From: a virus
Lineage: Duplodnaviria > Caudoviricetes
Reading direction: 5' to 3' (one strand)
Length of the DNA: 64,000 bases
Virus record (IMG/VR): IMGVR_UViG_3300028197_000002
The notes below the pieces were generated by a model. That model made no database searches. It saw only the letters and a program-made list of their open reading frames with translations, and was not told where the DNA came from. Position 1 is the first letter of the stretch; every line of letters starts with the position of its first letter. Below, in pieces: positions 1 to 64,000 of the stretch. Position numbers and translations under genes: made by a program.

Positions 1-3
1 ATT

Positions 4-627
4 ATGATTACGGAAGAAGGTCAGCAAATTGCTACAAATAAAGTTTGTTGGATGATTGCTACAACAGATCGTGGAGATTTGTTTGATGCTTTCGACACTA
101 GGTTTCAAAAAGTTAATCTTAGACTATATTCTAAAGACGAAATGGCTAAGATTGTCCAAATGAATAATTCTGATTGGGATATGGATGTTTGTAGGTTAGT
201 TGCGACATATAACCCTATTGTCCCAAGAGAAGCGATTGCTTTTGCTAAAGACATGCGCGTTGAACATGAAATGAATCCATCTGAGTGGCTGAATGTTGCC
301 AAAAGAACAGCGGAGGATCATGGAATAGATGAATTTGGAATGACCTATGCCAGATTGAATGTTCTTAAAGCATTAGGGCGATCAACGATGTCAGCATCAC
401 AGATGCCATTTGTTGTTCATGTTAAAGAAGATGAATTGAAAAAGTATATTATGCCTCCTCTACTTGCAAGGACTCCTGACCAACAAGTTCCTTTTGTAAC
501 TGTTTGTAGCAGAGGATATTCTATAACAAAGGCTGGACTTGCAGAGTTAGACAAGAGAGGGATTTCTCATAGGGGACTTAAAGCAATGCCGGAGTCGGTC
601 GCAGAAATGTTTACGGATGCTGCATAA
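4..627 (+). CDS. RuvB-like Holliday-junction branch-migration AAA+ helicase, C-terminal part (5'-truncated by window)
   Basis: IATTDRG...FDTRF, PREAI, GIDEFG...VLKAL and a terminal wHTH (SRGYSITKAG) align by eye with the RuvB sensor, lid and DNA-binding regions. Confidence 0.65.
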   Translation: MITEEGQQIATNKVCWMIATTDRGDLFDAFDTRFQKVNLRLYSKDEMAKIVQMNNSDWDMDVCRLVATYNPIVPREAIAFAKDMRVEHEMNPSEWLNVAKRTAEDHGIDEFGMTYARLNVLKALGRSTMSASQMPFVVHVKEDELKKYIMPPLLARTPDQQVPFVTVCSRGYSITKAGLAELDKRGISHRGLKAMPESVAEMFTDAA

Positions 628-688
628 AAAAACAATATTAGTTTGTGGTAACTGAAGAAAGAAACACTTACTTAAAAAGGAGATTATT

Positions 689-853
689 ATGCCCAATTGG
701 TTGAAAGCTACGCTTGCATGTGGATTGGTTTGCTTGTTCATTCCACCTTTAATTGGTCTTTTTCTTGGCGGTGGTATTGTATTCATCGCATTTATAGTAG
801 TGTGTCATTTGGCGAGTGCAGCGGGAATACCCACTAAGTTTCTTGATGATTAA
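689..853 (+). CDS. Small membrane protein (54 aa; below ORF-track cutoff)
   Basis: AAGGAG SD; MPNWLKATLACGLVCLFIPPLIGLFLGGGIVFIAFIVVCHLASAAGIPTKFLDD; follows promoter motif at 639. Confidence 0.65.
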   Translation: MPNWLKATLACGLVCLFIPPLIGLFLGGGIVFIAFIVVCHLASAAGIPTKFLDD

Positions 854-864
854 GGATTGTAAGG

Positions 865-1062
865 ATGCAAGAAAAATATAAAGAAGCATTTAATATTTTA
901 GAAGATTTAAAATTAATTCCAGAAGTAAATGATGAAGATTTAAATAAAATAAGTCATGTTCTTCGCTTCCAAAGAGAACTTATGTCTGTCTATTCAAGTG
1001 CTGTTAATACTTTAGTTTCTGAAAAAATTAAACTTCAAGAGGAATTAGATGCAAATAATTAA
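865..1062 (+). CDS. Hypothetical protein
   Basis: Packed, co-oriented ORF with AAGGA SD. Confidence 0.6.
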   Translation: MQEKYKEAFNILEDLKLIPEVNDEDLNKISHVLRFQRELMSVYSSAVNTLVSEKIKLQEELDANN

Positions 1063-1288
1063 AACAAAATCACTTGTTGATTACATGAAAAAAAGATCAA
1101 CCCTAGAGGGTAGAAATTGGAACATTCCTGATTCTTATCTGGAAGAAATGTTTGTTCAAAAAGGGACTAGAATTTTTTTTGGTGTGGTTTTAGATGATTT
1201 AGGAAATATGTTAGAAGATAAAAAGAATAAAGATTTTTTCTTGTGTTGGCAACGAATGGAAGCAGAGCGTACTTTTGATGCAAGGTAA
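1049..1288 (+). CDS. Hypothetical protein
   Basis: Overlapping operon-style ORF. Confidence 0.6.
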   Translation: MQIIKTKSLVDYMKKRSTLEGRNWNIPDSYLEEMFVQKGTRIFFGVVLDDLGNMLEDKKNKDFFLCWQRMEAERTFDAR

Positions 1289-1472
1289 AAAAGTATATTT
1301 TAATACGAAGTCTCAATATGGAGTGGAAACCGTAGATGAATTAAGCAAGAAAGATTTTATTGATTTCGCAGCGTTTAATGCCGAAGTCAAAAGATTGTCT
1401 AAAGAATATACTCTTGCTGGTATGTCGGTTTATGTTAGTCAAAGATCATGTAAAGAATGGGGTCGGCAATGA
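1275..1472 (+). CDS. Hypothetical protein
   Basis: Overlapping operon-style ORF. Confidence 0.6.
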   Translation: MMQGKKVYFNTKSQYGVETVDELSKKDFIDFAAFNAEVKRLSKEYTLAGMSVYVSQRSCKEWGRQ

Positions 1473-2752
1473 GTTTTAAAGAATTAGAGAAATTTGTAGA
1501 AAAACTTAAATCCACAACAAGTACGCTTGATAAAGTAGAAATAATTAAAAATTGCAATTCTGATTTTATAAAAAATATTATTTTATATACATACCATCCT
1601 TTCAAGCAGTATCATGTTACTAGCAAAAATTTAAAGAAACGAAATGATTTGTTGGGTGTGCAAATGTGCCATTCTGATTTTTTTTCTTTACTAGATGGTC
1701 TTTCAAGTAGAGAAATTACTGGTCACGATGCAATTAAATCTGTAAATGCTTTTGTTTCAAACAATTCTGAGTATGAAGAACTTATTCATTGCGTAATTGA
1801 TAAAGATTTAAAAACTAGAACTGCTGCGAAGTTGATTAACAAGGCTTTGCCTAATTTCATTCCTGAATTTAGTGTTGCTCTTGCTGATGTCTATGCACCT
1901 AAATTAGTAAGCTGGAAAGATGAATGGTATGTCTCTAGAAAGCTAGATGGAGTTAGGTGTATCGCTGTTATAGACGATTTAGGAAACCCTACGCTCTATT
2001 CCAGAACAGGAAAAGAATTTCATACCCTTGATGTTGTTGCTTCTGATGTTCGCAAACTAAAACTTAGAAATCAAGTTTTAGATGGAGAACTATGTCTGGT
2101 GGATGAAGATGGGAATGAAGACTTTCAAGGAATAATGAAACAGTTAAAGAAAAAAGATCATACGATTGCCAATCCATCCTATAAGGTATTTGATTTTTTA
2201 AATTTAGATGAATTTAATTCAAAGGTTGGAGAGAGAAATCTTTCTCAAAGATTGAAATGTTTGTCAGAGACATTCCCAGAGGATTCAAATTCAACATTGT
2301 CTGTCTTGGAGCAAGAGATTGTTCAAGATGATGGTCATTTTGAAAATTGGATTTCAAAATCAAAGGAAAATGGTTGGGAAGGTTGTATGCTTAGAAAAAA
2401 TACGGCATACAAAGGAAAACGAAGCAAGGATTTGCTCAAATGCAAGTCGTTTTATGATAACGAATATGAAGTTCTGTCAACAGAGACAGGCCAATTTAGA
2501 TATGTAAAAGATGGTTCTGAAACTGAAGAAGAAATGCTTTCTGCTGTCATTATTAAGCATAAAGGCCATGAAGTTCGTGTAGGGAGTGGTTGGAGTGTTG
2601 AGCAAAGACAAGAGTATTTTAAGAACCCAGAAGGAATTATTGGAAAATTAATCTGTGTTCAATACTTTGAAGAAACTAAAAATCAATCTGGCGGGATTAG
2701 TTTGAGATTTCCTACTATTAAGCATGTTTACGGAAATTCAAGAGATTTATAA
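1457..2752 (+). CDS. lig: ATP-dependent DNA ligase (start possibly ATG 1469)
   Basis: Motifs I SRKLDGVRC, III LDGEL, IIIa VFDFL, IV EGCMLR, V LLKCK, OB-fold VGSGW, VI SLRFPT. Confidence 0.95.
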   Translation: MGSAMSFKELEKFVEKLKSTTSTLDKVEIIKNCNSDFIKNIILYTYHPFKQYHVTSKNLKKRNDLLGVQMCHSDFFSLLDGLSSREITGHDAIKSVNAFVSNNSEYEELIHCVIDKDLKTRTAAKLINKALPNFIPEFSVALADVYAPKLVSWKDEWYVSRKLDGVRCIAVIDDLGNPTLYSRTGKEFHTLDVVASDVRKLKLRNQVLDGELCLVDEDGNEDFQGIMKQLKKKDHTIANPSYKVFDFLNLDEFNSKVGERNLSQRLKCLSETFPEDSNSTLSVLEQEIVQDDGHFENWISKSKENGWEGCMLRKNTAYKGKRSKDLLKCKSFYDNEYEVLSTETGQFRYVKDGSETEEEMLSAVIIKHKGHEVRVGSGWSVEQRQEYFKNPEGIIGKLICVQYFEETKNQSGGISLRFPTIKHVYGNSRDL

Positions 2753-2796
2753 TAAAAATAGCAAAAAGATGCTCTTTTCTCATCTACATAACTTAC

Positions 2797-3204
2797 ATGA
2801 AGATGCCAGAGGTGTTATTATCTAATCTTAGGGATATGGTTTTTGAAAGAAATATAGAAAAAGTAAAATCTATATTAGAACTTTCCCCTGACGAAAAATT
2901 AATTCCAGAGGAATTTGTTACTTTGGATGAAGTTAATTTAATTGTTTTGGAAAGTTTGGAAGAAGAAGATGTCAAACATATTGAAGAAAGTGAAAATATT
3001 TTATATTCAATATCTCTTTCTGCAAGCACTTTAAAAAGCATTTTTTACAAGATTAAAACTAGAATTTTCACTAATTATATGTCAAAATTAGTTTCACGGG
3101 GCTTTTTTGAATGTGCTTTTTCAGAAGAAGATAATGATTTCATTTTTTCTGTATCTGAAAAAGGCAAGAAACACGGAATTGAAAAAATTCCTGAATGGTT
3201 ATAA
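2797..3204 (+). CDS. Hypothetical acidic protein
   Basis: 135-aa ORF in gene run. Confidence 0.65.
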   Translation: MKMPEVLLSNLRDMVFERNIEKVKSILELSPDEKLIPEEFVTLDEVNLIVLESLEEEDVKHIEESENILYSISLSASTLKSIFYKIKTRIFTNYMSKLVSRGFFECAFSEEDNDFIFSVSEKGKKHGIEKIPEWL

Positions 3205-3214
3205 AGGATTCTAA

Positions 3215-3409
3215 ATGCAAAACGAAACTCATTCTGAGTATTGTTCTCTTTCAAATTTTGATTGGCAAAGATTTAATAAAAAAGTCGAAAATTTGTTGAG
3301 TAAAATAAAATCAAAAAAAGAAGCAGAGAATACTATTTTAATTTTGAATTTAATTAAAACAAAAGACGCTCAACTAATTAATTTGGAGAGCGAAAATGAA
3401 GAATGTTAG
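3215..3409 (+). CDS. Hypothetical protein
   Basis: AAAGGA SD, packed ORF. Confidence 0.55.
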   Translation: MQNETHSEYCSLSNFDWQRFNKKVENLLSKIKSKKEAENTILILNLIKTKDAQLINLESENEEC

Positions 3410-3585
3410 CAACTTTACTTACAGCCATTATTATACTAGGATTATATTATTTATTTTGGGGCGACTCAAATGATGATAATAATAATAATGATGATGATAA
3501 TGAACTGAAAGAAATAGACGATGACGTAATCGCCTATGCAATAGTTAATGATATGTTTGATAATGATGGAGTTGAAATTGATTAA
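3403..3585 (+). CDS. Small single-pass membrane protein with acidic tail
   Basis: N-terminal hydrophobic helix, D/N-rich tail. Confidence 0.6.
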   Translation: MLATLLTAIIILGLYYLFWGDSNDDNNNNDDDNELKEIDDDVIAYAIVNDMFDNDGVEID

Positions 3586-3940
3586 AAAAGTTTTTCTCGT
3601 ATTGGGATTGTTTGTTTGTGGCTGTAGTTCTATTTCTTTTAGAGCAAATGCGGATGAGTTTTTCATTCAGCCTCATATAGCACCTGCGGTTAAAGTAGAA
3701 CAGTATCCGAGTTATTGGTATCAGGAATATCCAAGATACTTTGTTCCTCCAAGAGTTTATCCAACAAATCCTTATCACCTTCCTCCAACTTATATCATCC
3801 CTTCTTCTCCAACTCCTTATTACTATCTCCCAGCCCCAATATATCCATCTTATCCATCTTATGTAAATGTTCCTGTTTTAGTTGAAAGAGGATTTTTTTG
3901 CAAAAGATATCATTGGACATATCAGCGACGATATTGGTGA
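3548..3940 (+). CDS. Secreted Pro/Tyr-rich protein (planctomycete-like; start uncertain)
   Basis: Signal-like FLVLGLFVCGCS followed by YYxPxP-rich low-complexity body. Confidence 0.55.
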   Translation: MICLIMMELKLIKKVFLVLGLFVCGCSSISFRANADEFFIQPHIAPAVKVEQYPSYWYQEYPRYFVPPRVYPTNPYHLPPTYIIPSSPTPYYYLPAPIYPSYPSYVNVPVLVERGFFCKRYHWTYQRRYW

Positions 3941-4182
3941 TTTTCCAGATAAGATGATGGAGATGTCAAATCAAAATTCTTTATGGACTCTCGGAGTTCA
4001 GACTTTTTAAATTTTTTAACTAAGATGACAAATAATTTTTCTCCTGCATCTTTAAATAAGCAGGGGATTATGCCGTTGATAATTAATTGAAAGCCATGTT
4101 TTAATATTATAAATCCATATTTGGACGCAAATAAGAAATGAGCTAGATATTCCATTTCTTTTTCTTTTGAATGTTTGCTCAT
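3922..4182 (-). CDS. Hypothetical protein
   Basis: Overlaps the stop of 4182-4403 by 1 nt (coupled pair on minus strand). Confidence 0.55.
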   Translation of the reverse strand: MSKHSKEKEMEYLAHFLFASKYGFIILKHGFQLIINGIIPCLFKDAGEKLFVILVKKFKKSELRESIKNFDLTSPSSYLENHQYRR

Positions 4183-4403
4183 TATTCTTTTGTTTTATCG
4201 AAATTTTTGTATTTAAATTTCTTTACATCAATATTTTTTTCGTCTGCTTTTGGCCCAAGTTTTTGTATTGCATCTGCCGCGATTGAAGTGAAATAAAGAG
4301 CCGGATTTTCGCCTCTAATGTATCCGTCAGGATACGCCCAATGAGCAAGCCCTGTTCGACTTTGCTTTTCGTTCAATAATACAAATTCTTTAAAACTAAT
4401 CAT
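4182..4403 (-). CDS. Possible head-packaged internal protein
   Basis: N-terminus MISFKEFVLLNE resembles the T4 capsid-targeting sequence MKTYQEFIAE; CTAAATA just upstream on the minus strand. Confidence 0.5.
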   Translation of the reverse strand: MISFKEFVLLNEKQSRTGLAHWAYPDGYIRGENPALYFTSIAADAIQKLGPKADEKNIDVKKFKYKNFDKTKE

Positions 4404-4499
4404 AATAAATAATATTTAGTTGCTGGGAAGCCAAAATGTGAAAAATATTTGAGATTAGTTTGCGGTATAAGCATACACATTTATAGAGGATGAGCTTAT

Positions 4500-4853
4500 A
4501 TGATAGACGAACCGGAAGAATATTGTTTTGATAGTCTTTCTTCAACTTTGAATATTTTAAATTCAAAGAATTTAGTTGAAATAGCCAAAGAAAAAGGCAG
4601 ATTGTCTCAAGAACAAGAAAAAAGATTATTAAATTATGCAATTAAATCAGATAAATGCTCTGTTTTGATTGAATATGCCTACGCAATGCACTCAAAACTA
4701 CCAGAAGAAATGCACAATTTTGTTGTTATGAACTCTGGGAGAGTTTCATTAAGTTACTTTAAATTACTGAATACTTTGAAGTCTAGCCTTAAAAGTATGG
4801 CATCAGTTGTTGGTGATAATTCAACTTTGAAACAAGTTATTGAAGAAATGTAA
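4500..4853 (+). CDS. Helical-repeat protein, LPxxxHNxM paralog family
   Basis: EYAYAMHSKLPEEMHNFVVM. Confidence 0.65.
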   Translation: MIDEPEEYCFDSLSSTLNILNSKNLVEIAKEKGRLSQEQEKRLLNYAIKSDKCSVLIEYAYAMHSKLPEEMHNFVVMNSGRVSLSYFKLLNTLKSSLKSMASVVGDNSTLKQVIEEM

Positions 4854-5616
4854 AATGAATAAATCTGTTAAGAGTAGAATTATAGAACAATTTCAAAATG
4901 TGATTCTGTCAGAATCAAAAGTTACATTTTACAAAGACTATGACCGAAACAATGTTTTTATTGAAAAAGGTTCTACTGGTTACATAAAGAATTTCAAAGA
5001 ACTTTGTGGAACTATAAGTCTTTTGAAATTTGAATTTTTTGAAACAAACGATGGCAGAGAATTTCCATATCGTGAAGTTAAACTTTTTCTTTTTGAAGCA
5101 GAAAAACTTTTATGTGATTCCAGTTTGTTTCCATTTTTTTTCATACAAGGCAGTCAATTAGAAAACGGCATTCGAATTTCTAACTATGAATATTTAGAAT
5201 ACGTTTTTAATCATTCTTCCCATAGAGGAATATCAGATAGTAAAAAATTTGCTATGATCGCTGTAAAACATAAAACAAGACTTCCCAAAAAGATTGAGGA
5301 AGTAATTCTTGGCAACTATAAATTATCTAATCATTACTCAAGTGCTTTTGACATTAACTTGACTGAATTTCAACAAAAAGAATTTTTAAAAGATAAAACA
5401 GGAAGTTTTGCTGCAAAATATTCGATGGACTTGATAGATCGTCGAATAGAGGTTCCTGATTTCTTGCATAATTACTTGCTTTCTTTGAAGGCATTTGGGA
5501 ATTTGTCTTCAATTGTAGAAATAAAGGGAAATGGCGAATTTGTTCCATCTTTAAATTATTTTGTTGAAATGTATATTAAAAAATCTGAAAATGAACATAA
5601 AAAAAATTCAGAGTAG
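4840..5616 (+). CDS. Helical-repeat protein, LPxxxHNxM paralog family
   Basis: TRLPKKIEE...EVPDFLHNYLL. Confidence 0.65.
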   Translation: MKKCKMNKSVKSRIIEQFQNVILSESKVTFYKDYDRNNVFIEKGSTGYIKNFKELCGTISLLKFEFFETNDGREFPYREVKLFLFEAEKLLCDSSLFPFFFIQGSQLENGIRISNYEYLEYVFNHSSHRGISDSKKFAMIAVKHKTRLPKKIEEVILGNYKLSNHYSSAFDINLTEFQQKEFLKDKTGSFAAKYSMDLIDRRIEVPDFLHNYLLSLKAFGNLSSIVEIKGNGEFVPSLNYFVEMYIKKSENEHKKNSE

Positions 5617-5639
5617 TTTGCGGTAGAGTTATAGAATGA

Positions 5640-5855
5640 ATGATACTTGTAACTAAGGAGAATCAAATGAGAATACCTGAACCCGGACATGACAAAGGTT
5701 GGGGCGTGACTTTCGTAGCGTCACTAGCTTGGGCTTTTATTGGTATAGTTGCTCTTATGCTTTTGGGATTAAGTGTTCCAATTCTTATTCCAATCGCAAT
5801 TTTTGGACTTGGTACTTATACTTACGGACTGTTTTGTAAAAACATTGATGACTGA
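5640..5855 (+). CDS. Small two-helix membrane protein
   Basis: Hydrophobic hairpin; follows promoter motif at 5614. Confidence 0.6.
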   Translation: MILVTKENQMRIPEPGHDKGWGVTFVASLAWAFIGIVALMLLGLSVPILIPIAIFGLGTYTYGLFCKNIDD

Positions 5856-5905
5856 AATCATTTGTTGGGTGCAAGAATTGCAGAAAGAATGGAAAGGTTG
5901 ATAAT

Positions 5906-7000
5906 ATGTCTGTTGTAGAATCTAAAGTTGTTGAGTCTATTAGTCTTTATTTCAATGCTGGTAGTAGCGATAAAGTTTACAATGCTTCTATTGAAGAATT
6001 TGATGGCAAGTATGTCGTCAACTTTGAATACGGACGCAGAGGTAGTGCTTTGAAATCAGGAAGTAAGACTTCTAGCCCTGTTTTGTTACAGGATGCTAAG
6101 ATTGCTTATGAAAAATTGATTAAAGAAAAGACTAAAAAAGGTTATCAAAAATTAGAAGGTGCGTATGATAAGCAGATTCTAGTTTCTGATTTGCCTGAAA
6201 CTCAAGTTGTTGATTCTAAATGCGTATTGTTAAACCCAATTACAGGAGATGAAGTTAATGTTTATTGTGACAATCCTGATTGGATTGTTCAAGAAAAAAT
6301 GGATGGAGTTAGATTTATGCTCCATAGGCAAGGTGGAAAGGTAACGTCTTATAATAGACGAGGGGTTTACGCTAACATTCCGGTAGACATTTACAATTTG
6401 ACAAAAGACTTGAAAGAAGATTTTTTCATTGATGGAGAACTTGTTGGAGAAGTCATGTATGTTTTTGACATGCTAGAATATAAAGGTAAAGACTATAGGG
6501 AAAGTTCGTTTTCCGAAAGGTTTAAGCAACTAAGAAGTTTTGTGAAAAGTTTGCCTAATCAAGATTGTATTGTTTTGACCAAGACCGCAAATAAAAACAA
6601 AATTAAATTTGTAAATGAACTTGAGGAAAACAATAAAGAAGGAGCCGTATTCAAGAATAAAAACGCATCTTATTATGTAGGACGACCTGCTAGTGGAGGT
6701 GATTACGTCAAATTTAAGTTTTACAGCACTTGTAGTTGCGTTGTAAAAGAACTCAATGGAACTAAAAGAAGTGTTTTTCTTGAATTATTCAAAAACAAGA
6801 AAGCTGTAAAAGCAGGAAAGGTTACTATCCCTGCAAACTTTGATATTCCAGAAGTAGGACAAGTAGTAGAAGTTCGATACTTATATGCTTATAAGCAGTC
6901 AGGTGCATTGTATCAGCCTGTTTACTTGGGCGTGAGAGATGATATTGTTCCAAGTGAATGCCAGCAGGCTCAATTAAAATATAAGTCGGAAGAAGATTAA
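5906..7000 (+). CDS. WGR-domain ATP-dependent DNA ligase-like protein
   Basis: N-terminal WGR (SDKVY...FEYGRRG...KLIKEKTKKGY) plus ligase motifs QEKMDGVR, IDGEL, YVFDML, EGAVFK, YVKFK and an OB fold. Confidence 0.85.
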   Translation: MSVVESKVVESISLYFNAGSSDKVYNASIEEFDGKYVVNFEYGRRGSALKSGSKTSSPVLLQDAKIAYEKLIKEKTKKGYQKLEGAYDKQILVSDLPETQVVDSKCVLLNPITGDEVNVYCDNPDWIVQEKMDGVRFMLHRQGGKVTSYNRRGVYANIPVDIYNLTKDLKEDFFIDGELVGEVMYVFDMLEYKGKDYRESSFSERFKQLRSFVKSLPNQDCIVLTKTANKNKIKFVNELEENNKEGAVFKNKNASYYVGRPASGGDYVKFKFYSTCSCVVKELNGTKRSVFLELFKNKKAVKAGKVTIPANFDIPEVGQVVEVRYLYAYKQSGALYQPVYLGVRDDIVPSECQQAQLKYKSEED

Positions 7001-7125
7001 TTTTAATTGCTTCATTCATTGCGTTGTTAATTGGTTGTAAAGGTTTGTTTATTTTTACTTTTTTTGTAGTTTAATGATTGTTCTTTCTAAATATTATTTT
7101 ATAATTTGAAAGCGTAAGGAACTTT

Positions 7126-7362
7126 ATGAGCAAATCTTGGTTAGGTGATTTTAATGTCATTGATAAAACTAAAGATCATCATAAAAGTGAATTACAAAAA
7201 AATAAAGAGAGGCAGTGTCGTCTAGAGATTAAAATCGTTTGTAATTCACTTCAAAGTGTTTTTAATTTAATAGATAATAAAATAGGAATTGATTTATTGG
7301 GGATTATTGCTGTCCTTACAGGCTACGCAATATTCAACATATATTGTTCTTATTATTCTTAA
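7126..7362 (+). CDS. Hypothetical protein with C-terminal membrane helix
   Basis: AAGGA SD; hydrophobic C-terminus. Confidence 0.55.
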   Translation: MSKSWLGDFNVIDKTKDHHKSELQKNKERQCRLEIKIVCNSLQSVFNLIDNKIGIDLLGIIAVLTGYAIFNIYCSYYS

Positions 7363-7379
7363 TCAGTTAGTGGCGTTTA

Positions 7380-7655
7380 GTGGAGTACCTGCGGATGAAG
7401 ATTCAAGAGACAGAAAAGAAATTTGGACAAAAACTCATAGTAGTCCAAAAATCAATTGAGTTAGCGTATATTTCTGGTAGCTTTCCTTCTTACCAGTTGG
7501 CATGTAAGAGGGTTGGATATGCTAGAGTAAATAGAAATAAGTTTCATGTAGGCGTGATTTATGATGAAACAGATTCTCTGGAAATTGGCGATGTAGAAGC
7601 TCTTGCCAAAGAAAGTGGATTAAAAATTATTTTAAATGAGAAGTGGAAGTCATAA
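7380..7655 (+). CDS. Hypothetical protein
   Basis: Packed ORF. Confidence 0.55.
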   Translation: MEYLRMKIQETEKKFGQKLIVVQKSIELAYISGSFPSYQLACKRVGYARVNRNKFHVGVIYDETDSLEIGDVEALAKESGLKIILNEKWKS

Positions 7656-8122
7656 TGACTGATGTGCTTTCTGATCGCCCGATGAAAATAAGATACCATT
7701 TACAGAATGGTATTCATAAAAATCATTGGCAAATTAAAAATATTTTTAATAATTCTATAATTTATCTTGATCCCAAAGATCAGGTTATTCGGCTAACTGA
7801 TAGTGTTCTCAAGAACAAACGATCAACAGCCGATAAGATTTATTGTGGAAAAACTAAAACTGTATGTAGTTGGGTACAGTTTAGGGATAGCAAACAGTTA
7901 AAAAAAGATTATCGACCAAAGAAGCAACTTGTTAAAATAAATTACAACCCTAAAAAAACACCATACTGGAACGCTCAAGATGACCTGAAACGCCGTTACG
8001 ATCTAGACGAGTGTTGGTTTAGCTATTTGTATCTAGGTGCGTTACAAGGCCAGCTAGGAGTTTATGCTTGTAAGGATGAACTATTATCAAAATTCAACAC
8101 GTTGAATTTTGTTTGTTTCTAA
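7643..8122 (+). CDS. Hypothetical phage protein
   Basis: 159-aa ORF in gene run. Confidence 0.65.
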   Translation: MEVIMTDVLSDRPMKIRYHLQNGIHKNHWQIKNIFNNSIIYLDPKDQVIRLTDSVLKNKRSTADKIYCGKTKTVCSWVQFRDSKQLKKDYRPKKQLVKINYNPKKTPYWNAQDDLKRRYDLDECWFSYLYLGALQGQLGVYACKDELLSKFNTLNFVCF

Positions 8123-8170
8123 GGGCTATTTAAAAATGTATATATTAATATTTAATATATAAATAATTGC

Positions 8171-8971
8171 ATGATAATTAAAGATAAAAAATTTCTTTGG
8201 ACTCATCCGCTAAAAATGGGTGGAACAAGTTTCAGAACAGTTTTAGTAACTCTGTTTAGTGATGGCAACACTCATGCAAGTCAAGGTGGTGGCAAGATAA
8301 CTCTTAATGATGGTCATAGATCATTAAAAAGTCTGTTGAGCATAGACCCCAAATACAAAAAATTTTACAAGGTTAGTTTATGTAGAAATCCGTGGGACAG
8401 AGTAGTTAGTTTCTGGTATCACAATAAGCGTCATATGGTATTGAATCGTGATACTTCTAAAGACTTAATAAATTCAAAATGCCAAGGATTTGCTCCGAGA
8501 AATATAGATCAAATATTTTGGCAAAGTTGCACTTTTGAAGAATATTTGCAAAGCAAATACATAAATGATCTTTGTCCAAAAAAGTTTTATGTTTTTAATA
8601 ACATTGAAGTAGATGAATATATTCGATACGAGCATTTTGAACTTGACATAGCGAATGTATTAAAAAAATTAGGTGTAAAAAGTAGCGAATATAAGCTACA
8701 GAACTTTAGTCACGATACTGCTCGAAAATGGGGAGTAGATGATTATCGAACGTACTACAATGACGACCAAGCTGAATTTATAGGCGAAAAATTTAAATAT
8801 GAAATTAAAAAATTTAATTATTTGTTTGACAATGGCTGTAGAAAAAACTCTGAATCATATAAAAATGAATTAAAATCACGCATACGCCAAAACAAAGAAA
8901 AAATACAAAAACTGCAAAAACAAGTAGCTGTTGATGAATCTAAATTAAACAAGGAATACAAAGCAATATGA
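8171..8971 (+). CDS. Sulfotransferase family 2 protein
   Basis: PAPS-binding HPLKMGGTS, RNPWDRVVSFW, IRYEHF; TATAAATA at 8158-8165 upstream. Confidence 0.85.
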   Translation: MIIKDKKFLWTHPLKMGGTSFRTVLVTLFSDGNTHASQGGGKITLNDGHRSLKSLLSIDPKYKKFYKVSLCRNPWDRVVSFWYHNKRHMVLNRDTSKDLINSKCQGFAPRNIDQIFWQSCTFEEYLQSKYINDLCPKKFYVFNNIEVDEYIRYEHFELDIANVLKKLGVKSSEYKLQNFSHDTARKWGVDDYRTYYNDDQAEFIGEKFKYEIKKFNYLFDNGCRKNSESYKNELKSRIRQNKEKIQKLQKQVAVDESKLNKEYKAI

Positions 8972-9065
8972 AAAAGTACGAAAAGAAAATTTTATTTTTT
9001 TGGTTGTTTTTTCATTTGTTATTTAATGGGTTGTTTCTTTTTAACGTAACCTTTAAAATAAACCC

Positions 9066-9494
9066 ATGAATCCTTTATTAGAAAAAAAATTAAATCGAAA
9101 CTTTCCTGATTTGATACGTAATGATTTGTTTATTGAGTGTCTTGATGGTTGGTATCAAATAATACATGATATGTGTTATTTAATTGAGCAACAAGAGCCA
9201 CACACTGTTCCAGTAGGTTATTATTCAACCAATCTTGATTCATCTAATGATATTGAAGTAGAAATAAATCAAATAAAAGAAAAGTTTGGTGGATTAAGAG
9301 TTTATTATCATGGTGGTAATGATATTGTTGCTGGAATCGTAAAAATGGCAGAAAAACATAGTTTCTCAACATGCGAAAATTGTGGGAATCCAGCAAAGTG
9401 TAAAACAGTAGGTCATTTAACAAAAACAATTTGCAATAATTGTCGAAAATTTATGCAAGCTAAAAGCCTCAATAAGAAAAAATTGAAGCAATGA
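9066..9494 (+). CDS. Conserved phage protein with C-terminal Zn ribbon
   Basis: QIKEKFGGLRVY motif; CENC...CNNC. Confidence 0.7.
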   Translation: MNPLLEKKLNRNFPDLIRNDLFIECLDGWYQIIHDMCYLIEQQEPHTVPVGYYSTNLDSSNDIEVEINQIKEKFGGLRVYYHGGNDIVAGIVKMAEKHSFSTCENCGNPAKCKTVGHLTKTICNNCRKFMQAKSLNKKKLKQ

Positions 9495-9706
9495 GCCAAC
9501 AGCAATTTGAAGAACGAACAAAGTGGGTCTATGACGAACAGAAATTTCCAGTCTGGAATAAGTCTTTTGATAAAGATGAGCGTGACGAAATGATCCGAGA
9601 AGATATATGGGTTGGTCGTAGCATCTCATTTTTATTAGCCGCTTTGGTCGGAATTGGTCTGATTCTGGCAAGTCTTACCATTAATTTTATAACCAAATGG
9701 CAATAG
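9491..9706 (+). CDS. Planctomycete-type small membrane protein
   Basis: W...EDIWVGRSISFLLAALVGIGLIL pattern. Confidence 0.55.
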   Translation: MSQQQFEERTKWVYDEQKFPVWNKSFDKDERDEMIREDIWVGRSISFLLAALVGIGLILASLTINFITKWQ

Positions 9707-9758
9707 CGATGACTATTTCATAATCCGTCTTAACATTAAACTAATATTAATCTGACAT

Positions 9759-10202
9759 TTGAAATTTCTTAATAGAGAAACACTCTTTATTAAGGAATTT
9801 TTCATTATGAGAACAGCATTTATTTTATTATTTTTAGCATTGTTTCTTGGTTGTGGCAAAAGTTTGCCAGAAATTGAAAGCGTTTCAAATGTTGATGGCA
9901 AAATTTTAATGCCAAATGGTCGAGTTTTAAAACATGGAAGGTTGTTGTTTATTCCAACAGAGCATTATGATGTTGCTAGAAGTTTATCAGTAGACATAAA
10001 AGATGATGGAAGTTTTAAATCAGAAGATAATTTATATGAAATAAATTATAAAATTATGGTTCTTACTGGAAGTGGAAAAGAACGCAGGTATATTAAAAAG
10101 TATGTTCCTGAAAAATATTATGATCGAGAAGAAGAAGACTCTGATTTATTTATAAATCCTGAAGTTCAAGCAGATAATTTGGTTTTAAAAATGACCAAAT
10201 AA
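9759..10202 (+). CDS. Planctomycete-type lipoprotein (carboxypeptidase-regulatory-like fold)
   Basis: Lipobox LFLGCG; G.LLFIP, IKDDGSF, YKIMV, VPEKY pattern. Confidence 0.65.
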   Translation: MKFLNRETLFIKEFFIMRTAFILLFLALFLGCGKSLPEIESVSNVDGKILMPNGRVLKHGRLLFIPTEHYDVARSLSVDIKDDGSFKSEDNLYEINYKIMVLTGSGKERRYIKKYVPEKYYDREEEDSDLFINPEVQADNLVLKMTK

Positions 10203-10208
10203 AATGAT

Positions 10209-10237
10209 TTTACTTATTAGAAAGATTATGCTAAAAT
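10209..10237 (+). promoter_or_regulatory. Sigma70-type promoter
   Basis: TTTACT-N17-TAAAAT with extended -10 TG, upstream of 10272. Confidence 0.55.
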
Positions 10238-10271
10238 CATTCTTAGATTTTTTAAAAATGGAGGTTTAAGA

Positions 10272-10496
10272 ATGCCAAGGGGGAAGAAAAGCAGTTGGAC
10301 TCATGCAATTTATTGCGATTATGGGAAGGCAGATGCAAGAATAATTAGACTTAGCTACAGTTCTGTTTCTGCTAAAAATGCTTGGGAAAAAATTTATAAA
10401 TCTTATAGTCATAATAACTGGCGATGTTGGCAAGTAACAAAGCGTGGCAAAGTTATAAGAGATAGCAATAAGATTAAAGAAAAGGTACTAAATTAA
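10272..10496 (+). CDS. Small basic hypothetical protein
   Basis: GGAGG SD. Confidence 0.65.
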   Translation: MPRGKKSSWTHAIYCDYGKADARIIRLSYSSVSAKNAWEKIYKSYSHNNWRCWQVTKRGKVIRDSNKIKEKVLN

Positions 10497-10853
10497 ATGA
10501 TGCCAGTTCCCTACACCGAATGTATTACTTATCCTGATGAATATTACGGACATGATAAAATATTAAGGATAGAGCAATCGTATTATTTAACAGAATACAT
10601 AGAGGAAAAAGCTCATAAATTAATAAATTTAGGTGGTAGATTTTTAATTAAGCGTGAAGAAGTTGCAAAGAACAAGTCTGCGAAGAAAACTCCACCGACT
10701 TATGGTTTAAATACTCTTATTTTTTCTACAGATTTAAGTGAGATGTTGTTGCCAGATCATACTAAAATCATATTGAGTAGCGAGAAAGAAACTCGCAAGA
10801 ATTTTATAGTTTTAATTAATTCTTCTTACCACAATATTTTTAAAAATGTATAA
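10497..10853 (+). CDS. Hypothetical protein
   Basis: Abuts previous stop. Confidence 0.6.
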   Translation: MMPVPYTECITYPDEYYGHDKILRIEQSYYLTEYIEEKAHKLINLGGRFLIKREEVAKNKSAKKTPPTYGLNTLIFSTDLSEMLLPDHTKIILSSEKETRKNFIVLINSSYHNIFKNV

Positions 10854-11052
10854 ATGGACAGAAATTAAAAAGTGGGCTAAAGAAAACAACCTTAGTATTT
10901 CTAAGACTCCCAAAATAGATGAATTTATCTGGGGAGACAAGAAATATAGCAATTTAAATAAATTAGTCGCTGACTTGTATAATGAACTAACTAATAATGT
11001 TCATTTAGAGCATCAAAAAAACTATAAAAAAAACAATAGTAGTTCATGGTAG
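10846..11052 (+). CDS. Hypothetical protein
   Basis: Overlapping operon-style ORF. Confidence 0.6.
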   Translation: MYKWTEIKKWAKENNLSISKTPKIDEFIWGDKKYSNLNKLVADLYNELTNNVHLEHQKNYKKNNSSSW

Positions 11053-11087
11053 GTTTATAGAAACAACTATTTTCGCTATCGGAGTTT

Positions 11088-11993
11088 TTGATGAGATATG
11101 GTCTTTGTTGTATTGCTTTAGGTTTAGAGCCAAAGAAATTCAGAAAAATGACATACAAGCGATTTAGTAGTTTAGATCGTGATGAGGCGTTATCTATTTT
11201 AGGAGAACGCATTCTCAACAATATGGAGGTGACAAATGCTAGTATTAGCTACTGTTCAAAACATGATTACTGTTACCGTATTAGTAGTGACCTATTTCCT
11301 CTTGTTACCTATCGTGCTGCTAATCTCAGTCTTTCTGATCTACCTCAACATGAGCGAATACTACAAGAAATAGAAAGCATAGGCGACAACATAGAGGAAA
11401 CAAGAGTCAGAGTTAGTTGTCATCCAAGTGAGTTTAACGTATTGGCTTCTACAAATGAAGATGCTGTAAATCGTACCATTAGAGAGTTAAATTTCTACAG
11501 TGATTTTCTTGATATGCTAGGTTGTCCTGCGGATTATAATTCGCCTATGAACTTGCATATCAACAATCGAGAAGGCAGCAACAATGAAGTTGTAGCCAGA
11601 TTCAAAAAGAACTTTGCTAGGCTTGATGAAAATTGTCAAAAAAGAATTGTTATTGAGAATGATGATAAACTTAATTGTTGGAGCGTAAAACAATTAATTG
11701 AGGACTTTCACCCAGAAACCAAAATTCCTATTACCTTTGATTATTTACATCATGCTTGTCATCCTGACGGTTGGACTGAGCAACAAGCTATTAGATTTTG
11801 CCATTTAACATGGCCTACGAAACCTTTGTTTCATTATAGCGAGTCTGCTGTAGGTAACAATCCAAGAAAACATGCAGAATTTGCGATGCAAGAATTTAAC
11901 TCTTATGATTTAGATTTTGATTTAGACATGGAATTAAAAATGAAAGATGTAGCTATAGATTATTATTTGACAGAAGTTGTAAAAAAAACATGA
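11088..11993 (+). CDS. uvsE: UV-damage endonuclease
   Basis: GLCCI, YRISSDLFP, SCHPSEF, VIENDD, TFDYLHH, LFHYSES, ELKMKD. Confidence 0.93.
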   Translation: MMRYGLCCIALGLEPKKFRKMTYKRFSSLDRDEALSILGERILNNMEVTNASISYCSKHDYCYRISSDLFPLVTYRAANLSLSDLPQHERILQEIESIGDNIEETRVRVSCHPSEFNVLASTNEDAVNRTIRELNFYSDFLDMLGCPADYNSPMNLHINNREGSNNEVVARFKKNFARLDENCQKRIVIENDDKLNCWSVKQLIEDFHPETKIPITFDYLHHACHPDGWTEQQAIRFCHLTWPTKPLFHYSESAVGNNPRKHAEFAMQEFNSYDLDFDLDMELKMKDVAIDYYLTEVVKKT

Positions 11994-12040
11994 AGTAGTT
12001 TGCGGTATGGATATGCTTTGACTTTCGAAGGAAATACATA

Positions 12041-12319
12041 GTGAAAAAAATAGTAAAATCTTTTTTAAAAAAATCTAAAGGCAAGCCATCAGAATTGTCT
12101 GAGCATGATAGAATGCTTTACGATTATGGCAATAAAGTTAAATGGGTAGATGTTAAACTTCATCTTACGCATAGTGAAGTTGAAGAATTTTTTGGTGAAA
12201 GATGCAATAGTTATGAGCCTTCGTGTTCAATTTGTAAAAATTGGATTCAATGGGACGAAAAAGGAACAGCTACAATTTCTTTGCTAAGAAATGAAGTGAT
12301 TGAATTGCTTAGGCAGTAA
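12041..12319 (+). CDS. Hypothetical protein
   Basis: GTG start after AAGGA; CxxxxxxCxxC. Confidence 0.6.
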   Translation: MKKIVKSFLKKSKGKPSELSEHDRMLYDYGNKVKWVDVKLHLTHSEVEEFFGERCNSYEPSCSICKNWIQWDEKGTATISLLRNEVIELLRQ

Positions 12320-12321
12320 AA

Positions 12322-12840
12322 ATGATAAATATAACTTTTACAACAGAACAAGTAGTCGATTTAATCACTCTTTTGAAGAAAGAGTTGATTGCTACGGTTC
12401 CTTTGACTGAAAAAAATGATAGTGATTCTCCCAATCTTGCAATTCAGAATTATAACGAACAATTTCTACTGCTTCAAAAATTACAAAAAACAATTTCCAA
12501 GGCAATGAATGAGGATGGTCATTGGTACGTTGTGAATAAAGTTGGCAATATTTCAAAAACATTCGCAGCTACAAAGGCTTTAAAGAAAATTTTTAAAGAA
12601 CATAATAAATGTAGTGATAAATTAGGGCGTGATGAGTTTAGTTTAAGTAATATTAAGAAGTTTCTTGAAGTAAATCAGTCTTATAGGCATGGCGTTACAC
12701 CATGTTTAGATTATAATGTGGCATTGGAAGTTTATTTGGAATTAACTAATTTTGGCTGTATTTGCGAATTAGTAAGAGTTGAAGAAATTGAATTTAATGA
12801 TAATTATGCTCCTTGGCCTTCGTCTGAACCACCATTTTAA
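12322..12840 (+). CDS. Hypothetical protein
   Basis: 172-aa packed ORF. Confidence 0.65.
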   Translation: MINITFTTEQVVDLITLLKKELIATVPLTEKNDSDSPNLAIQNYNEQFLLLQKLQKTISKAMNEDGHWYVVNKVGNISKTFAATKALKKIFKEHNKCSDKLGRDEFSLSNIKKFLEVNQSYRHGVTPCLDYNVALEVYLELTNFGCICELVRVEEIEFNDNYAPWPSSEPPF

Positions 12841-12931
12841 AAAACAAAATTAGTTTGCGGTAGATATGGAAACTCAAATTAAAAAAACCAAAAATACCTG
12901 TGACGACTTCTTAATTGATGGAATTGAATAA

Positions 12932-13201
12932 ATGTTAAGTGATTATGACAAAGCAAACGTAGCCCAGATTTTGTCTGGACATGGCGATTGGTTTACAGCA
13001 AAACTCATGCGGCTAATTGCTGGCTCTGATTCTTTGAATCGAGAAAAACTATTTCAAGTTTTTCCAGAAGTAGTTGTTTGCGTTAGTGATTTTCAAAGAA
13101 TCTCGATTCAATATAGTAGAAGAAAGTTTTCAAACCCTTCATATGGAATGAACAACAATCTTTCATTAGAAGAATGGAAAGATTTATCTAACAAAAATTA
13201 A
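12932..13201 (+). CDS. Hypothetical phage protein
   Basis: GDWFTAKLMRLIAGSDSLNREKL pattern. Confidence 0.6.
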   Translation: MLSDYDKANVAQILSGHGDWFTAKLMRLIAGSDSLNREKLFQVFPEVVVCVSDFQRISIQYSRRKFSNPSYGMNNNLSLEEWKDLSNKN

Positions 13202-13234
13202 CGCAATGCAAAAATTTAGAAAAAGAAGTTTAAT

Positions 13235-13750
13235 ATGATTCTTTATGAAAAAGCAAAAAAGGTTGCAAAAGACGCTCATCAAAGCATTGGTCAAGTAAGA
13301 AAGTACAACGGAAAGCCTTACTATCATCATCCTTTAGCTGTTGCAGAGTTGGTTTCTTTAGTTACTGATGATGAGAACGTGCTTGCTGCTGCTGCTTTGC
13401 ATGATGTTCTTGAAGATGTAACGCCTTTTAATAAAAAATACAACAAGGATTTTATAGAAAAAGAATTTGGGTATGAGGTTTTAAATTTAGTTATTGAATT
13501 AACTAATCAGTACGAAAAGTCAGCGTATCCTAATTTGAACAGAAAAAGTAGAAAGTTTCTAGAATCTCAAAGAATCAGTAAAATTAGCGAGAAGGCAAAA
13601 ATAGTTAAAAGAGCAGATTTGCACCATAACAGTCAAGAAATGCCTTCGGACAACAAATTTTGCAAACTTTGGATTGAAGAAAAAAAAGAAATTGAAAAAT
13701 TAATCGGATCATGGTCTGATTTTTTAAAACAATGCGTCGATATTGAGTAG
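13235..13750 (+). CDS. Stand-alone HD-domain hydrolase, RelA/SpoT (Mesh1/SAH)-like
   Basis: RKYNGKPYYHHPLAVA, AAALHDVLED, VKRADLHHN. Confidence 0.85.
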   Translation: MILYEKAKKVAKDAHQSIGQVRKYNGKPYYHHPLAVAELVSLVTDDENVLAAAALHDVLEDVTPFNKKYNKDFIEKEFGYEVLNLVIELTNQYEKSAYPNLNRKSRKFLESQRISKISEKAKIVKRADLHHNSQEMPSDNKFCKLWIEEKKEIEKLIGSWSDFLKQCVDIE

Positions 13751-13821
13751 TTTTGATTAATGTTTACTTTTGAGAAAAATAAACTAAAATTATTTAGACA
13801 ATTTTTCCAAACAAGAAAGGG

Positions 13822-14328
13822 TTGATTATTATGGGAATGGACGTTTCTTCTGATTCAGGAGTAGTTTTTGAAATTTCTGATGTTGTACCAAACATTTTAG
13901 AATCCTTGACAGATGCTCAAGTGAAAAGTTCTGTTACTAGATTGAAAAAGAAGTATCAAGATAATTGGCCTACAAAAAAAGAAGAGTTAGATAAAATTTC
14001 ATCTAGCGAAGATTTATCTAACTGGTTTCTAGAAGCGATTGTTGTCACTCCCGATGACGATAACGACGAAGGATTTGATACCTATGGCATATCAGCTATT
14101 TGGGATCATATTATGGCTGCTTCAAAGTGCAAACTGCCAGATGCAAATTTTCATTATTGGACAAGTTCAAGACTGTCTGATTACGAAGTTCCTATAGAAA
14201 CTCCATGTATTGTTTTTGAGGAATACGGTCTTTTTGCGACTAAAATGACCGCTAAGGGCAAAAAACTTGCCGCTACATTAGGTGTTAGTGAAATCAACAC
14301 TAGCACATGGACTACTTTGAGTTATTAA
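13822..14328 (+). CDS. Hypothetical protein, paralog of 14516-15025
   Basis: Shared C-terminus GLFATKMTAKGKKLA...TWTTLSY. Confidence 0.7.
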   Translation: MIIMGMDVSSDSGVVFEISDVVPNILESLTDAQVKSSVTRLKKKYQDNWPTKKEELDKISSSEDLSNWFLEAIVVTPDDDNDEGFDTYGISAIWDHIMAASKCKLPDANFHYWTSSRLSDYEVPIETPCIVFEEYGLFATKMTAKGKKLAATLGVSEINTSTWTTLSY

Positions 14329-14515
14329 GAAAAAAATAGAAAGTAGTTTATGGTATAATAAGAAGACACAGGTAAACCTGTTTATTGAAGTGGGTGGCGA
14401 GACTACAATTTCGGTGTAGTCCAAAACCATAACCGAGCGACATGATATATCATCCCTTTGTGGAGTTTGCGTAAGTTGGAAAGCCATTTGCTTCAATAGC
14501 TAGAAAGAAAGAAAA

Positions 14516-15025
14516 ATGGGAAGTGATATTTATACCGAATCTGCTATAGCAGTTCGTTTTGAAGATTTTTTAAATCGAAAAGAAATTAGTCTAAAGAAAA
14601 ATAGACGAAAAATAGTCGATGAACTTGTTGAAAAACAACTTATAGATGCTCAAAAAGCATCTGAAAAAGAATCTGAAATGATTGAAACAAAAAACGGTTT
14701 TATATCCCACCTTTTATCAGAAATTTCATTTGAAGATTCATCTGGATGGGAAAATGAAGAAGAAGCGTATAGACATTCTGATATTATAAAAGTTTTTTGC
14801 TCCAACACTGGAATAGACTACAACAAGAAACTTGTGGATTTTAATTTCAGAAAGTTCCAAAATTCCAGAGAGTCAGGACGCGATGTAGAAATTAACACTA
14901 TCTATATCATGTTTGATTCAAACGGAATGTTTGAAACAAAACCAACTAAAGAAGGAAAAGAATTGGCTAAAACCCTTGGCATTAAAGAATTAAGTGAAAC
15001 TACTTGGACTGTCCATAGTTATTAG
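14516..15025 (+). CDS. Hypothetical protein, paralog of 13822-14328
   Basis: GMFETKPTKEGKELA...TWTVHSY. Confidence 0.7.
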   Translation: MGSDIYTESAIAVRFEDFLNRKEISLKKNRRKIVDELVEKQLIDAQKASEKESEMIETKNGFISHLLSEISFEDSSGWENEEEAYRHSDIIKVFCSNTGIDYNKKLVDFNFRKFQNSRESGRDVEINTIYIMFDSNGMFETKPTKEGKELAKTLGIKELSETTWTVHSY

Positions 15026-15034
15026 GGAGAATGA

Positions 15035-15271
15035 TTGGAAATGGATTTCATAGAGAAGCGTAAAAAAATATCAATCATAAGATTGTTAGAAGAAAATATA
15101 AACAAAAAAGTAAATTTAGTTTTAAAGAAAAAAGAATGCGACAATTCCTTTGTAAGAAAAGTTACCATTGTAGCTGTAGGTTCGAGATTTGTTGTTTGCA
15201 AAGGTTTAAGTGGAATGGAATGGTCTTATCCAATAGATGATAGTGAAATGGAAATATTAAGAGTAGAATAA
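15035..15271 (+). CDS. Hypothetical protein
   Basis: Packed ORF. Confidence 0.55.
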   Translation: MEMDFIEKRKKISIIRLLEENINKKVNLVLKKKECDNSFVRKVTIVAVGSRFVVCKGLSGMEWSYPIDDSEMEILRVE

Positions 15272-15919
15272 ATGACAAGAATCAAGCCAAAAAGAAAAAG
15301 TTCTTATCAAAAATGGACTAAGTTTATTTTTGACGAAGAAGCTACAAGGTCTTATAGAGATCGAATAATTGGAACTAATTCCAATGAAGTCACCTACGCA
15401 GAAATTTTTACTAACAAGTCTCATTCTGTTATCGTGACTCCCATGAGTATTGAGCATGAAATGAAGGGATGGATTTCTCTTTCTATAAAAAGACACGATA
15501 GAAAAGCGGAATGCGATTGGAGAATATTTCAAAGAATCAAAAATGATTTGGTAGGAGAAAAAAGAGAAGCGGTACAGTTGTTCCCTTCTATGGATCGAGT
15601 GTTAGATACAGCGAATCAATACTTCTTATGGGTCGCTCCTGAAAAGCATATCTTTGGGATTGGACAAGTAGAACAAGAAGTGTCTGATGAGGTTTATGCA
15701 AACAAAGTAGGAAGCGTACAGCGTCCTTTTGCTGACTCTGATCCACTAGGGAAATTAGTAGATAATGGAGAAAGAAGTAAAACGGTAGGATCATTTCCTC
15801 TGCCTGTCTTCCCAGAAGGTTATATGGACTTGATGAAAGTGTATTTCCAAGCCCAAAAACAATCTCAAGAAAAAGGAATGGAATCTAATGGGAGCTTTAA
15901 CGAAGAAAAGAATGATTAG
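15272..15919 (+). CDS. DUF7694-like protein
   Basis: LSIKRHD...DWRIFQRIKNDLVG..REAVQLFP...VLDTANQYFLWV. Confidence 0.65.
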   Translation: MTRIKPKRKSSYQKWTKFIFDEEATRSYRDRIIGTNSNEVTYAEIFTNKSHSVIVTPMSIEHEMKGWISLSIKRHDRKAECDWRIFQRIKNDLVGEKREAVQLFPSMDRVLDTANQYFLWVAPEKHIFGIGQVEQEVSDEVYANKVGSVQRPFADSDPLGKLVDNGERSKTVGSFPLPVFPEGYMDLMKVYFQAQKQSQEKGMESNGSFNEEKND

Positions 15920-16142
15920 GTTTGTTGATCTTCAAAAGTATGCTGGAGAAAATTCTTATACTGTAAAAAAGATCAAAAGTAGATGTTTTATGTGGAAAAA
16001 AAATAATACTAAAGCATTTAGAATTGCAAAATCAGTAAAGGAAACTTTTGAAGAAATATCTGCTGAAATTGAATACAGAAAATCTGAAGTTGAATACAGA
16101 AAAGTATGTAAAACATTTAGACTTTTAAGCGAAGGTTTTTGA
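15888..16142 (+). CDS. Hypothetical protein
   Basis: Packed ORF. Confidence 0.55.
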   Translation: MGALTKKRMIRFVDLQKYAGENSYTVKKIKSRCFMWKKNNTKAFRIAKSVKETFEEISAEIEYRKSEVEYRKVCKTFRLLSEGF

Positions 16143-16774
16143 TGAAAGACAAAAAATTTAGTATACAAAATTTGGCTTTAGAAGAAAATCAAAAATTTCA
16201 TATTTTTCAATATCAATATTTATTAGACATGAAAGACAAGATATTTCATGCTCTTGGAGATGATGAATTAAGAAAAGAAATACTTCAAAAAGTAAATTCT
16301 TGTTTTCAAAAAGATTACAATGATAGTTTGGCGGGAGAGATTGCTTTAGAGCATTTATTGACGAATGATGAATTGTCTGTGAAGATAAGAAAATTTTTAA
16401 GTTCAAGAGTGGGCTATAGTATGAAAGGGCAAGTTAGAGATGTGGAGATAAAACCAAAGAACGCAATCCACAATGACATTTGGCTAAACAGAATGGAGGC
16501 TAATGAGTATAACCCTGCTCATGTTCATGGAGGTTTTTTAAGTTGGATTTGGTACATCGACATACCAGAAGAAATCAGAAAAGAATCAAACAACAATAAA
16601 TCAATGGGCTTAGTAGAATTTAAATCATGTAGGTCAAATGAACTTATGAGATTTAATCCTAGTTCAAACGATTTTTTAATGTTCAATGCTGACCACATGC
16701 ACACTGTTTATCCGTTTCGGTCAAATGTAACTAGAATATCTCTCGCAGGAAATATCCATGAAGTAATTTATTGA
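16139..16774 (+). CDS. Putative 2OG-Fe(II) oxygenase
   Basis: NPAHVHGGFLSWIWYIDIP, HMHTVYP, RISLAGNI. Confidence 0.75.
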   Translation: MMKDKKFSIQNLALEENQKFHIFQYQYLLDMKDKIFHALGDDELRKEILQKVNSCFQKDYNDSLAGEIALEHLLTNDELSVKIRKFLSSRVGYSMKGQVRDVEIKPKNAIHNDIWLNRMEANEYNPAHVHGGFLSWIWYIDIPEEIRKESNNNKSMGLVEFKSCRSNELMRFNPSSNDFLMFNADHMHTVYPFRSNVTRISLAGNIHEVIY

Positions 16775-16819
16775 GAAAAAATACGTTTTAGTTTATGGTA
16801 AAGTAAAGGAACAAATAAG

Positions 16820-17101
16820 ATGCTTGGAAAGATTGAAAAAATGAACAAACAGCTACAAGAAGAATACAATAGCGAGGAATGTGAAATTGAAAGTTTTTCT
16901 TTTGGATCATATGATCCAAATTTTAAAAAGAATAATTCAGTTGTTCCTGAGCAAATTGCTGACATGATTGAAACTGCTTTCATTAAAGCAAAGTGGACTA
17001 GACATGAAAGTTCTACAGAAGAAGAGTGTGAAAGATTTTTTAATGATAGTCTAATGACTTTACGATCAGTTGTTGTTTTAATGGAAACGCAGAAAGGTTG
17101 A
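16820..17101 (+). CDS. Hypothetical protein
   Basis: Follows promoter motif at 16789; AAAGGA SD. Confidence 0.6.
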   Translation: MLGKIEKMNKQLQEEYNSEECEIESFSFGSYDPNFKKNNSVVPEQIADMIETAFIKAKWTRHESSTEEECERFFNDSLMTLRSVVVLMETQKG

Positions 17102-17107
17102 GTCGTT

Positions 17108-17398
17108 ATGAGTAACGATAGCGAAAAAAATAGTGGACTTGGAGTTGTTTTTCTTTTATTTATAGGGTTTTGCCTTGTAATTGGAAGTTGTAATGGCGGT
17201 GGTGGTAGTAGCGATGCGAAAATTGATAAAATAATTAAAGCCAAAGCTATAGTAAAAGGAATGGTGAACTATCCTGACACTTTAAGTTTTCATAATATGT
17301 CTACAAGTGTTAGTGGAAATAATGTTACATTAAAGTTCACTGCAAAGAACGCATTTGGAGTGCCTTCAACTCATACAAAAACAATAACAGTAAACTAA
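17108..17398 (+). CDS. Putative lipoprotein or membrane-anchored protein
   Basis: Hydrophobic segment ending GSC, Gly/Ser linker, AKNAFGV motif. Confidence 0.65.
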   Translation: MSNDSEKNSGLGVVFLLFIGFCLVIGSCNGGGGSSDAKIDKIIKAKAIVKGMVNYPDTLSFHNMSTSVSGNNVTLKFTAKNAFGVPSTHTKTITVN

Positions 17399-18706
17399 AT
17401 GTATGATTTAATTTTATGTGTCTTAGCGACAACAAAAAACAATCGCTTAGAACAATTTCAAAAAATAGGCTATAAGCCTACTTCTAAATATAAAACAAAA
17501 ATAGTCTTTCTTCAACATAATGAAGAAAGACCTTCTTTCATTAATGAAGATCAAGAATGGCATGATTGTAAAAACGAACATTTCCAAAATAGATTCATAG
17601 AATATTTAAAATATACGAAAGAAGAATTTAGATGGATGATGCAGGTAGATGACGATTCTTGTACTGATTTAGAAGAAACAATCGAATTGCTAGATCACTA
17701 CTATGATTACCAAGACAATATGATGCTAACTGCTTCATGCAGTTTTAAAATAGACGACATTGCTTATTTGAATAGAGACAAAAACGAATTAAAACTTGAT
17801 ACTTTTAAACTAGACCCTAAACTTCAAAATATCCTTAAAAGTTTTGATGATAAATGTTTTAAGAAAATAGAGGATTCAAATTATTTTGATGTGACACCGC
17901 ATGTAACTACTGGATGGGAGCATTGCGTTTTATCCAAAACAGCGGTTGATAAAATCAAATGGTATGAAAGATTCAATGATTACTTAGAAATCTGTGAAAA
18001 AGTTCTACCTGAATTTAGCGACCAAGTTCCTTTCGTTTTAGCTAGACTTGCTAAAGTTCCAATTTCCAACTGTCATTTCTTCTCTCCCTTGCCAACGCTT
18101 GAGGAATACAGCGTAATTAATAAAAAAGGAAGATTCTCGCATATTCATCATGTAGCAGAATACTTAGATCAAAAAGATGCTTTTGAAAAAGCTATTGAAG
18201 AAAAAATTGTTTTTAAAGATACGAAACAAACAAAAGAATATCTTGAGTCCGATTTTGAAAACACTTTCTGGATGTTCTATGCGATTAGTCGAGCAAGTGA
18301 CTCATTTATAATTGATGACCCAAGAAATAAAATTGTTTCAAGATGCGCTTTGAAATTTAGAAAAGATCATAGAATTGAATTGCTAAATTATCCAGTGATG
18401 AATATAAATAGCGAATTTATAGAAGAACAAAATAAATTTTGGGAAATACAACCTTCTTTGGAAAGCCAAGAAAATGAGGAGACAAAGAAGCTCTACGGTG
18501 TGAATGGTCTTAATGATAAAATATTATTTAAAGATGTGAACAACTCTGATAATTTTATTGTTTTCAAGAAAGAGAAAAATGGAACATATTTAAACGAACA
18601 AAACAAAAGTTTTTATGTTCTTTCTAGAATAGACAAATACGACTTGATGTATTTTGCTCATAATAAATTAAACAATCCAAATAGATTAAGTTGGCCCTTA
18701 ATATAG
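17399..18706 (+). CDS. Putative glycosyltransferase (Fringe/GT31-like)
   Basis: FRWMMQVDDDSCTD resembles the W-x-x-x-x-DDD metal-binding motif. Confidence 0.45.
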   Translation: MYDLILCVLATTKNNRLEQFQKIGYKPTSKYKTKIVFLQHNEERPSFINEDQEWHDCKNEHFQNRFIEYLKYTKEEFRWMMQVDDDSCTDLEETIELLDHYYDYQDNMMLTASCSFKIDDIAYLNRDKNELKLDTFKLDPKLQNILKSFDDKCFKKIEDSNYFDVTPHVTTGWEHCVLSKTAVDKIKWYERFNDYLEICEKVLPEFSDQVPFVLARLAKVPISNCHFFSPLPTLEEYSVINKKGRFSHIHHVAEYLDQKDAFEKAIEEKIVFKDTKQTKEYLESDFENTFWMFYAISRASDSFIIDDPRNKIVSRCALKFRKDHRIELLNYPVMNINSEFIEEQNKFWEIQPSLESQENEETKKLYGVNGLNDKILFKDVNNSDNFIVFKKEKNGTYLNEQNKSFYVLSRIDKYDLMYFAHNKLNNPNRLSWPLI

Positions 18707-18719
18707 TTTCCGAGTAACA

Positions 18720-19154
18720 ATGAATACTTCTTATTTTTTTAAAGCCTGTTTTGAAGATGGTACAAATAAAATCATAGAACTCAATGAAAATGAATTGCTT
18801 GATCTTTTAAGACCAGACATTGAGGACTACGCAGAAGACTACATGCTAACATATGAAGAAGCTAATTATGGAAACGTAACAGATATATGGGTAGATACAC
18901 ATGGTTACGCTTTAAACATGGACGATTTTTTTAAAAACTACAGACTTAATTCAAAAATTATTGAAGAAAAATGTCCTGAACATAAAAATGAAGATATCTT
19001 TTTAGAAACTTTAAAAGAAGGTACTTATGAACACACTGTTTGCCACTTAAAATCAAAAGAAGTTCCGTTTAAAATTAATTACGAAGTTGAGATAATTTAC
19101 ACTGAAAAAAGGATTGCGGCTTACGATCCATATTCAACATGGGATGGTGATTGA
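18720..19154 (+). CDS. Hypothetical protein
   Basis: 144-aa ORF. Confidence 0.6.
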   Translation: MNTSYFFKACFEDGTNKIIELNENELLDLLRPDIEDYAEDYMLTYEEANYGNVTDIWVDTHGYALNMDDFFKNYRLNSKIIEEKCPEHKNEDIFLETLKEGTYEHTVCHLKSKEVPFKINYEVEIIYTEKRIAAYDPYSTWDGD

Positions 19155-19270
19155 TGCTGCACAACAAAAAGCAAATGAAATCTGCATAAATAAAATTCTA
19201 TTAGATTTAACTTTTTTAAATATTATTTAATTTAAAAAAACCAGAAGCAGTTTACAGTATAAATAGCCAT

Positions 19271-19299
19271 TTGACGATTAATTTGAAATATGAGATAAT
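19271..19299 (+). promoter_or_regulatory. Sigma70-type promoter
   Basis: TTGACG-N17-GATAAT with extended -10 TG. Confidence 0.5.
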
Positions 19300-19326
19300 G
19301 AAACAAATCAAGAAAGGATTTTAAAA

Positions 19327-19473
19327 ATGGAAATACTCGGAACTTTATTTGCTCTCTATATCATTTACTTGATATTCTTCGCAAAACCAGACACTTCCTC
19401 TACGTCTTACAGGTTAGGTAAAGGTCTTGGAAGTAAAACTAAAAAATTAGGTAAATGGATGATGGATGATTGA
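19327..19473 (+). CDS. Small membrane protein (48 aa)
   Basis: AAAGGA SD; MEILGTLFALYIIYLIFFAKP... Confidence 0.6.
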   Translation: MEILGTLFALYIIYLIFFAKPDTSSTSYRLGKGLGSKTKKLGKWMMDD

Positions 19474-19611
19474 TTAAAAAATTTCTCAAGTAGTTTGCGT
19501 TAAAGGAAGAACAAGAACAATAATGACCGTTTTGACTATAAATTTAGTTGTTTTATTTGTCATGGGTTTGGTTACAGTGACTTTTTTAAACATCACAGGA
19601 AAAGACTGGTA

Positions 19612-19917
19612 ATGGAAAAAAAATATTCACAAATATTGCATAGACTTAGCGATACAGACCAGTTTATTGTAAAAGCGGCTTTAAGTTATGCACTTTCTAA
19701 TTGCATGGATATGAACTCCGCATTGAGCGTGTGTCCTTATTGTAGTGGAGACTGTCTATTGTATCCTGATGACGGAGAAAGCGGCTGTGACGGGTATCTA
19801 GGCGATACTGACGGGCTATTGTCAGACCGAAAACCAGATGATCGTATTGAAGTACAAGGAAATTACGGAAATTCGATTTCAGAAGAAGAAATTGAAAGAA
19901 TTTTAGAAAAAATTTAA
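19612..19917 (+). CDS. Hypothetical protein with Cys cluster
   Basis: CPYC...GCDGYLGDTDGL. Confidence 0.6.
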   Translation: MEKKYSQILHRLSDTDQFIVKAALSYALSNCMDMNSALSVCPYCSGDCLLYPDDGESGCDGYLGDTDGLLSDRKPDDRIEVQGNYGNSISEEEIERILEKI

Positions 19918-19950
19918 TATTAGTTCATGGTAATAATTGAGGCATTAAAA

Positions 19951-20064
19951 ATGAATACGACTACAGCACCAACTACTACACCTACTAAAACTCCTACTGA
20001 AAAACCTAAGCAAAAACCTTTTAATCCTAAAAAGCCTGAAAAACTTCCTGAACCGAAAAACTAA
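19951..20064 (+). CDS. Thr/Pro/Lys-rich micro-protein (37 aa)
   Basis: MNTTTAPTTTPTKTPTEKPKQKPFNPKKPEKLPEPKN; GAGG SD after promoter motif at 19921. Confidence 0.55.
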   Translation: MNTTTAPTTTPTKTPTEKPKQKPFNPKKPEKLPEPKN

Positions 20065-20066
20065 TT

Positions 20067-21107
20067 ATGTACGACAACTCTCTACACGTTAATCCATCTA
20101 TTCGCAATTTCTGGAAAAATATTAAAAAGAACAATGGTGATTCTCACCCATTTAAAAAGAATAGAAATTTAGTTTTCTTTGGTGATTCTTTATCGAGAAA
20201 ATCTTTTGAATATATCAATCAAAGAATGGAAAAACTTGGAGTAATATATAATATCGGACATATCCAAGAATCATTCTTTAAGGTAATGTCTACTGAATCT
20301 GGCAAGACGGAAGAATTGAGGAATCTTGCTGTCGAAACAGTATCTTGTATCTTTCCTGATATTCCCGAAGATATTTTTAATCCTAGTTTGAATGAAGATT
20401 CAAATATTGAATTAAATCAGACAGAAGAAAAAAATGATGGTGACTACGATTATGATTTGTTAAATCAAGATTTGAAAGATAAGATCAACAAAAGAATCTT
20501 ATTGAATTGTCTTGTTCAAGGTGCAAGTATTCATTCTTATTATACTTTGCATCATCTAGCTAAAGAAAAGATAGACAGTATTAGTCCAGAACTAATGAGT
20601 CTTTATGACGATTTTGCTGTAAACTCTGTCCGATCATATTTCAGTATTGATTATTCCGCTATGCTTGAAGATGCTGCTATGGCTCAATCAGGTGCTTTGG
20701 GTAGTTCAAAAGTAGAATTTGATGAGAATAATGATCCGCAAATTACTGCTAGTGCAAAATCTTTTCCTATTTTATGTCAAGAGTTAGTAAAAGGTGCTAT
20801 GGAACTAATTACCATGCACTCGTTAGAAGATGAAAGCGAAGAAGATTTAAAAGTTATCTATTACTTTGCAGACAAGAGAGTAGATGAACCAAGGTATATT
20901 CAAATTGGAAGTGAAGTTTGGAGGAGCATTTTAAATTTAAATAAGACAACTAAAATGCAACTTCCAGAATTAGTTATGAAAATCAGTCTTTTGGATTCTG
21001 AGAAAACAGAAATGTTTTTTGAAAGTTTATTTGAAGGCAACATTGAAGATGCCTCTAGTTTTTTAGCCGAAGAAGAAAATGAAGAAGAATTAAATTATTT
21101 TGATTAA
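20067..21107 (+). CDS. Conserved large-phage protein of unknown function
   Basis: KRILLNCLVQGA, FPILCQELVKGAMEL, IQIGSEVW. Confidence 0.7.
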   Translation: MYDNSLHVNPSIRNFWKNIKKNNGDSHPFKKNRNLVFFGDSLSRKSFEYINQRMEKLGVIYNIGHIQESFFKVMSTESGKTEELRNLAVETVSCIFPDIPEDIFNPSLNEDSNIELNQTEEKNDGDYDYDLLNQDLKDKINKRILLNCLVQGASIHSYYTLHHLAKEKIDSISPELMSLYDDFAVNSVRSYFSIDYSAMLEDAAMAQSGALGSSKVEFDENNDPQITASAKSFPILCQELVKGAMELITMHSLEDESEEDLKVIYYFADKRVDEPRYIQIGSEVWRSILNLNKTTKMQLPELVMKISLLDSEKTEMFFESLFEGNIEDASSFLAEEENEEELNYFD

Positions 21108-21174
21108 AAAAAATCAAAGTAGTTTCTGGTAGAAGCAGAGGAACAGCGACCAACAATTTTTCTAAGGTGTAAAA

Positions 21175-23364
21175 ATGAAGATTAACGAAATCAAAAACAG
21201 TATTCAAACTAATTCTGATAGTCAAGAATCTCACGAATTTACTATTGGCGATGTAAGTACGATCATTGAAATTCTTCGTAATCGTCTTTATTCTAAGCCA
21301 ATTCAAACTCTTACTCAAGAGTATATGTGTAATGCTAGGGATGCTCATAGAGAAGCAGAGAGAGATGGTGTAGAAGGTGCTTCTAAGCGTCCTGTTCAAG
21401 TTACTCTGCCTACTGAACTTGAAAGCGTAATCAAGTTTCGTGATTTTGGTCTTGGTCTTAGCAAACAAAGAGTAGCAGAAGTTTTCGTTAAGTACGGAGT
21501 TTCTACAAAAAGATCAGACAATCTCGAAACAGGTGGTTTTGGTCTTGGTGCTAAAAGTGCATGGGCATATACCGATAGCTTTGTAGTTGTTAGTTACCAT
21601 AAAGGGACTTGCTCTACTTATGTTGCTCATACTGGCAAAAATAAAAATGGAACTTTTGAACTTGTAAGCGAAGAACCAACTTCCGAGCCAAATGGCATCG
21701 AAGTTCAAGTTCCCGTAAAGTCATCTGACATTTACAAGTTTAAGAATGCTGTCTATCGAACCGCTATGTTCTGGGAAGTTAAGCCAGAACTAAAAGGCAT
21801 TGCCCCGATTGAAATTCCAACGGAATTTTCAAAAAATGATTCTATCAAGTTTCAAAAAGATGGAATCATCATTACAGATCAAACTGATTTTATTAAAAAT
21901 ATTTACAACTGTGGATACTCTGACAAACTTTTTGTTTTGATTGATGACATTCCATACAATGTTTCAAAATTTGTTTATGAAATTGATGAAGTTCGTTCTA
22001 TCCATGACGTTGTTCGTAATGGCTTCACGTTCATTCACATTGACAATGGTGCTGTAGATGTTGCTGCCTCAAGAGAAGAAATCAGCAATGATGATAACAA
22101 TAAAGAAAAAGTCCGAGCGTTTTGTAAAAATGCTATGGGTAAATTCAGAGAGATTTCCGAAAGAGAATTGAAGAAAGAACATAATCGTCTTTCAGACTTT
22201 GAAGAATCTTGCAACAAACTAAGCGACACTTTTACTTTGTCTAGTATTGAAGGTCTTGATTTAACATACTCTAAAAATGGGTTGTCTTTTCACTTCAACT
22301 ATGCTGGACGGTACAAGTGTGATAGTCTGACTAGCATTAGAAAAATCGAAGAAGAACATCAAAGAGGCAGAACTTGCGTTACCATTAAAGAGTGTAGTGA
22401 AATCAGTTACCATGAAAGTAATGGTTCATACGCAATTCTTCTTGAAGATAAAGAATTTAGTAAAATTCTTCAAAAAAGAAAAGCCAAAAAGTTATTTAGT
22501 CAAGGATACAAACGAGTGTATCTGGCAGATTGTCCTAGTGAGCATGAGACTGCTTTACAAGAAATTGCAAACGCTAAGTTTATCTCTACTATCCAACATG
22601 ATAAGATTGGTGGTAGTAGTGGACAACTAAAAGGCAAGGATGAAATAATCCTTCGTTTCTTAACTTCCGATGGTAGCAGATCATACAATCATAAGGTATC
22701 TTCTAGCCATAACGAAACAAAAAAGATTGATTCGTTTGAAGATGACGAACAGATGTATGTCGCTGTTCCTTTTGGTTCCAGCCTAGACTCTGAAAGTCGT
22801 GAATACAATTACCTTGTCCGATTCATTTCAGGAAAAGATAATTGGAACATCATTAGACTTAGTAAAAAAGATTATGCAAAAGCATTAATGCTCGACCAAT
22901 TCATTAGTTATGAGGATATGCTTTCTAACTTTGAAGAACATTTCCCTGTTTCAAATGAAGAAATTGAAAAGTTTGTTTATGCAAGATCAAACATGAACTT
23001 AATTAAACTCAGAGGACTGAAAACTCGAATTGATTGTCCGATGGTTAATGGTTTGATTGGCATGTATCCTAAATTTGATTCTGATTCTTTGAATAGAAGA
23101 AATGCAAGATGTGATAGAACCAGACATCTTTACGAAAAGTTTTACTCTCACTACAAAACTGCAAACAAAAAGATGGAGGAGATTACAGCGAAAGAAGAAG
23201 AAGTTTGTGAATCCTATCCTTTGCTGAGTGGTTTTATGAATGGATATGACGAACAGCTAGAAGAATATGTTTACTATATCAATGAAAAAAGCAAAGTCAT
23301 TCGTGGGTTAAAGTCTGCTGATGGAAAACTCAAGATCAGGATACGAAAGAATGCGAAGCAATAA
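21175..23364 (+). CDS. rIIA: rIIA-like protein (N-terminal GHKL/HATPase domain)
   Basis: EYMCNARDA, FRDFGLGL, GVSTK, GGFGLGAKS; upstream of an rIIB-like gene. Confidence 0.8.
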   Translation: MKINEIKNSIQTNSDSQESHEFTIGDVSTIIEILRNRLYSKPIQTLTQEYMCNARDAHREAERDGVEGASKRPVQVTLPTELESVIKFRDFGLGLSKQRVAEVFVKYGVSTKRSDNLETGGFGLGAKSAWAYTDSFVVVSYHKGTCSTYVAHTGKNKNGTFELVSEEPTSEPNGIEVQVPVKSSDIYKFKNAVYRTAMFWEVKPELKGIAPIEIPTEFSKNDSIKFQKDGIIITDQTDFIKNIYNCGYSDKLFVLIDDIPYNVSKFVYEIDEVRSIHDVVRNGFTFIHIDNGAVDVAASREEISNDDNNKEKVRAFCKNAMGKFREISERELKKEHNRLSDFEESCNKLSDTFTLSSIEGLDLTYSKNGLSFHFNYAGRYKCDSLTSIRKIEEEHQRGRTCVTIKECSEISYHESNGSYAILLEDKEFSKILQKRKAKKLFSQGYKRVYLADCPSEHETALQEIANAKFISTIQHDKIGGSSGQLKGKDEIILRFLTSDGSRSYNHKVSSSHNETKKIDSFEDDEQMYVAVPFGSSLDSESREYNYLVRFISGKDNWNIIRLSKKDYAKALMLDQFISYEDMLSNFEEHFPVSNEEIEKFVYARSNMNLIKLRGLKTRIDCPMVNGLIGMYPKFDSDSLNRRNARCDRTRHLYEKFYSHYKTANKKMEEITAKEEEVCESYPLLSGFMNGYDEQLEEYVYYINEKSKVIRGLKSADGKLKIRIRKNAKQ

Positions 23365-23605
23365 AATAGCTTATTTTTCTCCCGTTTTGATTGATCTGTG
23401 TAAATTTCAAGATGATATAAAATGTCCAGAAATGAAAAGACTTCTTTGGTTTTATGAAAAATTTAAATCTCTCGAAGAACTTCAAGAAAAAACATTTGAA
23501 AAATATCCTCTTTTGAAATCTTATTCAGGCGATCATGTTGAAGAATACATTTATTACATAAATGAAAAATCCAAACTAGATTCAGTAGAAAAAAATTCAG
23601 AGTAG
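23321..23605 (+). CDS. Small protein duplicating the rIIA C-terminus
   Basis: YPLLKSYSGDHVEEYIYYINEKSK versus rIIA YPLLSGFMNGYDEQLEEYVYYINEKSK. Confidence 0.6.
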   Translation: MENSRSGYERMRSNKIAYFSPVLIDLCKFQDDIKCPEMKRLLWFYEKFKSLEELQEKTFEKYPLLKSYSGDHVEEYIYYINEKSKLDSVEKNSE

Positions 23606-23650
23606 TTTATGGTAATCTTGTAAGACAACAACCAACAGCAGGTCAAGATC

Positions 23651-24973
23651 ATGAAATACTTTCTTCTTTCTAATAGCGTGGTAATCACCATTGCTGACAA
23701 AACATACACTGTAAGCGTCGATGATTATCGTTTTGAAAAAATTAAGAGTTGTATTGAACTTGATGATCTTGATTCTGTTCAAGAGATTGTTGAGCCAAAT
23801 AATCATCTGAATAAGAAAGGTCTTGCTGTTGAGGATGGGCTAGTCATGTTCAAGGGCGAAGCTATTCCGAGTATTCTTGGAGATAAATTTAAGAATTGTG
23901 AACAAGATAGCTTTGATTTCAAAAGCAGTTTCAACTTTTGGTTCAATATGAAAACAAGAGTTAATGAAGAAATTGCTTCTAAACTTATCAATGAGTTAAT
24001 TAGCAAAAAAGCATATGCCTTGACCGAAGATGGTTTCTATTTTGTTTATGATGATTCAAGCGTTGACCAAACTCAAAATAAATTAAATAAAAAACATAAT
24101 TCATCAAATGAATTTTTTCATTTTTATAATTTCTCTAATTGCCCTACAAACTATCATGGTCTTTTTGCTTCAAAAAGAAATATCGACAATATAATTGAAG
24201 AAGTTTTTGGATTTAATACCAAAAAATTAAAAAGTTTTGTTTTAGATAATCTTTTTAAACAACAAGATAATTTCATTAATTATAAATTTTTGTTTTATGG
24301 TCAAGCGTTCATAAACGTCCTGAACAATGACAATCTTTTTTATGCTATTGAAAACGATCTGCTTGATGTGACTATTGGCGATGTAGACTCATATAGCAAT
24401 CTCAACACGTTTTTGGTAGATTACTCTAAAGAAAAAAGTGGGAGTCTGAATCAGCAAAAGGTTCTTAACTTTATCAAGAGTTGTGAAGATCACATGCAAC
24501 TGTCTGAAATTGGAACTTTTTATGTTGCTGTAAAAGATGCTTTCTCAATCGACATGCGAAATGTTGGGTTGTCAAACAACTGTGAAGAAATTTACAAATA
24601 TTTAAAAACAGAATATGAAAAAATTTCAGACCCATTGTTTCCTTTGAATAATGATCCTCTTATTGAAAGATTAGAAGATAAGGAAATCGGAAAGTATTTC
24701 AGAATTATGGTTCCAACAACGAATTATGATTTAAAAGAGTGGAGCAATATTTTGCAAAATTGCATCCATTCATATTCCCAACAAATTAAAGAGAAAAAGT
24801 GTCAGATTATTGCTGTCATAGATCAGAAAACAAATGAAATGCTCTATCATGTTGAAATTAGACGCAAGCAAATTCATCAGTTTAGAGGTCGAGGAAATGA
24901 ATCGCCAGAAGGTAATGATGAACGGATTGTGGGCGATTTTCTTAAAAAAGAAGGAATAATTTACAATGAGTGA
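23651..24973 (+). CDS. rIIB: rIIB-like N-terminal domain fused to PcfJ-like C-terminal domain
   Basis: VEDGLVMFKGE...FWFN...ALTEDG (rIIB-like); LKEWSNILQNCIHSY...YHVEI...QFRGRGN (PcfJ-like). Confidence 0.6.
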   Translation: MKYFLLSNSVVITIADKTYTVSVDDYRFEKIKSCIELDDLDSVQEIVEPNNHLNKKGLAVEDGLVMFKGEAIPSILGDKFKNCEQDSFDFKSSFNFWFNMKTRVNEEIASKLINELISKKAYALTEDGFYFVYDDSSVDQTQNKLNKKHNSSNEFFHFYNFSNCPTNYHGLFASKRNIDNIIEEVFGFNTKKLKSFVLDNLFKQQDNFINYKFLFYGQAFINVLNNDNLFYAIENDLLDVTIGDVDSYSNLNTFLVDYSKEKSGSLNQQKVLNFIKSCEDHMQLSEIGTFYVAVKDAFSIDMRNVGLSNNCEEIYKYLKTEYEKISDPLFPLNNDPLIERLEDKEIGKYFRIMVPTTNYDLKEWSNILQNCIHSYSQQIKEKKCQIIAVIDQKTNEMLYHVEIRRKQIHQFRGRGNESPEGNDERIVGDFLKKEGIIYNE

Positions 24974-25223
24974 GTTCTATTGCAGTAGTCAATCAAATAT
25001 AAAACTCGTCGCTACAACAAAAAATTTACTTTTTCTTGTAACAGCATACGGAATAGTTAAATTAATAAAAAATAAAGACAGAAAAAAAGACAAAAGAATA
25101 GAAAAAGTCTTTCTTGAGCTAGAAAAGTTAAAAGAAAGCAAACAATTAAAAGTCTTTGAAAATGAAGATGAAATTCTACTTTTGGCAAATGATAAAGTCA
25201 TAAAACATAGTTTTATTTTATAA
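24966..25223 (+). CDS. Hypothetical protein
   Basis: Overlapping ORF. Confidence 0.5.
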   Translation: MSEFYCSSQSNIKLVATTKNLLFLVTAYGIVKLIKNKDRKKDKRIEKVFLELEKLKESKQLKVFENEDEILLLANDKVIKHSFIL

Positions 25224-25334
25224 AATTTACCAAGTAGTTTCTGGTAAACATATGAAACAAGTCAAAGTAAAAATAAAAACCGAGCAAGACAAGGAATTGC
25301 TCAACAAAATTATAAAAGCAATAAAGGGAAATTC

Positions 25335-25619
25335 ATGTACCCAGACTCAAACGTAGATTTTATAAGAAATCATTATCCTGATTCAACACTTGCTGTAGGA
25401 TTCGATAAAGCGATTGTTGGTTATGATGCTTCCAGCGGAACCGTTATTTATCACTATGATATTTGCGTTAGTATCTTGGAGCAAGAAGGAATGGTAAGAG
25501 ATGAAGCACTAGAACATATGGAATATAATGTGGTAGGATCAAAATACGGCGATCTAACTCCAATTTTCATGCACACACTTCCTTTTGAACTGAAACATGA
25601 CCGAGCCGGAAAAACCTAA
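25335..25619 (+). CDS. Conserved phage hypothetical protein
   Basis: GFDKAIVG...EALEHMEYNVVG...TPIF. Confidence 0.7.
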   Translation: MYPDSNVDFIRNHYPDSTLAVGFDKAIVGYDASSGTVIYHYDICVSILEQEGMVRDEALEHMEYNVVGSKYGDLTPIFMHTLPFELKHDRAGKT

Positions 25620-25809
25620 AGACAAGTATACTCTTACTGTTGTAAAAGCAGAATATAGCTATGTTGAAATAGACGTAGAAAGCGACAATATTGAAGATGC
25701 CCATAATCAAGCCATGAAAAAAGCAGAAGAAGTAAGTTTCCCTGAAAGTCTTGAAAAAGATTACAGCGTTAGAACAATAATTAAAAACGGCAGACCATTA
25801 ATTTACTAA
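25597..25809 (+). CDS. Hypothetical protein
   Basis: Overlapping ORF. Confidence 0.6.
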   Translation: MTEPEKPKDKYTLTVVKAEYSYVEIDVESDNIEDAHNQAMKKAEEVSFPESLEKDYSVRTIIKNGRPLIY

Positions 25810-25822
25810 AAGGAAATACGAA

Positions 25823-26179
25823 ATGAATGCTCATAGAACATTTTTTGCTTTGGCTATTTTTAGTATTTTTATTTCTCCCTGTTTCAGTGCCGAAAAGCTA
25901 TTCCTTGAAGGAGCCAAACATAAAGCTATCACTGACGGTGGTGGCGAAACCGACAAGCGATGGATGATGGGTTTCTTTACTGGTTATATAAATGGTGTTT
26001 TAGACTCTAAAGCTATTCCAGAACCAAAGACACTAAATCGTGGGCAGATATGTTCAATGACTGCAACTTTTATTCAACAAAATCCCCAACAGCATCATAA
26101 AAGTGAAATTGATCTTGTACGTGCTGCGATACAGAAGATGGAACCAGCACCCCAACCCCAACCGTCAAGTATTAGGTGA
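25823..26179 (+). CDS. Secreted protein, Rap1a/Tai immunity-like
   Basis: Signal peptide; GYINGVLDS...P...RGQI...FIQQNPQQHHK...LVRAAI. Confidence 0.5.
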   Translation: MNAHRTFFALAIFSIFISPCFSAEKLFLEGAKHKAITDGGGETDKRWMMGFFTGYINGVLDSKAIPEPKTLNRGQICSMTATFIQQNPQQHHKSEIDLVRAAIQKMEPAPQPQPSSIR

Positions 26180-26245
26180 AATAAAAATATTTAATAGTAG
26201 TCTCTGGTAATAATAAGAAAGCAAATTACCTAAAGGAAAACGCAA

Positions 26246-26977
26246 ATGGGAATGTTTAGCTGGTGTTGTAACGGATGTGGGCATGAACTTCATATGGATG
26301 AACTTGTTCGTATGAATGGTTGCGTAGGTGTTTATGATGGATACGGCAGAGCAGGAAATTTTGATTATCAAAATGGCGATCCTCCAGTTTGCTGGCATGA
26401 ATATTGTTACCAAGATGCAGTAAAAGATTTTGGAGAACCAGATAATTCTCCAAGCAAACATGCAGAAAATCAAGGTTTCGGATTCAGTATTTTAAAATAT
26501 ATGCGAAGTGAAGATTGTGAACTTCCTATCAAAATGAATGTGAGAATTGACTGTTCATGGTTTGATGGTGAAAACATACAAGAACAAAATCATATAATTA
26601 TTAAAAATGAAGGTGAATATCAACTTTTTGATAAAAGAAATCTTAGAGATTGTTTTCTGAAAGATGAAGTTGATAGTGAACTTGTAGACAAACTTGAAAA
26701 ACAATCTGCCAAAGAAGCCAGTTTTGATGATCTGGATACAGCATTAAAAGTCGCTGAAAGTCTAATGAAAAATCTTCCAAATCCTGAACGTGGTTATGAA
26801 CTTTCTGTGTTAGGAAAGCAAGATGGTGAGCATGGAATGATTTATCAATTTAATAAAACTGCTAAAACAAACAAAGTGCCAATCGAAGGAAAATTTTATC
26901 CCAACGGAAATCAGAGATGTAATTATGTTCCAAATGGTGAATTTGAAGAAGATTTATTTTATTCAATAGAGCAATAA
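26246..26977 (+). CDS. Hypothetical protein with Zn-binding N-terminus
   Basis: MGMFSWCCNGCGH...GVYDGYGR. Confidence 0.65.
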   Translation: MGMFSWCCNGCGHELHMDELVRMNGCVGVYDGYGRAGNFDYQNGDPPVCWHEYCYQDAVKDFGEPDNSPSKHAENQGFGFSILKYMRSEDCELPIKMNVRIDCSWFDGENIQEQNHIIIKNEGEYQLFDKRNLRDCFLKDEVDSELVDKLEKQSAKEASFDDLDTALKVAESLMKNLPNPERGYELSVLGKQDGEHGMIYQFNKTAKTNKVPIEGKFYPNGNQRCNYVPNGEFEEDLFYSIEQ

Positions 26978-27018
26978 AAATACCAAAGTTAGTTTCTGGT
27001 AAATGTAAGGAGACAAAA

Positions 27019-27351
27019 ATGAAAATAGTAAAAGCATTAGTACATGGAAAAAAATATCGTGAATTTCCACTGGATATGTTACGATATGACCGTTGTAGCA
27101 CATACAGAGAAGCTGACTCAAGTTTTTTAAAATGTATTGTTAGCTACGAACAGCTACAAGAAAATGCCAAAAATGGTGCTAGACACTGGCAAATAGTAAT
27201 CTGCAAACGAGTAGAAGCTAACGAAAAACAACCTTTTACAACAAAACGATGGGAAAGTTTCGGAGTAAATATAAGAATATTAGAAGAAATTGACCAAATA
27301 CCAAATAGCGAATTTCTTTATCCTCATCAAATTAAAAGAGAACTTGTTTAA
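27019..27351 (+). CDS. Hypothetical phage protein
   Basis: AAGGAG SD; FPLDMLRYDRC. Confidence 0.7.
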   Translation: MKIVKALVHGKKYREFPLDMLRYDRCSTYREADSSFLKCIVSYEQLQENAKNGARHWQIVICKRVEANEKQPFTTKRWESFGVNIRILEEIDQIPNSEFLYPHQIKRELV

Positions 27352-27662
27352 TGGATATTAATAATCATTGCATGAGTAAATTAAATAAAATTCTTGGTGC
27401 TAACAAGGATTTAGGCGTAAAACTCATTAAAGCAGTTAATAATGATCCAACAGATGAAACTATCAACCAACGCAATCAAGTAAACCAAACAATACAACAA
27501 TCATACGAAATGCTGTTGGCAATACAAACCTTGAACCAAATATATCAAGAATATCTTGAAAAGAAAAATGAATTAAAAGAAGAAATAGACGAAATGATTG
27601 TGTCGGATGACCAGTTTTCAGGATATGGACGATCATCAGATGTAAGGTTGCGAATAAAGTAA
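27351..27662 (+). CDS. Hypothetical coiled-coil protein
   Basis: 1-nt stop/start overlap. Confidence 0.6.
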   Translation: MDINNHCMSKLNKILGANKDLGVKLIKAVNNDPTDETINQRNQVNQTIQQSYEMLLAIQTLNQIYQEYLEKKNELKEEIDEMIVSDDQFSGYGRSSDVRLRIK

Positions 27663-27680
27663 AACTATAAAGAATGAAAA

Positions 27681-28355
27681 ATGTTCGATCTAGCTGAATT
27701 TAAACATAGTCCTAACGGAAATAACCTGAAAAGATTAAACTTTAGATACGAAAACATAATAGAAAAAAATAAGCATCTAATAAAAAATAAAACTGTTATT
27801 GATGTCGGTTGCCACGATTGTAGATGGAGTTATGCTGCTGAACAGGCTGGTGCAACTCAAGTACAAGCATTTGATATAAACAACCTGTATGAAATTAGCG
27901 GTGTAAGTAAATTATTAAAAAATACAACATATCAAAGAGCAGACTTCCATCAAGCATGGGAAAACATAAAACCTGCTGATACTACACTTTGTTTAGGATT
28001 TCTTTATCACCAATACGATATAAAGGAAATATTAAAAAAAATAAGCGACAAAAGCAACAACTTGATTCTAGACACATATGTAAGTCTTGATGAAAGTAGG
28101 CCACTGTTAGAGTTAAAACCAGAAGGTGCTAAGGAAAGAGGATTTAAGCTATTACAGAATACACTAAGTGAGTATAACCTAGTGCCAAACTTGAGTGCAT
28201 TAAAAATTTTATTAAAATGTGCTGACTACAAAAAAGTCAAAGTGCTAGAACCAAACGAAAACAGTAAATACTTTCAACCAGACTATATCAAAAATAGATC
28301 GGGAAAAAGAAAAAGAATCACTCTGGTAGCGATAAAAAATATAAAAGTAGTTTAA
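27681..28355 (+). CDS. Class I SAM-dependent methyltransferase
   Basis: VIDVGCHD motif I, AFDI, LCLGFLYHQ, LILDT. Confidence 0.8.
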   Translation: MFDLAEFKHSPNGNNLKRLNFRYENIIEKNKHLIKNKTVIDVGCHDCRWSYAAEQAGATQVQAFDINNLYEISGVSKLLKNTTYQRADFHQAWENIKPADTTLCLGFLYHQYDIKEILKKISDKSNNLILDTYVSLDESRPLLELKPEGAKERGFKLLQNTLSEYNLVPNLSALKILLKCADYKKVKVLEPNENSKYFQPDYIKNRSGKRKRITLVAIKNIKVV

Positions 28356-28364
28356 GGTAAGGAT

Positions 28365-28607
28365 ATGAAAGAACTCGCAAACAAAATACGAGAAAACGGA
28401 ATAGAAGTAAGTAAAGGTGTATTCGTACAAGATCAAAAGATCACTGTACTGGATAAACAAGGAATCGTTAAAACATGGGACTTTACACACGTTGATATGG
28501 ACGTAAGCGAATGTGTGGTTATGTGCATTATCGCTACCCAAAAAGGAAGTGATAAATTAAGAGAAACTATCCACATAGCAAATAAATTAAAACAAGCAAA
28601 CAAATAG
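28365..28607 (+). CDS. Hypothetical protein (probably leaderless mRNA)
   Basis: ATG 6 nt after promoter motif 28348-28359. Confidence 0.6.
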   Translation: MKELANKIRENGIEVSKGVFVQDQKITVLDKQGIVKTWDFTHVDMDVSECVVMCIIATQKGSDKLRETIHIANKLKQANK

Positions 28608-28648
28608 AGTTTAGTGTATCCAGCCTAAATAAACTAGGAGGATACCTA

Positions 28649-28843
28649 ATGGATACTAAATTCTCGTTAAGACAAAATCCACAAAATCACCTAGTTAAAT
28701 TAGAACTATGGAGAAAGTACGGAGAGAAAAGTGATGAATGGCTAAGTGACGAAAAGTTCACTGACATGACAATAAAAGAATTAGAACAGTTAGCTGAGTT
28801 TATAACAAATAAAATAAATAAAGCTAAAAATAAAAAAAAGTAA
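28649..28843 (+). CDS. Hypothetical protein
   Basis: AGGAGG SD; CTAAATA upstream. Confidence 0.65.
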   Translation: MDTKFSLRQNPQNHLVKLELWRKYGEKSDEWLSDEKFTDMTIKELEQLAEFITNKINKAKNKKK

Positions 28844-29173
28844 ATTATAATTAGTTGTTTATTTAATAACAAATAAGAAAAGATCAGTTTTGTGGAAAAT
28901 TATCCCAGCCAGATAGTTTAAACTATGTATGGTGTGGGAAATTTGCCATAAAGTTGCTAAAAATGGATCGGTTTATAAAATACCATATAAACTGTTGATA
29001 AATTTCATGTATAAAGAATATAAAATAAAAAAGTGATAAATTAAAAAATAATTAGTGTATAGTCTGTCTTTACAACAGAGCTTTTTTTTAATATATTCAG
29101 AATATATTTTTAATTAACTGCCGCCATCGTTAAAATTCCATAAAAAATAAATAAAAAAATAGTAGATTAGTTC

Positions 29174-29473
29174 ATGGTAGGAAAAGACATTCTTTTTTTC
29201 TCAGGTGAAGAAAACATGCGAAATATAATTGAATTACAAGACCGAGAGGAATTGAAAAATTATTTTTTAAATGGTGGAGTATCAACACGGATGGCTGTTG
29301 CTATGAATGTACTATGTGATCCAAATTGGTTACTTGGAGATATTGATTTGATGTATTTTTATTACATTCACTGTGGCAAGCGTCGATTGCCAGATGGATT
29401 ACATAACAATATGATGATGCTTTGCGTTGAAGGTGATGAGAAAAGTAACAAATACATGGATGAGCATGGTTAA
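29174..29473 (+). CDS. LPxxxHNxM-family protein (likely start ATG 29216)
   Basis: RRLPDGLHNNMMMLCVEGDEKSNKYM. Confidence 0.6.
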   Translation: MVGKDILFFSGEENMRNIIELQDREELKNYFLNGGVSTRMAVAMNVLCDPNWLLGDIDLMYFYYIHCGKRRLPDGLHNNMMMLCVEGDEKSNKYMDEHG

Positions 29474-29475
29474 AG

Positions 29476-30246
29476 ATGCAATTTTTATTTAAATGCCTAT
29501 TTTGTAGTCCTGTTTTTGTGATTATATTTAATTTAATTAAATATAAGAGCAATGTATTAGAAAAATTATCTACAAGTTACGCATCTGCTAGAGATTTTAG
29601 TCCAACATTGCCATCACTAGGCAGTGAGAGTTTGTTTTACATTTTGATTTCAATGTTTAGCGTTGGGTTTTTGCTACTTATTTTTAATTTTTGGAAACTT
29701 TTAGGTATTTTTAGTTTAATTTTTTCTTTAATTTTTTATTATTTGGTTTTAGACGCTGATTTTTTTGTATTTGGTATGATTGGTGGTTTATTTTTGATGT
29801 TTTTTGAAAATACTTCGGTAAAATCGGTACAAATCGCAAAAAATGTCGAAAAAAATGATAAAAAATTAAAAAAAAGCGTTAAAAAAAATAAAAATGGGTC
29901 AAAAGTGATAAAAAATCAAAAAGTAGTTGATGGTAAAGGTGTTGAGCGACCGATTCCGGCTGTTCCCGTGAAGGAGATAGCAGACAAGCGACCGATTCCG
30001 GCTGTAGCTGCTCATCCAGTGAATGAGATGGCAGAAAGGTGGAAGAAATACGATGAGAAGACATCACCGGCTAGGAAAAAGGTAGAGATTTTTTTCACAG
30101 ACCGAGTGATTGAATTTAAAAATAAATTTTTTTCATCTGGGCGGAGGAAAACGAATGTATTTCGTGAATTGGTGACGATAACGATAGTGATATGTGGTTG
30201 TGTAGGGAGTTTGGTTGTAGTGCTTTTGTTTCAGAGTCTAAATTAG
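29476..30246 (+). CDS. Multi-pass membrane protein
   Basis: Several hydrophobic helices; RPIPAV duplicated. Confidence 0.5.
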   Translation: MQFLFKCLFCSPVFVIIFNLIKYKSNVLEKLSTSYASARDFSPTLPSLGSESLFYILISMFSVGFLLLIFNFWKLLGIFSLIFSLIFYYLVLDADFFVFGMIGGLFLMFFENTSVKSVQIAKNVEKNDKKLKKSVKKNKNGSKVIKNQKVVDGKGVERPIPAVPVKEIADKRPIPAVAAHPVNEMAERWKKYDEKTSPARKKVEIFFTDRVIEFKNKFFSSGRRKTNVFRELVTITIVICGCVGSLVVVLLFQSLN

Positions 30247-30269
30247 ATAAAAATACTATAAATTAATGC

Positions 30270-30298
30270 TTTACACTTTCAAAAAGTTTTGCTAAAAT
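30270..30298 (+). promoter_or_regulatory. Sigma70-type promoter
   Basis: TTTACA-N17-TAAAAT with extended -10 TG, upstream of 30375. Confidence 0.55.
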
Positions 30299-30374
30299 GT
30301 TTTCTTAGTGTTTTGGGGAAAAACAATCCTAAAAACTTTCTTTAATTTGGTTACATAAACAACGGAGTAGTAAT

Positions 30375-30863
30375 ATGGCAGGTCCGGGTCGTCCAAAGGG
30401 TAGTAGTGGAGTCAACAAGTCCGCTAAAATCCGCGAATATCTGGAACAGAATCCAGATTCCACAACAACGGAAGTTATTGAAGTTCTTGCTCAAGACGGA
30501 GTTGATGTAAGTCAACCTTTAGTAGTAGGTGTTCGAAGCCGAGCTTTTGGAGTTAAAAAGAAGCGTGGTGAGATTACCATTAATGAACTAGAAAAGTTAA
30601 ATAATAATATTGACAGTGTATTTGATGACCGTGAAATGGTTGGTCAGGTCATGGATCAATTTTCTACATGGGCAGATGAGCTTGGTGGGTGGGAACGGTT
30701 TACCACTGCTATGAAAACAGCGTTGGCTAACGAGAGTTTCACCGCTAATCCAAAAGCTGCTGAAGAGTGTGAAACTGAATCTGAGTGTGAATCTGAGTGC
30801 GAATCTGAGTGCGAATCATCTGATGAAGAAACAGATGAGTACGAAGATGATGAAGAAGAATAA
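30375..30863 (+). CDS. Planctomycete-type HTH/nucleoid-like protein with acidic ESEC-repeat tail
   Basis: AT-hook-like GRPKG, NKSAKIREYLEQNPD..TTEVIEVLAQDGVDVS; tail EECETESECESECESECES. Confidence 0.6.
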   Translation: MAGPGRPKGSSGVNKSAKIREYLEQNPDSTTTEVIEVLAQDGVDVSQPLVVGVRSRAFGVKKKRGEITINELEKLNNNIDSVFDDREMVGQVMDQFSTWADELGGWERFTTAMKTALANESFTANPKAAEECETESECESECESECESSDEETDEYEDDEEE

Positions 30864-31027
30864 AATTATAATTTAATAAAGTTTGTCCTTGTTGGACGCC
30901 CCTAGCTTTATTAATCAGCGGTTTGATCCAGCAAGCGGATTGGTTTATTATTATTATCGAACCATAATGCCAGCCAGATCAAACCGCTGTTTTTTTAATA
31001 ATAAATATTATTTAAAGCGAGAACCGG

Positions 31028-31333
31028 ATGCTCGAACATTTAAATGTAATAAGCAAATTTCAAAATTTAAAAAAGAATGAGACTTTAAAAGGTAGTGTAA
31101 TTGAAAGGTACAAAGCTGCTCGTGTTGAACGATTGCGCGAACTATACTCAATTCATGAACCACTCTTAGAGAAGCGATGTATTTATGAGCATCCAAATGA
31201 TGCGCGATATAATTGCTATGCTATGTTCCCATTGAATGAGAATGAGATGAACAGTCCTTTTGATTTACCAGACTTTGAGAGTCACATGCCAGACCTAGAT
31301 AATTTTTTGATAGATTCTGGGTTGCACAAATAA
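31028..31333 (+). CDS. Hypothetical protein
   Basis: 101-aa ORF; its last codons contain a GCACAAA box. Confidence 0.45.
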   Translation: MLEHLNVISKFQNLKKNETLKGSVIERYKAARVERLRELYSIHEPLLEKRCIYEHPNDARYNCYAMFPLNENEMNSPFDLPDFESHMPDLDNFLIDSGLHK

Positions 31334-31439
31334 CAAAACAAGTCTCCACCTTCTAAAAGTGAAAAGACATGTTAAGTACCGTGCTTTTATTTTTTATTAA
31401 TTAATGGGTCATCTGCTAGTTATTAATAAAAAAACTGTT

Positions 31440-31558
31440 GCACAAATGAAACAACTTTCTGGATAGATCCTTTTTAGAAAAGTGATTTAAGTTTTTCGAC
31501 TTGCAATTAATTATAAATAATGCCTTATTTGATATTTAATAACTTTTGACCTTTATCC
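31440..31558 (+). repeat. GCACAA-hairpin-TTGACCTTTATCC module (106-bp spacing)
   Basis: GCACAAA at 31440, 13-mer at 31546-31558. Confidence 0.85.
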
Positions 31559-31567
31559 AGATTGCTT

Positions 31568-31686
31568 GCACAAATCCGGGGATATAAAAAAACAAACAAA
31601 CCAGGCCTGGATGATTTAAGTTTTCCTCATAGCAATTAATTATAAATAAAGCATTAATTATAATTTAATAATCTTGACCTTTATCC
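31568..31686 (+). repeat. GCACAA-TTGACCTTTATCC module (106-bp spacing), tandem copy
   Basis: Shares GATTTAAGTTTTT and GCAATTAATTATAAATAA with the previous unit. Confidence 0.85.
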
Positions 31687-31702
31687 GAGCGAAAGAAAAG
31701 GT

Positions 31703-31715
31703 TTGACCTTTATCC
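31703..31715 (+). repeat. Solo TTGACCTTTATCC 13-mer
   Basis: Exact copy. Confidence 0.85.
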
Positions 31716-31824
31716 TGATTCTTCTTTTTGGAGCTAATCTTATTCTTCATGGGGATAAATTAATAAATTAATAAAGAGTAGTTTACTGAAAGAGTATCAA
31801 TCAACAACTTTCGAGGATACGAAG

Positions 31825-32604
31825 ATGCTTTTGAACTATCATTCAGATGTAGACCAGAGCAAGGTCAATCATTACGATGCGGACAATTTCTCAGATGGGA
31901 TTCCAAAGTTCCGTAGTTTTAATCGGATGTGGAATTGGTACAATCGCAAGAGTCGTTCTACTCGTAAGCGTACTAATCTTGGCAAGCGTCTGGACAGTAA
32001 AACAGAGCGTTGGATTTTAGAGGGTAGCGTACAGCATATTATTAAATATGCTCATGCTTGCGAAACTCGTTTGCCGATTGAATTTGAAGATGTCATTTTC
32101 AATGAAGAAAACATAGAGAATTATGGCATTTCATATTTAAAAAACAGAATTTATCTCGAAGATGGTGGAGAGCGTAGAGGCATTCCTGCATACGAAGAAC
32201 GATTTAGGTCTAATCCCAGATTGTTATTGAACTACGCAAAATATCTTCAGGTTCGTTTACCAGAAGATTGGGAATCTAGTTTTATTGGTGATCCAAGAGT
32301 TTGTTGTGAGTATGCTCATGGTTTCTTGAATGGTCGTTTGCCTGAGCAATTACATAATTATATGTATATGGCTCAACTGTCGGACGATAAGGACAGGCGG
32401 CTGATGTATCAGGATCGTGGCAGAACGATTCAAGTTCAGGAAGTTTTTGAATTTAATTGTTCTGGTTCAAAAACTTATTTTGATTTTATTAAATTTCAAC
32501 GAGAAAATTTAAAAGAAAAAATTTCTCATTATGTAAAAAGTTACGAAATGGACAAGAACGCATCTATTGCAGAATTTTTGCATGAATTAGAATTTGGCAA
32601 ATAA
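31825..32604 (+). CDS. Helical-repeat LPxxxHNxM-family protein
   Basis: YAKYLQVRLPEDWE...YAHGFLNGRLPEQLHNYMYM. Confidence 0.7.
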   Translation: MLLNYHSDVDQSKVNHYDADNFSDGIPKFRSFNRMWNWYNRKSRSTRKRTNLGKRLDSKTERWILEGSVQHIIKYAHACETRLPIEFEDVIFNEENIENYGISYLKNRIYLEDGGERRGIPAYEERFRSNPRLLLNYAKYLQVRLPEDWESSFIGDPRVCCEYAHGFLNGRLPEQLHNYMYMAQLSDDKDRRLMYQDRGRTIQVQEVFEFNCSGSKTYFDFIKFQRENLKEKISHYVKSYEMDKNASIAEFLHELEFGK

Positions 32605-32654
32605 AATTTTAAAAAGTAGTTTTTGGTACAATCAGTTCTCAACAACAATCAACA

Positions 32655-33929
32655 ATGGGTTTTCTAATGATTAGCCAAGATCAAATCGCAAGGTTTCGTG
32701 ACGATTTAGAAACAGTGATGTGTAAGTATTCGATTGAATTTCCTTTCTGGGGAGTTTTGTCGGAGCGAATCAAGTTTAGTCTTGTAACGGAAGGCGTTCC
32801 TACTGCTGGCATGACTCCTGATGGTCATTGCATGTTCAATGTCAATTTTATTGAAGAATTGCGAACTAAGCATAAGGATAAATTTCATAAGAAACTTTTG
32901 TTTTTGACTGCCCATGAGATAAGTCATTTTGTTTTTGAGCATGGTGATCGTCAAGGTGATCGTGACAAGATGATGTTCAATGTTGCTGCTGACTATGCGA
33001 TCAATCTTTTGCTTCATTATCAATTTGGTAAAAACAAAGATTATTTCATCGAAAGTGGAATGTTAGACGAACAGTATCAGGGCATGACTGCTGAAAGTAT
33101 TTATGAAAAACTGATGCAAGACCCTGAGAACAAGAATAGTCGCAAAAACAAAAAGGTTATGATTGACATTCTTGGTGAGGGCGAAGGTGAAGGTGAAGGC
33201 GAAGGTGAAGGGAATAGCGAGGTCATTCGTGATCGTAGAGTTCCTATGCCTAAGTCTGATGGCAAAAGTTCTAATCAAGCCAAGAGCGAAATGTCAGATC
33301 ATATTGTTCGTGCTTTGAGTGAAGCATTTGCCGTTGCCAAGAGTCAAGGCAAGTTGCCTGCTGATTTTGAACGTGCTATTAGCAAGATTCTAAAGCCTAA
33401 AGTAGATTGGCTTAGAGCGTTGCGTAGCAAGATGCGTTTTGGAATGAGTAGGTTAGAAAAGCGTGATGCTGATTGGCTGAATCCTAATCGACGTTTTCTA
33501 GGCAGAGATTATATTCTTCCTAGTCAGTGTGGTGCTAACGCTCCTAAGATTGCCTATGCTGTTGATACTTCTGGTAGCATGAGTCAACGTGACCTAGAGC
33601 AAGCTATGAGTGAACTAGAAGAAATCCGCAAGCGTTTTAATGCAAAGGTTTACGTTTTAGATTGTGATGCTGATGTTCATGGTTCTGGGTGGATTCAACC
33701 GCAACAACCACTACCTGTTTTGAATGGTGGTGGCGGGACAGACTTTGTTCCAGTGTTTGAACACCTTAGCGAAATGCGTATGAAACCAGACTACTGTATC
33801 TTCTTCACAGACGGGTACGGAAGGTTTGGTGACAATGCACCCAACTATCCTGTTCTTTGGGTAATGACTAGCGATGTAAAGCCTCCGTTTGGCGATACGA
33901 TTCAAGTCAATGTTCCTTATGAAGAATAA
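32655..33929 (+). CDS. Metallopeptidase-VWA protein (DUF2201-like)
   Basis: HEISH zincin motif, NVAADYAIN, (GE)n linker, MIDAS DTSGSMS, GGGGTDF, FTDGYG. Confidence 0.9.
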   Translation: MGFLMISQDQIARFRDDLETVMCKYSIEFPFWGVLSERIKFSLVTEGVPTAGMTPDGHCMFNVNFIEELRTKHKDKFHKKLLFLTAHEISHFVFEHGDRQGDRDKMMFNVAADYAINLLLHYQFGKNKDYFIESGMLDEQYQGMTAESIYEKLMQDPENKNSRKNKKVMIDILGEGEGEGEGEGEGNSEVIRDRRVPMPKSDGKSSNQAKSEMSDHIVRALSEAFAVAKSQGKLPADFERAISKILKPKVDWLRALRSKMRFGMSRLEKRDADWLNPNRRFLGRDYILPSQCGANAPKIAYAVDTSGSMSQRDLEQAMSELEEIRKRFNAKVYVLDCDADVHGSGWIQPQQPLPVLNGGGGTDFVPVFEHLSEMRMKPDYCIFFTDGYGRFGDNAPNYPVLWVMTSDVKPPFGDTIQVNVPYEE

Positions 33930-34260
33930 TAGGATAACAAAACCTATGTTCCTTAATGACGGCCAGATAGTAGATGATAATTTCTTACCCATAGATTCCC
34001 CTGAAAGAGTCTACCTTTGGGCAAAGTATGTTGTGAAAGGCAAAATATCTTTAGAGAAGGAACAAATTTTATATGATTCTCCAAGACTGATTTATTTTTA
34101 TAGCAAACTTTTAATTGAATTAGGAATCTCTATTCCAGATCATCTTCATAATTTTATGCTGATGGAATCAATGAACAGAGTTGATGATGACCAAAAAGAA
34201 TATGACCAAAAAGAATTTATTTTAAATTTTTTAAAATTGATTAAAAAAATTCCAGAGTAG
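33889..34260 (+). CDS. LPxxxHNxM-family protein
   Basis: WAKYVVKGKI...SIPDHLHNFMLM. Confidence 0.6.
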   Translation: MAIRFKSMFLMKNNRITKPMFLNDGQIVDDNFLPIDSPERVYLWAKYVVKGKISLEKEQILYDSPRLIYFYSKLLIELGISIPDHLHNFMLMESMNRVDDDQKEYDQKEFILNFLKLIKKIPE

Positions 34261-34316
34261 TTTCTGGTAAAGATAGTTCTCAACAACACTCTCAACAACA
34301 AACAAGGAAACGTCTT

Positions 34317-35423
34317 ATGTCAGACAAGATCATCAACACCTCAAACGTAATTACTGGTTCTCTTAGTGAGAAGATTCGTCGTTGTCGTGCAGTCAAGACA
34401 AACAAGGGCGATGGGCTTCCCATGATGATTTATGGAAGTCCGGGGGTTGGTAAATCGGAACAAGTTGCCGAAGCACTTGGCGAAGATGAACTAATGATCG
34501 ACCTTCGATTGAATAGTCTTGATAGCATTGACCTTCGTGGATTGCCTATCATCTGTAAAGACAAAGATCGTCGTCCTACGGAAGTCAAGTGGGTACGTCC
34601 AGAGTTTATTCCTGATGATGGGGGCGTAGTGGTTGACGGAAAGAAATACACTGGTGGTATTATCTTTTTGGATGAGATCAATACTGCTGCACCTAGCGTT
34701 CAGAATCCAGCGTTGCAGTTGGTACTAGACCGCAAGGTAGGTTCTCATCATCTTGGCAAGAACTGGTACATTTGTGCTGCTGGTAACAAGCAAGATGACA
34801 AGGCTCATGTTTATCCTTTAAGTGCTGCTTTACGTCAACGGTTTGCGGTCTACCATTACGAACCAGACCACAATACTTGGACTAATTGGGCTGTAAAGAA
34901 TGACGTTCATCCTCATGTCATTGGGTTTATTTCATTCAAACCAGATTTGTTGATTCAGCCAAGTGTGGACGAAGAATCTAACAATCCTTCTCCTAGAAGT
35001 TGGTATTATGTTTCGCAGAGACTTCATGCAGACCAGAACGAACTAGAGGACATTCGCAGCATCGTTGGTTCTGCCGCAACAGAGTTCATGGCATACCAAG
35101 CGGTTTGCGAGAATCTTCCTAGCATCAAAGATATGTTGGAAGGCAAGGTTGAATGGAAAGAGGATTCGTCAAACGTCACGATCAGTTATGCTGTAAGTAA
35201 CGCTCTTGCCACTCACATGCTTCGATCTGACAATGTGAAAGATCATATCGAAAATGCCTTTGAAGCGTTGTTGAATATGTCTGGTGAACCTAGCATCTTG
35301 TTCATGCGACGAGTTATGCACTCTGATAATGACAAGTTGAAGCAAGCATTGTTTACAAGCGACAATGGTAAAAAGTGGTTCAAGAAACATGGTGATCGTA
35401 TGACTAAAGCTATTCAAATGTAA
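34317..35423 (+). CDS. MoxR-family AAA+ ATPase
   Basis: Walker A GSPGVGKS, Walker B FLDEIN, AAGN, ALRQRF, PSPRSW. Confidence 0.9.
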   Translation: MSDKIINTSNVITGSLSEKIRRCRAVKTNKGDGLPMMIYGSPGVGKSEQVAEALGEDELMIDLRLNSLDSIDLRGLPIICKDKDRRPTEVKWVRPEFIPDDGGVVVDGKKYTGGIIFLDEINTAAPSVQNPALQLVLDRKVGSHHLGKNWYICAAGNKQDDKAHVYPLSAALRQRFAVYHYEPDHNTWTNWAVKNDVHPHVIGFISFKPDLLIQPSVDEESNNPSPRSWYYVSQRLHADQNELEDIRSIVGSAATEFMAYQAVCENLPSIKDMLEGKVEWKEDSSNVTISYAVSNALATHMLRSDNVKDHIENAFEALLNMSGEPSILFMRRVMHSDNDKLKQALFTSDNGKKWFKKHGDRMTKAIQM

Positions 35424-35444
35424 AAAGAATTTGTTGTTGAGAAG

Positions 35445-35478
35445 TCCCTCCTGCCCCGAAAGGGGTGGGGGGATTTTT
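35445..35478 (+). terminator. Intrinsic terminator
   Basis: TCCCTCCTGCCCC-GAAA-GGGGTGGGGGGA followed by T5. Confidence 0.75.
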
Positions 35479-35554
35479 AATATATATTTTAAAGTAATTT
35501 TTAAATACAATAACAATATTGTTAAAAAAATAGAAAGTAGTTTGCGGTAAAAGT

Positions 35555-35815
35555 ATGGGACAAGAAAAAGACTTTGAAGACCTGAAAAAAGAAGCTATGG
35601 AAAACGAAGTAAATCAAAAGATTTTTGATTTGGTAGAAAAGCCTAAAGACTTTATGTTCGTTAAATCATCGAACGTCTACTATGACCGCTATCGTGTGAA
35701 CGTATACAGTGCGTATCAAGATGGTGGAACATTAACTGGCTATACAAGCCAACGAATCTCTCATTCATATTTTTGTAAATACGATGGAGAAGATTTAACA
35801 ATTATTTCTGCTTAG
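35555..35815 (+). CDS. Hypothetical protein (probably leaderless mRNA)
   Basis: ATG 6 nt after promoter motif 35538-35549. Confidence 0.65.
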   Translation: MGQEKDFEDLKKEAMENEVNQKIFDLVEKPKDFMFVKSSNVYYDRYRVNVYSAYQDGGTLTGYTSQRISHSYFCKYDGEDLTIISA

Positions 35816-35876
35816 TTTATAGTAATATGGTGAAGCGGTTTAAATCCAACCAACTAACCAACTAATTTAAATTAAA

Positions 35877-36092
35877 ATGAAAATTAAAAAAGGCGACCGA
35901 TTAAAATTAACTGGTCCAATTAAAAATTCTGATTCTACTTGGATGCCTATTGAGAAAGACATGCCAGTGGGATTAGAAGGGTCTGTAACAGATGTTTCTA
36001 ATGGGCATGGTCATCTTTACATTGCAATGCAATGGGACAATGGTAGAACATTGTCGTTAATTGATTCTGATAAATGTTATGAATTAGTTTAA
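35877..36092 (+). CDS. DUF4314-like small protein
   Basis: KGDRLKL...G.EGSV..V...MQWDNGRTLSLI. Confidence 0.6.
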   Translation: MKIKKGDRLKLTGPIKNSDSTWMPIEKDMPVGLEGSVTDVSNGHGHLYIAMQWDNGRTLSLIDSDKCYELV

Positions 36093-36097
36093 AATTA

Positions 36098-36171
36098 GCC
36101 CCTATAGCTTAATTGGTTAAAGCAACGGTCTTTTAAACCGTCGAGTGTAAGTTCGAGTCTTACTGGGGGTA
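36098..36171 (+). tRNA. tRNA-Lys(UUU)
   Basis: Cloverleaf; ACGGT-CTTTTAA-ACCGT arm; GTTCGAG T-loop; no encoded CCA. Confidence 0.92.
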
Positions 36172-36185
36172 CATGTAAATTTAAA

Positions 36186-36213
36186 TTGACAGTTGAGTTA
36201 TAATTATTATAAT
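36186..36213 (+). promoter_or_regulatory. Consensus sigma70 promoter
   Basis: TTGACA-N16-TATAAT. Confidence 0.65.
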
Positions 36214-36219
36214 TAAAGC

Positions 36220-36323
36220 TCTCCCGAACAGGAAGCGTCCTTTCCCCTACACATTGATTGTGACCTTTCTGTTTAATAAACCAGCCCTTTGGATAATGCT
36301 AGTCTAAAGGGCTGGTATTTTTT
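36220..36323 (+). ncRNA. Candidate ~100-nt small RNA
   Basis: Own promoter and terminator, no ORF; 9-bp stem 36227-36235/36265-36273. Confidence 0.45.
36280..36323 (+). terminator. Intrinsic terminator
   Basis: ACCAGCCCTTT...AAAGGGCTGGT followed by ATTTTTT. Confidence 0.8.
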
Positions 36324-36325
36324 AA

Positions 36326-36396
36326 TACGGGGTGGTGTAATGGTAGCACAAGAGTTTTTGGTACTCTTTGTCGGGGTTCGAGTCCCTGCTCCGTAG
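36326..36396 (+). tRNA. tRNA-Gln(UUG)
   Basis: U1-A72 acceptor TACGGGG/CTCCGTA; AGAGT-TTTTGGT-ACTCT arm. Confidence 0.9.
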
Positions 36397-36455
36397 CTTA
36401 AAAAAATATTTTATTTGAAAAAAAACAAGACTTAGTTTATTATAAATATATGAAA

Positions 36456-36810
36456 GGGGTCGTTCTGGTATCGACTGGATAAAAAGATACATGCTCGCAA
36501 GTAGTGGTTAATCGACAGGCCACTTAAAAAGTCGATTAAAACGCTTTAACTGGCGAAACTCAGTTAGCACTCGCCGCTTAGTATAGTGGTGACAGTTTTA
36601 GGAAGCGATGAAGGGAGCGTCCAAAAAACTGCTGTAAAATCCTTCGGCTGTTAAGTTCGGTCAACGGGGACTTAACCTGAGATACGGTTGATCGGAAAGA
36701 CGAATGTTGTTTGTTCTTTAGTCCTTTCTTAAAAATTATGAACAAAATAAACTTGTAGAAAGTGTGTGGAAAGTTATCTCAGGACAGGGGTTCGACTCCC
36801 CTCGACTCCA
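36456..36810 (+). ncRNA. ssrA: tmRNA; tag peptide (A)GETQLALAA* at 36552-36581
   Basis: Acceptor GGGGTCG/CGACTCC-A with G3:U70, 5' GGTATCGAC, 3' GGGGTTCGACTCCCC T-arm, TAACT before resume codon, LAA degron. Confidence 0.95.
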
Positions 36811-37031
36811 CTTTTTTTTAATTTAATATCTATATAATTTTATGGATATTAACATGATAATAAATATAGCTCTTGGTGTAGTTTTAGGAAGATTTCTAGG
36901 CTGGTTTTTATTAATAATTTGGAATGGCTTTTTGGGCTGTATCCGAGATACTAAAAGAAAATTTAAAAAATAATCAAAAGCAGTTTGCGGTAATTTTAGT
37001 CAACCCGATCTAAACCTTACAGGGAATTTCT

Positions 37032-37727
37032 ATGCCCAGAACTAAAAATCCAAAAATTAGTCCTGATGAACAGACTTGGCTTTCTGCAATCGACACTTCG
37101 TTATCCCAATCCGGCTCATATCGAATGGACTGGGAAGAACGCAACATTTTGAACAATAAGTTTCTTGCTATAAAAACGCACGTTCAAAAGGGCGGTGACT
37201 TTTCTATTGGTTGGGATGCTTTCTTTGATAAGATATTTTCTTCTATTGATCGTGAATTTTTAAATCAAAAGTGTGGTATTTGTTATGCTTATGCCCGAAA
37301 GCAAGGGCGATTAAAATTAAATCAAGAGAAGATTTTTTTAAAAGAGGCATCAAATGGATGGAGAAGTGCCAGTAACGTTTACAAGTATGCTCGTTATGTA
37401 ATGCGTGGACGACTCCATGCTGATGTAGAGGCAGTAATAGACTTTGGCAAATGCTATAAATATCCAGAATGGCTCAACAAGATGGATTTGCCTTATGAAG
37501 ACGTATTGATGAAGAATACTACTGCTGCTTATCATTTTTATTGTTCAAACTTTTATCTTCCAGATAATATTCACAACATGATGATTGCAAGCAAACTTGG
37601 TGGCGATAATTATGCTGCGGCTTACTTTAAAGAAAAAGAAAAGGTTGAAACTTATTTGTTGACAGCATTAAACAATGTAGACAAGACTATGACTGTTGGA
37701 GATTTTGTTAAAAAAATTATGAAGTAG
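37032..37727 (+). CDS. Helical-repeat LPxxxHNxM-family protein
   Basis: YARYVMRGRL...YLPDNIHNMMIA...AAAYF. Confidence 0.7.
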   Translation: MPRTKNPKISPDEQTWLSAIDTSLSQSGSYRMDWEERNILNNKFLAIKTHVQKGGDFSIGWDAFFDKIFSSIDREFLNQKCGICYAYARKQGRLKLNQEKIFLKEASNGWRSASNVYKYARYVMRGRLHADVEAVIDFGKCYKYPEWLNKMDLPYEDVLMKNTTAAYHFYCSNFYLPDNIHNMMIASKLGGDNYAAAYFKEKEKVETYLLTALNNVDKTMTVGDFVKKIMK

Positions 37728-37765
37728 TTTTTTGTATAAATATCTCCAACATTAAGGAAACCAAA

Positions 37766-37993
37766 ATGGAACAATTACAAAGATACATCGAACTGATACA
37801 GGCTTACATTGGTCTTGAATACGATCTTTCAGAACAAGACAAGCTAGATATTAGTGGAATGAATGGTTTAATTGACGAAATAATTGCTCCAGCCTATTTT
37901 GAAGGCGAACCAGTTTGTAATTTAGCTGGTATACTGGTTGCTAATCTGCGAAGGATGAAGGCTGGCTTTCCATCGACGTTCACCGACGATTAA
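37766..37993 (+). CDS. Hypothetical protein
   Basis: AAGGA SD. Confidence 0.6.
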   Translation: MEQLQRYIELIQAYIGLEYDLSEQDKLDISGMNGLIDEIIAPAYFEGEPVCNLAGILVANLRRMKAGFPSTFTDD

Positions 37994-38031
37994 AAGATGA
38001 GGGTCAAGTTTAATTTAAATTAAATTGATGT

Positions 38032-38116
38032 GCCGAAGTGGCGGAATTGGCAGACGCAACGGACTTAAAATCCGTTGTCCGTAATGGACGTGCGGGTTCA
38101 AGTCCCGCCTTCGGTA
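38032..38116 (+). tRNA. tRNA-Leu(UAA)
   Basis: ACGGA-CTTAAAA-TCCGT arm, long variable arm, GGTTCAAG T-loop. Confidence 0.92.
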
Positions 38117-38129
38117 CTTTTACAGACAT

Positions 38130-38203
<74 letters not shown>

Positions 38204-38237
38204 CTTTAATTTAATCTTTATTTATGGAAATAGAAAG

Positions 38238-38417
38238 ATGAAATCTGATGACTATTGGAAAAGCATAAAAGAGGATTGGAAAAAACATACGATTGAATTA
38301 AAAGATAACAAGTGGATTTTAAAATTTAAAAATGATAAATTAAAAGATCATACTTTCACCAGCAAAACAAAATTAGAAGAATATTTAGATTGGTTGGAAA
38401 ACGCTACTTATGTCTGA
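38238..38417 (+). CDS. Hypothetical protein (start moved out of the tRNA)
   Basis: ATG 38238 in frame with track ORF 38199. Confidence 0.55.
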   Translation: MKSDDYWKSIKEDWKKHTIELKDNKWILKFKNDKLKDHTFTSKTKLEEYLDWLENATYV

Positions 38418-38898
38418 CAAAGGTCTGCTGGATGAAATACGTTTGTCGGAAGCGGGTTGTTCTCAACCCAAACTCAGCTACATATTTAAAACTTTAAAAG
38501 CAAATAATATAACCGAACTCGAAGTTAATTTTGATGGTCATAGTGATGACGGACACATGCGGTTTACTAATGCAGTAGGTGATCCAAGCAAAGTAAAGGA
38601 AATTACACTTTACAACGAAGTTAGTCCAAATACATTCTTGGATGAACCAACACCTTTTGCATCCCAAAGTTCAGGAGCAACATATCCGGATGCATCAGCA
38701 ACCTTATGTGATATTATTTGGGAATCTGTGTATTCGATTTTCGATTACAAGGATATTAGCTGGTGCGGAGGTCGTGGGAATAAAGGTTATTTAAAATTTA
38801 ATTCTTTTAAAAATAAAGTTGAAATAAAATATTTAAAATATGTAGAAAGCTATGATGAGATCACTTTCAACCAAATTTCAGGAAACATTATAAATTAA
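38410..38898 (+). CDS. DUF6878-like protein
   Basis: LEVNFDGHSDDG; W..GRGNKG. Confidence 0.55.
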   Translation: MSDKGLLDEIRLSEAGCSQPKLSYIFKTLKANNITELEVNFDGHSDDGHMRFTNAVGDPSKVKEITLYNEVSPNTFLDEPTPFASQSSGATYPDASATLCDIIWESVYSIFDYKDISWCGGRGNKGYLKFNSFKNKVEIKYLKYVESYDEITFNQISGNIIN

Positions 38899-38919
38899 AA
38901 ATAAATAAATTGGATTAGT

Positions 38920-39429
38920 TTGCTGTATTGTTATCAGCAACAACATTTGGGAGAAAGTATGGCTAATCCATATCATCATGCGGTATCGAGTGCAAAGAAG
39001 TGGGGCGGAGAGCCAGAGGATTATCAATCAATCCACGATTGGTTTGACTGTTCTAAGGAAATGTGGGCTGATTTTCGCCATCGTGCTTTGAGGCATCATT
39101 CTCAGGGCATTTTTGAAGCAGAGCGTATATTTGGTCATACTATTAGAATTAGCGGGAAACGTAAACTTCGTTGGTTTGAGAAGGTAGTTTCTTTTATTAC
39201 CGGCAAAGAAATAAAAACTGGTCGGAAAGTGCCTGTACGCTGGATTGGCGAACAGCATGTGAAAGAGGATTGCGGATTTATCCCTTCGATCCAGGATTGG
39301 TTTAGGCACATAAAGCCTCAAAGATGGATGGGACAACCACCTGTTCGATTAGAAAAGGCTTTAGAAAAGGTAAATTCTACCGAAGATTGGCAGAATCATG
39401 TGGGTGAGAAAATTGATGTAGCAATATGA
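38920..39429 (+). CDS. DUF6915-like protein (likely start ATG 38959)
   Basis: MANPYHHAVSSAKKWGG..EDY..IHDWFD...HRALRHHSQGIF...EQHV.EDCG. Confidence 0.75.
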   Translation: MLYCYQQQHLGESMANPYHHAVSSAKKWGGEPEDYQSIHDWFDCSKEMWADFRHRALRHHSQGIFEAERIFGHTIRISGKRKLRWFEKVVSFITGKEIKTGRKVPVRWIGEQHVKEDCGFIPSIQDWFRHIKPQRWMGQPPVRLEKALEKVNSTEDWQNHVGEKIDVAI

Positions 39430-39442
39430 AAAATTTAAATAG

Positions 39443-39471
39443 TTTACTCTTTTGAAAGATACAGATATAAT
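39443..39471 (+). promoter_or_regulatory. Sigma70-type promoter
   Basis: TTTACT-N17-TATAAT upstream of 39522. Confidence 0.55.
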
Positions 39472-39521
39472 AAATCCCCCTTGGACATTCCGTTCAAGAT
39501 AATTTTTTTAAGGAGAATTAA

Positions 39522-39920
39522 ATGAAGTTAGTTTTAACAGCCGCCCTTTGCCTTGTTCCTGCTCTTGCTTTTGCTGGTGAAAAGCCAACAAGTGAGGAAC
39601 CAACAGTTACTGCAACAGCCGCAGTAGATCAGGAAGTGGTTGAGGAAGTTGAAAGTGGCTGCTCGGACGGTGATTGCAACCTACGCACTCGTCGTGTATG
39701 GCCCCTTAGAGTAGTAGAAGTATTCGACTGCAAAGACGGATGCTGCAACTCTAGGATGCGTGTCGTTACGCCTAGATGCAGAACCACTTGTTGCGAAGAA
39801 GAAGCATGTTGCGAAAGTGCATGTGAATGTGAAGACTCATGTGATGATGCAACTCGTTGTCGCCCTCGCCTTCGCCTTTTCAGAAGGTGGAGAACAACAA
39901 AAACAAGTTGCTGTAACTGA
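39522..39920 (+). CDS. Secreted Cys-rich protein (planctomycete-like)
   Basis: AAGGAG SD, signal peptide AFA, CC-rich body, RLRLF motif. Confidence 0.7.
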   Translation: MKLVLTAALCLVPALAFAGEKPTSEEPTVTATAAVDQEVVEEVESGCSDGDCNLRTRRVWPLRVVEVFDCKDGCCNSRMRVVTPRCRTTCCEEEACCESACECEDSCDDATRCRPRLRLFRRWRTTKTSCCN

Positions 39921-39960
39921 ATTATATTATATTAAAATAAATTATTATAATTAATTTTAA

Positions 39961-40000
39961 AGAAGATGCGTTCTTTCTAGTTCGCATCTTCTTTTTTTTT
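39961..40000 (+). terminator. Intrinsic terminator
   Basis: AGAAGATGCG...CGCATCTTCT followed by T-run. Confidence 0.8.
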
Positions 40001-40089
40001 AAATTTTTCTAAAGTAGTTTGCGGTACTAATGTGGGAATAGATGTTCTAGCCCCGTTGTAAAAAGTTTTTAAAAAGGTAAAAGTATTTA

Positions 40090-40455
40090 ATGAAATTAAA
40101 TGCAAGGCAATTAGCTGAAAATTTAGGAATTTCATACGTGGTTTCATCAGGCTTGATTAAACTGCTTTTGGAAATGAAACAAATTGAATTAGCTGAAAAG
40201 GTTTTCCATAGTAGTGGAAAAGGAAAGCCAACAAAAATTTATAATTTTCCAGAAGAAGTATCCATTGCTATCAAAGAAGTTGTTCAGGCAGAGCCTGTGG
40301 TTGACGCCCTAGACTTCACTATGGTTGAGGAACCAGTTGCAGAACCAGTTGCAGAAGAAGTTGTAGACAACCGAAAAATGGTTACAGCAAATGCCGGTGA
40401 AAGTTGGTATTACGAAGACGAAGATGATGACGACGACTACGTTGATGTTGATTAA
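40090..40455 (+). CDS. Winged-HTH-like DNA-binding protein with acidic tail; paralog of 47335
   Basis: LNARQLAENLGISYVVSSGLI...SGKGKPTKIY. Confidence 0.6.
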   Translation: MKLNARQLAENLGISYVVSSGLIKLLLEMKQIELAEKVFHSSGKGKPTKIYNFPEEVSIAIKEVVQAEPVVDALDFTMVEEPVAEPVAEEVVDNRKMVTANAGESWYYEDEDDDDDYVDVD

Positions 40456-40572
40456 ATATAAAATATCAAAATTAGTTTACAGTATTGTCAGGTGACGATC
40501 TGACCGTTCGAGTCTACCTTGCGGTGCGGGCGAAGAACGATAAAAGGATAACCGCTTTTTAATTTAACCTAA

Positions 40573-41217
40573 TTGCTGATTTTTGATGAAATGAAAGAAT
40601 ATATTTATCAATTAAAAATAAATGGCTACACGTTTCCAGCCGTTGCTTTGTGGAATAGCCTCGGTTTTTATTGTGGATACTTAGGCATTGATGAAACCAA
40701 TGGTTTACACGTATCTGAAGAAGATAGACCTGACAACGGCCCTCGTAGCTCAGTTCGTTCCGGCCACGGTTATGTTGATATCAACGTACATGGAGGGGTT
40801 ACTTTTTCTGGTTATTTCTCAATTTTGGATAAAGCTTACCATGGATGCTTAGGCCATTTTGTTGAACCCGTTTGTAATAGTCATGAAGAAATTAAAGTTA
40901 GTTCAATGCTGGTGTCGGATCATCGAGAGTTTGCAGAAGATGCTTGTCAAAGCTTTACTTGGCTGGGTTTTGATTGCGGACATCATAATGACAGAACTAG
41001 CCTGAATCCTGATGGCAAGGAAAGAAACATAGATTTTGTTTTAAATAATATTAAAATATTAGCAAAAGAAGCTGCTGGATCTAGTCATGAAATATTTCAG
41101 CGTCACACGCATTTAATGAAAATAACTGAACAAGAACATAACATGATGATGGCTTTAGCTGTGACAGGGGAATGTTGGGCAGAAAAATACATTCGGGATT
41201 TAAAAGTTAGTAACTAA
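40573..41217 (+). CDS. Hypothetical protein with C-terminal HNxM module
   Basis: GFYCGY, VHGGVTF, WLGFDCGH; C-terminus EQEHNMMMALAVTGECWAEKY. Confidence 0.65.
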   Translation: MLIFDEMKEYIYQLKINGYTFPAVALWNSLGFYCGYLGIDETNGLHVSEEDRPDNGPRSSVRSGHGYVDINVHGGVTFSGYFSILDKAYHGCLGHFVEPVCNSHEEIKVSSMLVSDHREFAEDACQSFTWLGFDCGHHNDRTSLNPDGKERNIDFVLNNIKILAKEAAGSSHEIFQRHTHLMKITEQEHNMMMALAVTGECWAEKYIRDLKVSN

Positions 41218-41229
41218 TTTAGATTAAAT

Positions 41230-41301
41230 GGCCCTATCGTCTAGTGGTTAGGACACGGGATTTTCATTCCCGTAACCGGAGTTCGACTCTCCGTAGGGTC
41301 A
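41230..41301 (+). tRNA. tRNA-Glu(UUC)
   Basis: CGGGA-TTTTCAT-TCCCG arm; GGCCCTA/TAGGGTC acceptor. Confidence 0.92.
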
Positions 41302-41305
41302 CTTT

Positions 41306-41378
41306 GCTGCTGTAACTCAGTTGGTAGAGTAGCTGATTTGTAATCAGCCTGTCGTCAGTTCGAATCTGACCAGCAGCT
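41306..41378 (+). tRNA. tRNA-Thr(UGU)
   Basis: GCTGA-TTTGTAA-TCAGC arm; GCTGCTG/CAGCAGC acceptor. Confidence 0.92.
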
Positions 41379-41455
41379 TTCAATTAGGTATATGCTGATC
41401 CAAAATTAATTTATTTTAAACTTAGTTTCTGGTATAATAATAAACACGGAGGTGT

Positions 41456-41710
41456 TTGATGTTTAAAAAGCTTTTGTTTTGGATTTATGGCATGAAGGAG
41501 TATGACATGAATTGGGTTTTTATTTGTTCGAAAAACGATGCGGTTGATTACGTAAAGATTTTTAATGATTACTTTGATGGCGCAGATTATGCTGATGAGT
41601 ATATAAAACAATACGATAGCGATGCAGAATTACCGAACTATAGAATGAATGAGTTCTATAGAACTGAAAATTTAACAGTTTCTTTAATAAGAGAAACAAT
41701 AAATACATAG
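41456..41710 (+). CDS. Hypothetical protein
   Basis: GGAGGT SD after promoter motif at 41423. Confidence 0.6.
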   Translation: MMFKKLLFWIYGMKEYDMNWVFICSKNDAVDYVKIFNDYFDGADYADEYIKQYDSDAELPNYRMNEFYRTENLTVSLIRETINT

Positions 41711-41731
41711 AAAGTAGTTTACGGTTTCAAG

Positions 41732-43564
41732 ATGAACAAGCCTATTCGGACAAAGTATTCTGGTCCCTGTTGCAAATGTGATGAACATGTTCCTGCTGAA
41801 GGTAAGTCTAGAGGCTATGCCCTGAATGAAAATGGGAAATGGAATCGTTATTGCAAGACTTGTTTGCCTGTTAAGGTTGAAGAAGAAAAACGTGAGCTAA
41901 CCATTGATGGTAAAATTCTGATGCCATTTGAAAGGTCCTCTTTGAACTTGCTGAGGAGCATTCCCGGAGCTTGGTTTGATAGGAGTGATGTTTGTTGGAG
42001 AGTTTCTCTCAAAGAAGAAGATAGATTTCGTCTTCTTGAAGTTGCTGATCAGCTCCAACTTACTGTGCCTGAAGATCTAAGAATTGCTAGCGAACAAAAG
42101 TTAGTCGCTGAAGATAGTGGCTTATACAACTTTCAGGTTGAAGGCGTCGAGTGGTTGTCTAGAGGAAAGTATCGGCTTTTGGCAGATGAGATGGGACTTG
42201 GAAAAACCGTGCAGACTCTGATGGCACTTCCTAAGAATGCAAAATGTTTGGTAATAGCTCCAGCAGCAGTAAAATTCAATTGGAAAGAAGAAGTTCAAAA
42301 ATGGAGATCAGATTTAAATCCTTTTGTTATCTCCGGGTCTGATAATTTTCGTTTTCCTGCTGAGGGAGAAGTTGTAATTGTAAATTATGAAATTCTTCCG
42401 AAATACTTAGAGCCAAAGAAGAAGACTGCTACAAGCAAGTCTTGGGATGTACAGGTTTTCTGGCCCAACAAAGAACTTGAAAAGTCAGCTTCAGAATCAT
42501 ATTTAATTATCGATGAAGCTCAAAGAGTTAAAAATTACAAGACTCAAAGAAGCAAGCGAGTTCGAGGACTCTGCATGACATCAAAGTTCGTGTGGGCCTT
42601 AACAGGAACTCCTTTGGAGAATAAACCTCAAGATCTATACGGAATTCTTGACGCTCTTCAGATGCAGATGCAAGTGTTTGGTGGTTGGAAGCGATTTGTT
42701 AAATTAATGAATGGATATCAAGATAGCTGGGGCGGATATGTTTGGGGAGAACCAAATGCTTTAGTTCCAGATCTGCTCAGAAGAGTAATGCTTAGAAGAA
42801 AACGATATGATGTTCTCCCGGATCTTCCACATAAAACTTATTCTGATGTGAAAGTTGATCTTCCTAGTAGCTTAAGAAACTACATGGATGAACTTTGGGA
42901 TGAATGGGGCAATGTAATTAAAGATAACAAGCTTCCTCCTTTTGAAAGATTCTCTGAGATCCGCAACAAGTTGGCCATTAGCCGAATTGGAGCAATGATT
43001 GACTTGGTCGAAGATCATGAAGAAGAAGATGTGCCTTTGGTTGTTTTCTCTGCTCATCTCAAACCTTTAGACAAATTAGCTGAACGAGATGGTTGGGAAA
43101 AAATAACTGGAGCCACATCCGCTGAGAGACGTCAACAAATCGTAAATGAATTTCAAGAAGGAAATTTAAAAGGTGTCGCGGTTAGTATTAAAGCAGGCGG
43201 AGTTGGTTTGACTTTAACACGAGCGTGGAAAGCTATCTTTGTAGATTTAGATTGGGTTCCGGGAGCTAATCAACAAGCTGAAGACCGCATATGCAGAATT
43301 GGACAAGAGTCTCAAAAAGTGGAAATTGTACGTATGGTTTCTAACCATGTGATGGATCTTCATGTTCTTGAGCTTATTCATCTCAAAAATTACATAATTG
43401 AAAAAAGTGTTGAGCAAGCAACTGAGATTCAAGTTAAAAAACCTGAAGCAATTACAGAAACTGATGAAGAATTTGAGATAAGAATGGCCAAGGCTGCTCT
43501 AAAAAGCAAACCTGATAACATCTTTTTCCCTGAATTTACTCCAGATCCTCTAATTCCTTTTTAA
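41732..43564 (+). CDS. SNF2/SMARCAL1-like helicase
   Basis: LADEMGLGKT, IIDEAQ, LTGTPLEN, GGVGLTL, QAEDRICRIGQ. Confidence 0.92.
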   Translation: MNKPIRTKYSGPCCKCDEHVPAEGKSRGYALNENGKWNRYCKTCLPVKVEEEKRELTIDGKILMPFERSSLNLLRSIPGAWFDRSDVCWRVSLKEEDRFRLLEVADQLQLTVPEDLRIASEQKLVAEDSGLYNFQVEGVEWLSRGKYRLLADEMGLGKTVQTLMALPKNAKCLVIAPAAVKFNWKEEVQKWRSDLNPFVISGSDNFRFPAEGEVVIVNYEILPKYLEPKKKTATSKSWDVQVFWPNKELEKSASESYLIIDEAQRVKNYKTQRSKRVRGLCMTSKFVWALTGTPLENKPQDLYGILDALQMQMQVFGGWKRFVKLMNGYQDSWGGYVWGEPNALVPDLLRRVMLRRKRYDVLPDLPHKTYSDVKVDLPSSLRNYMDELWDEWGNVIKDNKLPPFERFSEIRNKLAISRIGAMIDLVEDHEEEDVPLVVFSAHLKPLDKLAERDGWEKITGATSAERRQQIVNEFQEGNLKGVAVSIKAGGVGLTLTRAWKAIFVDLDWVPGANQQAEDRICRIGQESQKVEIVRMVSNHVMDLHVLELIHLKNYIIEKSVEQATEIQVKKPEAITETDEEFEIRMAKAALKSKPDNIFFPEFTPDPLIPF

Positions 43565-43628
43565 AAAAAATAAAAGTAGTTTGTAGTATTCTTCAGGAAC
43601 AATAAACTTTATTTCTTCTGAGGTACAA

Positions 43629-44276
43629 ATGACTATTTCATTTCAAGAGATTTGCTCAAAATTATCTTCTGACGACTCCTTTGAGTCTCGATTCTGTCAC
43701 TTCATGCGTTTCGTAGGTATTGAACAGGTAAATGTTTGTTACAGTGGTGGCGGAGATAGTGGTGCTATAGAATCTATTGAAGTTCATGCTCCAAAAATGG
43801 ATGAAGAAGTCAAGAGAAAAATTGAAGGAGAGTTGTTGCAGAAAGAAGATGATTTAGGACATTGGATTTGGGAAAGGCATGGAGGTTTTGCTGATGGTGG
43901 TGGATACTGGGTAAGCGGTAGAGTTGTGTATAAAGTAGGAAATGACGAGAAAGAAGATCGCGTTTTGATTGAAGGAAGTGATTATGAAACTGAGTATGGC
44001 GACTATAACGAAGAAACAGAAGAATACGAGAATGAAACAGAAAACGAATCCTCTTTTGAAGATTCTTGTTGGCAAAGAGATGAAGGAGAAGTTTACGGTG
44101 GGCAACGTGTTGGGTCTATGTTCGGGTCTAATGAACGAAAGACTGACTTGGGATTGTTGATAAGTTATGCAAGACTTTCTTGTAAAGAAGTCCCAGAAGA
44201 AATCCATAACATGATTCTAACTGCGGCTTCAATGGGTGATGAAGAAGCAAAAGATTACATAAAAAATAAAAATTAG
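43629..44276 (+). CDS. DUF6878-like protein with C-terminal HNxM module
   Basis: YSGGGDSGAIE; C-terminus EVPEEIHNMILTAASMGDEEAKDY. Confidence 0.6.
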   Translation: MTISFQEICSKLSSDDSFESRFCHFMRFVGIEQVNVCYSGGGDSGAIESIEVHAPKMDEEVKRKIEGELLQKEDDLGHWIWERHGGFADGGGYWVSGRVVYKVGNDEKEDRVLIEGSDYETEYGDYNEETEEYENETENESSFEDSCWQRDEGEVYGGQRVGSMFGSNERKTDLGLLISYARLSCKEVPEEIHNMILTAASMGDEEAKDYIKNKN

Positions 44277-44316
44277 TTTACGGTAAAGGTATCAACAACA
44301 ATTTTGGAATAGAATT

Positions 44317-44766
44317 ATGATACCTGTCAAAGAATTTTTCACTGGTGGTCGTGCAACCTTTACTCTTGAAGTACCTGAGTTGTTTGCAAATACAACAGGT
44401 TGCAGACCACATTACACTTATCGAATTTATAGAAAGAAAGATAAGAAGGACGAAAACAAAGAAGTCTTTTTTGTTAGTTTGAAAACTGGCCCTGAAGATG
44501 GAAATTATGCGTACTTAGGAATTTTTAATACTGAAACAGGACAGATTGCACTTACAAAGAAGTCTATTGGAACTGATGATTGTTGGTCAGTTAGATTTTT
44601 CAGAAGAATCATGGCGAATATATTTTGTGAAGAGCCTGATAACATTACAGAAGCGGGCTTTGATGTTCACCATGAAGGCAAATGTGGGAAGTGTGGTCGA
44701 AAACTAACAGTTCCGGTTAGTATCAAAACAGGTTTAGGGCCGATTTGTTCAAAAAGAAACTCTTAA
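44317..44766 (+). CDS. DUF6011-like protein
   Basis: HHEGKCGKCGRKLTVPVSIKTGLGPIC. Confidence 0.75.
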   Translation: MIPVKEFFTGGRATFTLEVPELFANTTGCRPHYTYRIYRKKDKKDENKEVFFVSLKTGPEDGNYAYLGIFNTETGQIALTKKSIGTDDCWSVRFFRRIMANIFCEEPDNITEAGFDVHHEGKCGKCGRKLTVPVSIKTGLGPICSKRNS

Positions 44767-44782
44767 GAAAGAAGCGTTTGAA

Positions 44783-45385
44783 TTGCGTAAACTATTTTTA
44801 ATTTTAATTTTAACTGTCTTTTCTAGTGCCGCCGCACTTGCTGGAGACATCCATGATTTAACAACGAATTTAATTAACCAGCAAAGAAGAAACAATGGAT
44901 GTTCTACTTTAAGGCAAAACCAGAAACTTCAGCAAGCGGCTCAGTCACATGCTGAATGGATGGCAAAGGTAGGAAAAATGGAGCATGTCCAACAACATGA
45001 TAATCCACGAAGTTTTGCTCATCATAAAGTTTGTGATTGGATTCATATTAACAGAATAATTAAAACAGGTTATTTTAATTATGAAGATTGTTTTTATGCT
45101 AGGCAGTTAAACAATGGCAAAGGTGGAGTCGTTGCAGAGACCGTACAAGGCATAGACGACATGTCAGGTGAAATCATAGCGGCTGGGTGGGGAGCGTCTA
45201 ATATGGGCTATTCTAGGCAGCTTCAGCAGCATGTAGTTCCGGGTTGGATGAAAAGTCCCGGTCACAGGAAAGAAATTTTAACTAGAAATTATGAAGAGAT
45301 GGGTGTAGGTTACGCTGTTGGCCCAAAAGGTAGCTTTTGGTGTGTGACCTTTGGCGATCCAAAACGAACATCATCAATGAGATAA
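44783..45385 (+). CDS. Secreted CAP/SCP-domain protein
   Basis: Signal peptide; INQQR, AAQSHA, WMKSPGHRKEIL, EMGVGYA. Confidence 0.85.
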   Translation: MRKLFLILILTVFSSAAALAGDIHDLTTNLINQQRRNNGCSTLRQNQKLQQAAQSHAEWMAKVGKMEHVQQHDNPRSFAHHKVCDWIHINRIIKTGYFNYEDCFYARQLNNGKGGVVAETVQGIDDMSGEIIAAGWGASNMGYSRQLQQHVVPGWMKSPGHRKEILTRNYEEMGVGYAVGPKGSFWCVTFGDPKRTSSMR

Positions 45386-45400
45386 TTCGATTCGATTCGC

Positions 45401-45458
45401 ACAAAAACTTAAGATTCTAGTCTTCTTTGATAGAAGTGCTTGAATCTTAAGTTTTTGT
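45401..45458 (+). terminator. 17-bp perfect inverted repeat (terminator-like)
   Basis: ACAAAAACTTAAGATTC 45401-45417 / GAATCTTAAGTTTTTGT 45442-45458; begins at a GCACAAA box (45399). Confidence 0.7.
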
Positions 45459-45483
45459 CTTAACGATTAAATAATATTTAATT

Positions 45484-45583
45484 GCACAAATCTTAATAAT
45501 TAAATTAAATTAAATAGGTTCTGTTTAAGATTTAAGTTTTCCTTATGCCGATAAAATAATATTTAATATCTTGACCTTTATCC
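45484..45583 (+). repeat. GCACAA-TTGACCTTTATCC module (87-bp spacing)
   Basis: 13-mer at 45571-45583. Confidence 0.85.
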
Positions 45584-45750
45584 ATAAATAAAACTTTCCG
45601 TATAGTTTCTTGTAATTTACAGGAGGATTCAAAATGACAATATCAATAGACTCAGTTTTGTTTTTTGCATGGATTGTCGCTTCTGCTCTGTTCGCTTTAT
45701 TATAAAAAATTGCGATTTAGTTTATAGTAAAAATAACCAACCAACCTACA

Positions 45751-46056
45751 ATGCAAGGAAAAGCAATGAAAGTCGAAAAGTTTGCCAAAGAACTGCATCA
45801 GTTTCTAAAGTCTAATGGAATGGGAACAGAACCAACCTACTATACGATGCAAGAGTGGCAAGACAGAGGTGAACCGTATGGAAACGATGCGGAAGGTGGA
45901 ACGCTAACTAGCGAGGGCGAACTTTGCAATGCTCTTACTCTTGTTGACACTTTACCTCGTGCTTTATTCTTAGACAAGTTTACAGAATGGTGTCGTGAAC
46001 GAGGATTTTTCTGGGAGCAAGGATTTCATTGGACTGTTCATTTTTATAGAAATTAA
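45751..46056 (+). CDS. Hypothetical protein
   Basis: Own promoter at 45718. Confidence 0.65.
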   Translation: MQGKAMKVEKFAKELHQFLKSNGMGTEPTYYTMQEWQDRGEPYGNDAEGGTLTSEGELCNALTLVDTLPRALFLDKFTEWCRERGFFWEQGFHWTVHFYRN

Positions 46057-46129
46057 ATAATAAAAAATCCAGAGTAGTTTATGGTAAGAGTATCAACCAA
46101 CTTTCAACCAACTTTCAGGAAACATTCAG

Positions 46130-46660
46130 ATGCCTACTATTACCAAAAACCAACTTGTAGATCGTCTTATGAATCTTCGTGGTGCTAAGTTTACTACGAT
46201 TGTTGCTGAGACTGATCCACGGATGCTAAAAACTGGAAACCCTTTTGTTGGGGCTACCAAAATCAGTCGTGTGAACGGCGTGGTCAACTGGATTTACCAG
46301 AACTCGGTAAACAATCAGCGGGTTCGTGAAAATCAACCGTTAGATCAACAGGGAGAGATTGAGCATTTCTCTCCAGAACCTCGCAAGTGGGGACAAAGGC
46401 TCAAGCATGAGACTGGTCATGTGGCTCCTCTTGTTGAGCATAAAGGCAAGCATTACCTTGAACTCAAGGTAGAGCGTTCACTTGGACATGAGTATCGTTT
46501 GAATGGCGAAACTTTGGACTCGCAGGATGTTTCCGAGTTTCTTCCTAAGCGTAAAGAAGGAGCAAGGCAGAAGGTAGACAATCCAGTTGTACTGCGAGAT
46601 TACAGTATCGAAAACATCCGTCAGATTACGATAGACGGAGTGATTTACGAAGTGGAATGA
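46130..46660 (+). CDS. Hypothetical protein, close paralog of 55986-56531
   Basis: High amino-acid identity end to end. Confidence 0.8.
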   Translation: MPTITKNQLVDRLMNLRGAKFTTIVAETDPRMLKTGNPFVGATKISRVNGVVNWIYQNSVNNQRVRENQPLDQQGEIEHFSPEPRKWGQRLKHETGHVAPLVEHKGKHYLELKVERSLGHEYRLNGETLDSQDVSEFLPKRKEGARQKVDNPVVLRDYSIENIRQITIDGVIYEVE

Positions 46661-46672
46661 AGTTGGTTGGTG

Positions 46673-46708
46673 AAGCCAGACTAGGATCATACCCTAGTCT
46701 GGTTTTTT
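46673..46708 (+). terminator. Intrinsic terminator, CTAGGATCATACCCTAG family
   Basis: CCAGACTAGG-ATCATAC-CCTAGTCTGG-T6; same sequence at 52678. Confidence 0.8.
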
Positions 46709-46720
46709 CATTTGTTTATC

Positions 46721-46733
46721 TTGACCTTTATCC
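46721..46733 (+). repeat. TTGACCTTTATCC 13-mer
   Basis: Exact copy after terminator. Confidence 0.85.
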
Positions 46734-46791
46734 AACTTGTTCTATTAGAAATTAAATAATAAAAAAATCAGAAGTAGTTTACGGTATAAAA

Positions 46792-47274
46792 ATGTCTAAG
46801 CAAATGTTCATCATCAGAGGCTTGAGTGGCTGCGGCAAAAGCACCATCGCAAAAAGTCTTATTGAAAAAGGTAAGATCGAAGCAGATTGTGTATTTGAAG
46901 CAGACATGTGGTTTTGTCAAAACATTCTGGGAGAGTACCGTTTCAATTCATCTAAACTTCCTGTTGCTCATGCGTGGTGTCAGCAATCCACAGAGAAAGC
47001 ATTGGCAGAGGGAAAAAGCGTAGCAATCGCTAATACATTTACCGAGAAATGGGAAATGAAACCTTACGTTGTTATGGCAAGGAAACTTAACGTCGAAATT
47101 AAAATCATTGATGTTTTCGATGGTGGATTAACTGATGCTGAACTTGCCAAGAGAAATACTCACGGTGTGCCAGAAAAAGTAATCTCTCAAATGAGAGCAA
47201 GGTATCAACACGATTTCTATTACGAAGACCATTTCATTCGCTCGATCTGGTGGACAAGTCCATCTTTAATATAA
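46792..47274 (+). CDS. P-loop kinase (AAA_33 / N4BP2-like polynucleotide kinase)
   Basis: IRGLSGCGKST, EADMWF, VAHAWCQ, IANTF, RNTHGVP. Confidence 0.8.
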   Translation: MSKQMFIIRGLSGCGKSTIAKSLIEKGKIEADCVFEADMWFCQNILGEYRFNSSKLPVAHAWCQQSTEKALAEGKSVAIANTFTEKWEMKPYVVMARKLNVEIKIIDVFDGGLTDAELAKRNTHGVPEKVISQMRARYQHDFYYEDHFIRSIWWTSPSLI

Positions 47275-47334
47275 AAAAATCAGATGTAGTATGCGGTAAT
47301 GATGTTCAACTCAACCCCAAAGGAAAACATATAA

Positions 47335-47532
47335 ATGAAACTGACCAGTAAAGAAGTAGCTGAAAAGTTTAATATTAAATATACAGTTGCAGCAGGTCTT
47401 ATGAGTTTGTTACAAAAACAAGGTCAAGCAAAAGTTGTAGAAAAAAGATTTCATCAAAGTGGCAAAGGACAACCGATTAGAGTCTATGAAGTGAATGATG
47501 AATGTTTAGTTGATTTTAACAAGGCATCCTAA
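47335..47532 (+). CDS. Winged-HTH-like protein, paralog of 40090
   Basis: LTSKEVAEKFNIKY...SGKGQPIRVY. Confidence 0.6.
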   Translation: MKLTSKEVAEKFNIKYTVAAGLMSLLQKQGQAKVVEKRFHQSGKGQPIRVYEVNDECLVDFNKAS

Positions 47533-47534
47533 AT

Positions 47535-48347
47535 ATGGCGAATCAAGATTGGGTTCTTATCAACATAAAGCAGTATTGCTTTGACAATTCCAAAAAGAAT
47601 GATGTAGAATTCTTTGAGGCAATGTTGTTGGGCATGTTAGATTCTGTTACTAAAATTAAAGTAGATGGAAACAACTCTCATAATTATTATGATTGGTACT
47701 TATGCAAAAAAGCATATGAACACTCAAAGATTATTCGCAAAGGTGAAAGATGGCCTGAAGCAGAGAAGCATATTAAAAAATGCGCCGAGATTGCATATCT
47801 TTATGCAAAGTTTGTGATTAAGGGTAGATGGCCTGAAGCAGAACGATACATTAAAAAAGAAAGGTCTGCTGCGAGAAAGTATGCAAAGTATATTTTGAAA
47901 GCACCTTGGAAAAGTGCGGAGAAAAAAATCTTTGATATTGGAGAAACATTTAGCACGTTTGGAACGAGTGACAGTTTTGACTATGTCTTAAATGTTACTA
48001 AGAAACCAAATAAAAAATTAGAGAGTTCTATACAGAATTGGTTTATTGAAAACAATGATCCAACTCTGTCTCAACGAGAATACATGAAAAAAAGTATTCT
48101 TAAAGATGCAATGAGGTATCTTAAAAAAGTAAAAAAATCTCAATGGAAAGAATTGGAAATAGAAATTACCAAGTCGCCGCATATCGGTGAATATTGGAAA
48201 ATTATAAAAAAGGATAATGAGGCTAGCGATATATTTTATAATAAAGTTATAATTGCTGCTATGATGAAAGAAAATAACGAAGATGTGAATTATGCCAAAT
48301 CGTGGTTGAAAAGTAATCCTAGAAATACTAAAGATACTGCTGCGTAA
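47535..48347 (+). CDS. Helical-repeat protein (YA...GRWPEAE repeats)
   Basis: GERWPEAE...YAKFVIKGRWPEAE...YAKYILKAPW. Confidence 0.7.
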   Translation: MANQDWVLINIKQYCFDNSKKNDVEFFEAMLLGMLDSVTKIKVDGNNSHNYYDWYLCKKAYEHSKIIRKGERWPEAEKHIKKCAEIAYLYAKFVIKGRWPEAERYIKKERSAARKYAKYILKAPWKSAEKKIFDIGETFSTFGTSDSFDYVLNVTKKPNKKLESSIQNWFIENNDPTLSQREYMKKSILKDAMRYLKKVKKSQWKELEIEITKSPHIGEYWKIIKKDNEASDIFYNKVIIAAMMKENNEDVNYAKSWLKSNPRNTKDTAA

Positions 48348-48363
48348 TGCCGATAATATAAAT

Positions 48364-48579
48364 ATGGCTTCATTCACACAGAGACGAGTTATGTTTAAAA
48401 TAATAATGTTTGTAGTGGAGATGACAGGATTCACAGTGGTAGTTTTATGTTGCACTGGATGTACTACTAGCAAAGCAGTTATTCATGCAAATAAAACTGT
48501 GAATATGGAGCAAGACCCAATGCAAGGAGATATACAAGTCGGATTAAGACTTGAGTTTTTCAGAGATCATAGAAGATAA
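48364..48579 (+). CDS. Putative small lipoprotein
   Basis: Hydrophobic segment ending CTGC. Confidence 0.5.
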   Translation: MASFTQRRVMFKIIMFVVEMTGFTVVVLCCTGCTTSKAVIHANKTVNMEQDPMQGDIQVGLRLEFFRDHRR

Positions 48580-48667
48580 GTTTACTTTTTAAAATTAAGA
48601 ACTAAAATATAAAATATAAAAAGTAGTTTCTGGTAAAGATGTCAACCAACCAACTTGGAGAAATTCA

Positions 48668-48823
48668 ATGGACGAAATCAATCAACTGCTTGTAGAGTGT
48701 GCCAGTTACGATCAGCGTGATCCGTGTGACGAATTGGATTTTTGGGAATGGGCTGATATGTTGGGGATTGTGGATGAGTTCGTTCCTCCTGAGTATCAGG
48801 ACTTTTTCTCAGATGTCGCGTGA
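48668..48823 (+). CDS. Acidic micro-protein (51 aa)
   Basis: GGAG SD; MDEINQLLVECASYDQRDPCDELDFWEWADMLG... Confidence 0.6.
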   Translation: MDEINQLLVECASYDQRDPCDELDFWEWADMLGIVDEFVPPEYQDFFSDVA

Positions 48824-49088
48824 AAAAATACAAAAAAGCATTACGTGTGAACATTGCGGAGGGATTTTCATAATCTCTGTCGATAAAGAAAATTATGAAA
48901 ATTGGGAAAAGGGAGAATTTATTCAAGACGCTCTCAAAGAAAATACAGCGGCGGAAAGAGAACTTTTAGTTTCTGCTACTTGTGGTGATTGCTGGAATAA
49001 AATGTTTCCAGACTACTGTGACGATGATGATACGAACGACGATGATGATTACTCTTGCATGGAGCAAGAGTACGAAGATTTCAACTAA
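48813..49088 (+). CDS. Zn-finger protein (start revised from track 48699)
   Basis: CEHC...ERELLVSATCGDCW. Confidence 0.6.
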   Translation: MSREKIQKSITCEHCGGIFIISVDKENYENWEKGEFIQDALKENTAAERELLVSATCGDCWNKMFPDYCDDDDTNDDDDYSCMEQEYEDFN

Positions 49089-49107
49089 ACTTTGAGGTTA
49101 AAAAACA

Positions 49108-49350
49108 ATGAAGTATGTTACGTTTTTGCTTGTCCTGACTTTGTACGCTGCCTGCACCGGATGTGATGGCGGTAGTTCAGGCGGTAGTTCCACTTATACT
49201 AGCCGTAGCAGCAGTTCTGATGTAATGAGTGACAGCCACAGGTCTAATGTTGTAGATCACATGGTTGGTCAAGGTGCTAGTCGCTCTGATGCAGATGCTT
49301 TTACAAAAGCATTAAACGAAGCTCAACGAGACTATGAAGCGAATAAATAA
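49108..49350 (+). CDS. Putative lipoprotein with Ser-rich linker
   Basis: GAGG SD; AACTGC lipobox. Confidence 0.65.
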   Translation: MKYVTFLLVLTLYAACTGCDGGSSGGSSTYTSRSSSSDVMSDSHRSNVVDHMVGQGASRSDADAFTKALNEAQRDYEANK

Positions 49351-49382
49351 GCAAGGCTTTGTTGGTTGAACCTTGTTTGTAG

Positions 49383-49423
49383 AAGACTTGGCTAGTACGT
49401 TTCCACTAGCCAAGTCTTTTTTT
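49383..49423 (+). terminator. Intrinsic terminator
   Basis: AAGACTTGGCTAGT...ACTAGCCAAGTCTT followed by T-run. Confidence 0.85.
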
Positions 49424-49454
49424 AAAAAAAATCAAAGTAGTTTCTGGTAGAGAT

Positions 49455-49889
49455 ATGCAAGTAAAAGTCGGCAATGATATCGTCAGCATAAAAGAATCCC
49501 CAGTCACTGCTATCTTTCATCAGTTAGATCGCAAGATTGAGTATCCTGATTGTATTGAGATAACTCACATTTCGAGTTTAGATCATTACAACAAGTTAGC
49601 TGAAATAGAGCCAGTGGTCGTTCTTCTTTGGAAGATTGTTTTTCCTGACTTTGATAAAGAAGTAACTAAAAAGTCTCTTGATCTGTGTGCTGAAGGGCAT
49701 CAAGCATTAGCCGGAAGAATTGATTTGACTTTGAGATTGATGCTCCAGAAGAAAAAATTTATGTGGAAGTTTCCAGAGACAATGATTAACCCTTGTCATG
49801 CTGTGAACTTGGGAGATTTAGTTATAACTTTCTCTCAACCAGAAACATTGAGAAAGTATTACGAAGAATCTATGAAGATGACAAAATAG
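49455..49889 (+). CDS. Hypothetical protein (probably leaderless mRNA)
   Basis: ATG 6 nt after promoter motif 49438-49449. Confidence 0.65.
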   Translation: MQVKVGNDIVSIKESPVTAIFHQLDRKIEYPDCIEITHISSLDHYNKLAEIEPVVVLLWKIVFPDFDKEVTKKSLDLCAEGHQALAGRIDLTLRLMLQKKKFMWKFPETMINPCHAVNLGDLVITFSQPETLRKYYEESMKMTK

Positions 49890-50026
49890 AACTAACTTTT
49901 GTGTAAGGAGACACGAATGGACTTAGATAATTTTGCTTGGTACTGGATCGTTATTGTTTTAATGCTCCCAGTAGGTTACTTTGTCGATAAGACGCTTGGT
50001 TTTTTTGATGACACGGAGGTTAAGAA

Positions 50027-50209
50027 ATGATTGAACAACACATCGGAAAAGAAGAATACTATCGTAAGTTTAAAAATCAAGAAATTAAAAATATAATTAA
50101 ACTATTGATTGTTTCATTTATTTTAGGATCTGTTCTCACACTTATATTTCATTTCGCGGAAGGTGAACGACATACTGATCCTGATTATGTAATAAATAAT
50201 AAAAAGTAG
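50027..50209 (+). CDS. Small membrane protein
   Basis: GGAGG SD; one hydrophobic helix. Confidence 0.55.
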   Translation: MIEQHIGKEEYYRKFKNQEIKNIIKLLIVSFILGSVLTLIFHFAEGERHTDPDYVINNKK

Positions 50210-50337
50210 TTTCTGGTAATAATGGATACGGTGTGAGACAGAATGACGTTATGCGAAAGTCTCACAGGAAACCATAACCCCTGATACGGGCGATGTGCCT
50301 ACGTCCTATTTCATCCAACTCTAGCTAAAGGAAACAA

Positions 50338-50691
50338 ATGCAAACCTACCTAGAACCAACAGATCCAGGTGCTTTTCTTGATTTTACAAAGAAAGAAGCA
50401 AAACCTGAGTATGGATATACAGAAGAATGTCCAAAGTGCATGGGTTATGGTGGATGGAATGCAAAACTCAATGCTTATCCTTTGCATCATCGTGAGGATA
50501 CTGCTGAGAATCGTCATAATCATAGACACTTTCGACAAAGTTGCTATCACTGTAGCGGTTGGGGATTCGTAAGACCAGAAGATGCCGACCATGTGCATGA
50601 TTGGCAACATGTAAAAGTTTTAGGCAACTGTCTGAATCTGTATGAATGCTCTGTTTGCAATAAAAAATGGCAAGTAGATAGCTCAGGTTGA
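50338..50691 (+). CDS. Multi-CxxC zinc-finger protein
   Basis: CPKCMGYGG, CYHCSGWG, CSVC. Confidence 0.7.
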   Translation: MQTYLEPTDPGAFLDFTKKEAKPEYGYTEECPKCMGYGGWNAKLNAYPLHHREDTAENRHNHRHFRQSCYHCSGWGFVRPEDADHVHDWQHVKVLGNCLNLYECSVCNKKWQVDSSG

Positions 50692-50976
50692 TTTATTATT
50701 TATTTTAAATAAATTAAAAGTAGTTTCTGGTAAAGCTAGAGTTCGATTCCTAGCTAACTAAGGAGAAACGACATGGCTGAAGAAATAAAAAATGTTTTCG
50801 CAGAGTTAATAGTTCGTGTAAAATAAAAATTAAGCACTATTTTATAATTGTACCAACACGAACGAGTAATAATAAACGTGGTTAGGCCAGTAACGTGTTG
50901 ATAATAAAAATAAAGTCTGGCGGGAATGGTATCCTCCCTCACTAGAACGGGCCTTTCCAAACAACAAGGAGAATAA

Positions 50977-51180
50977 ATGTCTATTCATAACGAAGACATG
51001 CAAGAACTTAGAAGACTCGCTGCAAATACTTACGAGCAAGACAAAAGCAATCAAATTCAAAGAATACTACAAGGTATAAATAATTACCAGAATACTATTT
51101 CAAGTTTAACTCGTGAAAACAAAGATTTGAAAAATCAATTAAAAAACTTGAAAGATAGCTGCTGCCCTGATGAAGAATAA
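50977..51180 (+). CDS. Small coiled-coil protein
   Basis: AAGGAG SD. Confidence 0.6.
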   Translation: MSIHNEDMQELRRLAANTYEQDKSNQIQRILQGINNYQNTISSLTRENKDLKNQLKNLKDSCCPDEE

Positions 51181-51292
51181 GCACAAAAATAACAAATAGA
51201 AAACATTCGAGTATAAATTTGTTGTTTCTTAAGTTTCTTTTATAATAATTAAAATTTAACCTTTAAATTTTAATTATTCTTGACCTTTATCC
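51181..51292 (+). repeat. GCACAA-TTGACCTTTATCC module (99-bp spacing)
   Basis: 13-mer at 51280-51292, 14 nt before tRNA-Tyr. Confidence 0.85.
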
Positions 51293-51305
51293 TGCGTGCT
51301 AAGTG

Positions 51306-51387
51306 GGGGAGTTTCCCGAGCGGTCAAAGGGGTCAGACTGTAAATCTGATGGCAGCGCCTTCACAGGTTCGAATCCTGTACTCCCCA
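51306..51387 (+). tRNA. tRNA-Tyr(GUA)
   Basis: TCAGA-CTGTAAA-TCTGA arm, variable arm, GGGGAGT/ACTCCCC acceptor. Confidence 0.92.
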
Positions 51388-51414
51388 TTCTCCCTCATAC
51401 ACCGATTAAATGCG

Positions 51415-51543
51415 CAAATGCCTGATATCAAAGGACTTAGCTAAAGAATTCTTTTGGATATTAGTGCTAAGTCCTTTGCTATCAACAACTTACGTGTTTT
51501 CAAACTCTTGGAAGGTCGTAAGTCCTTTGTTATCAACAACTTA
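51415..51543. repeat. Three copies of a 25-bp imperfect palindrome TAAGTCCTTTG(N)TATCAACAACTTA
   Basis: 51468-51492 and 51519-51543 direct (24/25 identical); 51415-51439 inverted and partial. Confidence 0.8.
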
Positions 51544-51648
51544 CATCGTTTCCGACAAAAAACATACTCAAAAACAACAAATTAAATAATAAAAAATAAT
51601 TAGTAGTTCACGGTAAAGGTATCAACTTCAACAACTCAATCAAGAAAG

Positions 51649-52198
51649 ATGGGCAGCAGCTATCGGCTACACTCAATACTGGCAAAAAGATAACGACCTC
51701 GATCAAAAAACTTGGAATGAAAAGCTTATTCCTGTTTGCAAAGAAATTATAAAGATGTCAGAAGTTCCATTGGGCGATGCAATGGGAAATAAACCTGAAA
51801 AGTCTGCTAGTACAACTTTCATGGGTTTAATTTGCGACAATGAACATTTAATTTTTAATGGACTTGATGGTGACTCTCACGAAACTTTTGATTTTTCAAG
51901 AACAAAAGATACGTGGCTCCTTCGCTCACCAGAAGGCCCGGACTTTAGCTTTTGCAAAACAGCAAGAAAACCATATGACAAAGTTATTGTCGCAATTTTG
52001 AAGTTGGCCGATCATTGTTTTGAAGGCTTTAGTTGGTCTAGTGATGGTGGCGAAGATGAACATAAAGAAGGAACAATTCTTTTAGTTGATGCGTTGACCA
52101 CATTTGCAGCACGAAAAGCACTAGAAGCTAATGACGATGAATTTTCTGGAATAACAGAACTGCAAAACAAAGTTGTTCTAGATGCTGCTATTAAATAA
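51649..52198 (+). CDS. MGYTxYW...FCKTARKPYD-family protein with frameshifted start (track start 51755)
   Basis: GYTQYW encoded in frame upstream of 51755 but separated from ATG 51649 by a 13-nt insert. Confidence 0.55.
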
Positions 52199-52265
52199 TA
52201 AAAATTAGAAGTAGTTTACGGTAAAGGTATCAACCAACCAACCAACTAACTGAAAGGGAAGTCAA

Positions 52266-52643
52266 ATGGAATTCTACCGTCACTTTACCGGAACAACTTA
52301 CACAAGCGGTGTCCAACAACTTGCAGAAAAGAAAAGTGCCTATTGGATTATTGATGCAATATCAAGTCATGTAGTAGCAAACTCAGAGTTTAAGAAACGA
52401 TGCTCTACAGATCCAATGTTTGAAGATATGCAAATTTGGATTCTTAAAAAGAAGCAAGATGGAGCAAAACTTATCGCTGTCGCTGATACAGTGCGAGAAG
52501 AACTAAACGCTCCAACTTGTGAACAAGAAATTGAATTCACGGACTTTGAGTTTGGAGAAGATGAAGAAATTAAGTTTTATTGCGCAAGAAACTACGACGG
52601 AGACAAACCTTTTTACACAATCATGAGGCCAAGAGAATATTAA
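52266..52643 (+). CDS. DUF6876-like protein
   Basis: YTSGVQQLAEK.SAYWIIDAISSH...QEIEFTDF. Confidence 0.7.
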   Translation: MEFYRHFTGTTYTSGVQQLAEKKSAYWIIDAISSHVVANSEFKKRCSTDPMFEDMQIWILKKKQDGAKLIAVADTVREELNAPTCEQEIEFTDFEFGEDEEIKFYCARNYDGDKPFYTIMRPREY

Positions 52644-52677
52644 TTAAAAAGACCTCCTATTAACGTAGGAGTTGGTG

Positions 52678-52712
52678 AAGCCAGACTAGGATCATACCCT
52701 AGTCTGGTTTTT
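52678..52712 (+). terminator. Intrinsic terminator, same sequence as 46673
   Basis: About 40 nt identical including upstream GTTGGTGAAG. Confidence 0.8.
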
Positions 52713-52730
52713 CTTTATGCAAATGAAAAC

Positions 52731-52743
52731 TTGACCTTTATCC
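52731..52743 (+). repeat. TTGACCTTTATCC 13-mer
   Basis: Exact copy. Confidence 0.85.
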
Positions 52744-52823
52744 GCCGTGCATTCATTAAATAAAATTTAACAAGTTAGTTTATGGTAAAAGTAGATCAAC
52801 TAACAACGAGTAAGGAGACTCAA

Positions 52824-52988
52824 ATGTTTACTGCAATTTTAATTTGTGTATCAAGTTTTGTTGGATACGAAGGAATTGAAGATTCAAAGGTATATTTCGG
52901 AATCTATACAAAGAGTGCCGAATACGGAATGGTTTGCGATACAAAAAATAAAACCATATATTGTGATGTAATTTGTATTAAAAAATAA
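52824..52988 (+). CDS. Small hypothetical protein (start revised from 52782)
   Basis: AAGGAG SD before ATG 52824; the track start lies inside the promoter motif. Confidence 0.6.
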   Translation: MFTAILICVSSFVGYEGIEDSKVYFGIYTKSAEYGMVCDTKNKTIYCDVICIKK

Positions 52989-53035
52989 TTATTAGTTTAT
53001 GGTAAAGGTATCAACCAATCAAAGGAACACGCTGA

Positions 53036-53464
53036 ATGAAAAATTCATGGTACGGAATCGAAAATGAACTTGCTATTGAACTTTATGAGAAAGAAGGAAA
53101 AATTTATTCTTGTGACGACGACAAAATGATTCCACAAATCAATCTTTCAATGGTTCCTAACATTAAAAAAGAAAGTTATGAACTTGTGATTGAATTTGAA
53201 TCGTCAGGCTACTCAGACCAAGGAAGAATATACGGACAACCAGAAGATTGCTACCCTCCAGAATACGAAGATGAAAGAACTTTCAAGAACGCTTATTTAA
53301 CATGGCATCCAGACGAAGATACAAAAAAAGCAGTTCCAAGTATGGAGCAAGGAGAAACTGTAGAGTTAGACAAAGTTCTAGGTGAAAGTTTGTTTGATCT
53401 TTTTGAAAATGAAATAGGCGAAGTAGAATTTGAAACCTCTGATGAGGATGGATGGTATTTTTAA
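53036..53464 (+). CDS. Acidic hypothetical protein
   Basis: Own promoter at 52993. Confidence 0.7.
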   Translation: MKNSWYGIENELAIELYEKEGKIYSCDDDKMIPQINLSMVPNIKKESYELVIEFESSGYSDQGRIYGQPEDCYPPEYEDERTFKNAYLTWHPDEDTKKAVPSMEQGETVELDKVLGESLFDLFENEIGEVEFETSDEDGWYF

Positions 53465-53530
53465 TTAAATAATAAAAAAGCCAGAGTAGTTCATGGTAAA
53501 GATATCAACCAACTTTCAACGGAGTGAAAA

Positions 53531-53695
53531 ATGGAATTTGAAGTTATGATTAGAAACAGCATTGTTAAATGTAAAGGCGATGCTTCCACAATGTTTGCTA
53601 TCTTGAAAAGTCTCAAAGAGAATAACAAAGAACCTAAGTTTAGAATTTGGGACGAAGAATTAAACGACCTTACTTGCTGGCAGGATGTACCATGA
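53531..53695 (+). CDS. Small hypothetical protein (54 aa)
   Basis: GGAG SD after promoter at 53487; ATGA overlap with next ORF. Confidence 0.6.
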   Translation: MEFEVMIRNSIVKCKGDASTMFAILKSLKENNKEPKFRIWDEELNDLTCWQDVP

Positions 53696-53832
53696 ATTTC
53701 ACTAGACTACTAAATCTTGTTGCCTATGGGCAAGTTCCTGTTAAGCCAAGGGACATCTCTCCCTTCCGATGGAACGCTATGGTTAAATGTGTCCGAACCT
53801 ATATGAAGGAGAATAAAATTGAAAGCGCCTGA
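53692..53832 (+). CDS. Small hypothetical protein (start revised from 53647)
   Basis: MNFTRLLNL... Confidence 0.5.
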   Translation: MNFTRLLNLVAYGQVPVKPRDISPFRWNAMVKCVRTYMKENKIESA

Positions 53833-54022
53833 AAACCTAAGTCAGAAAGAATGTGATATGGAACTGGCAAACCTAAGAGAATGTTTGCAAGATGATGTTC
53901 TCACTTATTTTGGTGGATACGAAAATAGTATCCCTTTTACATACACTAACGAACAACATGAAACTTTTATCGACGATATTTGTGGAATAATTGTTAGCAA
54001 AATTAACGAGCAAATTAAATAA
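53819..54022 (+). CDS. Hypothetical protein
   Basis: AAGGAG SD, TTG start. Confidence 0.55.
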   Translation: MKAPENLSQKECDMELANLRECLQDDVLTYFGGYENSIPFTYTNEQHETFIDDICGIIVSKINEQIK

Positions 54023-54084
54023 AATTTAATGAGTTAGTTTATGGTAAAGGTATCAACCAACTCCGGCAACTAAGAGAGAAACAA

Positions 54085-54273
54085 ATGCCAAACCAGCAAT
54101 TTAGTTTAGAAGTTATTCAAGAAGCTATGGAAGATTACACTGGCTTTTGTATCAAGTGTGGTGCAGAGCGAGATAGTTGTGAACCTGATGCCCGCGAATA
54201 TGAGTGCTATGAGTGTGAAGAACACACAGTCTATGGTGCTGAAGAACTTTTGATAATGGGCTTGGTAAGTTAA
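54085..54273 (+). CDS. Zn-ribbon protein
   Basis: GFCIKCGAE...CEPDAREYECYEC...VYGAEE. Confidence 0.7.
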   Translation: MPNQQFSLEVIQEAMEDYTGFCIKCGAERDSCEPDAREYECYECEEHTVYGAEELLIMGLVS

Positions 54274-54279
54274 AACCTT

Positions 54280-54391
54280 GCACAAATACAAGCCTACCTT
54301 GCAATATCTCTCGCAAGGTAGGCTTTATTATCTTTTCTTTATATTTATTATATTTTGACCGCTAAATTTAGATCTGTCTTGACCTTTATCC
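54280..54391 (+). repeat. GCACAA-hairpin-TTGACCTTTATCC module (99-bp spacing)
   Basis: Hairpin AAGCCTACCTTGC/GCAAGGTAGGCTT at 54290-54326; 13-mer at 54379. Confidence 0.85.
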
Positions 54392-54451
54392 AAACACTCT
54401 GATTAAATAATAAAAAAATAGAAAGTAGTTTACGGTAAAGGTATCAACCAA

Positions 54452-54495
54452 GCGGTGAGGCAGAGAAGTTCACTCAACCACACTCCCCTCACCGC
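54452..54495 (+). promoter_or_regulatory. Structured 5' leader, copy 1
   Basis: GCGGTGAGG/CCTCACCGC stem; 41/44 identical to 57356-57399. Confidence 0.65.
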
Positions 54496-54515
54496 ACTCA
54501 ACCAAAGGAAACGAA

Positions 54516-54734
54516 ATGGACAACCAGATCACTCTTAACCTTGAATCTATCAACCTCCACATCAACCCACTTGGTTTCTACTTGGAATACAATGAACCAG
54601 ATGGTGAAGGTGGCGGAGATGAATACGAATTGTTCAGTAATGAACATAGTCTTGGAATTACCGGAGTGTACGAAACACTTGAAGAAGCATTAGTTGATTG
54701 TCGAGAAGTTGTAAACGGAAACAATCCATTATAA
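54516..54734 (+). CDS. Acidic hypothetical protein
   Basis: AAAGGA SD. Confidence 0.65.
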   Translation: MDNQITLNLESINLHINPLGFYLEYNEPDGEGGGDEYELFSNEHSLGITGVYETLEEALVDCREVVNGNNPL

Positions 54735-54798
54735 TTTAATTATAGAAAGTAGTTTATGGTAAGAGTATTAACCAACTAACCCCTAAAGGAAACTAAAG

Positions 54799-55032
54799 AT
54801 GCCAATTACAGTTCATGAAAATGGTGGAATGAGTATCACCGGCGAAGATGGAATGTTTGCTTTCAGACTGAATATGGTTTATCGCGGACTTAAATTGCAA
54901 AGAGATACAGGGATGCGATTGACTGGAAAGGTATCGACCCTGAAAGCAGCACGGGATATGGGCTTTGTTGGCCGAACGTGCAAAACTCTTATCAAAGATA
55001 TTGAATCGAAATACCCACAATTAAAAGGTTGA
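54799..55032 (+). CDS. Hypothetical protein
   Basis: Own promoter at 54750; AAAGGA SD. Confidence 0.65.
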   Translation: MPITVHENGGMSITGEDGMFAFRLNMVYRGLKLQRDTGMRLTGKVSTLKAARDMGFVGRTCKTLIKDIESKYPQLKG

Positions 55033-55047
55033 TGGTTGAAAAAGAAT

Positions 55048-55090
55048 GAGACTAGGGGATCAAAAAAATTCCCTAGTCTCAAACTTTTTT
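55048..55090 (+). terminator. Intrinsic terminator
   Basis: GAGACTAGGG/CCCTAGTCTC followed by T-run. Confidence 0.75.
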
Positions 55091-55199
55091 CCGGACAAAC
55101 TAAAAAACGTCCCGTTACTATCTCTTAGCAACAGATAATTAATTAATATTAGTTTGTTGTAAGAGTATCCAATCAATTCAATAAAAGGAAAAACAACGG

Positions 55200-55775
55200 A
55201 TGCGTGTTCACTTAAACACTTTTTGCAGCGACAGACAAACAGAAGAATCACCACTCACTCACTGGGAAGTCAGCAACACTCGATTGATCGAGCTTGCAGA
55301 AGCAGAAGTAGAAGCAGGTAGAACAAAAGCAGGATACCGTGATGGTGTAGTGCTTGTGAGTGTCGATCCGGCTGGCTTCAAAACCGGCGTTGTGGAATTA
55401 GAAAATGGCGATAAATTAATTGGCGAATTTAAGAGTAGAAGGGAAGGTGAAGATCCTAGATCCAGTATCAACGTAGATCGTAAGGAATGGTTTTCACAAG
55501 TAGATAGAAAGCAGTCTGCCAAAATAGTAGAAGTAGTATTGTATAGTCACAGCGTACTAGCAGAAGGTAACGAAAACGAAACCGATGCTGACTACGAAAT
55601 CGTTAGTGTGAATGGTCATCCTACAAATGAACCAGCACCAATCGCTCCAGAAACACTAATGCATAATCACTTTGGTAGTGATGGTGGAACAGATACCGGA
55701 ATGACCGCTGAACAATTTGAAGCAGCCATGAAAGAATCTTTCAACTACTGGAAAAATAAAGCAATGCTTTGTTAA
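55200..55775 (+). CDS. Conserved phage hypothetical protein
   Basis: AGYRDGVVLV...VVLYSH...YEIVSVN. Confidence 0.7.
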   Translation: MRVHLNTFCSDRQTEESPLTHWEVSNTRLIELAEAEVEAGRTKAGYRDGVVLVSVDPAGFKTGVVELENGDKLIGEFKSRREGEDPRSSINVDRKEWFSQVDRKQSAKIVEVVLYSHSVLAEGNENETDADYEIVSVNGHPTNEPAPIAPETLMHNHFGSDGGTDTGMTAEQFEAAMKESFNYWKNKAMLC

Positions 55776-55782
55776 AAACCTT

Positions 55783-55894
55783 GCACAAATTTTAACCCTG
55801 AGTTGTATCCCTCCCGCAACTCAGGGTTTATTATCTTCTCTATATAATTATTATATTTTAACCCTTAAATTTTAACTCGTCTTGACCTTTATCC
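55783..55894 (+). repeat. GCACAA-hairpin-TTGACCTTTATCC module (99-bp spacing)
   Basis: Hairpin AACCCTGAGTTG/CAACTCAGGGTT at 55794-55830; 13-mer at 55882. Confidence 0.85.
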
Positions 55895-55985
55895 AAGCGC
55901 GAGCGTGATGCAATGAAAAGAAAGCAGAATTAAATAATAAAAAATCCAGAGTAGTTCATGGTAAAGGTATCAACCAATCAAACTT

Positions 55986-56531
55986 TTGAAAGAATCAACA
56001 ATGCCTACTCTCACTAAAACCCAACTCGTCGATCACTTGATGAACCTTAAAGGTGCAAAGTTCACCACCATCGTGGCAGAAACAGATCCTCGAATGAGGA
56101 AAACCGGAAACCCTTACGTTGGGGCAACTAAAGTTAGTCGCGTAAATGGTGTGGTGAACTGGATTTACCAAAACAGCGTCAACAATCAACGATGCCGTGA
56201 AAACCAACCACTAGACAATGCGGGCGAAGTAGAACACTTCTCACCGGAACCTAGACGATGGGGAACACGCCTAAAGCATGAAACCGGCCATGTTGCTCCA
56301 TTGGTAGAGCATAAGGGCAAACACTACCTAGAACTAAAGGTAGAGCGTAGCCTAGGATACGAATATAAATTAAACGGGGAAACATTAGACCCGCAAAACG
56401 TTGCTGAGTTCCTGCCTAAACGTAAGGAAGGGGCAAGACAGAAAGTAGAAAACCCTGTAGTGTTGCGTGATTACTCTATCGAGAATATCAAGCAAATCAC
56501 AATCGACAGCGTGATCTACGAAATAGAATAA
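55986..56531 (+). CDS. Hypothetical protein, close paralog of 46130-46660 (likely start ATG 56001)
   Basis: MPTLTKTQLVDHLMNLKGAKF versus MPTITKNQLVDRLMNLRGAKF. Confidence 0.8.
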   Translation: MKESTMPTLTKTQLVDHLMNLKGAKFTTIVAETDPRMRKTGNPYVGATKVSRVNGVVNWIYQNSVNNQRCRENQPLDNAGEVEHFSPEPRRWGTRLKHETGHVAPLVEHKGKHYLELKVERSLGYEYKLNGETLDPQNVAEFLPKRKEGARQKVENPVVLRDYSIENIKQITIDSVIYEIE

Positions 56532-56543
56532 GGTTGATGGTTG

Positions 56544-56582
56544 AAAGCTAGGCTAGGATCATACCCTAGCCTAGCTTTTTTT
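56544..56582 (+). terminator. Intrinsic terminator, CTAGGATCATACCCTAG family
   Basis: AAAGCTAGGCTAGG/CCTAGCCTAGCTTT. Confidence 0.8.
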
Positions 56583-56608
56583 AATTTATTTTTATTTTTT
56601 TATATCAC

Positions 56609-56621
56609 TTGACCTTTATCC
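56609..56621 (+). repeat. TTGACCTTTATCC 13-mer
   Basis: Exact copy. Confidence 0.85.
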
Positions 56622-56714
56622 AAGCGCGATGTGATAGAATTAAATAATAAAAAATAGCAGTTAGTTTATGGTAAAGGTATCAACCAACCTTCCTTCCTTT
56701 TTTAAGAGTCAACC

Positions 56715-57086
56715 ATGAAAGCTAAATACTTCATCCAACTTGCTGGTCAATGCGATTCTTTTCACGCTGAGTTCGATTCCCTTCCTGATCGTGGCGAAAG
56801 TTTGTGTGATCTTCAAGTTAGCCAAGCTGCTAGAGGCTATCGTTGCGTGGAATTAGTGTTGAGCATCTACGGATGGACGGTGCGTTATAATAGCGGATTG
56901 CAAGATCGAGCTATCCTTTACCGTTCAAAAGATAAAGATCCGGCCAAAGCATTGGAATATGCTCTGGAGTACGTTAGTTTTGATCCAGCTCACCGTGAGG
57001 CCAATGTTAGAATCAGTAGCGTGGAACGGTGCGAGAAGCAAGGGTATGATTGCCAATGTCTTAGGGGTTATCAGCAAGCTATATAA
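56715..57086 (+). CDS. Hypothetical protein
   Basis: Own promoter at 56662. Confidence 0.65.
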   Translation: MKAKYFIQLAGQCDSFHAEFDSLPDRGESLCDLQVSQAARGYRCVELVLSIYGWTVRYNSGLQDRAILYRSKDKDPAKALEYALEYVSFDPAHREANVRISSVERCEKQGYDCQCLRGYQQAI

Positions 57087-57092
57087 ATCCTT

Positions 57093-57204
57093 GCACAAAA
57101 TTTAATGCCTATCTTGAATAAAATTTCAGGATAGGCATTTATAAGTTTTGCTTTATATAATTAAAATTTAACCTCTAACTTTTAATTAGTCTTGACCTTT
57201 ATCC
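57093..57204 (+). repeat. GCACAA-hairpin-TTGACCTTTATCC module (99-bp spacing)
   Basis: Hairpin AATGCCTATCTTGA/TCAGGATAGGCATT at 57104-57140; 13-mer at 57192. Confidence 0.85.
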
Positions 57205-57355
57205 TAGCGCACAATCTTTACAATCAATCAAGCTAGGCCGCAATCGTTCCTTATATATACGCAATCGGTTTTCCAGCAATAAAATTAAACATAGAAATTA
57301 AATTAAATTCAATCATAAAATTTTGAGAGTAGTTTACGGTAAAGGTATCAACCAA

Positions 57356-57399
57356 ACGGTGATGCAGAGAAGTTCACTCAACCACACTCCCCTCACCGT
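57356..57399 (+). promoter_or_regulatory. Structured 5' leader, copy 2
   Basis: ACGGTGA/TCACCGT stem; terminal pair covaries with copy 1. Confidence 0.65.
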
Positions 57400-57414
57400 T
57401 AACCGTTTCCTTTT

Positions 57415-58326
57415 TTGAAAGTTGTCACTATGACTATCGCATCTTCAATCGTCACTAAAGTTTCCGATACCTTCAACTTCAACGTGTCCAAGTTACCACT
57501 ATCCGGCCCTGATAATCTTCGCACACCGTTCTACGGTTTGTTCCGTTCGGATACCGGTGCGGTTGTAAATGATCGTAGCGTTTCATCTCGCTACGTTCCG
57601 CATCAAACCGATGATGTGATTGCATTGGTGGAAGCTAGTGGTCATGCGTTCGAAGACGGCATTGCAGACGTTCGATGCTATTTCAACAGCGGGCATTTTG
57701 TGAGCGTTAAGCCTACCCGTGAATATCGTGAAAGTATTTTCGGGGATAAAGATAACATCTTTCCACGTATCACGATTAGTGCGGGATACGATGGTAAATC
57801 GTTTCGGGCTAACATGGGATTCTATCGTGACCTATGCGACAATATGTCGATGATGTCACTGGTTAATGGAACTAGCGTTTGCATCCGGCACACTAGCGGA
57901 TTGCGGGCTAAGATGAACGAATTGATCGAGACGTTCAGCGTACTTAAAAATTCATGGTCGAATCTTACTGATGTTATCCATCGGATGGAAAATCAGCAGG
58001 TCGCATTGAATCAGTTTGTGCGTGATGTATACGGTGAACCTAGTGAGGGTAAACGTGGCCGTACCATGGCAGAAAATCGCATCGAAGCTATCTTCAGACG
58101 TGTTATGCGGGAACGTCTCGCTAGTGGTCGACCGGAAGTAGATACCACAAACTGGATGGTATCCGCATGGGAAGCATACAATTCTGTGCAAGGGTATGTT
58201 CAGCATGATGCTATCCGCCATAGTCGAAACGGTTCAATCACCGGCATGGGGCGAATCGTTGCCGCTCAAACTGATCCGGCGGTTAGACGTGCTGAATCGG
58301 TAGCAATGGCAGCTATCGCGGCATAG
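57415..58326 (+). CDS. DUF932/DUF945-like protein (likely start ATG 57430)
   Basis: FRSDTG..V....VSSRYVPHQ, YRDLCDNM, IRHTSGL, SAWEAYNSV. Confidence 0.7.
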   Translation: MKVVTMTIASSIVTKVSDTFNFNVSKLPLSGPDNLRTPFYGLFRSDTGAVVNDRSVSSRYVPHQTDDVIALVEASGHAFEDGIADVRCYFNSGHFVSVKPTREYRESIFGDKDNIFPRITISAGYDGKSFRANMGFYRDLCDNMSMMSLVNGTSVCIRHTSGLRAKMNELIETFSVLKNSWSNLTDVIHRMENQQVALNQFVRDVYGEPSEGKRGRTMAENRIEAIFRRVMRERLASGRPEVDTTNWMVSAWEAYNSVQGYVQHDAIRHSRNGSITGMGRIVAAQTDPAVRRAESVAMAAIAA

Positions 58327-58329
58327 GTC

Positions 58330-58429
58330 GCACAATTAAAAGCTAGGTCGGATATAAAATTCCGGCCTAGTTTTTTTATTTATATTTTTATTTTTATTTT
58401 TTATTTGTGCATAGACTTGACCTTTATCC
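58330..58429 (+). repeat. GCACAA-hairpin-TTGACCTTTATCC module (87-bp spacing)
   Basis: Hairpin CTAGGTCGGA/TCCGGCCTAG; 13-mer at 58417. Confidence 0.85.
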
Positions 58430-58511
58430 TAGCAATACGTGGCTAGATTAAAATTTTGTGTTTAGTTTATGGTAAAGATACCAACCGATTCCTTTTCTGA
58501 AAGACTTTGCC

Positions 58512-58829
58512 ATGTGCTACTACGATGTTCAGCGTGAACGTGAAGATGCTTTGTTCAATGAAAGCCTATCAATGGGACAACTTGAATCTGCCGCTATGAG
58601 TGAGTTTGCCCACAATGCTGGTCAGGATCAGCCTGAGACGGCGTGGCTCCTCACTGACCGTGATGTGTGGGTAGCTAATCCTAACTACACTGGAAAGCCT
58701 GTGCCGCATCCTGAGAGCGATGATGAAGGTTATGAGGACGATGGACAACCCTCTACGTATGAGGAATACCAAGACCTTCACGGTGGTGATGATTGGGATC
58801 ACGGTCAATGCGATGATGTGCCATTCTAA
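58512..58829 (+). CDS. Acidic hypothetical protein
   Basis: AWLLTDRDVWVANPNYTGKPVPHPE. Confidence 0.7.
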   Translation: MCYYDVQREREDALFNESLSMGQLESAAMSEFAHNAGQDQPETAWLLTDRDVWVANPNYTGKPVPHPESDDEGYEDDGQPSTYEEYQDLHGGDDWDHGQCDDVPF

Positions 58830-58899
58830 TTTGTGCAAGCAATTTTCAGGAAATAAACTTCCTGATTTTTGCTTATATGACCGCTAGGATAAAGGTCAA
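58830..58899 (-). repeat. Inverted copies of both module boxes
   Basis: TTTGTGC at 58830-58836 and GGATAAAGGTCAA at 58887-58899 with a hairpin between. Confidence 0.8.
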
Positions 58900-59495
58900 G
58901 ATAAGATATAAAAATTAAGCATTAGTTTATGGTAATATTAAGGAGATAAAATATTCTAAAAAATATTTGTAACATTTTTAAAAATAAAAAAATTATTAGT
59001 CAAAACCCTGACAACTAGCCTACCCTACCACCCTGCCACACGGCTATCACTCCTTTTTTCTTTTAAGAAGCATAAAAGATTCGCGTATAGGTAGGATAAA
59101 GAACAAAGAGGAAATAACACATGAAATCGTTCTCACTATGGCTGGAATCAGAATAATAGTTTGCTATTTTGAGCAAGATGTTCCAGAAAGATTAGTGCTA
59201 AACCAAGGGTTTCAGAAAGACGGCAGCGGTAATTTATATTATATTTTGAATCTTTTCTGGGATATTTTTGTAACATTTCTAAAAAATAAAAAAAGGACTG
59301 CTATTCTGCTGAGACTAAATTTTTAATAATTCAACATGTGTAAAAAATAAAATATATAAAAATTCTGGAAATGAGGAAAGGTTGATGAAAATAAAAATAA
59401 AAATAATGGATTGTGCACGGAAGTGTAATTTTTATAAATAAAGAAACGTTACAGATTGTACGCGGAGACAGTTAAAATAAAAAACAGGAGACAAA

Positions 59496-59759
59496 ATGAA
59501 ACCTTTTATAGAGACTGTGAAAGAACGCGCAGCAGAAGATGAACAGTTTAGAGATGAATTATTAAATGAACTCTTAGGTGAATCAAAAGAAAACCACAGT
59601 GTATTATATAAAATAACAAGATTATGTAATGAGAAAATACAAATGCAACAAGAACGTGCAACAGGATGTGGATATGGAAATGATGACTACTCAGATGGAA
59701 GAACAATAGGAGCAGCCAGTTTAGCAAGAAACATCATGAAACTATTAAGAAATTTATAA
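59496..59759 (+). CDS. Hypothetical protein
   Basis: AGGAG SD. Confidence 0.65.
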   Translation: MKPFIETVKERAAEDEQFRDELLNELLGESKENHSVLYKITRLCNEKIQMQQERATGCGYGNDDYSDGRTIGAASLARNIMKLLRNL

Positions 59760-59839
59760 TATATCACTATCAAGTCTCTCCAGAACGTATTGATTCTAAA
59801 TAATATATAAGATATAAGAATATATTACAGATCATTTAA

Positions 59840-59972
59840 TATCGGATAGTTATCGTATAGCTAAGAGATCAAGATAAGCAGGTGTTGTTTCTCATATTAT
59901 CGGATAGTTAGCTTATATTATGGGATAGCTCTTGGGATAGCTCTTGGGATCTTTATTGGAATAGCTAAGAGA
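59840..59972. repeat. Cluster of short direct repeats (GGATAGYT core)
   Basis: TATCGGATAGTTA x2, TGGGATAGCTCT x2, ATAGCTAAGAGA x2. Confidence 0.65.
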
Positions 59973-60043
59973 CACGTCAAAGACGTGTTTTTTATAGTAC
60001 GACACTAAATATGATAATAAATATATAAAAATATGGGGATGTT

Positions 60044-60256
60044 ATGAGGAACAAAACAGCAGATCAATATTGGATATTTCTATTTGCTGCTATTTTATTA
60101 TTAATTTTATTATCATTAAGTGGCTGTAGTAGTAACCAATGCAGTTGTGAATGTGTTGATTGTGGAGCAGCTTGTCGTTTACAATGCACTGATTCAAATT
60201 GCACACCGGGAACACCTTGTTGTAGCGAATGCAGTTGCGATCCACTTAGCAAATAA
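60044..60256 (+). CDS. Cys-rich lipoprotein
   Basis: Lipobox LSGC; 11 further Cys. Confidence 0.65.
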   Translation: MRNKTADQYWIFLFAAILLLILLSLSGCSSNQCSCECVDCGAACRLQCTDSNCTPGTPCCSECSCDPLSK

Positions 60257-60275
60257 ACTAGCTAATAAATAAAAA

Positions 60276-60635
60276 TTACAGGTTCTTCAACTCGTAATAT
60301 TCGATAAAGTCTTCCATGCCATAATATTCTTTGCTAAAGTCTGGCTCGAACAATCTGTCTTCTGATGGCATTTTCCATTCAGCGTCACCTTGGTTTAGCA
60401 CGGTCACAGTTTTGTCTCCTCGCATCAAAGCTTCAACTAGTCTGTGATATCCGTTTGTAAGCTCGTATTTGCCTTCCAGAGGGTGCTTACTAACAAATAG
60501 CGGTCCACTTGTCATGCTGCTCATTCCACGCGACAGATTGCTTACAGCGGCTTCTATCTCATCTTTTGTCAAAACAAGATCTTGTATGTTTATTTTGAAG
60601 CTTTCTTTATTTTCGAGCCAGATTTTAAATTTCAT
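60276..60635 (-). CDS. ParB/Srx-like domain protein with MKFKIWLE N-terminus
   Basis: YELTNGYHRLVEA motif. Confidence 0.6.
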   Translation of the reverse strand: MKFKIWLENKESFKINIQDLVLTKDEIEAAVSNLSRGMSSMTSGPLFVSKHPLEGKYELTNGYHRLVEALMRGDKTVTVLNQGDAEWKMPSEDRLFEPDFSKEYYGMEDFIEYYELKNL

Positions 60636-60770
60636 TTTAATTTTTAATAATGAACGCGAAACGCCCAGAAATATTATACATAATATACTCTAGTAATAGC
60701 AATCGGTTGAAAAAATACAATCGGTTAAAAAAGATACACCAATTTAAATCGACTCCATTTATTTTATTTA

Positions 60771-61691
60771 GTGTACATTAAAAATTTTCTAGGATTAAAG
60801 GAGAAACGCACGAGCATGAGCGCAATTCAAGACTTCCTTAAAACACATACTATTCCTGAAGACTTTAATGAAGAATCTTATGGAAAATATATACGAGGAA
60901 TAGAAAATTTCTGGGAGCCATACTGCACGAACCATAAAATAACAAAAAGACAAAGATATTATTTTCATTGCTTTACTTATTCTAAAAATCGATGGAATGA
61001 AAAAAAATATTACAAGGCTCCTAAAGCAAAAGAAGACAATGTATCTGTAGTTGTTGGGTGTATGAATAGAGAAGAAATATTGAACATAAGCATACATTCT
61101 TGGATTCAAATAGATCCTATCAAAGAAATAATTATTACTGATTGGTCTAGTAAGAAAGAAATAACATATTTAAAAAATTTGTCACCTAAAATTAAAATAA
61201 TACGAGTAGAAGGCAAAAAACATTACAATGCTAGTACTCCTGTAAATATGGCAATACGCCGAGCCAAATATGAAAAAATTTTAAAACTTGATACGGATTA
61301 TATTATTAATCCTTTTGGAAATTTCAATGATCTAATAGACATAGAAAAAGATGAATTTATTAGTGGAGATCATCGTGATGAATATGTTGATAATCATTTA
61401 GGTTTCATAAAAGGTTTGACTGGCTTTCTTTGTATTCATAAAGAAAATATGGAAAGAGTTGGATATTATGATGAATCAATAGAAAATTACGGAACCGAAG
61501 ATTGTCAAATGTTTCAAAGGTTGATGGACATGGGATTAAAAAGAAAAGGATTAAAATTTGATCCTGAAAACATCCCTATATATCACAATCCTCATAGCAA
61601 CTATTATAGATGTGAAAATTTTGAAGAAAAACATATTCTTTATAATTATAAAAAATATGGTAATCCTTTAAAGGATGCAGGCTATGAATAA
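60771..61691 (+). CDS. Glycosyltransferase family 2/7-like (likely start ATG 60816)
   Basis: SVVVGCMNR, ITDWSS, LKLDTD, YYDESIENYGTED. Confidence 0.8.
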   Translation: MYIKNFLGLKEKRTSMSAIQDFLKTHTIPEDFNEESYGKYIRGIENFWEPYCTNHKITKRQRYYFHCFTYSKNRWNEKKYYKAPKAKEDNVSVVVGCMNREEILNISIHSWIQIDPIKEIIITDWSSKKEITYLKNLSPKIKIIRVEGKKHYNASTPVNMAIRRAKYEKILKLDTDYIINPFGNFNDLIDIEKDEFISGDHRDEYVDNHLGFIKGLTGFLCIHKENMERVGYYDESIENYGTEDCQMFQRLMDMGLKRKGLKFDPENIPIYHNPHSNYYRCENFEEKHILYNYKKYGNPLKDAGYE

Positions 61692-62472
61692 AAATTTGGT
61701 TATATGCCCGGGTTTTCAAAAATGTGGCACAACTGCTTTAGGTGAAATTCTGGACCAACAGTGTGATGATGTAAATGTAATGTCATCCTTAGATTGCGTA
61801 CATCCAAAAGAAATAGATTTTTTTTGCAAAGGACTACAAAAACATAAAAATTCTAAAAAAACTACTGGTTGGTACGAAAAATTAATGGACGATCAAAAAA
61901 TAAATTTAGATGCAAGTCCAAATTACACAATGAAAGACAGTGGTTTCGTTGCAAAAAAAGTTAGAGATTACGCTGCTGATATTAAGTTTATTTTTTTGCT
62001 AAGAAATCCAATCGACCGAGCATTTTCTGCTTACAACCATTATATGCAAGAATTACCTAGAACTGCTTCGTGGGGGCAATGGAATTCTAAAAAGAGTTTT
62101 TTATATAATTTTTTTACGTGTGATAGCTTTACAAAAGCAGGATTTTATCAAGATGCCATATGCGATTATTTAAAATATTTTAAAAAAGATCAATTTCTTT
62201 TTATTATTTCTGAAAGGCTGGGTTCTGAAGGTCATCAAAAAGAATGGGATAAGATATTTGATTTTATTGGCCTCGATAAATTTGAAGTCAAGGACAAATA
62301 CAATATTCACAAAAGAAAAAAGCCAAGAAAATTAGGTTATAATGAACGTGTGGCAGTAAAAGATCTTTACGAAGACAGCGTGGTTTTGCTAAGGGATTTA
62401 ATTGAAGATGATTTGGAAGAATGGGTAGACTTTAAAAAGAGTCTTAAAAAGAGTCTTAAAAAGAGTCGATGA
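61675..62472 (+). CDS. Sulfotransferase
   Basis: PGFQKCGTTAL, LDASPNY, LRNPIDRAFSAY. Confidence 0.88.
   Translation: MQAMNKNLVICPGFQKCGTTALGEILDQQCDDVNVMSSLDCVHPKEIDFFCKGLQKHKNSKKTTGWYEKLMDDQKINLDASPNYTMKDSGFVAKKVRDYAADIKFIFLLRNPIDRAFSAYNHYMQELPRTASWGQWNSKKSFLYNFFTCDSFTKAGFYQDAICDYLKYFKKDQFLFIISERLGSEGHQKEWDKIFDFIGLDKFEVKDKYNIHKRKKPRKLGYNERVAVKDLYEDSVVLLRDLIEDDLEEWVDFKKSLKKSLKKSR
62432..62467 (+). repeat. 12-bp tandem repeat x3 (TTAAAAAGAGTC)
   Basis: Sits at the AT-rich/GC-rich junction. Confidence 0.85.
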
Positions 62473-62482
62473 TGCCAAGAAC

Positions 62483-62545
62483 AAAAAAGGGAGATCAGAA
62501 CAATCCCTTTATCAGGCTTCAAACTGATGATTGTTCTGATCGCCC
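62483..62545 (-). terminator. Intrinsic terminator for the chitinase gene
   Basis: GGGAGATCAGAACAATC / GATTGTTCTGATCGCCC with A6 on the plus strand. Confidence 0.7.
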
Positions 62546-62562
62546 CATCGTTAAAAATCTAT

Positions 62563-63999
62563 TCACAAAGGAAGAGGACCAATTTCTCCATCACCGCCCA
62601 CGATAATTGGGTCTGGTAGGGATGAATCAGATTGAATGTCCGCTAAATCCTCCTCGAGCACCATCGAACGGAACGCTGCGGAAATTAAACTGTCAGGAGA
62701 GTTCGTGGCATCATTTGATAGATCCCAGAACATCATTCCGCCTAATCCCATCGCGTCAGCCCACTCAGCCTTTAGTGCAATCGAGGTTGTGGTCTCGAAT
62801 GAACTGAAGATATCCTGCCCAGCATTATAGACATAACTTGCCTGAGCATTGTCATCCCAGTAGAGATCCCATCCGGACCCATCATTAATCTGCGACAACA
62901 AATCTTTGTAGTCGTAGTTTCCTGCTTCATAGGTTCCCGGCGCTGCCCCGCTTGAGGCTTCGTTATAACCACCGTCACCACCATCAGCTACTCCACTCCA
63001 CGCTCGCGTATAAAGTGGCGCTCCGAGGACGATCTGTTCTGGAGTAACGCCTGCGTTTAGGTATGCATCCACTGAGGTCTTAATGTCATAGCCGACAGGA
63101 TCGCCTGTGAAAGCAGCCTGATGGCCTGTTGTGTCTTCCCATGTACCGTGGAAGTCATAGGTCATGACATTGAAAAAGTCGACCGATGGGGCCAACCCAG
63201 CAAGATTGAAATTAGCAATCTTGTCGAGTCCACCCGGAGAGGCGATAGAGATCTCATACGTCCTACCAAGTTCACTGCCGAGGTCATCTAGTTTCGCTCG
63301 AACATCGGTCATGAGCAGAGCATAGTTTGCTCCATCATTAGGACTGGCAGAATTGCCAGACTCTCCGCCTCCGCCCGGATATTCCCAGTCAAAGTCAATT
63401 CCATCAAAGACCTGATACGTCGTGAGAAATTCGACAATCGAATCTGAGAACACATCACGGCCAGCCTGAGTGGATGTGACTGTGCTGAAATGATCAGAAA
63501 GCGTCCACCCACCAACAGCTATGCTGAGAGTCAGATGAGGATTCGCTTCTTTTAACAGAGCAAGCTGGTTAAAGTTGCCCCAAATAGTCTGTTCACTACG
63601 AGGATCTTCTGGTGGATAGTACCACTGGTCAGCTTCACCCGTCACACTTTCTTCAGCACTGAATCGCTTTTCAGTCGCAGCATAGGAATCGAACAACGTC
63701 ATCTCTCCAGCTGCATTGAGATCAGCAAATGCATAGATGAGATGGGTCAACTCATCAGCTGGCACATCTGCAAGCTGATAGTCCCTGCCGTAGATTCCCC
63801 ATTCAGGGAAATACGCAGCCATCACCTTATCGTAATTCGCAATCGGTGACGCCGATGGATCAGTTACAACAGGATCAGTTACAACAGGATCAGTTACAAC
63901 AGGATCAGTTACAACAGGATCAGTTACAACAGGATCAGTTACAACAGGATCAGTTACAACAGGATCAGTTACAACAGGATCAGTTACAACAGGATCAGT
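62563..63999 (-). CDS. GH18 chitinase, 5'-truncated by window, with TDPVV-repeat linker
   Basis: AYFPEWGIY, AVGGWT, catalytic FDGIDFDWEYP, VMTYDFHG, MFWDLS; frame stays open from 63825 to the window end. Confidence 0.92.
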   Translation of the reverse strand, partial: TDPVVTDPVVTDPVVTDPVVTDPVVTDPVVTDPVVTDPVVTDPVVTDPSASPIANYDKVMAAYFPEWGIYGRDYQLADVPADELTHLIYAFADLNAAGEMTLFDSYAATEKRFSAEESVTGEADQWYYPPEDPRSEQTIWGNFNQLALLKEANPHLTLSIAVGGWTLSDHFSTVTSTQAGRDVFSDSIVEFLTTYQVFDGIDFDWEYPGGGGESGNSASPNDGANYALLMTDVRAKLDDLGSELGRTYEISIASPGGLDKIANFNLAGLAPSVDFFNVMTYDFHGTWEDTTGHQAAFTGDPVGYDIKTSVDAYLNAGVTPEQIVLGAPLYTRAWSGVADGGDGGYNEASSGAAPGTYEAGNYDYKDLLSQINDGSGWDLYWDDNAQASYVYNAGQDIFSSFETTTSIALKAEWADAMGLGGMMFWDLSNDATNSPDSLISAAFRSMVLEEDLADIQSDSSLPDPIIVGGDGEIGPLPL

Positions 64000-64000
64000 T
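63857..64000. repeat. Perfect 15-bp tandem repeat (GGATCAGTTACAACA) x9.6
   Basis: Encodes TDPVV on the minus strand; runs off the window edge. Confidence 0.95.

Follow-up and report, generated by a model that had tools for sequence, protein, structure and literature searches.

In jumbo phages, small and rapidly changing early genes are grouped in large arrays, and to our knowledge the expression and reshuffling of such arrays are known only for a few cultured T4-type phages. T4 uses tandem promoters of different temporal classes, an early promoter plus a MotA-dependent middle promoter, with the MotA box standing a fixed 11 to 13 bp from a TAnnnT −10 element. In the PeSL cassettes of T4-type phages, a stem-loop terminator is followed by an AT-rich stretch, a promoter, a leader, and a start codon; the copies lie between small ORFan genes of a hyperplastic region as many repeats that diverge between lineages, and recombination between them produces indels and exchanges between close relatives (PMC2839356; PMC4122927).

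The window (the whole 64,000-nucleotide stretch that was analyzed) comes from an uncultured marine jumbo phage, of which it forms the early or accessory region, and carries rIIA, ligases, tRNAs, and a tmRNA; searches of IMG/VR and of a GenBank phage collection did not find the phage, and the best match to its SNF2 protein was at 32% (Rhodothermus phage RM378). Between 31.5 and 59 kb lies an array of about 60 small open reading frames (ORFs), mostly without a Pfam match, among which are families (such as DUF932, DUF6876, DUF6878, and PcfJ-like) typical of anti-restriction "leading regions."

Array, promoters, and spacers

The array is divided into short transcription units, and nearly each gene has its own phage-type promoter, laid out as an A-tract, then TAGTT, then TAYGGT (for example, A-tract plus TAGTTYAYGGTA at 46775 to 46786, plus strand; others at 52776, 54426, 55952, 56662, 57330, 58463, and 58923). 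Sigma70-like sites were not enriched (47 versus 45.9 in shuffles), this abundant promoter has no −35 element, and an IMG/VR scan for the 24-nt promoter returned zero matches.

An earlier, sequence-only reading had placed 13 exact copies of a 13-mer at gene-unit boundaries; all were recovered, 12 on the plus strand and one on the minus strand (58887 to 58899), and all 13 are intergenic. Two more copies with two mismatches lie on the minus strand, at 58796 and 59094 (59094 to 59106). At two or fewer mismatches the window holds 15 matches versus 2.1 expected, a number attained in 0 of 100 shuffles. No copy was found at window positions 1 to 31 kb, where terminators are rare too; within 44 to 59.5 kb, the 13-mer follows seven of the eight strong terminators. 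Each copy has a hairpin 18 to 55 nt upstream, and the distance to the next TAGTTYAYGGTA promoter downstream varies as widely as had been claimed (32 to 138 nt).

A full spacer opens with TTGCACAAAT 0 to 13 nt past the stop codon and continues with a hairpin with a T-run, AT-rich filler, and the 13-mer; other spacers consist of a GC-rich terminator and then the 13-mer only. The array starts (all on the plus strand) with a GCACAA-led spacer without the 13-mer (31324 to 31439), whose box overlaps the stop of the ORF at 31028 to 31333, followed by tandem 13-mer copies: a full module with a spacing of 106 (31440 to 31558; GCACAA at 31440, filler, 13-mer at 31546 to 31558), its tandem duplicate with the same spacing (31568 to 31686; 13-mer at 31674 to 31686), and an extra 13-mer (31703 to 31715) 29 nt after the previous copy, a pair kept in the relative L124 (107/137). 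Farther along the plus strand, a truncated module with GCACAA and a hairpin and without the 13-mer (45399 to 45483) is fused to the GCACAA box of the next module (45484 to 45583; spacing, 87), both boxes of which are kept in the orthologous copies of L120 and L124. Modules with a spacing of 99 lie at 51181 to 51292, where the 13-mer ends 13 nt before tRNA-Tyr (51306 to 51387, plus strand), at 54280 to 54391 (with a 15-bp stem), at 55783 to 55894, and at 57093 to 57204 (orthologues, 20658 to 20769 in L120 and 20373 to 20483 in L124), and a second module with a spacing of 87 lies at 58330 to 58429. Terminators followed by a 13-mer are found at 46665 to 46733 (GC rich, no GCACAA, with 43 nt identical to the 52671 terminator), 52671 to 52743, and 56543 to 56621 (behind a paralogous 176-amino-acid cassette). 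The right edge of the array (58831 to 58899, minus strand) has an inverted GCACAA box, a hairpin (58846 to 58865), and the inverted 13-mer.

As in PeSL, a stem-loop terminator stands directly upstream of a promoter in intergenic space, and the elements are concentrated in a variable region of small genes without assigned function. Unlike in PeSL, the promoters are not sigma70-like (−35, N17, −10), two extra boxes frame the stem-loop (at the gene end, TTGCACAAAT; ahead of the promoter, ...TTTATCC), and the phage is an uncultured marine jumbo phage of no described T4-like genus.

Box spacing and conservation in relatives

The GCACAA box was found after tRNA 3′ ends as well as stop codons, and we infer that it belongs to the 3′ end of the transcription unit. 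The bare hexamer is not over-represented (15 versus 12.4 expected), but TTGCACAAA was found seven times on the plus strand. Of the 12 forward 13-mers, 8 have GCACAA at 85 to 110 nt upstream, versus 0.13 expected for random positions. The start-to-start distances of these eight copies are 99 (four), 87 (two), and 106 bp (two), as read earlier, but their description as quantized largely dissolves into paralogy: the four 99-bp spacers are 65 to 74% alike and the two 106-bp spacers 66%, versus a background of about 55%, while the two 87-bp spacers (45484 and 58330) are unrelated in filler. Hairpins and fillers do differ in sequence from copy to copy, as had been noted; so do the folds, with no conserved RNA fold among the spacers, and Rfam found only tRNAs and the tmRNA.

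Relatives from metagenomes keep the layout. In six lineages, the order is gene end, TTGCACAAAT, filler (80 to 105 nt of hairpin and AT-rich sequence), second box, and own promoter; in four lineages with SNF2 63 to 65% identical, GCACAA is followed by 78 to 102 nt and then by a box and a promoter of their own. The GC-rich relatives L132 and L136 are without the two-box architecture. The GCACAA-side box TTGCACAAAT is common to lineages whose promoters diverged completely. The second box has an invariant TT-TAT-C(C) core and a lineage-specific 5′ part of 8 to 12 nt, and the window 13-mer is one lineage version of it, present without mismatch in relatives whose nucleotide identity is about 90% and about 75%; in one lineage, TTAACC... 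predominates. Aligned at TAT, the conserved block extends 8 to 14 nt upstream and just 2 to 4 nt downstream. Orthologous modules retain both boxes with the hairpin replaced. Across lineages, 43 of 43 distances from GCACAA to the second box fall within 87 to 114 bp; the two modes, near 95 and 107, are separated by about one turn of the helix.

Several candidate identities for the 13-mer were rejected. Its TTGACC is not a sigma70 −35 element (there is no −10 at 16 to 19 nt, and other lineages are without TTGAC); a trans-acting RNA complementary to it has no other match on either strand at two or fewer mismatches; it shares only TTATCC with the DnaA box consensus and does not fit that of an integration host factor (IHF) site. 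An IMG/VR pattern scan with a 14-mer gave just single chance matches, and nothing supports the iteron or packaging roles once proposed.

Cassette exchange

Comparison of strains, lineages, and contig joints shows, at the sequence level, that repeated spacers, terminators, and leaders supply homology for the gain, loss, and permutation of single-gene cassettes. The near-identical strains L133 and L134 differ by a 1.1-kb cassette, which in L134 is flanked by two repeats of about 170 nt and in L133 is replaced by one hybrid repeat. Their alignment places the crossover between columns 54 and 92, within the spacer hairpin and at neither box (no closer than 5 nt to GCACAA and 50 nt to the second box). 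We take this as homologous, PeSL-type exchange rather than recombination at specific sites as in attC. The likeness to T4 PeSL suggested earlier extends to an element-bounded indel arising by exchange between two modules and to single-gene cassettes permuted in order between lineages, with DUF932 duplicated in L133. Contig joints fall within a shared terminator (42 nt) and a shared leader (35 nt). Two joints go back (52670 to 46666 and 57363 to 54460) and fit circles, such as the excised mini-circles of PeSL, tandem duplications, and other gene orders equally. Many joints at 46749 to 46756 were rejected as rearrangements, being partial alignments of the repeated promoter.

An integron-like system, in which the boxes are sites of a site-specific recombinase, is hardly credible. 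Conserved ends around a length- and sequence-variable, hairpin-capable center beside single-gene cassettes do resemble attC, tandem empty modules occur at 31324 to 31715 and 45399 to 45583, and relatives differ in cassette content. Against this, the GCACAA box and the 13-mer are not complementary, unlike the imperfect inverted repeats (R″/L″ with L′/R′) at the ends of attC, and folds pair neither end with the other; the cassettes bring their own promoters; the crossover of the cleanest indel lies away from the boxes; and the window/L120 breakpoint is inside an ORF. A search for a recombinase or HUH protein had been proposed; in the DNA fetched, Pfam matches across about 150 kb of related sequence included neither an integrase nor a HUH domain, and those of the scanned window ORFs and of the loci fetched included no tyrosine integrase. 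The hairpins also differ in sequence, unlike the conserved palindromic hairpin that a HUH transposase recognizes in REP/BIME or IS200/IS605-derived repeats.

Possible roles of the second box

The 13-mer had been described as not a promoter element. It does stand outside the abundant downstream promoter, but it is built like the promoters of this phage and may be a class of its own: both follow the plan of a specific 5′ block, TAT, and class-specific bases. We tentatively read it, at somewhat less than even probability, as a further class of phage-specific promoter, at which transcription would start anew behind each terminator. In this reading, TAT would supply the opening three bases of a −10-like hexamer, TATCCN, and a fast-evolving specificity factor of the phage would recognize the 5′ part of the box. 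Several traits are promoter-like: box orientation is nearly uniform (forward to inverted, 12:1 in the window and 12:1 in L135; all forward in L127, L130, L133, and L137), the box keeps no fixed distance to anything downstream, it follows most strong terminators, and tandem copies open the array. The tRNA-Tyr gene and the ORF following it have no promoter other than the 13-mer, and between TAT and the 5′ end of the mature RNA lie 15 nt for tRNA-Tyr and also 15 nt for the window tmRNA, which stands behind the abundant promoter; for five other RNA genes, the gap is 8 to 9 nt. As with T4 tandem promoters, two promoter-like signals of different class stand upstream of the same genes, and recognition would be by a phage-adapted polymerase; unlike in MotA middle promoters, no TAnnnT follows the 13-mer at a constant distance, and the box has no fixed partner. 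No MotA or AsiA homologue surfaced by chance among the few ORFs of the window that were scanned.

Several observations count against a promoter. The last base of the hexamer is T in only 5 of the 13 window copies, and three copies (window 58899; L135 6625 and 11917) are turned back toward the gene before them and point into its 3′ end. An ordinary promoter nearly always follows, so the box could instead act on that promoter, and its modal offset would suit an upstream activator or operator; the narrow 87- to 114-bp range from GCACAA to the box is left unexplained. The phage occurs in three metatranscriptomes as short contigs only, which are silent on transcript starts and strand.

The main rival is a regulator-binding site: the 13-mer, perhaps together with the GCACAA box, would be a candidate site for a phage DNA-binding protein acting on the neighboring promoter as activator, operator, or insulator, possibly bridging the boxes over about 100 bp. 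We consider this unlikely, though it has specific candidates, small winged-helix proteins (40090 to 40455, plus strand, with paralogues in every module-bearing lineage; and 47335 to 47532, plus strand, the modeled one). The family has two or three paralogues in all six module-bearing lineages, and the two GC-rich relatives without modules yielded none; the model has a pLDDT of 89, with best fold matches to MarR, Lrs14, ArsR, and TFE wings. Modal box-promoter offsets are 35 to 36 nt in L135, 37 to 43 in L137, 40 to 47 in L127, and 45 to 54 in the window, one inverted copy lies directly upstream of a forward promoter, and the cross-lineage GCACAA-to-box distances, with their modes about a helical turn apart, would suit a bridge. 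However, about half of the box-promoter offsets are outliers (20 to 200 nt), the box is strongly asymmetric and nearly always co-oriented with genes, there is no promoter at tRNA-Tyr on which the copy there could act, no observation connects the winged-helix proteins with either box, and paralogy accounts for the equal spacings within the genome.

The co-orientation with transcription also suits an RNA-level signal in read-through transcripts, either a site processed by an endonuclease or an antitermination site like boxA that may help polymerases leaking through one terminator past the next; we regard this as quite improbable. Like nut/boxA, the 13-mer is a short asymmetric box near a hairpin in a phage early region, and it matches the rrn boxA sequence at 8 of 11 positions, a likeness at chance level that is gone in other lineages, where only TTTAT(CC) is common. 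The position of GCACAA behind tRNA 3′ ends and stop codons would suit a 3′-end processing signal, and some RNA-library contigs span 13-mers, although these could come from DNA carry-over. Whereas boxA lies within the transcript, past the promoter and ahead of the terminators it overrides, this box stands just behind efficient-looking terminators and ahead of promoters, so that most transcripts would lack it, and no conserved, boxB-like hairpin accompanies it.

It is very doubtful that the box, read on its reverse strand, serves as a T4-type late promoter for short leftward RNAs that would end at the hairpin and at TTTGTGC, which complements the GCACAA box. Its reverse complement is GATAAATA in L127 and ATAAACA in L130, the hairpin at 54290 to 54325 is scored as a terminator on the minus strand, its tail being GTATTTGTGC, and the phage has T4-like traits such as rIIA. 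In the window lineage, however, the reverse strand is GATAAAGG, a poor match; most of the conserved block would fall on the downstream side of the promoter; and the RNA would lack a conserved body, in an array without minus-strand genes. The minus-strand small-RNA family once suggested gains nothing beyond this weak late-promoter look.

Returning to the promoter reading, the modules close one transcription unit, open the next, and provide homology for shuffling, much like PeSL; that the spacers are at once unit boundaries and shuffling homology, with the 13-mer as restart promoter, falls only just short of an even chance. An improbable further reading is that a phage factor, such as the winged-helix proteins, holds both boxes on one helix face across about 95 or about 107 bp as a "punctuation" complex. 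If true, this complex would enforce the end of one unit, load polymerase for the next, and incidentally align spacers for exchange, a conserved and undescribed insulation of single-gene units across a whole clade of marine jumbo phages. PeSL-like cassette logic in this clade is built from non-sigma70 signals, with one box conserved far beyond the promoters and a second that changes with lineage. In uncultured phages, the boxes offer handles for locating unit boundaries, classes of promoter, and the specificity factors that go with them, and they help to predict where new genes get slotted in.

Two-box modules in the window and its relatives

A typical module of the cassette array (~31.5-59 kb) comprises a GCACAA box, a hairpin with AT-rich filler and a second box with the core TTTATCC, here a 13-mer, followed by the main phage promoter. 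All 13-mer copies listed in the sequence-only reading (12 exact on the + strand and 1 exact on the - strand) were reproduced, and every copy is intergenic, as it had held. With up to two mismatches, the window contained 15 matches (2.1 expected; 15 attained in no shuffle). Eight 13-mers were preceded by GCACAA at the distances already described (99 bp four times, 87 bp and 106 bp twice each), and GCACAA fell within 85-110 nt upstream of the 13-mer in 8/12 cases (0.13 expected at random positions). The bare hexamer was not over-represented in the window, where the extended box, TTGCACAAA, occurred seven times on the + strand. In spacers, the GCACAA box lay 0-13 nt past a stop codon. The 13-mer was restricted to closed-unit sites, behind a GCACAA-led spacer or a GC-rich terminator, and between 44 and 59.5 kb it came after seven of the eight strong terminators. 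At its left edge, the array had two spacers in tandem and, 29 nt after the last copy, an additional 13-mer; a relative has this 13-mer pair as well. At its right edge stood an inverted 13-mer copy and a second, degenerate one. The right end was also gene poor for 0.5 kb (58935-59495), with a direct repeat (TGTAACATTT core and A-run) near 58960 and 59262.

Flanking sequences were fetched from six related lineages, anchored on the SNF2 helicase. At ~90% and ~75% nucleotide identity, the 13-mer was intact or carried the single change G3A, and orthologous spacers kept both boxes with the hairpin part swapped out. Four lineages (helicase identity, 63-65%) had different promoters and second boxes (CCTGATATTTATCT, CCTGATGTTTAT, ACAACCTAACATTTATCCTA, or GGTTATCATTTATCCTA) in a layout identical to that of the window, and retained TGCACAAAT at the unit end, including directly 3' of tRNA genes. 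Two GC-rich relatives had no modules, boxes or layout of this type. GCACAA-to-TAT distances across the six lineages were 87-114 bp in 43/43 cases and peaked broadly at 93-98 and 103-110 bp; a few of these GCACAA matches were coding coincidences. The spacing had been called quantised; the equal distances are real, but the term overstates the pattern, because equal spacings in the window belong to paralogous spacers. In the related loci L127 (12660-12840) and L130 (11975-12150), an orthologous intergenic region past the helicase operon contained at least three TAAGTCCTT copies in both orientations, a possible iteron-like array or set of protein-binding sites.

Promoters and the role of the 13-mer

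Nearly all genes of this phage DNA lie on the + strand, and they include two ATP-dependent ligases, UvdE, rIIA, an SNF2 helicase, seven tRNAs, and a tmRNA. The phage matched marine metagenomes only and was absent from both IMG/VR and the GenBank phage collection. TAGTTYAYGGTA preceded by an A-tract occurred in 22 exact copies in the window (many more with two mismatches), without exception on the + strand and 30-50 nt 5' of start codons. We read this motif as the main promoter, and TAT as the start of its -10 hexamer, because TAT of the equivalent motif in relatives lies 8-9 nt upstream of the mature tRNA or tmRNA 5' end in 5/6 cases. Sigma70-type sites were not enriched (47 versus 45.9 in shuffles); terminator-like hairpins were (23 versus 10). 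Nearly every gene of the array had its own promoter, and the opening 20 kb of the window almost lacked terminators and had no 13-mer. Canonical TTGAAA-N17-TATAAT promoters 5' of one tRNA (L127, 8900-8940; L130, 8130-8170) indicate that hosts use ordinary sigma70 signals and that phage promoter classes number at least three. The phage-encoded tmRNA (36456-36811; tag GETQLALAA) is kept in the related locus L124 (4537-4892), where 9 nt separate TAT of the promoter -10 hexamer from the mature 5' end downstream. Behind a promoter variant carrying TATAAT, an 85-nt non-coding element (50873-50957) was 92-96% identical in relatives (flanks, 75-90%); this candidate structured RNA had no Rfam match, and its conservation is too high to reveal covariation.

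Our favored, though tentative, reading from sequence is that the 13-mer is a putative second promoter class. It shares the gene orientation (12:1 in the window and in the related locus L135, all forward elsewhere), has no fixed downstream partner, follows terminators, and is tandem at the array entrance. Its conservation profile is promoter-like: aligned on TAT, second boxes conserve 8-14 nt upstream and just 2-4 nt downstream across lineages, and the main promoter plan common to each lineage is a specific block, TAT, then class-specific bases. Moreover, a tRNA-Tyr and the next open reading frame (ORF) have no other promoter, with the same geometry as the tmRNA of the window. Against a promoter, the last hexamer base varies among copies, three box copies point backwards, and the modal offset of the box from the main promoter would fit an activator or operator site. 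Candidates for such a factor are small winged-helix proteins, which every module-bearing array encodes (window 40090-40455 and 47335-47532; L135 6303-6539 and others; two to three paralogues per lineage). Most of these proteins end in -SEAA, -AEAA, or -NAA, termini reminiscent of ssrA-type degradation tails; the phage itself encodes a tmRNA. Hydrophobic ORFs of 23-24 amino acids stand right after a 13-mer-type box and before the next ordinary promoter (window 45634-45705; L135 ~17245-17320).

Recombination and cassette shuffling

Two 99.8%-alike strains differed by 1.1 kb: in the longer, two ~170-nt repeats (GCACAA, hairpin, box, promoter) flank extra genes, and in the shorter, a single hybrid repeat switches between alignment columns 54 and 92, in the hairpin. 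Contigs from other samples joined 52670 to 46666 via 42 nt of shared terminator sequence. They also joined 57363 to 54460, via an identical 35-nt stretch that two unrelated genes carry in their 5' leaders (54460-54494 and 57364-57398). Between lineages, cassette order was permuted, one small ORF occupied another locus, and DUF932 was duplicated. The strain indel, contig joins, and permuted cassettes match the recombination mechanism described for promoter-early stem-loop (PeSL) elements of T4-type phages (PMC4122927), bearing out the earlier comparison. Site-specific exchange at the boxes does not fit these observations and is unlikely. Behind each of two paralogous 176-amino-acid cassettes (46130-46660 and 56001-56531; DNA ~74% identical) lie a terminator, similar in both, and a 13-mer. 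Families characteristic of conjugative "leading regions" and of anti-restriction islands also abound in the array: PcfJ-like, DUF6878, DUF6915, DUF6876, and DUF932 (at 23651-24973, 38410-38898, 38959-39429, 52266-52643, and 57430-58326).

Overall, the modules are genuine and conserved cassettes for regulation and shuffling that belong to the PeSL kind and differ from the PeSL of T4-type phages by two additional boxes.
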